Positions 1 to 64,000 are shown, numbered from the stretch's first letter. The stretch is 64,000 bases of DNA from Tubulanus polymorphus (GCF_964204645.1 NC_134030.1:22032210-22096209), one strand, 5' to 3'. A program made the numbers and translations. Notes: generated from the letters alone by a model not told the origin.

Positions 1-60
1 TTACTGCACATATTCTCAGATATCGGTTTGATAATTTTAGGTGTTGTTTTCTCTTTGTAG

Positions 61-22240
<22,180 letters not shown>

Positions 22241-23324
22241 TACCTAGCCGTCGTACCCCAAAAGGTTTGATTTGACACTAAAATCAGTTGTTGCATTGCA
22301 AGAATCAGGAGTTAACCTCTAATGGACAGTTTATCATCAAACGTTGAAGGGAACCCGTAACAACGACTGGTATTCAGACTAGTACACAGGATTATAACCG
22401 CCAGTCTCTAGTGGTGGAACTGGGTCTGGGTGGAACTGGGTGTAACTCACAACTGTGGAACTGTGTTTTGTATCACGCTATTATCAAGATGTTTGTTAAT
22501 CTCTTTTTGGGCTCGAATCATTTGAGATTTTATACGAAAAGAAAAAGAAAAAGAGATGAACACAGTTTCTAATAAAATATTTATCTTTGTTATTTGGTTG
22601 TATGTAATTTCTGCGCTATTTGATTACTGTAGATCATTGATTAATTATTGCTGAAACAACTAATTATAATAACATAAGTTAATCATAAAATATATTTTTT
22701 GCTTTCATAAACTCTCATAAAATACTGATTATATATTTCTCGTTTTTCGGCGTCGTATCTGTTTTTTTTCGCTAGCGAGAAAACTTCTCTTTGTTTTGCT
22801 GAAATCTGTGAAGGTTCACATTTGATTGTTTGACTTTTATCAGTCAAAATACTGAAATGTGCTAAAATATACAGTGTAACTGAAGTAGATGAAATACAGT
22901 GTAACTGAATGATTGCAGTATTGTACCGTAGTTGTAACTATATCGAGCAGAAATAAATTGTAAACGAAATTGCTTTTTGCTAAATCATCAGCGGTTGTTC
23001 TTGGGGAATATTAGGCCTACATTATCGTCCAACTTACGCTGTATAACTGTATTTTGATACAATGTAACTGGTTTACTGTTTTACTATACATAAAATATGT
23101 GTTAAGTTAAAAACTGTAAATATGCATTACTGATTGATTTGATAAGTTACTGCATTACTGATTGGTTTGATTGATCATTGAAAACTGTGATAAGTTTTAT
23201 TCCATTTGAAAAAGTTTTAAAAAACTTCGTGCTGTATTTTTTGCTAGAAATTGCTAATAATGTAACGTGCTAATTTTTTGCTTTATTCGCTTAAATAAAA
23301 TAATTTATCTATGTAAATAAAGTC

Positions 23325-23505
23325 ATTTATTTCTTTTCTATCAACTGCAGCCGGAGTAGAATCGACCCCGGGTCGGATGAGGTTGACCCTTGGTCATGTC
23401 CAATCTTACCAATAGCTTCCCGTTAACCCAAACTCTAGCCGAATAGGACGCGAACCTAAAATCTTCGGTGTGCCAGCCGGGCACGCTAACCACTAGGCCA
23501 TAGAC
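23325..23505 (-). mobile_element. tRNA-derived SINE
   Basis: Minus strand: A box TGGCCTAGTGG, B box GGTTCGCGTCC, non-tRNA body and A-rich tail. Confidence 0.6.
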
Positions 23506-24243
23506 AAATAGTTCTTCAACGGGTTTGTAAATGCGTCTGATCAGTGTGGTGAACATTTATCTGTGGTGACTATCAGTCGGGTGTGTGGTGACTGATGACC
23601 ATTCAGGTGCGGTGACTGTCGAGTCAGATGTGGAGACACTATTCACTAACAGTGCCCGCTCTATCATTCTGTGTTACAGTTACAGCAGTTTCAATGCAAT
23701 TGTCAGCAATTTCTAAGGAAGTCGTTTTGTCCTGCAGCTCCTAAAAGTTGCCTCTTTTTCCATAGATGAAGTAGTCAAAATCACACCTTGTATCCATCTC
23801 TGAGACCTCTGCCTTCGCGACATCGTGAATGTATTTTACAATCTCTCGGAATTAATATCTTTTATTGTATTTCATTAAGATTTTCTAATTGATATCTAAA
23901 AGTTTGATAATTTTTGATTTTTCAGTTTCTAAAAATGTATACCTTATTTTGAGTGGAATGGATTGATTTTAGTAGAGACCCGCAGTTTATGGAGCGTAGA
24001 TGGATTATAAAAGTAATAGTTCATTGACTCCAATAGGTGTAACATGCGATACATTGTTAAACCATTCTTGTCGTACGTGGCGTTGACCTCTTTTACCCGA
24101 CTGGTATTTCTTCACACCTAAAGGTGCTCGCACATGTCTCCCGTTATATCAAACGAGCACCGATACCTCTTGTGAAAAAATCATGAAATTCAACGAAAAG
24201 CTTAAGATGTAACTGATTAAAGGTGAGTTTGTTGAAGTATTTA

Positions 24244-24551
24244 ACTCCACTCCAGTCGGATCTGTTCAACTCGGAGATAACCGTTCAACTCGGAGATAAC
24301 CGTTCAACTCGGAGATAACCGTTCAACTCGGAGATAACCGATCAACTCGGAGATAACCGATCAACTCGGAGATAACCGTTCAACTCTGAGATAACCGATT
24401 AATCAGAGATAACCGTTCAACTCGGATGTTGAAATATGTTTTTACGGCAGTATTTAAGAAATACATATCATCCAACTCGGATATCCCTCATCAAGTCGGA
24501 CACGTTTTTTTGCGGTTCCAAAAGATCCGACTTGAGCGGAGTCTACTGTAT
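24244..24551. mobile_element. MITE carrying a 19-bp tandem repeat (GTTCAACTCGGAGATAACC); paralog at 49893-50179
   Basis: Inverted ends ACTCCACTCCAGTCGGATC / GATCCGACTTGAGCGGAGTCTACTGTA; about 8 internal repeat units. Confidence 0.6.
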
Positions 24552-24933
24552 TCAAGAATAAGAGTCAAACTTATATACTAGGCCTATATGCCACAATTTT
24601 ATTATTCAATTTTCTGACCTAAATTCTAAAATTCTAGTGAAACTTTCGACGATTTTGAAATATTTTCTGAAAGCGGTGAAAACTATGCATTTTGTACAAA
24701 AATAAATTTACAAAGCAGTCACTATTTGTGCCCCTGGACTTTGGACCCCGGGGCTGATATGAAGGTCATACGATTATTGAAGGACGACCAGTGATTTTAA
24801 CACCTTTCGCTTCCTGCTCAACGCTCGAATATATTGAATGTATCACCGGCGCTGATCATCAAAATCTTATCTTTAACTTCCTCAATTATCAGACAAAGTG
24901 GAACTCGATTTTTATTCTGTACTCTGTATCACA

Positions 24934-27900
24934 ATGATGAACACACGTTTATTCGTAATAATCTACATAGTTTTATTAAAACTTGGAAACTTAAACACCG
25001 CAGAAACATCTGGAAATAAGACGCATAATTCAAGTAAGTCACTTGAACCAATGATAGCTTTTCTGTTGTGTCGATTTCATAGATTTCTGTCGATGAGAAT
25101 TCAACAATTCAAGGTGTTTGAGACTCCCCGTACATAGGTCTAGCTATACTAACGGGATCTATAAAGGGCCTGTCATGTGAATAAATTTCCTAGAAGATGT
25201 TGCAGGCCCGTATGCTGCCTTTCTTTGTTGTGGGCAGTTCTCGATTACTGTATAGGAGGGGAGCGTTTTGTGGGGATTCCCCAAGAAAACTTTGATCATT
25301 TAAAGCCGTCAGTTTGAATTCATTATGTATAGCTGTAAACAAACGACTGTGTAGGACGATACGTGATGGGAAATGTAGTCTAAAAATTCGGAACTAGAGA
25401 TTTTGCTGGGGGGGGGGGGGGTCACGTGGTGGAAAAAGGACCTCAATAGATTATTCGAAGTTTGTGCGTTTGTTTCATAGACTATTCATATTTATTTATT
25501 CGTTTCAGTGATTTATCCGAAGCCTGTTCCCGATGGAAAACCCGACATCAAAACAAAAGGACAGACGATTGAATATATTTGTAGAACTAGTGTTAAATAT
25601 CCTACAGTTATATTCCAAAAGAAGAGAAGAGATTCAGAACAATGGGAAACAATTCCAGACGAACTGATTCGTATAACTAGAAATGTGAAACATATTACTT
25701 CTGCTTCACTAGAATTCAAAGCAGATTTCAAACTGCACAATGGAACAACATTTAGATGTCTCGTTCTTAAGGAAGGCCAAACAGATTTTGATTATCTTCA
25801 GTTTGATCTAATCGTAGTTCATCGAACTGGTAAGTAACAGTTTTAAAATGTGAACCTTCCCAGTCTGGAATCCTGCTACTAAATAAACATCGAATCTATC
25901 AAAACAAATTAATATTGAAACACAGCATCTCTGTTACTTTTAAATTACTTCGCAGTCGATTGCATGGATTTATAGTTTAGCAGCTACGTATCAAAAGTGC
26001 GTTTATTGTAGCGTATGACATGTACATTTTAATGCATTCTGGAACTTATAGAAATGATTCTCAAATTGACGGCCATACGACTCAGCGTGAAATTCATATT
26101 TCTGTTTAACGGATGAACATAGCCGACAGTTTAATTTGTTGTAGCTTCCTCTTTCATATACCCGTCATTTGTTCATCCATTTCTATCTCCGCACAAACAT
26201 ATCTTCTTGTGTCAACTACTAATTTCAAGGTCGCTTGATGAGTTGTTGATTTTAGATGCTGTATATTTGATATCTAAAAACCTGAATTTCTTCATTTAAA
26301 AAGTAAAAAATTGTCGCCCTCGTCACTTTTGGAATTGGGAATAAGGTTTTTTATTTATGTCTTTTTATTTCAAAAGGGATGTAAAAATAATAAGTATCGG
26401 CCGTTCTTGTAACTTTACCAAAAAGGGGTCGATGAGGAACACCATATTTATTTGCGTGGCCTTAATGCACGCGTCAGTAAACTAACCAAACTAAACCCAA
26501 CCACAAACAGTCAAAGTTACTTTCTACATTTGATTGTTTTTCTCATTTCAGATTTGAATCAAATCCCGGCGACTGAAATCAGTAAATCAGGGTCAGTATC
26601 TATTTCACTTAGCGCACTACAAATAAATCATATTCTATATGTGAATCATTTCTTTGTTGTCGATGCTTTTTGTGAAATAATTTTGAATTGATATCTCACT
26701 CGTCTCATTGGCTTCCGATTAACAGTTCACCAATCATTATTCATCTCAATTTTCACATTTTGCCACAAAAGGTAACAGTAAGGGCAATTGCAAAATATGT
26801 GACCTCGATATCGCTACCACAAGCCCTGCCTTTTCACATCTGGGCCCAGTTGCACAGTCTTGGCTTAAGTCCAAAAGTCCTCTTAAACCTTAAGACTGGT
26901 CATAAGTTGTTAGATCTAGTATAAAAGAAAGTTGGTCTTAGACCAGTGTTAAATCTAAGCCATGACTGTGCAACCGGCCCCAGTTGCACGGTCGTGACTT
27001 AAGTCCAAAAGTGGTCATAATCTTAAGACTGTCCTTAATTTATTAGATTGGCTTTAGAACTAAGTTGGTCTTAGACTGGTCTTAAGTCTAAGCCATGACT
27101 ATGCAACTGGCCTCTGTTCTGCTGATTTATCTTAATTGTAAATTTCGTCCTTTTCATTCAGAGTTCGTCTGCTTACTGCTGAAAATGTGGCCTCGAAAAA
27201 CAAGGTCATTATAAATTTAAGTAATAATCAAACTAACTTGTCAAATAAAGTTCCCCGGATCCCAGACACAGAGTCGAATTAAACCCACTGAACTGTGAAC
27301 CTCGATTTAGGATATAAAAGCGAATTGAATTTTATAATATAAACTGAATGATTAATTGATTGATATTTGCAGCTTGTGTTGAGGTTTGATTCCATTCTGT
27401 TCGTTTCTAGTTTATACCCGCGAATTGTCATCCGGTATATTCTACATCCTTCGAGTTTTCCTTTTTTTCTTTCTCTGACCAAATCGGTATACAGACTGGA
27501 CCGGACCACAAACCTGACTGGACCATGATGATAATTTACATCGCTTGTGGAGTTATCGGTTTCCTCCTCGTCATCGTTATCATCGTTGTCATCGTCGTTT
27601 GCAGGTTTGTACTCAATAATCTCGGGCAGATTTCATATCTAAGATAATCCACCTATGACGTCATATTAAAACGTGAAATAATTTGATAAATCAGTGACGT
27701 TTCCCAAAAAGATGTCTTCATTCGTAAATTTGTATCTACCCATGCGCCGATTACTGGCTGAGTCAATCTCAAATCAGCAGGAATAATTCAATATCATGAC
27801 CGAAATATCCGAAATCTAAAATCTCTTCACCGCTTAAATCACCCATGTTTCAGACGCAGGCGATTGCCAGGTGAAGGTCGTGTGGAGGTTGCGACACCGC

Positions 27901-28364
27901 AGGTACTCGACGTCTATGACGAGTTGTATGATGACATAGATTCTGTTACTGTAACTGACAAACTGCACACCAGCGATCAGAAAGTTACTACAGATCCGTA
28001 CGTGAATATCGAGACCGGGAACGGCAAAGACACAGCTCCGTACATGGATATGGCAGCCGCGAAGGGTAAAGACACAGCTTCATATATAGATATGGAAGCC
28101 GGGAAGGGCAAAGACACAACTCCTTATATGGATATGGGACCCGGGATAGAAGAGGATACGTACAGGAGTACGGAAACCGGGAAGGACAAACACACAACTC
28201 CTTACACGAATACCGGAGCCGAGAAGCGCAAAGATAGACATAGTTACGTGAATACCGAAGCCGGAAAGGCGCGCCATTTGAAGAAAGATACTGATGAACC
28301 CGTGAAAGATGATGTTGAACTTTATTCTTACGCTACTGTTCAATATACTCGCAATAGGCGTTAG
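24934..28364 (+). CDS. R-Tyr copy 1: single-Ig-domain type I membrane receptor with a tyrosine-repeat cytoplasmic tail
   Basis: Exons: 24934-25033 (signal peptide MMNTRLFVIIYIVLLKLG), 25509-25829 (Ig-like, YIC...W...FRC), 26552-26591 and 27162-27204 (stalk, less certain), 27495-27604 (TM IIYIACGVIGFLLVIVIIVVIVVC), 27854-28364 (RRRR + tail with 12 Tyr). Phases join in frame. Likely 5' UTR exon donor near 24222. Confidence 0.8.
25509..25829 (+). CDS. Ig-like domain exon of R-Tyr copy 1
   Basis: 321-nt phase-1 exon (tttcag / gtaagt) with two Cys, a Trp and the FKADFKLHNGTTFRC motif; matches ORF 25508..25837. Confidence 0.8.
26840..27116. mobile_element. Tandem pair of about 140-bp palindromic MITEs (single copy at 52494-52636; fragments near 36840, 38870, 61950)
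   Basis: TIR GGGCCCAGTTGCACAGTC / GACTGTGCAACCGGCCCC. Confidence 0.7.
27854..28364 (+). CDS. Terminal exon of R-Tyr copy 1: Tyr-motif repeat cytoplasmic tail
   Basis: Acceptor tttcag; ORF 27864..28364; 42-bp/14-aa repeats such as PYMDMAAAKGKDTA. Confidence 0.8.
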
Positions 28365-30091
28365 AGGGCGCCATTGAGCAAACGACTACTGATTATACAT
28401 ATGCAAAACATAAGGCTAGAAACAATTGATTATTTTTCATAATCTGCTGAGCTCAAAAGTTGAATCAGCTGCATGCATACATTATTTCTTTCTAAAAATA
28501 ACAGACCCGACAGTTTTAGTAATGAACTGACTACATATCTTATTCTAGTTCACAAAAATGTTCGGGTCGACTAGGAGAAACAATTAGGTATGATTCACTA
28601 GCCTAAGTTTTAAGTTTTTGATATACACGGCATTTGTAGATTAGACTAAGAAACATCAATTCACTTCAACAATCATTCAAATTCCACTTTTAGCAAAATC
28701 CACATGGAGAATGCTTCAGTTTACAGGGCAGTATATATTTTATGATATTCAGCTACCAATGGCCTATAGTTCGTAGACTCTTATGAGGAGTTTTAAGTGC
28801 CAAATTGACTTGTCAATCATCTTCAGGGGCGGATCCAAGTAAGGCCGAAGCCTCCCCTTATCTCTTTTGCCAAGAAAATATTTTCACAACATGGATAAGG
28901 AATGTAACAAATATAGTAGAAAGTCTTTGTCATTCATTTTGTACTTGATTTACTCTAGATGCCCCCAGAAAATGATCCAATCCTGATTCCCCTAAAAAGA
29001 TATATAAAATATGGTATAAAATCCGTCAGTCTTATTCTTTTCTTGATGATTTCTTTTCTTTTTTCCTCTTTTACTACTTCGGTCAAACAAGATACATTAC
29101 ACGATGGTAAAAGCTTTCCTAAAATAGATGTGTTTTAAGATTTCATTCAGAAGTATCGACGGATGAGGATTCCGGAATACTGGACGGTCAAACATTCCAC
29201 ATTGTTGGGACAGTGAACTTCAAAGCTCTATTGCCAAATGACCTTCTTGGAGACAGGTTTGACTAGAGGTGTTATCATTTATATCGACTCATATTCTATT
29301 CATCCATTATTAGATCAAGCACATTCTAATGATCTTAACATTTTATCAATATGTTCATTTCAGTTACTTTCACTTTGTCTCACTTTAAACCCATGTTTTA
29401 GTCTCTGGTTTGCAATTACACATTTTTTCATTTAATCAGACGGTTCACAGATCATTTCGTGCCTCGATATTTACCAACCAATCACTTCGTGCCTCGATAT
29501 TTACCAACCAATGATATGTAGATGAACCGACCGATGTGTTTTACCAGGTGTTATCATTTATATTGACTCATATTCTATTCATGCACAGCGTTTATCGTTG
29601 ACTCAATACATTTTCATAGTTCTATTATTCACCCTCTAAGGATTATATTTTAGTGGATACTTCCATTTTTCCACATATTTTCTTCGGGCTGATAGAACAT
29701 CTTATGTGAAGTTAACAATTGATCGATCAGATTTTTTGACTTTTTAAATGCATCAGAATCGAGGATTAGTTGCTTTGTTTATGGATATTTAGAGTAGTTT
29801 CACTTTGTTTTTATTTCATTAAGGTAAAAATCATTTCCTCCTCTTTTCACATCTGGGTTTCGTTTCATGAAAAGTTTTAAGCTTTAGACAGTTAAATATG
29901 AATTGTTGTCCTCATTACAAACTTGAAGTAACCAATCATAGCAGCTGAACTTGAGAGATTCAAGTTATTTTTACTCTGTTTTGTAATATTGGACCCTGAG
30001 CGAGACTCCTGGTTTTGATGTACACATGTCTTGTATGCAGTGACTATCCATCACTTGGACGTTACCAAAAATACAAATGAAATTGAAATGC

Positions 30092-30276
30092 TGGTCGAAT
30101 TTATACTAGGAATAGTTCGTTAACTCATTCGTCGCCTAGGAATCGAATTGACGTTTCGTCTTCGTAGTTCTCAACTTCCGCGACGATTCTAAAATGAGAA
30201 CTACTAAACCGAAACGTAATTTCGATTCCTAGGTAGTTAAAGAAATACGATCTTATTCCTAGAATTAATTCGGCCA
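30092..30276. mobile_element. Palindromic MITE-like element (paralog at 55628-55812)
   Basis: TGGTCGAATTTATACTAGGAATA ... TATTCCTAGAATTAATTCGGCCA; whole-length imperfect hairpin. Confidence 0.6.
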
Positions 30277-31488
30277 TCATATCGCAAACCCCCAATCAGT
30301 CGCTTGCCGGCTCTGCCAAGACTGAAGATCCTTTCAGAATCGAATCAATTATACCAAGATAAGATATTTATTTCACTCCAACCATAAGAATGGTACATGG
30401 AGGCAAGATTGAATACAAAATATGAAATATAAAAATTTACAAAACATAAACAGAATTTTATACATATATACTTTCAGACGAAGCAAATGGGAAAATAATT
30501 CTATAACAAAGTTAAGATCCAATTTTTCAGTAAAACAATTTACAGACAAAGCAAGTACAGAGATTGAATTATATACAGCAAAATATACCACACGTATATA
30601 CATATACACAATTTACTGGAGGGATTTTTATAAACTTAAACCTAACTCGATAAATTGAGCTATTTGTGGGTTAGGATTCGTTAATATTTCAGAGTTTCTG
30701 GACATACTTAAATGGATGGAATTATCACGCATATCATATAACATTAATGAAATGCAGGTCATCTCCTCTCTGACTACGTTACAGGCGGGGCACAGTCTTT
30801 CACTTCTGTATGAGCGTTCGATCGATTATCTACCGGTAACAAATAGGAACCAATTCTGAATTCGAATGAGCTATAACGCGCAAGACGATACTTTCAAATT
30901 TTCAGATATTTTCTTGAACATGTGAATTTAAAAATCGATCATGTATAAGTTTGTTAGACTTTTAAGTGCATATCAGAATGGGTTCACTTAGAATGGTTTA
31001 GTTTGATAGAATAGTTTTACTTTTCTGATAAACCGTTTTTTTTTTCATTAAGGAAAAACTCACTTTTTCCTAGACTCACTACACACCAGAGTTTGGTTTA
31101 CTCCAGACGGTTATATTTGAAATCCATTATGAGTTTGAATTACTGTCCTCATTAAAAACTTAAGTCCTCACCTCATCAAGTTTTCTTCACTTTTTTGTGA
31201 ATCGGACCCTGACCTACTAGTCTCCTAGACTTGATGTATATCTGTCTGCGGTAAAACATTGAACACTTTTAATTTTTGAACACCATTAATTTCCTATTCT
31301 TTTTGCATACCGGTAGAGATATTTACATCTTAACAATTGAACACCTCGTCTATAGAATTTCATAAAAATGCTTGTCGACAAGAGGTTCCCTGTGGAAGAG
31401 CGTTGTTGTAAGATGTGTTTAACTGTTTTCTGTATGTGACGATGATCTGAGGTTTGTGTCTTTATATCCAGGTAATGAATGAATCAAG

Positions 31489-34400
31489 ATGAGGAATCTA
31501 TGGAGGAATCCGCAGAAGTGTTTAGTGATCTACGTGATTATACTGTTGAATCTCATGGCGTACAACAACAGCCCACAAGCGTTTAGAGTCAAGAGAAATA
31601 CCGGTAAGACAACGTGAAAGAACATATCATAGAGTATATATGGAAAATGTATTACATAAGATAAAACTTATCACCAGACTTTGGAAACTTGTATTTGAAA
31701 TATCTGGGACAAAATGATAGTAGCTGAATAGTCCACTTGAACTGATACATTTACCTCGAATGAAAACCCACAATCTCTCAAGTGTTTTATATTTTACCTT
31801 AAACATTTTAACTATTCAATAATTGTATTTTATCTTCTAAAACTCCATCTGCACTTGATTCTTATACCCGGGTTATGCGTCTCCACTACGCTCGCAACAC
31901 GATGCTGAGTTTTCCGCAAAACCTGGGTTGTAGAAACCGTAGTTGAAAAAGAAGGGTCCACTCCTTATTTAACCACGTTCGCGTAAAACTTTTAGAATTT
32001 TTACTAGAAGTGTAGAAAGTAAACCCGCGCAACGATTGAACTTAAAATTGAACTACAGATTGGTAGAAATCCCACAATAAAATCAGCGAAAGAAATTGAA
32101 ATCAGAATTCAGAATTCATTGTAAACGAGAATATATTTCGAGCAACGTTTCGGCTAAACACAACTATGAGCCAATCATCAGGCGTACCGATACACGAGAT
32201 ATATTTAACAAGATATTTATACAGAAAATGAACTGAAGAATGAGTGATCGAAGTTAAATACAGAGTTACTGTAAAGTTATTCAAAACATAGACAAGGAAA
32301 CAATAGTAGAAAGAGTTAAGCAACAGCAAACAGCAAACTAGGAGTAAAACGAGGAGGTAAATAAAACACAAAACCCGAAACTAAAACGAGGAGGTAAACC
32401 TGAGGGTAATCAAACAATGGCAAAAACATAACAAGGTTAATCAGAGAGTGATTGACTGAGAGAGTGAGGGGAAACAAAGAGGGCAGGCTAGAAGGGAAAA
32501 TTAATATAATGCGGAGACAGGTGAAGCGAGAAATTTTGAGATCAATAAGTTGTGGGGGAAAATCGATATTCGAATTGTGGCAATTTTCCAGATGTTCAAT
32601 TATCAGAGCTGATTTCTTAACGTGTCGTTTGGTTTGATTGGGACAGGGACACCGCACGAATACGTTTGTTCAGTGACTCATGGCATATAATGTATATTTG
32701 ATATTTCAGCACCTGATGGAGTTGTACTGGACAGTGTGAATGTATTACCGGGTACAAGAATATTACGTATATTGTGTATTTGATATTTCAGCACCTGATG
32801 GAGTTGTACTGGACAGTGTGAATGTATTACCGGGTACACCTATGTTACTGTCGCAGGAAGGTAAAACTGTTAGTATTACCTGTAAACAGAGCAGCTCTGC
32901 AGCGACTGGTGTAGCATTCCAGCTACAAGTGAATAATGGACCAGAAGGGATCTGGATTGCATTACCTTCAGAATCAGCACCAGTTTGGGTTTTTCAGCCC
33001 GATGCTCGTAAAATGTATAAATGTGTGGCCATTAATTCAGCCGGAATTAAAGAAAGTCAAATCTACCAATCAGATGTAATCAGTGAGTATGCATCACTTA
33101 TCAAATAATGCTGGGAAAATAGAAAAAAAGTTTCCTGTGCACATGTTATATTTTTTCGTGCATATAACTTTTATTTCAGGTATAAAGATAAATGAAAACC
33201 CGTGTAAACTGCATGAATTCCAACCATCACTAACTTGTACTTGTAAAGCCACTAGTAAGATTGGTAATCCAATCATCAAAGTAAAATGGTATGCTGATGG
33301 ATTTACTGAAGGTTCAACGGATATTGATCAGATTCCCGATCAAGGCGTAAATACTCCGGTGAAAGATGGAGTTATCAACAAGAATCAGATGCGGTTTAAT
33401 TTAATGCTGTACGCAATATTGATTCAATGTCGGTTATGGAAGTATAATGGGATCGAGTTACCGAAAGTAACACTTCAAGAACAAATACTACATCAAACTC
33501 CAATGAACGTTACGTGTAAGTTGGAGAATATTTTCATAAGAGAATTTTCATACGATATCAGAGTGACAATAATGCATGTTACATCATTTATTCTATTGGT
33601 AACTGCCCATAGTTTGAGATTTAAGAGTTACTATTTCATAACGACTGGTGATCATGCCGATGAAATTCTTTCGTTTTAATATTTGGTTCCAAGAAGGTAT
33701 TACGAGTACCGAAGCGAATTGTTAATAATAACATTAAAAGGACTAGAATATGATTGTGCATGAATTTGCTTTTGAAATCGAACCTACTAGAAAACGATTT
33801 CACCTTCTATGATTAGGGCCTAGGCTTAAGATTTTGAGCCCACATGGAAAAATTGCAGCGAAATTGGTAAAAATGTTGACATAAAAAGTTCGTTTCTGTA
33901 ACAATTGTCGTCTTCGGGTATTCTCGTGGCTATATCAGGGATTTTTAATTTGTAATATGGGACAAAGCTTCTTGGACCGGGACAATAGGATCACGCACAA
34001 CTCACCCGAACAAAGGATTCTTTTCATGAGTGCGATAGATACGCCACCTATCGTTGATATGTATTGTTGCAAAAACAAATAAACTATATTACAATATAAT
34101 TATGTCGGGAGTTACACCGTTACATTTCCGTCGATTCAAATTTCGACGCCCTTGATAAACACACATTCCTCGGAGCGCAAGTAATATTTTACCATGTTTT
34201 ATGGACGGACGTTTTCTCGATTTTGCACCGATCAGTGAAATTGAAGTGGATAAACTTGATATCATCCAAAGTATATTTGCATCTTTATCTTTCAGATTTT
34301 CCCGATGAAATTGAAACACCAGATACTTTCACCGGAGAACCTGACATTAGAACTGAAGGAGAAGTTGTAGAATATACTTGTAGAACAGTGATAGGAAGAC

Positions 34401-37400
34401 CCGATCCTACAGTGATATACCAACAGAAGAGAAGAGGTTCTGAACGATGGCAGCCGATTCCTGATCCACAACCTCGTAAAGTACCTCTCAAAATGGGTTT
34501 AAAAGGTTTTGACACGACGTACAAGTTCAAAGCTGATTTCAAACTGCACAATGGAACGTCATTTCGATGTGCTGTAAAGGAGAACCTTACGTTTCCAGAA
34601 CCTCAGCAATTTAATCAAATCATTGTTCATTGTAAGTAACAGTTTCTTTTTCGAATTCGAGAAATAAATAATTTTCCCTGCAACAATACAGACCCCAGTG
34701 GTAGTGCAGACCTATCCACACATATAGCATGTCACAATGTAACCATGCTAAGCAGGAACATGACAGAGTCTCGCGATGTCATCAGGTTCGAATCCCTGCC
34801 GAGGGAGGAACGTGGAAGAGTCTCACAATGTCATCAGGTTCGAATCCCTGCCGAGGGAGGAACATGGCAGAGTCTCACGATGTCATCAGGTTCGAATCCC
34901 TGCCGAGGGAGGAACGTGGCAGAGTCTCACAATGTCATCAGGTTCGAATCCCTGCCGAGGGAGGAACATGGCAGAGTCTCACGATGTCATCAGGTTCGAA
35001 TCCCTGCCGAGGGAGGAACGTGGCAGAGTCTCACGACGTCATCAGGTTCAAATCCCTGCGAGGGAGGAACGTGGCCGAGTCTCACGATGTCATCAGGTTC
35101 AAATCCCTGCGAGGGAGGAACGTGGCAGAGTCTCACGATGTCATCAGGTTCGAATCCCTGCGAGGGAGGAACGTGGCAGAGTCTCACGATGTCATCAGGT
35201 TCGAATCCCTGCGAGGGAGGAACGTGGCAGAGTCTCACGATGTCATCAGGTTCAAATCCCTGCGAGGGAGGAACGTGGCAGAGTCTCACGACGTCATCAG
35301 GTTCAAATCCCTGCGAGGGAGGGACGTGGCAGAGTCTCACGACGTCATCAGGTTCAAATCCCTGCGAGGGAGGAACGTGGCAGAGTCTCACGATGTCATC
35401 AGGTTCAAATCCCTACTGAGAGAAGATGGGTCTACTATGACAGGGCTTAAGAACTGTGCTAGGTCAGATATAACTTTTACTAATGTTTTGTTTGTTTTTC
35501 AATCAGATTTTGCTGCACCAGTTTGCAAGAAATCCAGTAAAAATAAAACAAATGCAGCGTATATTGTAACAGTTAATAGTTACCCATTGACTCAACAAGT
35601 TACATGTGACCCTCCAGCTGTCGTTCAAAAACTATCAAACTATCAGTGGAATATAACGATACCTATCGTAAATAGTACCACAACTGACTATAGAGGGCAG
35701 TGTTTGGCTGACGGTATTAATGAAAGGGTCATTAATGTCACTGGTTATCATCACGCCGGTCCAACTGATGAACCAGGTAAGATTCCGGGTCACAACTTTG
35801 TAAAATGATTTAATTCCATGACATTATAAAACTCGAGGCCATCATCTCTTAACTCGAAATCATTTCTACACAATCAAAAAATTTACTTACGAAAGTCGTT
35901 ATTTTGATAAATTGTCACAAAATAACCTATTAATATATTTCATAGTCTCAATTTACTAAGTCGTATGTCGTCACATTACTGGAGTTGTCTCTATCATTGG
36001 GTCTCATTTTACTAGGTGTAAGTCGTCATTCATTTGAGTCGTCACAATTCGTATTCGAATCAGCCACCAGTATTTTACCTAACCTGTAACTCAATTAGAT
36101 TAGTCAGTACAGCGGATGAGTCTTATGGGAAATCCGTGCGCGATGACGTAATTCTCTGTGTCGTCCGAACTGAATGTATTTTTTGTGAATATATCACATT
36201 CAAATATTTCGTAATGATTTAGCATCTTTAACTTTCTATCTTGAGGCTGCTTGACCCAATCAAGGAACAATTAATTTTCTCCCATTTCAAAAACAACTTA
36301 TATACTTCATTTAGAGAAAATTTGAGCTTTGAAAGTTAAGAAGCAGTTACTTTTTGCTTGACCTATTTAATTATTCAATTCAATTGCTGTTGTTTTTATC
36401 AATAGTTACAATGGAACTATTTCTAGCTTTATATAATTCTATTCAATCGCATCACCGATTTGTTTAAATTTCAGTTCCAGAAGAAGGGACTGGGGGAATA
36501 GTGTTTGCTGTAATCAGTATACTGATATTACTGATTCTGATAATACTGTTTATACTGTGTCTTTGTGGTTGCTGTAAGTTTTACATAAAACCATCATTTA
36601 ATCTGAAAAACTATGATAAACAAACTGCAGAATCAGAATACTGTGTTATTTCTCATTGACAGTGCGGTGCAGAAAACCTGATGATGAACTGTGTAGATGT
36701 GGAAATTGTAAGTTATGTAATAATTCAAATAAAGAATGCTAGAAATTGAAAATAGTGCATAAGGCCGAATGTATTCTAGAGCCCTAAGATAACCAGATAC
36801 AGTTGATCCTCAATTATCTGTCCACATTTTTAATCTCGGGACCCTAGTTGCGCAGTATCATTCAAAAAGTGTTCGTAAACTATTAATCTGGTCTTAAGTT
36901 GTTAGTTCGGCTACAAAACTAAAACTGTCTTAAACTGGCCTTGAATGTTAGCCATCACTGTGCACATTACAAAACATTTAGTTGAAACACACAATAAAAT
37001 GATGTTATCTGCAATCGTAGATTTTCCCCTGACAAAACCGGTCTCGATAACTGAGAGTTCATGAGGTCTGAAATCAGTCACACTTCTAGATTATGCTTAA
37101 AATTGCATACATGGGCTTAAAGAAACAACACAATTTTGTGTGCTTGCGTTTGACAAAAGATGACGATTCAAAAAATGATTGTATTGTTTTTTTTTGTTTT
37201 CAGCACTGAATTTCAATAGTATAAGCCGTGAACTAATGATTTGTAATTGTCGCACCGAGGACTCGTCGGACGATAAACTATGTGTATGTTGTTGCTGTAA
37301 GTGTCATAGAAAAATACCATCGTAGAATCGTAGAAAGGATTATCGCAAATTAGAATAATTTGTTTGTTTGTTTTTAGTGACTTGCAAATTACCTGCTGCC

Positions 37401-40400
37401 GATGAACCTGATAATAAGGATGACTCCTCAGATGAACTGTGTCATTGTTGTTGCTGTGAGTTCTATATATAAACTGATAAAGATTAATAGTCAGTAACTG
37501 TAGAATAAACTGTTGTATTATTTTCTATTTGCAGTGCTGTTGAGAAGTGAGCCGTCTAGATGTAATTACTGAAAGTTTTATTAACATTGAAAACATTGAT
37601 GATTAATCCTGCAAAATTAACTGTTATTGTCATTGGATATTCACGAATTCAAGAATGTTTGGAACTTAGAAGAACAGAATGTTATCATTTCTGGGATTCA
37701 GCACGGGTTGGGTCGTAGTTTCAGATGGCTGCAAACGTGAAATGTGCTACGACCAAACATTCACCGGTTCATTAAAAATCATTTTGATATAAACCGCCGC
37801 CTCGTACCCATAGGAATTAACGCGGAGAAGCTACTATGTAACATCGTTCTCTTCACAAATAACGGTGTTTGAAAAAGTAACCATTTTACAATGTTTAGCA
37901 TCATTCAACTTTCAATCAATTTTCTAGACACAATACGCGCATTATTCAGACCAGAATTTAGGTGCACGAGACGCATTAAAAATCTAAAGCCAGAATATGC
38001 GTAATGTTTATTTATTTTCGTCTGACATCGATCACTTTCAGATCTGAATCAGTGCGGCCTAAATAAACCGTCGTTTTTATATCTATTACGCAGGCAGCAT
38101 TAATTAGATTATCTAATGGCTAATCAGTAGCGAATGAATTACTCGTAGATGCAGTGTCTTGGGTACAGGCTCGATACAAGTCACTGCGGGGTCACAAATC
38201 AACGTTGATAGGTTAAGATTACTTGCCTACGTAGGTTCTGCATTTTTCTCGTTGGGAAGTATCGTTACGTTGTTGGGTGACGATAGTAATAAATTATCAC
38301 ATATGCCTACCGGGTATCGGTAATGAAAACTTGCGTCCGGTGCCTTGTCCCAGTTACCATTTATTGCGAACTAGAAGAAATTCCGTAAATCCGTGATTCC
38401 GATATAGTACCGGTTTAAACTCGAGAAAGTTACGCAGTATCATTGGTTCAATTATCTCATAGCATTAGTATCCATGACTATCTTTAGTGGCTCCAACAAT
38501 ATCCAAATCACACTGTTTATTTATTGGGTTGATTTGTCAGGTGAATGTGCATCATGTAGACGAACAGTATTTCTGTTCTCTAATTTACAGTCACGTGTTT
38601 GGTTCCGAAATCTAAAGATGCGATTGAATTGTTGCGTTGGACAAGTGAAACCTGGTATGAAAAAGGTAAGATTCTCTCACATGATTTACTGCGCATATTC
38701 TCAGATATCGGTTTGATAATTTTAGGTGTTGTTTTCTCTTTGTAGATCATGAGAATTGGGTGAAAACACGTGACCAACTGCAGCCGGGTATTTATAGAAT
38801 TATTAACCCTTTATTTCTATACTTTCTATATTCTTGCATGAATACAGTACCTGATGCCCTAATGTAAGTTGTCGTAAACTATTCTACTGGTCTTAAGTTG
38901 TTAGATTTGCTATTGGACCAAAATGAGCTTAGACTGGTTTAAGCTCAACTAGACATATTGGCCACAGAACTAAAACTGTCTTAAACTGGTCTTGAATGTA
39001 AGCCATCATGGTGCACATTAGCCCTATTACAAAATATTTAGTTCATTGTCAATCAAAATGTTGCGATCGTAGATTATCATAATATACAGAATGCTAGAAA
39101 TCTAAAAATAGTGTACACAGCTGGAGGGATCCGAGCCAGATACAGTTCTTGATTACTTGCCTACGTAGGTTCTGCATTTTCTCGTTGGGAAGTATCGTTA
39201 CGTTGTTCGGTGACGATAGTGATAAATTATCACATATGCCTACCAGTTATCGGTAATGAAAACTTGCGTCCGGTTCCTTGTCCCAGTTACCATTTATTGC
39301 GAACTAGAAGAAATTCTGTAAATCCGTGATTCCGAAATAGTACCGGTTTAAACTCAAGAAAGTTACGCAGTATCATTGGTTCAATTATCTCATAGCATTA
39401 GTATCCATTAGCATTAGCATTAGTATGACTGTCTTTAGTGGGTGGCTCCAACAATATCCAAATCACATTGTTTCTTTATTGGGTTGATTTGTCAGGTGAA
39501 CGTGCATCATGTAGGACAAACAGTATTTCTGTTTTCTAATTTACAGTACCGCGTTTGGTTCCGAAATCTAAAGATGTGATTGAATTGTTGCGTTGGACAA
39601 GTGAAACCTGGTATGAAAAAGGTAAGATTCTCTCACATGATTTACTGCGCATATTCTCAGATATCGGTTTGATAATGTTTAGGTGTTGTTTTCTCTTTGT
39701 AGATCATGAGAATTGGGTGAAAACACGTGACCAACTGCAGCCGGGTATTTATAGAATTATTAACCCTTTATTTCTATAACATGTAGAATATCTTGCATGA
39801 ATACAGTTCATAGTTTCAGAAATCATCCACTAATCATCTGAAAGATATACAACTGATTTTGCTTCATTATCAAATCTGTAATTATCAATTTAAGTTTATG
39901 GTTAACAACGTAATTTCTTGAAGATTTCTTGAGAATTGTTTGATCAATTATGTTGATATTTCGTTTATATCTGTATTAACCCTAGACACGCATCTGCAGT
40001 CTTACTGGTGCATGCCTAGCGACCATTGTTCTTAAAAGAAATCAGCACCTCATGCACATTTTCGAAGTCTATGGGAAATTTCAAAGACATTTGGCTCATT
40101 TGTCTCGAGGTCTGAAGTGGACAAAACAACATGCTCCGTAAAAAGACATTGGCTTGATCGAAATCAAGATGACTAATTTTCGATTTTCGTTTTCAAAAAT
40201 CAGTACTATTTGTACATTTTGGAGGTTTTTCTAGAGACATTTTAATAGATGCTTTAATCTATTTTTCTTGATGTTTGGTTTATACATGTATCTACCCTAG
40301 ATGTATCAACAGTTCTGAAAATGAATAGTTGGAATCAAGACTGGCGGCTATTGTTACTTGGCAGGGCGGTTAAAACGACCCTCTCCTTTTTTACCAAGTG

Positions 40401-43400
40401 CCCAAAATATAGGCTTGTCATTCCCTGTACTGATCATGATCTGATAATATGTTTCAAAGTTTCAAAAAGTGTAGCTAAATCATTTAACTGTGAATGACTA
40501 TGTAACAATTATTTTTTCACTTCGTGAATGCGGCGCAAGCGGGCCACCAAACGCAAATAAGAAGGGACCTTCCCATGTGAGGTGAAACCCTCTTTTCCTT
40601 TCTGGCAGCTAGGGATCCACCCCTGTTTGAAAAAAATCAGCACTTTTTGCACAATTTACCGACTCATATGTGGAACAAACCAGCATGTTATGTTTTATTG
40701 TTTGTTTTGGTTAGGTGTTTAATGCAATTAACTCACAATTATTTCTATCTGTGAAGCACATTTGTAATAATGGATTACCATTGACAATAAACTATACGCG
40801 AGAAACATTTTTAGATGTCGTCTTTTTTTTCATGTAGCTAATATCTGTGTTGTTTTTTTAACAGTTAAAACTGGAGACTTTGAGGTCATTGAAAGGTCAT
40901 TTAATCCAGGTATGTTAGATATTTATTCTAATTTCAATAAAACAATATAAACTCAGATGATTCATCGATGAATCAACTACTTGTTTGTTAACGTCGATGA
41001 ATTCATTTAAAAAATTGATTTATCGTCAATTTTTCTTTCTAGAAATTGATAGAATAATTGTCGATGTTTACGGAACTGAGAATGATTGGATGATAACGAG
41101 AGATAAGGATAAACAAGGTAAGAGGAGTGATGACTCAGTTGCCAGGGTAAGTGTCAAACCGGCTGAATGGTTTGTTGCAACCCGGGGCCGGGTTTATAGA
41201 CTGGTATTAACTTTAAACCCGGGGTTAGTTTAATTAATTTTCAATTAAGTTAGCCCCCGGGTTAAAGATAATACCAGTCTATAAAACCGGGTCCTGCATA
41301 CAATACTGTACCGGAATATAACACTTCCCCGGGCCTCCTATCTTCACCCAACAGTAATTCAACCTGTTTGATGCACAATTTTTTTGATTATTGAAAAAAA
41401 TGCTTTTTATATTTCATTTCAGCAATAGCTATCAGAGAATTCCTGTTTGGACAGTTATCACATGATGAAAGTAAGTAATCGTTTACCTATAGTTAAAGTG
41501 TTAGTTAGTTATGTACATGCACATGGGTGTTATGTGAACATGCACATGTGAGTTCAGTTGACATGCACGTGTGAGTTATATTTACATGCACATGTGAGTT
41601 CAGTTGACATGCACGTGTGAGTTATATTTACATGTTCATGTTATTATTACGTATACATATGAGTAATACATGCATGTACATGTGAACATGTGCATGTGAG
41701 TTTACCTGCGATGTGTTTTAAGTTTAAGTAGAGTTTGGTCAGTTTTCATACATTTCCAGGTTTGTTAGATTTGGTGAATGAAATTCTAAGTAAGTACAAA
41801 ATCTCGGTATTGTATCAACTCTCTTCAACTCTAACCATCAGAAGTGTTTGTTATTGTTTATTGACAGGAAAATACGCGAGAATAAACGATTTAAAAACAA
41901 AACTATCAAATGAGATCGGTAAGATTTGATTGAATACAGTTATTGATGTAATGAGTTTATTGATTATTATTCTACTGTCAACTCATTTTGTAAATGTATT
42001 ACAGATACATTACTGAACAAGAAGAGGTCAATAGATGGCGCTGATTACAATAGAGATGAAGGTACATGATTATTTACTGTTCAAATGAAATATTCAGCTT
42101 TGCAGATAGAAATGTGACGAATTCTATTCAAGATGGCCGCTTGGTAGCGTTTTGGCAAAAATCTATAAACCTGATACAAGCGACCAGTTTAGAATTTGTA
42201 ATAATTCACTGTGTTATTTCGTGAAATGGAAAGTTAATCTAATGCCATTTTTGCCTAAATTCGTACCAATTTTGCCAAATTGGATGCATCAAAATTTGAG
42301 ATGGAAATTTCATCTTGAATATATTAGACTATAGCATCAGAATTATTCAAGTTACAACAAAATAATCAAATTCACATTTGTTATTTAAGAAATAAGATGT
42401 GATACAAACTATGGGTAATGATACAGCATGAGTGTTGAACCAATTTCAAATCTAATTCTTTGTTTCAGATGAAGTTCATGTAAGTTTTATGACGCAATCT
42501 AATGAAGAGAAAAGACCCCTGACAAACAAAGAGAAACAGTTCATCAGAGATGGTCAGTAAAACTATGAATTCGATCAGAGTTAAATTTTCACATGTAGTT
42601 GACGACACTGAGTTACCAGAGAGTCTCGTAAAGTGTTTACAGGACTTACTGGCGAAAATTGCTAACTTTTTGAAAAAAGGACTTCCGAATTTGTCAAGTT
42701 TTATTTAGATACCTATTAGTAATGATTAGTCTTGTAGTGACCAGGGTTCAGTGATTCACTGTGTCGCTAATGTTTAGGATTTATCTGTATTTATCGATTT
42801 GCAAAATGAAGCGAGCGACAAAAGAGCAACTGCTCTGTGTGAATCACATTCAGCTTTTACCGGAAGCTCAAACCATTGATGATATTGTAGTTTTTTTTTG
42901 TAAGATTCAAATCCCCAGTAAACGGTTGTAATGAATTTCTATATTTTCAGTTGCTTCAGCAGTTGAATCTATTGTTGATTTGTTTGCTAAAATGTCCGGT
43001 AGGTTCCATAAATCATTTCAGTAAAAATACTGTGGAGTTTGTTGTGGAATCATTGAATAATTGATTGTGTTTATTTTTACTGTAGATGCTGAATTATGTG
43101 AACGAGGAATATTCAACATAAAACGTAGGTTTTAATATATATATATATATGTATTTATTGCCAAAGTTATAAACTTTTATGACAAAAATCGATATACAAG
43201 CATAAATGGCGGGAAACAATATAACATAGAACAAACATTGATACATGTATGTGGATTACATAATAAGTTAAGGTTGCCTGAGTATATAAACTTTCTTAAG
43301 GAATTTCGAAAGGTTTGAAAAATCATTGTTATTACGCATTAGAATAGAAAATTAATGCATAACAGATTATTATTTAGCCTAAAATTGTCCCTTGCACGTG

Positions 43401-46400
43401 CCGGTCACGGAGTATACGGTGTTTTATAGATGATCTAGAGTTTACCATGAATTGTTGTGTCCAGATATACGACAAACCACAGTCATCTAAAATCTTCTAA
43501 ATAAATAATAGCCAGAGACTCTTAGCAATAATCTTTAAAATACAAATTCAAAATATTTTGTAGAGAATTGAACTAGGTTAAGTTTGTTCACACGAAATCG
43601 TTTTAACTCAAAAATTAATCAGAATTCTAGGCTTCACAATGTAGGAAAAATTCCAGGGGAATTAAGGTAAAATAGTTAATATAAGTGCAAGCTTGGGGTA
43701 ATATACAACATTAAATCAGCCACGTTTTAAGAAATTTAAAGAAATGGAAACTTAGGGCTACTAAAATACAACCAAATACAACCAAAACCAAAAGTGGCAT
43801 TTTTACCGGTGGCATTTTTTCCTATGTTGCAAAAGTTTCAAAAGTTTCTAAATGTGTCTAAATTCGGAATGGTTTCGCGAAGTTCAGTAAGAAGGGTACA
43901 ATCAAAGAGAAAATGTAATTCATCCCCAAAAACATTGCAAATTGGGCACATTCTTTCATTTCTAGGTAGATGGAGATTAGGTAAATTGTCCCCTGAAAAA
44001 TATGTTCCATTTGTAATTTCTAACTCACATACATTTCGGAATTTGCCTCATTCTAGTTTTACTTCGCACAAAAACTTATATTTTCGTTTTATCGACATTT
44101 ACAGTGAGGTCATTAACGGCACAGTATTCAAATGAAGCCTTTAAAGTTTAACTGGAGTGATCTCTCATCCTCCGTGGATAACCGTGTTATCCGCATATAA
44201 TGAATAATTGAGTAAAGCATCAATACCCTGATCACACCCCGAGTTCAGATTTGCTATAAACGATAAAGTTTGGTTGCCACGGTCATTAAAAAAGTCCTCA
44301 ATATCATTCAAAAACTAAAGAGAAGGAATATGCGACAGGTTTTCTTGTCCTTCTGTCTTGTCCTTCAGCCCAGTACAGCCCCCTGGTGACAATATGAGAT
44401 GTAACCTTTCTGCTATTTGTATTGTAGAAGAGATTGTTGATGAGATAAAATGCGAATATTTTCAAACTCCCGAATTTAGAAGTAAGTTTCCAATAAAATC
44501 AGAACCTGTTTTAACAACCAGAACTCAAATATTAATATATGTATGTATTGTATTATTATTTATAGGATCAGTTGAGACTGCAGTGAATGAAGCTATCGAG
44601 AATTCAAGTAATCAAATATTCTTCAAAAGTTCGAATTCTGTGATTGAATTGAGTTCAGTTTGGCTGAAGGTGCTTTTTTAAATGTATATACTTATATTTT
44701 ACAGAAAAATCACAACACGGCAAAAAACCATGCTATGAATATGCAGGTTTGTAAAATTCTAATTTCTGTAAATGAATTTGACCTGATGTGGTTGCTACCC
44801 TGGACCGAATTTCATAGATTAGGGGGCAAAATATTCCCCTGGACCCAGTTTTATAGACTGGTATTATCTTTAACCCGGGAGATAACTTAATTGAAAATGA
44901 ATCAAGTTAGCCCCCGGGTTAAAGATAATACCAGTCTATAAAACCGACTCCTTGGCCTTGGAAACTTTTTGAAAATTGTCAGTATTTAACAAGTTTCTCA
45001 ATGTTGCTATGGTGGTTGTCACCATTGTTGAGGATTTTCCCCACGAGGATCATTCATCTATTACGTATGCAAAAAATTCAGAAAAATCCTCGAGTAAGCT
45101 GATAATAGTTAGATCGAGTCTATTATGTAGAAAAAGAGTGGATGAAAATGTAGTCACGTGATAAAATTCATCCGGAGAAGAATTGAATTTTAAAAATCAT
45201 TAAGGTGCGTACAATACGCATTACTATTTACCCTCCCCCTTTTGTACACAAAAGTATGCAATTTAATAAGACCCCCTTTGTACAATTTGATTTTTGAGTT
45301 TAACCCCCTCCCTACCCAAAATGCGTACCTAATAATTGGGTGACCCCTTAAAAGGTAACTTTGAACCCGCCCTATAAATGAAACTAGGCCCATGATGATG
45401 ACCACAAAGAGGAGATAATTTTCAGTTGCTTTCCCTTCAGAATTTTATTCTATTATTTCAGTGCAGTGGATAGCTGATAAAATGAAAGGTAAATTGACTG
45501 ATAATAAATACTCAATTTCGTGATGAATTTGTGTTGATGTTTACAAAAATAATTCTAATTTCAGGTTTCACGGTTAAACCATCTGAAACTTATGGTATGT
45601 AATATTGTTATATACAGTTGATTATAACGGTCGCTGCCATCGTTTTTGTCACTGTCACTGTTCACTTAACACGAACATTTATCAGAGAACAAATTTGTAA
45701 AATCAAACTCAAATTCAATGAAAATACCATTTATAAATCGCCAAAATTCATTATGATGTCATATTTTTCATTGGTCCCAAAAGTGGCTTAAAGGACTTTG
45801 ACTATATTCATACATGTATCTTGTGTGGGTGCCTCATCAGTCAGTCAAGTGGGAGGGAAGTTGAGTAACAATTCACTAAAAATCATGACGTTTTTTTCAG
45901 AGCGTAATGAATTTGCTAAACGTGCACGAGCAGCAGGTAATGCATAAATTATGTGTGCTGAAATTGATGTATTGATTTTGATAATGTTTTATGATGTTAT
46001 ACGTAATTTGATTTCTGTTTCAGTATTAAAAAAGTCAAAGAAAGTTTATTTTTGAGATACGTGATAATGTTTTATGATGTTATACGTAATTTAATTTGTT
46101 TCAGTTAAGAGGAAATCAAGAGAGTTGATGGATGAGATACGTGATATAACGGATAAAGGTAATCAATATTGACTTCTATAAACATCTCACTGACTCAATA
46201 ATTCTATATTCATGAATTCATGTTTCCACATTAGTAATGTAACATGTCTGGTTCCTACGGAAGAGCGGCCACATGAAAATCTTTTTTAAAAGTCTTCTTC
46301 GGCAATGTTTCTTTCTTGATAATCACCTTCATCAACCAATCACCATTAAAATGTTCTGACGTCACTGTAGTGTATGATGTAATCTGCTTAATTTCCAACT

Positions 46401-47939
46401 GGAAAAGGAATCAACACCCATGAAATATTCGGGTTTATTGAATTCATGTAATTGTGATAACAATTCTGATGTGAGTTTGATCTGATGTTACATGTGAATG
46501 ATATTGCTGTTTATAGTTTGGATGCATCAGTTTTTCAAGAATATTTCATTTCATTTTTCAGGCGAATTAAAAAAGCTCGGTTTCCTGGTAGATGAGTCGA
46601 GTAAGTAAATTATACAGTCATCACTTTCTGATTTAATAATCAAATCACAATTAAGTTTGGGATGAAATTAAGTTTCGTTTTCGTTGATGAGAAATCTGAA
46701 GTATGATTAAACCGGTTTAATCTGGATTAGCGGGACACCAGGATGAAATTCATGTAGTTTGAGAAATCCACATTTAAAATCGTATTCCATGAGATACAAG
46801 TTAATTGTTTGATAAAGATTAGTAACTGAATCAAATCTGGATTAAACTGATCTTGATTCAATAAGCTTGTTTGTATTTAATGTTCTAATCTCTACTGAAC
46901 AGTATCATCAACAATGTTTGATAATATATAATGAAATCACTCACTAAGAATAAAAAGAGTGCGAAATGTTTCCTTATAAAGTTTCCTAGATAATATTCGT
47001 TCAACATTTAAACAATATCATAATAGTCATCTCCAGGGTTACTGAGTGTTACAACAACAATTATTAGGTATTATTTATACAGCCCAGAACAAATGAACTA
47101 ATTAAGTGTTAAGATGTGACACAAACTATTTGTGTTTCATAAAATGCGTTACCTCTGTAAAATCAACTTATCATGGCTTCATCGTCATATGAATTGAAAT
47201 CTAATTACGGTGATAATATTCATCAGTGTTTGTTAAAAATAAGAAGTAATCGGGTCACCTATAAATGAACGCTTCAGCGCACACGAGTGCATTTTCTAAC
47301 CGACAACTCCATATCGGTAAACAGGTACAATGATCAAAAACCGAAATCTGGATTAAACTGATCTCTTTCCCGCATGGCATTGATCGATCTACCGATCTAT
47401 GATTTCGGTAGATCATTAAACGTCAGTTCATTCCTTTGTCGGAGATCTCATAAATATGTATGTGGTGTAAGAAACACTTTGGACTTAATAGAACACCCAG
47501 AAAAAATCAAAGCTAATTCTAACTGAATCAGGGGTGGAAATAGTTGAGGTATTATCAACCATTGTCACTGTTAACAGTAAAGCCGTAATTAGTTGAATTG
47601 TCAAGAGGTTGTGCATTTTATGAAACACACTGTAGCGGGTTATATATAGTTGTATAAAAACAGTTACAAGCTGAACACATCTAAAACAGAGTAAACTCTA
47701 GGGGCCACTGATAAACTATTGTGAATATAAGTTAAAGTTGACGGGTATCTACATTTAGGGAGTGTGCAGTTGTATTTGGTGTTTGGTTTATATTGTACAT
47801 ATATCTATTTATAGAAGCTCCTAGTCAGAGTAAAGAAACTGCTGCTAGTGATGGTCAAAGTGCTGCTGTTGATAGTCACACAAGTGATACCGTATCGAGT
47901 GGTGATCGTGAGTGGGTTCATATCGGTACACGAGTCTAG
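31489..47939 (+). CDS. R-long copy 2 (complete model, about 32 exons, about 940 aa): signal peptide, 4 Ig-like domains, TM, Cys-rich region, micro-exon tail ending GTRV*
   Basis: Exons: 31489-31603 (SP, RVKR), 32792-33082, 33180-33515, 34296-34631, 35507-35776 (Ig-like D1-D4), 36475-36573 (TM), 36663-36707, 37204-37296, 37378-37455, 37535-37546, 38591-38665, 38746-38787, 39547-39621, 39703-39744, 40865-40909, 41043-41117, 41423-41470, 41760-41789, 41868-41918, 42005-42061, 42469-42552, 42951-42998, 43086-43124, 44428-44481, 44566-44607, 44705-44746, 45462-45488, 45565-45594, 45901-45936, 46105-46158, 46562-46600, 47815-47939. All introns are phase 1. The ectodomain-TM part is well supported; its join to the micro-exon tail is inferred (an alternative stop is TGA 37570-37572). 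Confidence 0.7.
32100..32660 (-). mobile_element. Degenerate Penelope-like retroelement fragment (GIY-YIG C-terminus plus a hammerhead-like terminal motif)
   Basis: Minus-strand KKSALIIEHLENCH resembles the SAxxEH...H motif of PLE endonucleases; CTGATGA...CCGAAACGTTG lies downstream at about 32140-32185; absent from the copy-3 intron. Confidence 0.5.
32710..32833 (+). repeat. 82-bp repeat spanning the intron/exon boundary of Ig D1 (2 acceptors)
   Basis: Acceptors at 32709/32710 and 32791/32792. Confidence 0.85.
32792..33082 (+). CDS. R-long copy 2, Ig-like domain 1 exon
   Basis: VSITC...W...D.RKMYKCVAINSAG, an I-set-like D-x-x-x-Y-x-C-x-A-x-N-x-x-G signature; 291 nt, phase 1. Confidence 0.8.
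33180..33515 (+). CDS. R-long copy 2, Ig-like domain 2 exon
   Basis: LTCTC...VKWY...IQCRL; 336 nt, phase 1, donor gtaagt. Confidence 0.7.
34296..34631 (+). CDS. R-long copy 2, Ig-like domain 3 exon (paralogous to the R-Tyr Ig domain)
   Basis: EYTCRTVIGRPDP...W...FKADFKLHNGTSFRC; 336 nt, phase 1. Confidence 0.8.
34752..35415 (+). repeat. 51/52-bp intronic minisatellite, 13 units, containing tRNA A/B-box-like motifs (2 units at about 60410-60510)
   Basis: Unit GAGGGAGGAACGTGGCAGAGTCTCACGATGTCATCAGGTTCGAATCCCTGC(C). Confidence 0.9.
35507..35776 (+). CDS. R-long copy 2, membrane-proximal Ig-like/beta-sandwich domain 4 exon
   Basis: YIVTVNSYP...WNITI...DYRGQC; 270 nt, phase 1; 3' end of ORF 34729..35808. 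Confidence 0.7.
36475..36573 (+). CDS. R-long copy 2, transmembrane exon
   Basis: GIVFAVISILILLILIILFILCLCGC; tttcag / gtaagt. Confidence 0.8.
38217..39810 (+). repeat. Local duplication of a two-exon block (about 38217-38850 and 39151-39810)
   Basis: Two copies of the ...LLRWTSETWYEK and DHENWVKTRDQLQP exons; only one copy in R-long #3. Confidence 0.85.
43135..43780 (-). mobile_element. Degenerate non-LTR (LINE) ORF2 3' fragment with a (TA)n end
   Basis: Minus-strand KILDDCGLSYIWTQQ...IKHRILRD resembles C-terminal ORF2 motifs of CR1-group LINEs; lies at the breakpoint of the exon-block loss. Confidence 0.5.
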
Positions 47940-48984
47940 TACCTAGCCGTCGTTCCCCATAAGGGTTGATTTGACACTAAAATCAGTTGTTGCATTGCAA
48001 GAAACAGGAGTTAACCTTTAATGAACAGTTTATCATCAAACGTTGTAGGGAACCCGTAACAACGACTGGTATTCAGACTACTACACAGGATTATAACCGC
48101 CAGTCTCTAGTGGTGGCAGGGTCTGGGTGGAACTGGGTGTAACTCACAACTGTGGAACTGTGTTTTGTATCACGCTATTATTAAGATGTTTGTTAATCTC
48201 TTTTTGGGCTCGAATCATTGAGATTTTATACGAAAAGAAAAAGAAAAAGATATGAACACAGTTTCTAATAAAATCATTGAAATCTTTATCTTTGTTATTT
48301 GGTTGTATGTAATTTCTGCGCTATTTAATTACTGTAGATCATTGATTAATTATTGTTGAAACAATTAATTGTAATTACATTAGTTAATCATAAAAAATAT
48401 GTTCTGCTTTTACTAAAATACAGTGTAACTGAAGTAGATGAAATACAGTGTAACTGATCTATAGTGTAGCTGAAATACAGTGTAACTGAATGAATGTAGT
48501 ATTTTATTGTACCGTAGTTGTAACTTAATCCAGCAAAAATAAATTGTAAACGAAATTGCTTTTTGCTAAATCATCAGCGGTTGTTCTTGGGGAATATTAG
48601 GCCTACATTGTAGTCCAACTTACGCTGTATAACTGTATTATGATACAATGTAACTGGTTTACTGTTTTACATAAAATATTATGTTTTAAGTTAAAAACTG
48701 TAAAATGCATCACTGTTTGATTTGATAAGTTACTGATTCCATAAATTACTGCATTACTGATCGATTTCATTGATCATTGGAAAACTGTGATAAGTTTTAT
48801 TTCATTTAATTGAAAAAAATTTTGTAAAAACGTGACATTTTATGAAACCATTGATGCGGTTTATAAGATCAGCTACACGCGGACTCCTGGTAAAACTTCG
48901 TGCTGTATTTTTGCTAGAAATTGCTAACGATGTAACGTGCTAATTTCATTCGCTTAAATAAAAGAATTTATCTTTATAAATAAA

Positions 48985-49166
48985 TTCATTTATTTCTTTT
49001 CTATAAACTGCAGCCGGAGTAGATCCGACCCCGGGTCGGGTGAAGTTGACTCTTGGTCATCTCCAGTCTTACCAATAGCTTCCCGTTAACCCCAACTCTA
49101 GCCGAATAGGACTCGAACCTAAAATCTTCAGCGTGCCAGCCGAGCACGCTAACCACTAGACCATAC
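48985..49166 (-). mobile_element. tRNA-derived SINE (paralog of 23325-23505)
   Basis: A box TGGTCTAGTGG, B box GGTTCGAGTCC. Confidence 0.6.
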
Positions 49167-50543
49167 ACCAGTAGTTTGTAAGTGCGTGTCTGGTCAGGTG
49201 TGGTGAACATTTATCTGTGGTGACTATCAGTCGGGTGTGTGGCGACTGGTGACCATTCAGGTGCGGTGACTGTCGAGTCAGATGTGGAGACACTATTCAC
49301 TAACAGTACCCGCTCTATCATTCGGCGTCACAGTTACAGCAGTTTCAATGCAATTGTCAGGAAGTCGTTTTGTCCTGCAGCTCCTAAAAGTTCCTCTTTT
49401 TCCGTAGATGAAGTAGTCAAAATTACACCTTGTATCCATCTCTGACACTTCTGCCTTCCCGACATCGTGAATGTATTTTACAATCTCTCGTAAATTATCT
49501 TTTATATCTTTTATTGTATTTCACTAAGATTTTCTAATTGATATCTAAAAGTTTGATAATTTTTGATTTTTCAGTTTCTAAAAATGTATACCTTATTTTG
49601 AGTGGAATGGATTGATTTTAGTAGAGACCCGCAGTTTATGGAGCGTAGATGGATTATAAAAGTAATAGTTCATTGACTCCAATAGGTGTAAAATGCGATA
49701 CATTGTTAAACCATTCTTGTCGTACGTGGCGTTGACCTCTTTTACCCGACTGGTATTTCTTCACACCTAAAGGTGCTCGCACATGTCACCCGTTATATCA
49801 AACGAGCACCGATACCTCTTGTGAAAAAATCATGAAATTCAACGAAAAGCTTAAGATGTAACTGATTAAAGGTGAGTTTGTTGACGTATTTAACTCCACT
49901 CCAGTCGGATCTGTTCAACTCGGAGATAACCGTTCAACTCAGAGATAACCGTTCAACTCGGAGATAACCGATCAACTCGGAGATATCCGTTCAACTCAGA
50001 GATAACCGATCAACTCGGAGGTAAGCGATCAAGTCGGAGATAACCGCAACTCGGATGTTGAAATATGTTTTTACGGCAGTATTTAAGAAATACATATCAT
50101 CCAACTCGGATATCCCTCATCAAGTCGGACACTTTTTTTTGCGGTTCCAAAAGATCCGACTTGAGCGGAGTCTACTGTATTCAAGAATAAGAGTCAAACT
50201 TATACAGGCCTATATGCCACAATTTCATCTTTCATTTTCTGACCTAAATTCTAAAATTCTAGTGAAACTTTCGACGATTTTAAAACATTTTCAAGCGGTG
50301 AAAACTCTATATCTTGTACAAAAGAAAATTAGAAAGCTGGACTTTGGACCCCGGGGCTGATATGAAGGTCATACAATTATTGAAGGACGACCAGTGATTT
50401 TAACACCTTTCGCTTCCTGCTCAACGCTCGAATATATTGAATGTATCACCGGCGCTGATCATCAAAATCTTATCTTTAACTTCCTCAATTATCAGACCAA
50501 GTGGAACTCGATTATTTTCCTTTATTCTGTACTCTGTATCACA

Positions 50544-53500
50544 ATGATGAACACACGTTCGTTCTTGATAATATACACGATTTTATTACAACTTGGAAAC
50601 TTAAACAGCGCAGAAAAATCTGGAAATAAGACGCATAATTCAAGTAAGTCACTCGAACCAATGATAGCTTTTCTGTTGTGTCGATTTCATAGATTTCTGT
50701 CGATGATAATTCATGAACCTGAGGTATTACGCGCGTGACGTCACAGATCGTTTCACCGTCGGTGTTTGAGACTCCCGTACATAGGTCTAGCTATACTAAC
50801 AAATAGGGGATTTATCAAGGGCCAGTCATGTGAATAAATTACCGAGAAGATGTTGCAGGCCCGTATGCTGCCTTTCTTTGTTGTGGGCAGTTCTCGAGTA
50901 CTGGCGAGAGGAGGGGAGCGTTTTGTGGGGATTCCCCAAGAAAACTTTGATCATTTAAAGCCATCAGTTTGAATTCATTCTGGCTAATTTATGTATAGCT
51001 GTAAACAAACGACTGTGGAGGACGATACGTGATGGGAAATGTAGTCTAAAAATTCGAAACTAGAGATTTTGCTGGGGGGGTCACATTGTGGAAAAAGGAC
51101 CTCAATAGATTATTCGAAGTTTGTGCGTTTGTTTCATAGACTATTCATATTTATTTATTCGTTTCAGTGATTTATCCGAAGCCTGTTCCCGATGGAAAAC
51201 CCGATATTAAAACACAAGGACAATCGATTGAATATATTTGTAGAACTAGTGTTAAATATCCTACAGTTATATTCCAACAGAAGAGAAGAGATTCAGAACA
51301 ATGGGAAACAATTCCAGACGAACTGCTTCGTATAACTAGAAATGTGAAACATATTACTTCTGCTTCACTAGAATTCAAAGCAGATTTCAAACTGCACAAT
51401 GGAACAACATTTAGATGTCTCGTTCTTAAGGAAGGCCAAACAGATTTTGATTATCTTCAGTTTGATCTAATCGTAGTTCATCGAACTGGTAAGTAACATT
51501 TTTAAAATGTGAACCTTCCCAGTCTGGAATCCTGCTACTAAATAAACATCGAATCTATCAAAACAAATTAATATTGAAACACAGCGTCTCTGTTACTTTT
51601 AAATTACTTCGCAGTCAATTGCATGAATTTATAGTTTAGCAGCTACGTATCAAAAGTGCGTTTATTGTAGCGTATGACATGTACATTTTAATGCATTCTG
51701 GAATTTATAGAAATATCCTAACATTGACGGCCATACGACTCAGCGTGAAATTCATATTTCTGTTTAACGGATATATAGCCGACAGTTTAATTTGTTGTAG
51801 CTTCCTCTTTCATATACCCGTCATTTGTTCATCCATTTCTAATCTCCATACAAACATATCTTCTTGTGTCAACTACTAATTCCAAGGTCGCTTGATGAGT
51901 TGTTGATTTTAAATTTTGTATATTTGATATCTAAAAACCTGAATTTCTTCATTTAAAAAGTAAATATTTGTCGCCCTCGTCACTTTTGGAATTGGGAATA
52001 AGGCTTTTTATTTATGTCTTTTTATTTCAAAAGGGATGTAAAAATAATAAGTATCGGCCGTTCTTGTCACTTTACCAAAAAGGGGTCGATGAGGAACACC
52101 ATATTTCTTTGCGTGGCCTTAATGCACGCGTCAGTAAACTAACCAAACTAAACCAAACCACAAACAGTCTAAGTTACTTTCTTCATGTAATTGTTTTTCT
52201 CATTTCAGATTTGAATCAAATCCCGGCGACTGAAATCAGTAAATCAGGGTCAGTATCTATTTCACTTAGCGCACTACATAAATCATATCATATATGTAAA
52301 TCATTTCTTTGTTGTCGATGCTTTTTGTGAAATAATCTTGAATTGATATCTCACTCGTCTCATTGGCTTCCGATTAACAGTTCACCTATCATTATTCATC
52401 TCATTTTTCACATTTTGCCACAAAAGGTAACAGTACGGGCAATTGCAAAATATGTGACCTCGATATCGCTACCACGAGCCCTGCCTTTTCACATCTGGGC
52501 CCAGTTGCACAGTCATGGCTTAAGTCCAAAAGTGGTCTTAAATCTCATGACTGTTCTTAAGTTATTAGATTGATTTTAGAACTAAGTTGGTCTTAGACCA
52601 GTCTTAAGTCTGAGCCATGACTATGCAACTGGCCTCTGTTCTGCTGATTTATCTTAATTGTAAATTTCGTCCTTTTCATTCAGAGTTCGTCTGCTTACTG
52701 CTGAAAATGTGGCCTCGAAAAACAAGGTCATTATAAATTTAAGTAATAATCCAACAAACTTGTCAAATAAAGTCCCCGGATCCCAGACACAGAGTCGAAT
52801 TAAACCCACTGAACTGTGAACCTTGATTTAGGATATAAAAGCGAATTGAATTTTATGATATAAACTGAATGATTAATTGATTGATATTTGCAGCTTGTGT
52901 TGAGGTTTGATTCTATTCTTGTTTGTTTCTAGTTTATACTCGCGAATTGTCATCCGGTATATTCTACATCCTTCGAGTTTTCCTTTTTTTTCTTTCTCTG
53001 ACCAAATCGGTTTACAGACTGGACCGGACCACAAACCTGACTGGACCATGATGATAATTTACATCGCTTGTGGAGTTATAGGTTTCCTCCTCGTCATCGT
53101 TATCATCGTTGTCATCGTCATTTGCAGGTTTGTACTCAATAATCTCGGGCAGATTTCATATCTAAGATAATCCCCCTATGACGTCATATCAAAACGTGAA
53201 ATAATTTGATAAATCAGTGACGTTTCCCAAAAAGATGTCTTCATTCGTAAATTTGTATCTACCTATGCGCCGATTACTGGCTGAGTCAATCTCAAATCAG
53301 CAGGAATAATTCAATATAATGACCGAAATATCCGAAATCTAAAATCTCTTCACCGCTTAATAACCCATTTTTCAGACGCAGGCGATTGCCAGGTGAAGGT
53401 CGTGTGGAGGTTACGACACCGCAGGTACTCGACGTCTATGACGAGTTGTATGATGACATAGATTCTGTTACTGTGACTGACAAACTGCACACCAGCGATC

Positions 53501-53886
53501 AGAAAGTTACTACAGATCCGTACGTGAATATCGAGACCGGCTACGACAAAGACACAGCTCCGTACATGGATATGGCAGCCGCGAAGGGTAAAGACACAGC
53601 TTCATATATAGATATGGAAGCCGGGAAGGGCAAAGACACAACTCCTTATATGGATATGGGACCCGGGATAGAAGAGGATACGTACAGGAGTACGGAAACC
53701 GGGAAGGACAAACACACAACTCCTTACACGAATACCGGAGCCGAGAAGGACAAAGATAGACATAGTTACGTGAATACCGAAGCCGGAAAGGCGCGCCATT
53801 TGAAGAAAGATACTGATGAACCCGTGAAAGATGATGTTGAACTTTATTCTTACGCTACTGTTCAATATACTCGCAATAGGCGTTAG
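50544..53886 (+). CDS. R-Tyr copy 2: single-Ig receptor with a tyrosine-repeat tail
   Basis: Exons 50544-50643, 51168-51488, 52209-52248, 52684-52726, 53018-53127, 53376-53886; near-identical paralog of copy 1 (4 aa differences in the Ig exon, one extra Tyr in the tail). Confidence 0.8.
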
Positions 53887-56800
53887 AGAGCGCCATTGAG
53901 CAAACGACTACTGATTATACATATGCAAAACATAAGGCTAGAAACGATTGATTATTTTTCATAATCTGCTGAGCTCAAAAGTTGAATCAGCTGCATGCAT
54001 ACATTATTTCTTTCTAAAAATAACAGACCCGACAGTTTTAGTAATGAACTGACTACATATCTTATTCTAGTTCACAAAAATGTTCGGGCCGACTAGGAGA
54101 AACAATTAGGTATGATTCACTAGCCTAAGTTTTAAGTTTTTGATATACACGGCATTTGTAGATTAGACTAAGAAACATCAATCCACTTCAACAATCATTC
54201 AAATTCCACTTTTAGCAAAATCCACATGGAGAATGATTCAGTTTACAGGGCAGTATATATTTTATGATATTCAGCTACCAATGGCCTATAGTTCGTAGAC
54301 TCTTATGAGGAGTTTTAAGTGCCAAATTGACTTGTCAATCATCTTCAGGGGCGGATCCAAGTAAGGCCGAAGCCTCCCCTTATCTCTTTTGCCAAGAAAA
54401 TATTCTCACAACCCGGATTAGGAATGTAACAAATATAGTAGAAAGTCTTTGTCATTCATTTTGTTCTTGATTTACTCTAGATGCCCCCAGAAAATGATCA
54501 ATTCCTGATTCCCCTAAAAAGATATATAAAATATAGTACAATATTCGCATTCAATCAGTTTGTTTGTCTTATTCTTTTCTTGATGATTTCTTTTCTTTTT
54601 TCCTCTTAACTACTTCGGTCAAACAAGATACATTACACGATGGTAAAAGCTTTCCTAAAATAGATGTGTTTTAAGATTTCATTCAGAAGTATCGACGGAT
54701 GAGGATTCCGGAATACTGGACGGTCAAACATTCCACATTGTTGGGACAGTGAACTTCAAAGCTCTATTGCCAAATGACCTTCTTGGAGACAGGTTTGACT
54801 AGAGGTGTTATCATTTATATCGACTCGTATTCTATTCATCCATTATTAGATCAAGCACATTCTAATGATCTTAACATTTTATCAATATGTTCATTTCAGT
54901 TACTTTCACTTTGTCTCACTTTAAACCCTTGTTTTAGTCTCTGGTTTGCAGTTACACATTTTTTCATTTAATCAGACGGTTCACAGATCATTTCGTGCCT
55001 CGATATTTACCAACCAATCACTTCGTGCCTCGATATTTACCAACCAATGATATGTAGATGAACCGACCGATGTGTTTTACCAGGTGTTATCATTTATATT
55101 GACTCATATTCTATTCATGCACAGCGTTTATCGTTGACTCAATACATTTTCATAGTTCTATTATTCACCCTCTAAGGATTGTATTTTATAGGATACTTCC
55201 ATTTTTCCACATATTTTCTTCGGGCTGATAGAACATCTTATGTGAAGTTAACAATTGATCGATCAGATTTTTTGACTTTTTAAATGCATCAGAATCGAGG
55301 ATTAGTTGCTTTGTTTATGGATATTTAGAGTAGTTTCACTTTGTTTTTATTTCATTAAGGTAAAAATCATTTCCTCCTCTTTTCACATCTGGGTTTCGTT
55401 TCATGAAAAGTTTTAAGCTTTAGACAGTTAAATATGAATTGTTGTCCTCATTACAAACTTGAAGTAACCAATCATAGCAGCTGAACTTGAGAGATTCAAG
55501 TTATTTTTACTCTGTTTTGTAATATTGGACCCTGAGCGAGACTCCTGGTTTTGATGTACACATGTCTTGTATGCAGTGACTATCCATCACTTGGACGTTA
55601 CCAAAAATACAAATGAAATTGAAATGCTGGTCGAATTTATACTAGGAATAGTTCGTTAACTCATTCGTCGCCTAGGAATCGAATTGACGTTTCGTCTTCG
55701 TAGTTCTCAACTTCCGCGACGATTCTAAAATGAGAACTACTAAACCGAAACGTAATTTCGATTCCTAGGTAGTTAAAGAAATACGATCTTATTCCTAGAA
55801 TTAATTCGGCCATCATATCGCAAACCCCCAATCAGTCGCTTGCCGGCTCTGCCAAGACTGAAGATCCTTTCAGAATCGAATCAATTATACCAAGATAAGA
55901 TATTTATTTCACTCCAACCATAAGAATGGTACATGGAGGCAAGATTGAATACAAAATATGAAATATAAAAATTTACAAAACATAAACAGAATTTTATACA
56001 TATATACTTTCAGACGAAGCAAATGGGAAAATAATTCTATAACAAAGTTAAGATCCAATTTTTCAGTAAAACAATTTACAGACAAAGCAAGTACAGAGAT
56101 TGAATTATATACAGCAAAATATACCACACGTATATACATATACACAATTTACTGGAGGGATTTTTATAAACTTAAACCTAACTCGATAAATTGAGCTATT
56201 TGTGGGGTAGGATTCGTTAATATTTCAGAGTTTCTGGATGTACTTAAATGGATGGAATTATCACGCATATCATATAACATTAATGAAATGCAGGTCATCT
56301 CCTCTCTGACTACGTTACAGGCGGGGCACAGTCTTTCACTTCTGTATGAGCGTTCGATCGATTATCTACCGGTAACAAATAGGAACCAATTCTGAATTCG
56401 AATGAGCTATAACGCGCAAGACGATACTTTCAAATTTTCAGATATTTTCTTGAACATGTGAATTTAAAAATCGATCATGTATAAGTTTGTTAGACTTTTA
56501 AGTGCATATCAGAATGGGTTCACTTAGAATGGTTTAGTTTGATAGAATAGTTTTACTTTTCTGATAAACCGTTTTTTTTTTTCATTAAGGAAAAACTCAC
56601 TTTTTCCTAGACTCACTACACACCAGAGTTTGGTTTACTCCAGACGGTTATATTTGAAATCCATTATGAGTTTGAATTACTGTCCTCATTAAAAACTTAA
56701 GTCCTCACCTCATCAAGTTTTCTTCACCTTTTTTTGTGAATCGGACCCTGACCTACTAGTCTCCTAGACTTGATGTATATCTGTCTGCGGTAAAACCAGA

Positions 56801-57026
56801 ACACTTTTAATTTTTGAACACCATTAATTTTCTATTCTTTTTGCATACCGGTAGAGATATTTACATCTTAACAATTGAACACCTCGTCTATAGAATTTCA
56901 AAAAAATGCTTGTCGACAAGAGGTTCCCTGTGCAAGAGCGTCGTTGTAAGATGTGTTTAACTGTTTTCTGTATGTGATGATGATCTGAAGTTTGTGTCTA
57001 TATTTCCAGGTAATGAATGAATCAAG

Positions 57027-60000
57027 ATGAAGAATCTATGGAGGAATCTGCAGCATTTCGTATTGATCTGCGTGATTTTACTGTTTTATCTCATAGCGTA
57101 CAACAACAGCCCAAAAGCGTTTAGACTTAAGAGAAATACCGGTAAGAAAACGTTAAAGAACATATCGTAGAGTATATATGGAATGTGTATTACATAAGAT
57201 AAAACTTATCACCAGACTTTGGAAACATCTGGGACAAAATGGTAGTTATTCAACCACTTGAACTGATAAAATTTAATGCTTCGAATTAAAAAACCTACAA
57301 TCTCTTAAGTGTTTACATTTTACAATGGAAAAGCCTAGACCTGACCTCAATGTCACAGTAATCATAGGAATTCCCCACACAATGTTCTGCAGTAAGTGTA
57401 TACTGTCTATAACGACTGAATTGTACCAAATATCCACATACATTGATTCTGTAGCCTCTGAATGTATTGAGAAGTACCGTCAGACTGAAAAGGGTTTAAA
57501 TCGGTACAATTAGTTTGAATATTGACCGTGGCAGCATCTCACAGGCTGTGTCTTAAAATCATGGATAAATGCGTGTGAATATAAGTTTTGAAAAATATCA
57601 AACAGATGATTGTTTATTTCTTGTTAAACCTCTTCAAACGGTGACAATTTTCGGAAGACAATTTCCTTAAACAAGGGGCTGTAGTTGCTCTGAAGTCGGT
57701 TTAAGGTGAATGAAATTGAGATGTTAATTGGTCAATTTTGAACAATGGCTCTGACAATAGAAAGCTATATATTGCCAGCACCTGATGCAGTTGTACTGGA
57801 CAGTGTGAATGTATTACCGGGTACAAGAATATTACGTATATTGTGTATCTGATATTTCAGCACCTGATGGAGTTGTACTGGACAGTGTCAATGTACTACC
57901 GGGTACAAGAATATTACGTATATTGTGTATTTGATATTTCAGCGCCTGATGGAGTTGTACTGGACAGTGTCAATGTATTACCGGGTACAAGAATATTACG
58001 TATATTGTGTATTTGATATTTCAGCGCCTGATGGAGTTGTACTGGACAGTGTCAATGTATTACCGGGTACAAGAATATTACGTATATTGTGTATTTGATA
58101 TTTCAGCGCCTGATGGAGTTGTACTGGACAGTGTCAATGTATTACCGGGTACAAACATATTACTGTCGCAGGAAGGTAAAACTGTCAGTATTACCTGTAA
58201 ACAGAGCAGCTCTACAGCGACTGATGTAGAATTCCAGCTACAAGTGTATCATGGAGGCACCTGGACTGCATTACCTACAGCATCAGCACCAGTTTGGGAT
58301 GTTGTACTTGACGCTGGAAACATCTATAAATGTGTGGCCACTAACTCGGCAGGAATAAAGGGAAGTCACATCTATGAATCAGATGTGATCAGTGAGTATG
58401 GTGACAATTTGAACTCTAAGAATCGGCTTGTCACGTGATAATTTATTTCTCCTCTGCAACGGAACCCAATTTCAATGTTGCTGGGATAGGCTGAAAATAA
58501 GCCATGATTATAAAATCATCAGGAAAAGTCAAACGTTGACTCTACAAGAACTTATCGTCTTTTCTGAACTGATTGACAGATCTCTGGTACTGACTCGGAT
58601 GACAATTACTAAACCAGTAGCCTTCATACATTTACTGTTCATTGTCGGTTGTCTGACAATACATGTATTTTTTGTGCCAAATTCCAACGCTCTTATTCTC
58701 TGTGGAAACAAGTCAGCATATCCTTTCATTCAGCACTTATCAAATAATGCTGGGTAAATAGAATAAAAGTTTCCTGTGCACTTGGTATTTTTTGTATATA
58801 TTTTGTATTGTAGGTATAAAAATAAATGAAAACCCGTGTAAACTGCATGAATTCAAACCATCACTAGCTTGTACTTGTAAAGCCACTAGCAAGATCGGTA
58901 ATTCAAACATGGCGGTAAAATGGTATGCTGATGGATTTACTGAAGGATCAACGGATATTGATCAGATCCCCGATCAAGGCGTGAATACTCCGGTGAAAGA
59001 TGGAGTTATCAACAGGAATCAGATGCGGTTTAATTTAATGCTGTACGCAATATTGATTCAATGTCGGTTATGGAAGTATAATGGGATAGAGCTACCGAAA
59101 CTAACACTTCAAGAACAAATACTACACCAAACTCCAATGAACGTTACGTGTAAGTTGGAGAATATTTCCATGAGAGATTTTTCATACGATATCAGAGTGA
59201 CAATAATGCATGTTACATCGTTTATTCTATTGGTAACTGCCCATAGTTTGAGATTTAAGAGTTACTATTTCATAACGACTGGTGATCGTGCCTATGACAT
59301 GTTTTCAAATTCTTTCGTTTTAATATTTGGTCCAAAGAAGGTATTTCAAATACTTAAGCGAATTGTTAATAATAACATTAAAAGGACTAGAATATGATTG
59401 TGCATGTATTTGCTTTTGAAATCGAACCTACTAGAAAACGATTTCTTTCACCTTCTATGATTAGGGCCTAGGCTTAAGATTTTGAGCCCACATGGAAAAA
59501 TTGCAGCGAAATCGGTTAAAATGTTGACATAAAAAGTTCGTTTCTGTAACAATTGTCGTCTTCGGGTATTCTCGTGGCTATATCAGGGATTTCTAATTTG
59601 TAATATGGGACAAAGCTTCTTGAACCGGGACCATAGGATCACGTACAACTCACCAGAATAAAGGATTCTTTTCATGAGTGCGATAGATACGCCACCTATC
59701 GTTGATATGTATTGTTGCAAAAACAAATAAACTATATTACAATATAATTATGTCGGGAGTTACACCGTTATATTTCCGTCGATTCAAATTTCGACGCCCT
59801 TGATAAACACACATTCCTCGGAGCGAAAGTAATATTTTACCATGTTTTATGGACGGACGTTTCCTCACGTAAATCAACGATTTTGCACCGATCAGTGAAA
59901 TTGAAGTGGACAAACATGATATCATCCAAAAATGTATTTGCATCTTTATCTTTCAGATTTTCCCGATGAAATTCAAACACCAGATACTTTCACCGGAGAA

Positions 60001-63000
60001 CCTGACATTAGAAATGAAGGAGATGTTGTAGAATATACTTGTAGAACAGTGATAGGAAGGCCCGATCCTACAGTGATATACCAGCAGAAGAGAAGAGGTT
60101 CTGAACAATGGGAGCCAATTCCTGATCCACAACCTCGTAAAGTACCTCTCAAAATGGGTTTAAAAGGTTTTGACACGACGTACAAGTTCAATGCTGATTT
60201 CAAACTGCACAATGGAACGTCATTTCGATGTGCTGTAAAGGAGAACCTTACATTTCCAGAACCTCAGCAATTTAATCCAATCATTGTTCATTGTAAGTAA
60301 CAGTTTCTTTTCGAATTCGAGAAATAAATAATTTTCCCTGCAACAATACAGACCCCAGTGGTAGTACAGACCTATTCGCCATTAGCATGTCACAATGTAA
60401 CCATGCTAAGTAGGAACGTGGCAGAGTCTCGCGATGTCATCAGGTTCAAATCCCTGCCGAGGGAGGAACGTGGCAGAGTCTCACGATGTCATCAGGTTCG
60501 AATCCCTGCTGAGAGAAGATGGGTCTACTATGACAGGGCTTAAGAACTGTGCTAGGTCAGATATTACTTTTACTAATGTTTTGTTTGTTTTTCGATCAGA
60601 TTTTGCTGCACCAGTTTACAAGAAATCGAGTGAAAATAAAACACACGCAGCGTATATTGTAACAGTTAATAGTAACCCATTGACTCAGCAAGTTACATGT
60701 GACCCTCCAGCTGTCGTTCAAAAACTATCAAACTCTCAGTGGAATATAACGATACCTATCGTAAACAGTACCACAACTGACTATAGAGGGCGGTGTTTGA
60801 CTGACGGTATTAATGAAAGGGTTATTGATGTCGCTGGTTATCATCACGCCGGTCCAACTGATGAACCAGGTAAGATTCCGGGTCACGACTGGATGAATTT
60901 TACATGAATTTGAAGATTCAAATGATTCAATTCCATGACATTATAAAACTCGAGGCCATCATCTCTTAACTCGAAATCATTTCTACACAATCAAACAATT
61001 TACTTATGAAAAGTCGTTATTTTTCTAAATTGTCACAAAACCTATTAATATATTTCAAAGTCTCAATTTACTAAGTCATTTGTCATTATTATTGGGTCTC
61101 ATTTTACTAGGTGTAAGTCGTCATTCATTTAAAGCGTCACATACATACATATTACAAAAAAATAATTTTTGTATTTTACCTAAAGTGTAAATCATTTAGA
61201 TTAGTCAGCACAGCGGAGGAGTCTCGTGACGTCATCAGATTTAAATCCGTGTGCGATGACGTAATTCTCTGTGTCGTCAGAATTGAGCGTTTTCTATTAT
61301 TATCTGTGAATTTATCACATTCAAATATTACACAATGATTTAGCATCTTTAACTTTCTATCTTGAGGCTGTTTGACCCAATCAAGGAACAATTAATTTTC
61401 TCCCATTTTAAAAACAACTTATTTACTTTATTCAGAGACTATTTGAGCTTTGAAATTAAGGAACAATTAATTTTTGTTTGACCTAGTTAATTATTCAATT
61501 CAATTGCTGTTACTTTTATCAATAGTAACAATGGAACTATTTCTAGCTTTATATAATTCAATTCAATCGCATCACCGATTAATTTGAATTTCCGTTTCAG
61601 ATGCAGGAAATGGAGGCAGAGTGTTTGGTGCTGTAATCGGTATACTGATATTACTGATTCTGATAATACTGTTTATACTGTGGCGTCGTGGCTGCTGTAA
61701 GTTTTACCTAAAACCATCATTAAATCTTTAAAAAAAATAAACAAACTGCAGAATGAAATACTGTATTAGGTGTAGAAAACCTAATGATGAACTTTGTAGA
61801 TGTGGAAATTGTAAGTTCTGTAATAATTCATTTACATAAAGCTTAAAATTGAAAAATTGTGCATAAGGCTTGAGGGATTCGAGGGTTCCCCAGGTGGCCA
61901 GATACAGTGGTTGCTCCTCAATTATCAGTCCACATTTTTAATCTCGGGACCCTAGTTGCACAGTTTTATTCCAAAAGTGGTCGTAAACTATTCTACTGGT
62001 CTTAAGTTGTTAGATTTGCTATTGGACCAAAATGAGCTTAGACTGGTTTAAGCTCAACTAGACATATTGGCCACAGAACTAAAACTGTCTTAAACTGGTC
62101 TTGAATACAAGCCATCATGGTGCACATTAGCCCTATTACAAAATATTTAGTTCATTGTCAATCAAAATGTTGCGATCGTAGATTATCATAATATACAGAA
62201 TGCTAGAAATCTAAAAATAGTGTACACAGCTGGAGGGATCCGAGCCAGATACAGTTCTTGATTACTTGCCTACGTAGGTTCTCCATTTTCTCGTTGGGAA
62301 GTATCGTTACGTTGTTCGGTGACGATAGTGATAAATTATCACATATGCCTACCGGGTATCGGTAATGAAAACTTGCGCCCGGTTCCTTGTCCCAGTTACC
62401 ATTTATTGCGAACTAGAAGAAATTCTGTAAATCCGTGATTCCGAAATAGTACCGGTTTAAACTCAAGAAAATTACGCGGTATCATTGGTTCAATTATCTC
62501 ATAGCATTAGTATCCATGACTATCTTTAGTGGGTGGCTCCAACAATATCCAAATCACACTGTTTCTTTATTGGGTTGATTTGTCAGGTGAATGTGCATCA
62601 TGTAGACAAACAGTATTTCTGTTCTCTAATTTACAGTACCGTGTTTGGTTCCGAAACCTGAAGATGCGATTGCATTGTTGCGTTGGACAAGTGAAACCTG
62701 GTATGAAAAAGGTAAGATTCTCTCACATGATTTACTGCACATATTCTCAGATATCGGTTTGATAATTTTAGGTGTTGTTTTCTCTTTGTAGATCATGAGT
62801 ATTGGGTGAAAACACGTGAACAACTTCAGCCAGGTATTTATAGAATTATTAACCCTTTATTTCTATAACATATAGAATATCTCGCATGAATACAGTTCAT
62901 AGTTTTAGAAATTATCCACTAATCATCTGAATGATATACAACTGATTTTGCTTCATTATCAAAACCGTAATTATCAATTTAAGTTTATGGTTAACAACGT

Positions 63001-63939
63001 AATTTTTGACTATTTTATCGTATGTTTTTGGTAGATGTTTAATGCAATTAACTGACAATTATTTCTATCTGTGAAGCACATTTATAATAATGGCCTCTTA
63101 TATTAACTCACTGGATACAATGGAAACACGTTTACGCAATGAAATAAACCAAATAATTTGGACCAAGAAACTTTTAGATTTTTCAGAAACTATTCCATAT
63201 TCACGTACTAAATCCTGGACTTCACTTGTAGCAAGTGAGGATCCACCAGGTGCAAGGAGGCAATTCCTTGCTATTTTTAGGGACTGAACTTTTCGTGAGA
63301 AATAAGAAAAAGCATGTGAAATCCCTGATAATGTGTTTGCCTAAGCGTTGTTGTCGTCGTTAACCGGCACTTTTTTCGGCAGTCCTCCAGTTCATGGTGT
63401 TTCATCGATCGTTCATTGATGTGTTTGGTTGAATGACTGGACTGGTTCCGGGTCACATGTACTCTGATCGTGCCTAGAAAACGTATCCACGCATCTAATT
63501 TTAAACAATTTTCTGCGGAAGAACGCCCACTAATTTGTGCACCCCTCCCTGAAATCCTGGATCTGCAGCTGTTCTGCGGCAATAGAGGATTCCCATTGAA
63601 AATCAACTATACGCGAGAAACGTTTTTAGATGTCGTCTTTTTTCATGTTTATCTGTAGCTAATATTTGTGTTGTTTGTTTAACAGTTAAAACTGAAGACT
63701 TTGAGGTCATTGAAAAGTCATTCAGTCCAGGTATATTATTCATTGTGATTTCATTTCAATAAAACAATATAAACTCACATGATTCATCGATAAATCAACT
63801 ACCTGTTTGTTAACATCGATGAATTCATTTAGAAAATTAATTTGTTGTCAATTTTTCTTTCTAGAAATTTTCAGAATAATTAAAGATGTTTACGGAACTG
63901 AGAATGATTGGGAGTTAACGAGAGATAAGGATAAACAAG
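57027..63939 (+). CDS. R-long copy 3, 5' part (continues beyond the window)
   Basis: Exons: 57027-57141 (SP, RLKR), 58107-58391, 58814-59149, 59957-60292, 60600-60869 (D1-D4), 61601-61696 (TM), 62637-62711, 62792-62833, 63686-63730, 63865-63939. The TM exon splices in frame to give LFILWRRGC-LPCLVPKPEDAIALLRW. Confidence 0.7.
57779..58148 (+). repeat. 82-bp intron/exon-boundary repeat with 5 acceptors
   Basis: Exon starts at 57779, 57861, 57943, 58025, 58107. Confidence 0.9.
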
Positions 63940-64000
63940 GTAAGAGGAGTGAGTGGTAAGAGTAGTGAGTGGTAAGAGTAGTGAGTGGTAAGAGTAGTGA
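63940..64000 (+). repeat. 16-bp minisatellite (GTAAGAGTAGTGAGTG) starting at a splice donor; runs off the window
   Basis: Direct reading. Confidence 0.85.

Follow-up and report, generated by a model that had tools for sequence, protein, structure and literature searches.

Contig C6 of Tubulanus polymorphus carries two kinds of immunoglobulin (Ig) receptor gene side by side, one with a tyrosine-motif tail (R-Tyr) and one with a long tail (R-long), raising the question of whether they form a receptor pair in an immune or allorecognition locus or are independent genes that happen to duplicate together. We addressed this in a window of 64,000 nucleotides (C6:22,032,210-22,096,209; positions below are counted from its first letter) and across the genome.

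A two-gene cassette in tandem array

Self-comparison of the window revealed 85-97.5% identity between 19076-41130 and 44408-63952, a tandem segmental duplication of ~25.5 kb, and placed the end of a third unit at 1-2632. Together with the gene coordinates, it confirmed the order proposed in the initial annotation, R-long / R-Tyr / R-long / R-Tyr / R-long on one strand, the genes being the R-long8 tail, R-Tyr A, R-long9A, R-Tyr B and R-long10B on the + strand. The interval given for these five genes, 22241-64000, however, does not contain the leading R-long, whose stop codon lies just upstream at 22238-22240. The features are as follows.

19076..63952 (19076-41130; 44408-63952), no strand assigned: two successive cassette-bearing duplication units, period ~25.5 kb, against 35-43 kb in the eight units upstream
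1..22240, + strand: R-long copy 8, 3' part, micro-exon cytoplasmic tail and last exon (stop 22238-22240; C-terminus ...GTQV)
24934..28364, + strand: R-Tyr copy 9 ('A'), complete, six exons, splice sites read directly
24934-25033, + strand: R-Tyr A signal peptide exon
25509..25829, + strand: R-Tyr A Ig-domain exon, phase 1-1, Cys-Trp-Cys core, domain type common to R-long Ig3
26552-26591 and 27162-27204, + strand: R-Tyr A stalk exons
27495-27604, + strand: R-Tyr A transmembrane exon
27854..28364, + strand: R-Tyr A cytoplasmic tail exon, stop included
31489..47939, + strand: R-long copy 9 ('A'), complete, splice sites read directly
31489-31603, + strand: R-long9A signal peptide exon
32792..33082, + strand: R-long9A Ig1, membrane-distal
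33180-33515, + strand: R-long9A Ig2
34296..34631, + strand: R-long9A Ig3, akin to R-Tyr Ig (common ...FKADFKLHNGTxFRC... core)
35507-35776, + strand: R-long9A Ig4
36475-36573, + strand: R-long9A transmembrane exon, by membrane scan
36663-47907, + strand: R-long9A micro-exon tail, ~17 micro-exon candidates
~47815-47939, + strand: R-long9A last exon (C-terminus ...GTRV, then stop)
50544..53886, + strand: R-Tyr copy 10 ('B'), complete; coordinates projected from an alignment of the 10 copies
50544-50643, 51168-51488, 52209-52248, 52684-52726, 53018-53127 and 53376-53886, + strand: R-Tyr B exons
57027..64000, + strand: R-long copy 10 ('B'), 5' part, by tblastn projection and membrane scan; its tail runs past the window end
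57027-57141, 58107-58391 and 58814-59149, + strand: R-long10B signal peptide, Ig1 and Ig2 exons, approximate, by tblastn projection
59957-60292, 60600-60869 and 61595-61696, + strand: R-long10B Ig3, Ig4 and transmembrane exons, approximate, by tblastn projection and membrane scan

Extension of the flanks and a genome-wide count revealed an array larger than first claimed: 10 R-Tyr and 10 R-long genes alternate strictly over ~400 kb of a single strand, with two further R-long genes upstream, and the window covers the last 2.5 units. In each cassette, R-long follows R-Tyr head-to-tail at a distance of 3-6.5 kb, on the same strand. The 10 R-Tyr tail exons are near-identical, intact and all on the + strand at a spacing of 25.5-42.9 kb, and within the array they alternate 1:1 with the Ig1 and Ig3 exons of R-long. 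When a block is duplicated in tandem, gene order is preserved whether its genes cooperate or not. Sequencing runs that contain the locus behave as DNA, and one possible RNA run does not contain it.

Uncollapsed haplotypes or mis-joined reads could in principle mimic such a pattern, the more so as the individual assembled was probably also the source of the DNA runs. However, there are ten to twelve units and not two; sequence differences of 3-15% and large insertions or deletions (period 25.5-42.9 kb) separate the units, each of which is a distinct mosaic; read contigs map here at 90-95%, 95-99% and >99% identity, as expected with many paralogues; and the array is interior to a 23-Mb contig. 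An assembly artefact is therefore very improbable. With 10 R-Tyr and 12 R-long copies, the arrangement is far beyond chance and beyond a two-haplotype artefact, and the tandem array of two-gene cassettes in T. polymorphus is genuine.

Structure of the R-Tyr and R-long proteins

R-Tyr is a type I membrane protein of 374 aa encoded by six exons, with a signal peptide, one Ig domain, a stalk and a transmembrane segment; its 170-aa tail contains no kinase domain. The exon chain of copy A agrees with RefSeq proteins of sister copies (P0002, P0019), its phases are consistent, and its exon lengths total 1125 nt, that is, 374 codons and a stop; copy B preserves its AG/GT sites and is free of internal stops. 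All 10 array copies retain six intact exons, AG/GT sites and frame. Copies 1 and 3 are identical to XP_074653785.1 and XP_074653349.1 (RefSeq 'uncharacterized protein'); stand-alone RefSeq proteins exist for 3/10 copies (90% cluster), window copies A and B not being among these. The Ig domain matched Pfam ig at sub-threshold level only (E 0.0028). Its Cys, Trp and Cys core residues are invariant in the alignment, its AlphaFold2 model has a pLDDT of ~90 across the domain, and Foldseek against the PDB matched it to I-set and V-type Ig domains with probability 1.0 and TM 0.6-0.68. As modelled, the domain is a beta-sandwich with a Cys...Trp...Cys core and is predicted to have the Ig fold.

The tyrosine-motif tail noted at the outset indeed holds 12 Tyr in ~170 aa, including three YxxM, three YxN and a terminal YSYATV; the motifs of copy A are YDEL/YDDI, YVNI, YMDM, YIDM, YMDM, YTNT, YVNT and the terminal YSYATV. 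All tail tyrosines are preserved in 10/10 array copies, and the tail dN/dS is 0.33. YxxM is the hallmark of the whole R-Tyr family (3 in each of the 10 array copies, 1-12 per paralogue tail), while the C-terminal motif takes the form YSYA[ST]V. Motif scans of the array R-Tyr tails found no ITAM, no canonical ITIM, no ITSM and no acidic-triplet YxxL, i.e. no hemITAM. A p85-type iSH2 domain (PF16454) scored above cut-off on contig C2 of the same genome. With a kinase-free tail, conserved YxxM and a p85-type reader encoded in the genome, R-Tyr has the predicted make-up of a YxxM docking receptor. CD28/ICOS-type co-stimulatory receptors and DAP10-type adaptors follow the same logic of docking PI3K p85 and Grb2. 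R-Tyr resembles them in its single Ig ectodomain, its one membrane pass and a kinase-free tail with conserved YxxM partly overlapping YxN, but its tandem YxDM units number three to many against one, it lacks a stalk cysteine for covalent dimers, and no sequence relationship to CD28/ICOS/DAP10-type proteins was found.

R-long comprises four Ig-like exons, a transmembrane exon, a long tail of phase-1 micro-exons and a C-terminal T-x-V. The long tail reported for this receptor was borne out by 38 stringent micro-exon candidates (AG/GT, frame-preserving, phase 1) in 1-22240, where the minus strand gave 0, and by the ~17 candidates in 36663-47907. The Ig exons of copy 8 lie upstream of the window (C6:22026430-22028723, where Ig1 and Ig3 were located). 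R-long exons are conserved in a paralogue on contig C9, and every R-long ectodomain exon inspected retains its open frame and splice sites. The hydrophobic cores of the R-Tyr and R-long membrane segments contain no charged residue. Ig1 keeps C30, W54 and C77, and AF2 models it as a beta-sandwich, with moderate confidence (pLDDT 69) and weak Foldseek matches to Ig/FnIII folds.

The best, though weak, matches of the R-long Ig profiles are the neural adhesion proteins RPTP-sigma/delta, contactin and IgLON5 (E 0.0015-0.2). On this basis R-long might mediate homophilic or heterophilic adhesion, held on PDZ scaffolds through T-x-V, with R-Tyr as a PI3K-coupled accessory and the diversity of copies serving as cell-surface identity codes; C-termini of ...GTQV or ...GTRV would also suit a junctional or neuronal scaffold, and selection is purifying overall. 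However, the matches reflect generic Ig similarity and not orthology, the variation is centred on distal-domain loops (see below), and a one-species family would be unusual for wiring molecules. HMMER and word searches of 5.8 and 1.8 billion proteins, using the R-Tyr tail and the complete protein as queries, found no protein relatives outside T. polymorphus, low-complexity matches aside. We thus consider a role in adhesion or neural wiring improbable. That all protein relatives found belong to T. polymorphus is in line with the lineage-specific family originally suggested.

Evolution of the array and pairing of the two genes

Both cassette genes stay under purifying selection, with dN/dS of 0.33-0.40 for R-Tyr and 0.25-0.58 for R-long Ig exons and dS near intron divergence (0.02-0.05). 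It could be argued that most copies are functionless pseudogenes, since 7/10 R-Tyr copies lack a stand-alone RefSeq protein and some distant family members have stop codons. Such decay is extremely improbable, as every R-Tyr copy (10/10) and every R-long ectodomain exon inspected keeps its frame and splice sites, dN/dS is 0.25-0.58, and every tail tyrosine is conserved.

Birth-and-death evolution, as anticipated in the initial annotation, is accompanied by recombination, the nearest relative differing exon by exon within a copy. For R-long9A it is copy 2 at Ig1, copy 1 at Ig3, copies 5/8 at Ig4 and copy 8 at the transmembrane exon; R-long copies 4 and 8 have identical Ig1 exons while their Ig2-Ig4 differ by ~4%. 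These comparisons show the copies to be exon-scale mosaics, among which exon-sized segments were exchanged after duplication. Ig1 is the most variable R-long exon between copies (75-100% aa), and its variation is centred on codons 33-72. Local pN/pS reached 1.2-2.5 in codons 33-64 (loop region), a small-window estimate on recombining paralogues that carries no significance test, with overall dN/dS <1 everywhere.

The Ig domain claimed to be common to both receptors is real, though R-Tyr Ig (exon 25509-25829) and R-long Ig3 (exon 34296-34631) are just 52-55% identical. In the tree one deep 100/100 branch divides them, and between the same loci R-Tyr Ig evolves ~4x faster than R-long Ig3 (branch lengths 0.59 vs 0.15). 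Vertebrate paired receptors (KIR, LILR, PILR, CEACAM1/3, Siglec-11/16) have near-identical ligand-binding domains and opposite signalling through ITIM versus ITAM adaptors. The array is like them in its clustered tandem Ig receptors with differing tails and in recombination or gene conversion among copies; the tandem duplicates, birth-and-death and inter-copy exchange common to those clusters are all found here. The 52-55% identity and the single deep branch, however, mean that R-Tyr/R-long is not a vertebrate-style paired receptor, and the analogy drawn earlier fails: one of four domains is common, the ectodomains have 1 Ig vs 4 Ig and are far from near-identical, and in place of an ITIM partner and a charged-TM ITAM-adaptor partner we found an R-Tyr without ITIM, ITAM or ITSM and transmembrane cores without charge.

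The R-Tyr-then-R-long order was found again at 10 further divergent loci, and the cassette is therefore older than the array. Genome-wide, 20/40 R-Tyr-type tails are followed, 3.0-12.8 kb further along the same strand, by an R-long-type Ig1. These pairs occur on both strands and two contigs, with R-Tyr Ig identity of 45-67% (one pair on contig C9 has an R-Tyr only 50% identical), and no arrangement other than R-Tyr-then-R-long head-to-tail was seen among the 20 adjacent pairs. The receptor pair postulated from the window thus holds in that both genes duplicate as a unit, in 10 alternating units and in the same order at the 10 divergent loci. Pairing is not obligatory, since 20/40 R-Tyr-type tails and 12/32 R-long-type Ig1 exons are unpaired and a C9 cluster at 4.2-5.1 Mb consists of R-Tyr-type genes only.

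These unpaired genes, half of the R-Tyr type and more than a third of the R-long type, and the cluster of R-Tyr-type genes alone would suit two independent receptor families lying in one duplication unit, whose alternation follows mechanically from unequal crossing-over and whose proteins do not cooperate. The lack of sequence exchange between the two Ig domains since one deep split and the ~4x faster evolution of R-Tyr Ig (0.59 vs 0.15) also favour mere neighbours. On the other hand, the arrangement is identical in 20/20 adjacent pairs on both strands and two contigs, even at 45-67% R-Tyr Ig identity, and both genes are intact in 10/10 units; we regard non-cooperating neighbours as possible though somewhat unlikely.

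Related recognition systems and a proposed role

The closest analogue of the cassette is the FF/FcoR gene pairs of Botryllus schlosseri, which are encoded as pairs, vary in copy number in pairs and undergo intergenic recombination; they are oriented head-to-head and co-expressed, and the co-receptor tail has an ITIM or hemITAM (PMC12582321). In both systems two distinct Ig-superfamily families form adjacent pairs gained and lost in pair units (here 10 alternating units and 10 pairs elsewhere, within one assembly), same-chromosome genes exchange sequence by intergenic recombination, and the smaller partner has conserved tyrosine signalling motifs, with no homologues beyond the lineage. In contrast to FF/FcoR, the cassette is head-to-tail in 20/20 pairs, carries YxxM, YxN and YSYA[ST]V motifs and not ITIM or hemITAM, lacks sushi domains, and belongs to a solitary spiralian and not a colonial chordate. 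Homology to FF/FcoR was not detected, the HMMER and word database searches with the R-Tyr tail and full protein returning T. polymorphus proteins only, low-complexity matches aside.

Hydractinia Alr proteins, for which allorecognition has been demonstrated, join an Fn3-like fold to V-set and I-set domains, and several bear an ITAM or ITIM (PMC9546547). Like the present array, the Alr genes lie in a large cluster specific to their lineage and encode Ig-superfamily membrane proteins whose cytoplasmic tails are highly divergent and contain tyrosine motifs, but they are not arranged in an alternating two-gene cassette (PMC9546547). The Alr comparison made in the initial annotation found no support as homology, since the database searches gave no homologues outside T. 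polymorphus.

We hold with moderate confidence that the array is a copied two-gene cassette in which R-long may serve recognition and R-Tyr signalling. R-long would be the recognition chain, with the variable distal Ig1 making contact with a ligand or with a surface, conspecific or foreign. R-Tyr would act as signalling receptor or co-receptor, its tail being phosphorylated by a Src-type kinase. YxDM-p85 and YxN-Grb2 are established SH2 specificities; the YxDM motifs could thus recruit the SH2 domains of a p85-type PI3-kinase adaptor and the YxN motifs Grb2. Recognition at the surface would thereby be linked to PI3K/Ras responses, for example engulfment or activation. Their joint inheritance and amplification make it most likely that R-Tyr and R-long function in the same cells and the same pathway. 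To our knowledge, allorecognition is not known in T. polymorphus, a solitary worm; an immune or non-self-recognition role for the cassette is our best guess. More speculatively, and rather unlikely as a whole, R-Tyr may be the dedicated signalling co-receptor of the adjoining R-long in a two-chain, germline-diversified system gained and lost in pairs with exon-scale exchange, an independently evolved spiralian counterpart of FF/FcoR that would use PI3K-type (YxxM) instead of ITIM/ITAM signalling and whose cassette number would probably vary between individuals.

Gene order in the window and extent of the array

A genome search placed the window at C6:22,032,210-22,096,209, on a contig of 23 Mb, and its base composition is that of AT-rich eukaryotic DNA (~35% G+C). 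Comparison of the window with itself revealed a tandem segmental duplication that repeats every ~25.5 kb, in which 19076-41130 matches 44408-63952 at 85-97.5% identity and 1-2632 pairs with the end of the duplication unit. The period is short here because a ~15 kb block in copy 8 is missing from copy 9 (2632-19076 versus 42679-44408). The initial annotation had read the order as R-long/R-Tyr/R-long/R-Tyr/R-long, R-long being a four-Ig receptor with a micro-exon tail and R-Tyr a one-Ig membrane protein with a tyrosine-rich tail. This order was confirmed, except that the leading R-long ends immediately upstream of the interval assigned to the array and hence falls outside it.

Gene order in the window (copies numbered along the array)
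1-22240, + strand: R-long copy 8, tail (stop codon 22238-22240)
24934-28364, + strand: R-Tyr copy 9, 'A'
31489-47939, + strand: R-long copy 9, 'A'
50544-53886, + strand: R-Tyr copy 10, 'B'
from 57027, + strand: R-long copy 10, 'B', 5' part

The tandem receptor array proposed initially is real and well defined, and it exceeds the size reported. Extension of the flanks and a count of the units gave 10 R-Tyr and 12 R-long copies, reaching far beyond the window. The R-Tyr tail exon is present in ten intact copies with 96-99% amino-acid identity, all on the + strand of C6 between 21,754,910 and 22,085,595 at a spacing of 25.5-42.9 kb, and the R-Tyr Ig exon and the R-long Ig1 and Ig3 exons alternate one-for-one with it. 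Two R-long copies lacking an R-Tyr lie upstream, at C6 21,682,481 and 21,719,421. In 10/10 copies the six R-Tyr exons have open frames and retain every AG/GT, the membrane exon of copy 7 (L007) carrying an in-frame 9-nt deletion, and all tail tyrosines are kept in the array copies.

The 10-12 units are 3-15% divergent, differ by large indels and each have their own mosaic pattern, which rules out two uncollapsed haplotypes. Read contigs on this stretch fall into three identity tiers, as expected with many paralogues. The sequencing runs that match the locus are DNA-like, with introns evenly covered and splice joints absent, and one possible RNA run gave no match to the locus.

Read-through transcription from R-Tyr into R-long was considered but is not claimed. 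On the sense strand, AATAAA is absent from the 3.1 kb that separate the R-Tyr stop from the R-long ATG (28365-31488 and 53887-57026), with 0 occurrences versus ~3.3 expected, but the depletion is too weak to carry this reading, as both strands are depleted and the introns have AATAAA freely. The first ATTAAA lies ~340 nt upstream of the R-long ATG.

Structure of the R-Tyr and R-long genes

The window's own exons were searched and counted singly, and the full-length protein was represented by RefSeq proteins of sister copies. Protein searches returned relatives from Tubulanus polymorphus only, all of them RefSeq 'uncharacterized protein' entries. Three of the ten array R-Tyr copies, A and B not among them, have stand-alone RefSeq proteins; XP_074653785.1 (P0002) and XP_074653349.1 (P0019) are exact products of R-Tyr sister copies, and a contig lookup for their annotated context found no encoding contig on record for either. 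Copy 1 has an isoform, RefSeq P0018, that lacks the signal peptide. P0017 (178 aa), from copy 4 (L004, C6:21861352-21867352), continues past the stalk exon 2 donor; lacking the membrane segment, its predicted product is possibly a soluble form.

Exons of R-Tyr A (6 exons, 374 codons in total)
24934-25033, + strand: signal peptide exon; splice sites inspected directly
25509-25829, + strand: Ig exon; splice sites inspected directly
26552-26591 and 27162-27204, + strand: stalk exons; from the low-variation region and RefSeq P0002
27495-27604, + strand: membrane-segment exon; splice sites inspected directly
27854-28364, + strand: tail exon; splice sites inspected directly

The R-Tyr Ig exon ends in phase 1 and all membrane-exon acceptors are in phase 0, a mismatch that predicted extra exons. 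Very low variation among copies at 27104-27223, together with P0002, exposed a pair of small stalk exons that carry the phase from 1 to 2 and then from 2 to 0 and match P0002, and the idea that the membrane and tail exons form a LAT-like adaptor gene with no ectodomain was thereby ruled out. The ectodomain adopts an Ig fold: an AlphaFold2 model has pLDDT ~90 across the domain, Foldseek matched it to I-set and V-type domains (probability 1.0, TM 0.6-0.68), and the Cys-Trp-Cys core is invariant in the alignment. Single exons searched against Pfam gave sub-threshold Ig matches only. Short high-copy repeats, probably a SINE or MITE, occupy R-Tyr introns at 24400-24600 and 26800-27200 (read-contig word depth 100-1000x that of the flanks); the latter is missing from several sister copies, as seen from alignment gaps.

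Twelve tyrosines occur in the ~170-residue R-Tyr tail. YDEL/YDDI sits near the membrane, YSYATV closes the tail, and three YxN motifs are present besides three YxDM motifs, the latter inside a repeating ...GKDT-x-x-Y-[MI]-DM... block. The feature that marks the entire family is YxxM, of which the paralogues retrieved have 1-12 in each tail. By the consensus definitions quoted in PMC9546547, the array R-Tyr tails contain no ITAM, canonical ITIM or ITSM.

Exons of R-long A upstream of the tail (all phase 1-1)
31489-31603, + strand: signal peptide exon
32792-33082, + strand: Ig1
33180-33515, + strand: Ig2
34296-34631, + strand: Ig3
35507-35776, + strand: Ig4
36475-36573, + strand: membrane exon

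These exons are kept in a paralogue on contig C9, and the membrane segment has no charged residue. A furin-type dibasic site directly follows the predicted signal peptide in exon 1 (31489-31603) and is kept across copies (RVKR; RLKR in copy B, RNKR in the C9 paralogue), where it may serve pro-peptide processing. The tail was surveyed with a stringent micro-exon scan (frame-preserving phase 1, pyrimidine tract, AG, open frame and GTAAGT-like donor), which returned ~17 candidates in R-long A (36663-47907) and 38 in R-long 8 (1-22240) versus 0 on the opposite strand. Both copies 8 and 9 end in T-x-V (...GTQV and ...GTRV).

Several tandem repeats accompany R-long. An 82-bp repeat lies immediately 5' of Ig1 at most R-long loci, with 2 copies at 32686-32791, 4-5 at 57755-58106 and ~24 at C6:22818668-22820579. 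It duplicates the Ig1 acceptor and the first ~42 nt, encoding APDGVVLDSVNVLP, so that each unit could act as a decoy acceptor, or else as an in-frame mini-exon of 42 nt with a weak GTACAA donor. In the Ig3-Ig4 intron, a G+C-rich 51/52-bp repeat has ~14 units in A (34702-35465) and 2-3 in B (60360-60561), yielding spurious long ORFs of 224-359 aa in three frames. A tail intron of R-long 8 contains a 154-bp satellite (9721-11135; ~9 units, 96% identity, 45% G+C), and the same tail has an internal tandem duplication of ~7 kb (5370-9098 versus 11975-17407) that carries at least six micro-exons (for instance, 6713-6796 matches 13743-13826, and 8583-8660 matches 16915-16992).

Evolution of the array copies

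To measure constraint, Nei-Gojobori counts were summed per exon, with the exons kept separate.

dN/dS among array copies (Nei-Gojobori)
R-Tyr Ig: 0.40
R-Tyr tail: 0.33
R-long Ig1: 0.58
R-long Ig2: 0.25
R-long Ig3: 0.54
R-long Ig4: 0.56

With dS in the array close to intron divergence (0.02-0.05), these values mark the copies as genes under constraint rather than as pseudogenes or globally diversifying sequences. Copies of R-long Ig1 share 75-100% identity, and in 16-codon windows pN/pS reaches 1.2-2.5 at Ig1 codons 33-64; in a model of moderate confidence these codons would fall in or between strands B, C and E, a placement that is suggestive only.

The initial annotation had also suggested birth-and-death evolution, and this is borne out by exon-by-exon mosaics among the copies. 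The nearest relative of R-long 9A is copy 2 in Ig1, copy 1 in Ig3, copies 5 and 8 in Ig4 and copy 8 in the membrane exon. R-long copies 4 and 8 are identical in Ig1 and ~4% different across Ig2-Ig4. Ig1 and the membrane exon each come in two deep types, and every one of the four possible combinations is found. Similarly, R-Tyr copy 8 has an Ig like that of copy 4 and a tail like that of copy 2. Judged from the sequences, such exon mosaicism is what unequal crossing-over and gene conversion leave behind in a birth-and-death family. Vertebrates, a tunicate and a cnidarian are known to have birth-and-death multigene clusters of Ig receptors; we know of none described in a nemertean.

Two exons each occur as two deep types that are mosaic across units, namely R-Tyr exon 1 (24934-25033; ~10% nucleotide divergence) and the R-long membrane exon (36475-36573; ~15%), far above the 2-5% of adjoining exons and introns. 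Codons 33-88 of the R-Tyr Ig exon (~25607-25774), its C-terminal half, have zero synonymous differences among the ten copies, while pS is 0.05-0.19 in the N-terminal part; this silence may reflect recent homogenisation or nucleotide-level constraint.

The two-gene cassette and its putative role

Genome-wide, 20 of 40 R-Tyr-type tails are followed on their own strand, after 3.0-12.8 kb, by an R-long-type Ig1, and 20 of 32 R-long-type Ig1 loci have an R-Tyr-type tail so placed ahead of them; no other R-Tyr/R-long arrangement was found among these 40 tail and 32 Ig1 loci. Ten of the pairs lie outside the array, on C6 at 18.3, 20.5, 22.3 (minus strand) and 22.8 Mb and on C9. Their R-Tyr Ig domains are 45-67% identical to those of the array, and the R-Tyr of the C9 pair is an intact RefSeq protein (P0004). 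The same order at divergent loci indicates that the cassette predates the array and was propagated repeatedly with both members intact. The proposed paired unit thus holds as a conserved two-gene cassette, with 20 pairs in one arrangement, although pairing of R-Tyr with R-long is not obligatory. Since block duplication alone keeps gene order and pairing is not obligatory, functional coupling of the two is something we infer.

The likeness to vertebrate paired receptors was not borne out. The R-Tyr Ig and the shared R-long domain (Ig3) are only 52-55% identical. A tree built from 28 domains splits the two sets by a single 100/100 branch of length 0.85 and shows no trace of recent exchange between them. 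The architectures are different, and the signalling hallmarks of paired receptors are missing. A structure-based prediction of binding between R-Tyr Ig and R-long Ig3 gave no answer (score 0.00) and weighs neither way. R-long Ig1 and Ig3 profiles compared with solved structures gave marginal, generic Ig matches only (E >= 0.0015), with no orthology to a conserved adhesion molecule.

SH2 domains of p85 recognize pYxxM and that of Grb2 pYxN, and the genome encodes a p85-type PI3K adaptor (PF16454 iSH2 domain above cut-off, on C2). These specificities are consistent with a model in which R-Tyr would be a docking receptor that has no kinase domain and whose phosphorylation leads to the recruitment of PI3K and Grb2, while R-long, with its variable distal Ig1, would be the recognition chain and both would act in one pathway. 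A putative immune or allorecognition role of the array is plausible.

The closest analogue, by comparison of gene organization, is the Botryllus FF/FcoR system, in which two Ig-superfamily families form cognate pairs, copy number varies in pairs, intergenic recombination occurs and the co-receptor has tyrosine motifs (PMC12582321). A receptor and its signalling partner inherited as a gene pair were, to our knowledge, only described in 2025, in Botryllus. The T. polymorphus pairs differ in being head-to-tail and in having YxxM/YxN rather than ITIM/hemITAM motifs; the protein searches detected no homology. With Hydractinia Alr (PMC9546547) the array has only the general theme in common. The new elements are the strict two-gene cassette and the fact that it recurs at divergent loci.

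As a second, unrelated example in a spiralian, the array would support cassettes as a recurrent solution for discriminating innate receptors. If the model is true, it provides a defined 10-cassette locus, with copy-specific markers in every exon, for work on co-expression, copy number and PI3K coupling, and places the micro-exon-tailed R-long family in a signalling context; were R-Tyr and R-long mere neighbours, the locus would still be a clean case of a young tandem array evolving by exon-scale mosaicism. A separate cluster at C9:4.20-5.08 Mb, with no R-long-type neighbour, contains at least seven R-Tyr-type genes with two Ig matches each.

Follow-up and report, generated by a model that had tools for sequence, protein, structure and literature searches.

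Schistosome micro-exon genes (MEGs) encode small secreted proteins and consist almost wholly of micro-exons, and the PEVK region of titin is built from many short exons of the same phase whose number tunes its length, mainly by splicing in one gene. Receptor diversity in animals usually arises outside the cell. The immunoglobulin-superfamily type I receptors (KIT/CSF1R, LILR/PirB, SYG-2, MDGA, DSCAM) have a signal peptide, several Ig-like beta-sandwiches in a row and a single transmembrane (TM) helix, and they share these features with the locus described here, copy 2 of a Tubulanus polymorphus gene family. Copy 2 lies at positions 31489-47939 (+) of the 64,000-nt stretch of chromosome piece C6 that was analysed (the window). 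An Ig receptor with a micro-exon tail is an unusual and undescribed design: we found no paper on such a family in the literature, and the family has so far been found in T. polymorphus alone.

RefSeq proteins match the exons of 31489-47939 letter for letter and divide copy 2 into two genes, LOC141907852 and LOC141906965; these XP entries are predicted models, and our comparisons of exon joining rest on such predictions. LOC141907852 encodes XP_074653697 (P0050, 652 aa), which runs from a signal peptide through Ig1-4, the TM exon, three Cys-rich exons and a bridge exon into the first four micro-exons, and ends by read-through past the weak donor of micro-exon E2' at the stop TAA 39777-39779. 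LOC141906965 encodes XP_074652569 (P0053, 277 aa), with its Met inside the micro-exon 41043-41117 and its end, TRV and the stop, at 47939; this protein and the other two isoforms (XP_074652568 and XP_074652570) all map exactly, from E4 through the last exon. The exons listed in the original prediction are thus real, with AG/GT borders, an open phase-1 frame and exact RefSeq mapping, but several of the borders given here differ from the original ones by 1-3 nt.

RefSeq models at least 13 paralogues, of 1038-1750 aa, each as a single Ig-TM-plus-tail protein, with signal peptide and T-x-V end in one model, where copy 2 is two RefSeq genes instead. Copy 3 (LOC141907883, XP_074653743, 1750 aa) is such a single protein, in which the TM exon (~61598-61696) is spliced straight to the first micro-exon, E1', at 62636, as had been proposed. 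XP_074653743 and XP_074652267 (LOC141906794), both named 'uncharacterized protein', have the same architecture and exon order as copy 2, which differs from them in being split into two genes, in missing ~720 tail residues, in the duplication of its E1/E2 pair and in a mutated exon D donor. Against the query P0003, RefSeq family members are 72-78% identical and cover 43-100% of it, with the NACHT sisters described below at the low end of coverage. The Ig3 exon has 24 genomic copies with an identity of at least 71%, and X-Ig, receptor Ig3 and the T-x-V last exon succeed each other in a regularly repeated order, complete in 8 of 10 tandem units. Receptor paralogues with short tails (P0006, 534 aa; P0038, 565 aa) and a second tail-only RefSeq gene, LOC141906989 (194 and 226 aa), are also found. 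The proposal that the array is the cytoplasmic tail of the receptor stands for the family and for copy 3, given the RefSeq joins and the presence of one tail-ending exon per Ig set, 1:1 in genomic order, in nine tandem units. For copy 2 it is half supported, as the RefSeq receptor reaches the first four micro-exons but the remainder forms a separate RefSeq gene.

Ectodomain, transmembrane and Cys-rich exons

The exons upstream of the array are as follows.

31489-31603 (+): exon 1, start codon and signal peptide, phase 1 end; P0050 residues 1-38 at 100%
32792-33082 (+): Ig-like domain 1 exon, phase 1-1; P0050 residues 40-135, exact
33180-33515 (+): Ig-like domain 2 exon, phase 1-1; P0050 residues 137-247, exact
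34296-34631 (+): Ig-like domain 3 exon, phase 1-1; P0050 residues 249-359, exact
35507-35776 (+): Ig-like domain 4 exon, phase 1-1; P0050 residues 361-449, exact
36475-36573 (+): TM exon with a Cys cluster (CLCGC) at its end; P0050 residues 451-482, exact
36663-36707 (+): Cys-rich juxtamembrane exon A (LRCRKPDD...); in P0050
37204-37296 (+): Cys-rich exon B; in P0050, P0040, P0041 and P0059
37378-37455 (+): Cys-rich exon C; P0050 residues 530-554, exact
37535-37561 (+): bridge exon D (RefSeq), 27 nt, donor GAT/GTAATT; P0050 LLLRSEPSR, junction F, TCLVPK

Structure models support four consecutive Ig-like beta domains at fold level, with domains 2 and 4 at low confidence. By Foldseek, the whole ectodomain model matches the ectodomains of KIT, MDGA1, DSCAM, SYG-2 and LILRB (E ~1e-10, probability 1.00, ~440 columns). 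Pfam Ig matches were all sub-threshold, for single Ig exons as for whole proteins: domain 1 gave Ig_2 (E=0.045; AF2 pLDDT 74-88) and domain 3 C2-set_2 (E=0.024; pLDDT 70-88), domain 2 had no Pfam match and an all-beta AF2 model of low confidence, and domain 4 showed beta strands at low model confidence. P0050 has one hydrophobic 19-mer window only (Kyte-Doolittle >2.3, at residue 453), exon 1 encodes a hydrophobic N-terminus, and the signal-peptide and TM calls rest on this hydrophobicity; a hydrophobicity scan of the distal tail protein detected no TM window. The predicted layout of four Ig domains and one TM is borne out at this level. Because they lie downstream of the TM helix, the micro-exons of copy 2 would be cytoplasmic. 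The Cys-rich juxtamembrane segment is likely palmitoylated; its exon A is skipped in one paralogue isoform (P0003 vs P0036), and the exon A acceptor is deleted in copy 3.

The bridge exon and the micro-exon array

The bridge had originally been placed in a 12-nt exon (37535-37546), where RefSeq has the 27-nt exon D. The 12-nt form is an alternative that is used in no RefSeq model, and paralogues with the same GTGAGC read through its donor site. Both donors are in phase 1, weak and cryptic, with scores of 5.4 (27-nt) and 4.7 (12-nt) where the median of the locus is 7.9, and together with the E2' donor they are among the weakest at the locus. In an alignment of 12 paralogues, the ancestral exon D donor (37571-37572) reads ACT/GTAAGT in 10 and ACT/GAAAGT in two. 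The change from GT to GA in copy 2 creates an in-frame TGA (37570-37572) on read-through and, since the canonical donor is lost, a weak cryptic donor is needed. LOC141907029 has the same donor mutation and uses the same short exon D in a 1377-aa product, and P0059 combines this short exon with a full tail.

Downstream of exon D, the array comprises the following features.

38591-38665 (+): micro-exon E1; P0050 residues 565-588, exact
38746-38787 (+): micro-exon E2; P0050 residues 590-602, exact
39547-39621 and 39703-39744 (+): duplicated pair E1' and E2' (39547-39779 with read-through); P0050 residues 604-652
40080-40479 (no strand): high-copy repeat in the E2'-E3 intron, at the RefSeq gene break, from contig word depth
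40865-40909 (+): micro-exon E3, AG/GT, open phase-1 frame; in no RefSeq CDS of copy 2
41043-41117 (+): micro-exon E4; LOC141906965 CDS from the internal ATG 41090
41423-41470, 41760-41789, 41868-41918, 42005-42061, 42469-42552 (+): micro-exons, exact to XP_074652569
42951-42998, 43086-43124, 44428-44481, 44566-44607, 44705-44746 (+): micro-exons, exact to XP_074652569
45462-45488, 45565-45594, 45901-45936, 46105-46158, 46562-46600 (+): micro-exons, exact to XP_074652569
47815-47939 (+): last exon, Ser/Asp-rich disordered end, C-terminal T-R-V and stop; P0053 residues 238-277, exact

All internal micro-exons (21/21) measure 27-84 nt in multiples of 3, with AG/GT borders and phase 1-1, and the whole exon series keeps one open phase-1 frame. 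The E1'/E2' pair is a 92% tandem copy of 38217-38848, and the E2' donor (CGG/GTATTT) is identical to that of E2, which is spliced in the same RefSeq model. In the intron that follows, the repeat reaches a contig word depth of 1500-5500 against ~100-300 around it, and 39927-40772 has no counterpart in copy 1. The three sequencing runs compared with the locus consist of DNA-like contigs that extend across introns and contain no GT..AG joints, so they carry no information on splicing. E3 is coding in paralogues (QLQP/VKTGDFE) and is a cassette in copy 3, skipped by isoform X3. Residues 1-9 of P0053 correspond to 41090-41116; upstream of this Met the frame is open through E4 and E3, with no Met, and an in-frame intronic ATG ~45-50 nt upstream of E4 was not chosen as start. 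Among the isoforms of LOC141906965, X3 skips 41760-41789 and X1 retains 41790-41867.

The tail is predicted to be mostly helical and without a known fold. Its AF2 model has a mean pLDDT of 64, is confident and helical over residues 130-235 and falls below 50 in the last exon. Foldseek returned nothing from the PDB at E <=0.001, the best VIA wide match, to single long helices, had a Z of 6.8, under the noise level for helical models, the ESM Atlas yielded nothing by features and TM <=0.27 by shape, and no Pfam family matched. The predicted PDZ-type C-terminus is present: T-R-V in copy 2 fits the class I form S/T-x-hydrophobic-COOH, the last exon of copy 1 reads TQV, and eight long paralogue models end in T-[QV]-V (GTQV, DTQV, GTVV, STVV), so the T-x-V end may bind PDZ domains.

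When copies 1 and 2 are compared, AG/GT is kept in both for 17/17 exon pairs, at an intron mismatch of 8.7%, and the 15 micro-exons of 41423-46600 keep it in their copy-1 counterparts as well. The three sized exon-length differences (3, 6 and 3 nt) are all in frame, a count that leaves out a fourth gap, in the last exon. Gap openings are sparser in exons (4.8 per kb) than in introns (13.6 per kb), and a dN/dS of ~1.27 in the distal exons indicates no amino-acid constraint. In these alignments, splice sites and frame are conserved while the amino acids change freely. Across the family, the differences between RefSeq isoforms are small: a single micro-exon is skipped, one intron is retained in frame, or an acceptor shifts by 1-2 residues, and there are no arrays of mutually exclusive exons. 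Since all exons share phase 1-1, the frame survives when a block of them is duplicated, deleted or skipped, and tail length therefore varies mostly between the ~20 gene copies, via block duplication and deletion. The idea of a 'reverse Dscam', in which splicing makes the tail diverse, accordingly finds little support.

One transcription unit or two

It is near certain that the micro-exon array and the Ig-TM exons were ancestrally one gene. The family encodes type I membrane proteins in which a signal peptide, four Ig-like domains and one TM helix are followed by a Cys-rich juxtamembrane segment and a long cytoplasmic tail. Symmetric phase 1-1 micro-exons encode this mostly helical tail, and a disordered end with a T-x-V C-terminus of PDZ-ligand type closes the protein. 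Copy 2 is a derived, shortened member, in which the first exon pair was duplicated, exons for ~720 residues were lost and the canonical exon D donor was lost, leaving splicing to a weak cryptic donor.

We lean towards copy 2 still being one transcription unit. The RefSeq split between LOC141907852 and LOC141906965 is most likely a fragmented model: the first CDS stops only after reading into an intron, and the second begins at an internal Met, the first in a frame that stays open 5' of it. Since neither Met nor stop occurs in E1, E2, E3 or the 5' part of E4, a 5'-incomplete transcript would be assigned Met 41090.

Several observations count against a one-unit reading. RefSeq, whose evidence sufficed for three distal isoforms, joins E2' to neither E3 nor E4; the E2'-E3 intron contains a high-copy repeat; the bridge-exon and E2' donors are weak; and the distal exons have the dN/dS of ~1.27 given above. 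With several lesions, copy 2 may be decaying or splitting.

It is possible, if rather unlikely, that gene fission is under way and that copy 2 has become two transcription units, in line with the RefSeq annotation. The first would encode the 652-aa receptor, with a short tail (the Cys-rich segment and two E1/E2 modules) that terminates within the intron retained after E2'; the second would encode a soluble cytosolic protein of 267-303 aa with the distal tail modules and the T-R-V end, transcribed from a promoter gained between E2' and E4, the inserted repeat being one possible source. The two RefSeq models, the downstream one with three isoforms, point this way and disagree with the earlier finding of no convincing independent start for the array, RefSeq giving 41090-47939 as a gene with its Met inside an exon; the tail-only LOC141906989, the short-tailed P0006 and P0038, the repeat in the intron at the break and the weak E2' donor are also consistent with fission. 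However, a read-through end and an internal-Met start in an open frame are both typical of fragmented models, E3 would be non-coding although it is intact and in frame, E2 is spliced from a donor identical to that of E2', and no promoter or first exon of a distal unit was identified.

More tentative still is a combined proposal in which the tail would be a fast-evolving intracellular 'variable region', selected only for splice sites, frame and T-x-V end, its helical modules reshuffled among the ~20 copies, and copy 2 would be caught mid-fission, freeing LOC141906965 as a cytosolic decoy or adaptor for its receptor relatives. It is very unlikely that the receptor stops at TGA 37570-37572 and that the array is a decaying remnant, or untranslated or prone to nonsense-mediated decay: the dead exon D donor, cryptic donors at or under the bottom of the locus score range and the 40-exon deletion would fit, but RefSeq splices 37561 to 38591, LOC141907029 uses the same short exon despite the same mutation, the distal exons have kept all splice sites and frame since duplication and carry annotated splice isoforms, and no canonical AATAAA was seen within ~480 nt past the TGA.

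Under the preferred one-unit reading, copy 2 carries a lesson for annotation, namely that such genes fragment through an upstream read-through stop and a downstream internal Met. Should the two genes prove real, copy 2 would offer a clean natural example of gene fission following splice-donor loss.

Relation to other receptor and micro-exon genes

Three Ig-plus-NACHT sister genes (LOC141906642, LOC141906709, LOC141906641) lie in the same clusters as the copy 2 family and share with copy 2 an Ig ectodomain, TM and first Cys-rich exon. NACHT scored above the gathering threshold only in the sisters P0004, P0051 and P0001, Pfam found none in P0050, P0053 and P0039, and the copy-3 micro-exon tail had no BLASTP match to the three sisters at E up to 1. 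The sea-cucumber Ig-NACHT 'NLRC4' (PMC8699970) is another Ig-plus-NACHT receptor. The NACHT-bearing sisters and the tandem, fast-evolving cluster suggest an immune-type sensing role, and the family's place in tandem clusters beside these sisters points to an invertebrate branch of innate immunity or cell recognition that is so far undescribed.

Compared with immunoglobulin-superfamily receptors, the copy 2 ectodomain shows 10-15% sequence identity only, with Pfam Ig below threshold, and copy 2 has no kinase, ITIM/ITAM or other known signalling domain. Like schistosome MEGs, the T. polymorphus family has long runs of very short symmetric exons and consists of fast-evolving tandem genes. It has no sequence relationship to MEGs, however, and its micro-exons supply a large Ig receptor with its helical intracellular tail, with little annotated isoform variety; in copy 2 they come after four exons of 270-336 nt. 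Dscam-type diversity, in which many alternative exons are combined within one gene, is not seen in the RefSeq isoforms. The principle of length tuning is that of the titin PEVK-like same-phase exon arrays, but the variation lies mainly between gene copies. Where animal receptors usually vary outside the cell, the T. polymorphus family varies its intracellular tail (~300-1300 residues), with same-phase micro-exons as interchangeable modules.

Duplicated layout and exon structure

Comparison of the window with itself revealed a tandem segmental duplication of ~25.6 kb and delimited the features listed below. Ig-TM set 2 and array 2 together form copy 2 (31489-47939), and copies 1 and 3 are its flanking tandem counterparts.

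Features of the window delimited by self-comparison
1 to ~22700: array 1, micro-exons of copy 1
~23200-31800: gene X
31489-37572: Ig-TM set 2, Ig and transmembrane exons of copy 2
38591-47939: array 2, micro-exons of copy 2
~48900-57300: gene X'
57027-61696: Ig-TM set 3, Ig and transmembrane exons of copy 3
62636 to window end: array 3, micro-exons of copy 3

The exon borders of copy 2 were re-derived from the sequence. The 5' half begins with a start/signal exon; four exons of 270-336 nt follow, then the TM exon, three Cys-rich juxtamembrane exons (A-C) and a short bridge exon (D), the stretch from the TM exon through exon D lying at 36475-37561. The 3' half contains 22 further exons, the 21 internal ones being micro-exons of 27-84 nt, all multiples of three, with AG/GT borders and good pyrimidine tracts. 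All exons are phase 1-1, and the last one (47815-47939) ends in T-R-V, with its stop codon at 47937-47939. RefSeq proteins agree almost base for base with the exon list of the original prediction.

Repeats are found at several places. The Ig1 acceptor and the first ~42 nt of its exon form an 82-bp tandem duplication (32686-32838 in copy 2, 57776-58163 in copy 3), with two units in copy 2 and four to five in copy 3; each unit reads AG...G/GTACAA (the slash marks the exon end) and is phase-compatible, the implied intron being just ~40 nt long. In the Ig3-Ig4 intron, a 52-bp unit with a tRNA-like GGTTCGAATCC motif is repeated ~13 times in tandem (34743-35426), and the CDS of RefSeq isoform X2 of a paralogue (P0049) starts inside the equivalent repeat. 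A tandem array of ~154-bp period, richer in G+C (45%), sits in an intron of array 1 (9721-11116). Several array introns carry copies of a palindromic MITE-like element of ~110 bp (41184-41295, 44841-44952, 1250-1360 and 19497-19609), which is self-matching in both orientations and high-copy in DNA sequencing runs.

The micro-exon array in RefSeq models

The array had been proposed to encode the cytoplasmic tail of a 4-Ig transmembrane receptor. Querying 1.84 billion representatives with the Ig3 exon retrieved RefSeq proteins 1144-2186 aa long, with Ig3 at residues ~248-359. A further search yielded a list of 16 family proteins; when these were placed on the window, three correspondences proved exact. 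Identity between paralogues is 85-96%. At least 13 RefSeq models (1038-1750 aa), which as XP entries are predictions, contain Ig1-4, TM, the Cys exons or a direct join, and then micro-exons E1, E2, E3 and E4 in the same order. A regular alternation of Ig3-type exons, T-x-V-type last exons and gene-X Ig exons runs along C6 (spacings 7.6-9.7 kb, 13.5-31.4 kb and 3.3-4.0 kb), and 8/10 tandem units show the full triplet. The putative PDZ-type motif at the C-terminus of copy 2 recurs in the family, eight long paralogue models ending in T-[QV]-V and the copy-1 last exon reading TQV. Three sister genes (LOC141906642, LOC141906709 and LOC141906641) have the ectodomain, TM and Cys exon A in common with the family and carry a NACHT domain above the Pfam threshold; BLASTP detected no similarity between their intracellular parts and the micro-exon tail.

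Copy 3 corresponds to XP_074653743 (LOC141907883, 1750 aa), a model whose TM exon and first micro-exon (at 62636) are spliced directly to each other, in full agreement with the proposal. In the self-comparison, copy 3 has no counterpart of copy-2 36913-38866, and its Cys-rich exon A has lost the acceptor through a small deletion. In a DNA contig of run X1, 1972 nt between 36913 and 38886 are missing and 20 other letters stand in their place; this contig resembles the copy-3 arrangement, which has neither the first E1/E2 pair nor Cys exons B-D, and is either a paralogue placed here or an allele.

The copy-2 receptor is XP_074653697 (LOC141907852, 652 aa), which contains the signal peptide, Ig1-4, TM, Cys A-C, the bridge, E1, E2, E1' and E2', and reads through the E2' donor to a TAA at 39777-39779. 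The rest of array 2 is represented by XP_074652569, XP_074652568 and XP_074652570 (LOC141906965; 277, 303 and 267 aa), whose CDS runs from an ATG at 41090, inside the exon 41043-41117 (E4), to TRV and the stop; one isoform skips the 30-nt exon 41760-41789 and another keeps the in-frame 78-nt intron after it. Going by the RefSeq models and the genomic order, the array is the receptor tail at the family level and in copy 3, but the link is only half supported in copy 2, where RefSeq runs the Ig-TM gene into the array and then cuts it between E2' and E4, leaving E3 (40865-40909) in neither CDS.

One gene or two in copy 2

On indirect arguments, we consider it fairly probable that copy 2 is a single transcription unit. 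A single phase-1 frame extends across the entire exon series. The upstream RefSeq CDS terminates in intron read-through past E2' (39703-39744), and the same model splices the identical donor sequence at E2. The downstream CDS starts at the first Met of a frame open through E4, E3, E2' and E1', these exons containing neither Met nor stop upstream of 41090. Just before E4 the intron offers an in-frame ATG that does not serve as the start, a hint that E4 is joined by splicing to upstream sequence. Against a single gene, the two parts are left unjoined in RefSeq, for all its evidence of three distal isoforms; the intron at the break contains a high-copy repeat (40080-40479); and copy 2 bears several lesions. 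A true fission into two genes, as the RefSeq models depict it, is a serious alternative, although in our judgement a less likely one.

In the RefSeq model the bridge differs from the proposed 12-nt exon (37535-37546, donor GAA/GTGAGC) and has 27 nt (37535-37561, donor GAT/GTAATT); both options keep phase 1, and either may be the one used. Among 12 aligned genomic paralogues, the exon D donor is ACT/GTAAGT in 10/12 and ACT/GAAAGT in copy 2 and one other. This change creates an in-frame TGA (37570-37572) in copy 2, where a cryptic donor is needed because of it. The other copy (L006) is, by its exon D, probably LOC141907029, whose RefSeq model (P0059) has the same short exon D and a 1377-aa product with the full tail. 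Scored with a position weight matrix built on the locus's own donors (n = 45, scoring 5.2 to 10.8 with a median of 7.9), the 27-nt donor reaches 5.4, the 12-nt donor 4.7, and the E2 and E2' donors (CGG/GTATTT) 5.3.

Selection on the distal array was assessed by comparing copy 1 with copy 2. Mismatch is 8.0% in exons and 8.7% in introns, with dS 0.081, dN 0.103 and dN/dS ~1.27. AG and GT are intact in both copies in 17/17 comparable exons, with 0 changes in 68 splice nucleotides versus ~6 expected at the intron mismatch. Gap openings amount to 4.8 per kb in exons versus 13.6 per kb in introns; three exon-length differences measure 3, 6 and 3 nt, and one more gap opening falls in the last exon and is unsized, the copy-1 alignment being incomplete there. 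Since the duplication, the distal exons have thus retained their splice sites and frame while their amino acids changed freely, which argues against a dead remnant and fits one gene and two genes alike. We regard it as improbable that the receptor ends at TGA 37572 and the array is decaying.

The family gene models are already in RefSeq as 'uncharacterized protein', and a literature search brought up no publication about this family. What the locus newly contributes is the exact two-gene RefSeq split of copy 2, the duplicated E1/E2 pair, the frame and splice-site conservation at dN/dS ~1.3 and a mutated exon D donor with apparent cryptic-donor rescue common to two paralogues.

Ectodomain, tail and the alternating gene X

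Pfam matches of the Ig exons are sub-threshold only. The AF2 model of the ectodomain, built with the family alignment, is all-beta, with domains 1 and 3 confident. The '4-Ig' label is reasonable because Foldseek aligns the whole model to the multi-Ig ectodomains of KIT, MDGA1, DSCAM, SYG-2 and PirB (E ~1e-10), although domains 2 and 4 are less certain.

The tail belongs to no Pfam family, and its fold gave no match above noise against the PDB (Foldseek), VIA wide or the ESM Atlas. The AF2 model of the 277-aa distal protein is mostly helical, with a confident helical module at residues ~130-235 and disorder in the last exon. Within long tails, blocks of ~250-280 residues are repeated. Residues 789-1750 of the copy-3 product (P0039), mostly encoded outside the window, comprise two to three such blocks in tandem (58-80% identity), from which we infer that tails grow by duplicating micro-exon blocks. 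Residues 682-1400 of P0002 are missing from copy 2, with the break placed between repeated modules; this deletion fits unequal recombination between same-phase exon blocks. RefSeq isoforms differ little (single cassette micro-exons, one retained intron, small acceptor shifts), so variety lies mostly between genes, and the suggested 'reverse Dscam' diversification of the tail by splicing is unsupported by the annotated isoforms.

Gene X (24900-28364 and 50544-53883, + strand) alternates 1:1 with the receptor genes; its product, a relative of P0012 (374 aa), is a small TM protein with a single Ig domain. The cytoplasmic tail of this protein has repeated Y-M-D-M / Y-I-D-M (YxxM) and Y-V-N / Y-M-N (YxN) motifs, which resemble the SH2-docking sites of CD28/DAP10-type co-receptors.
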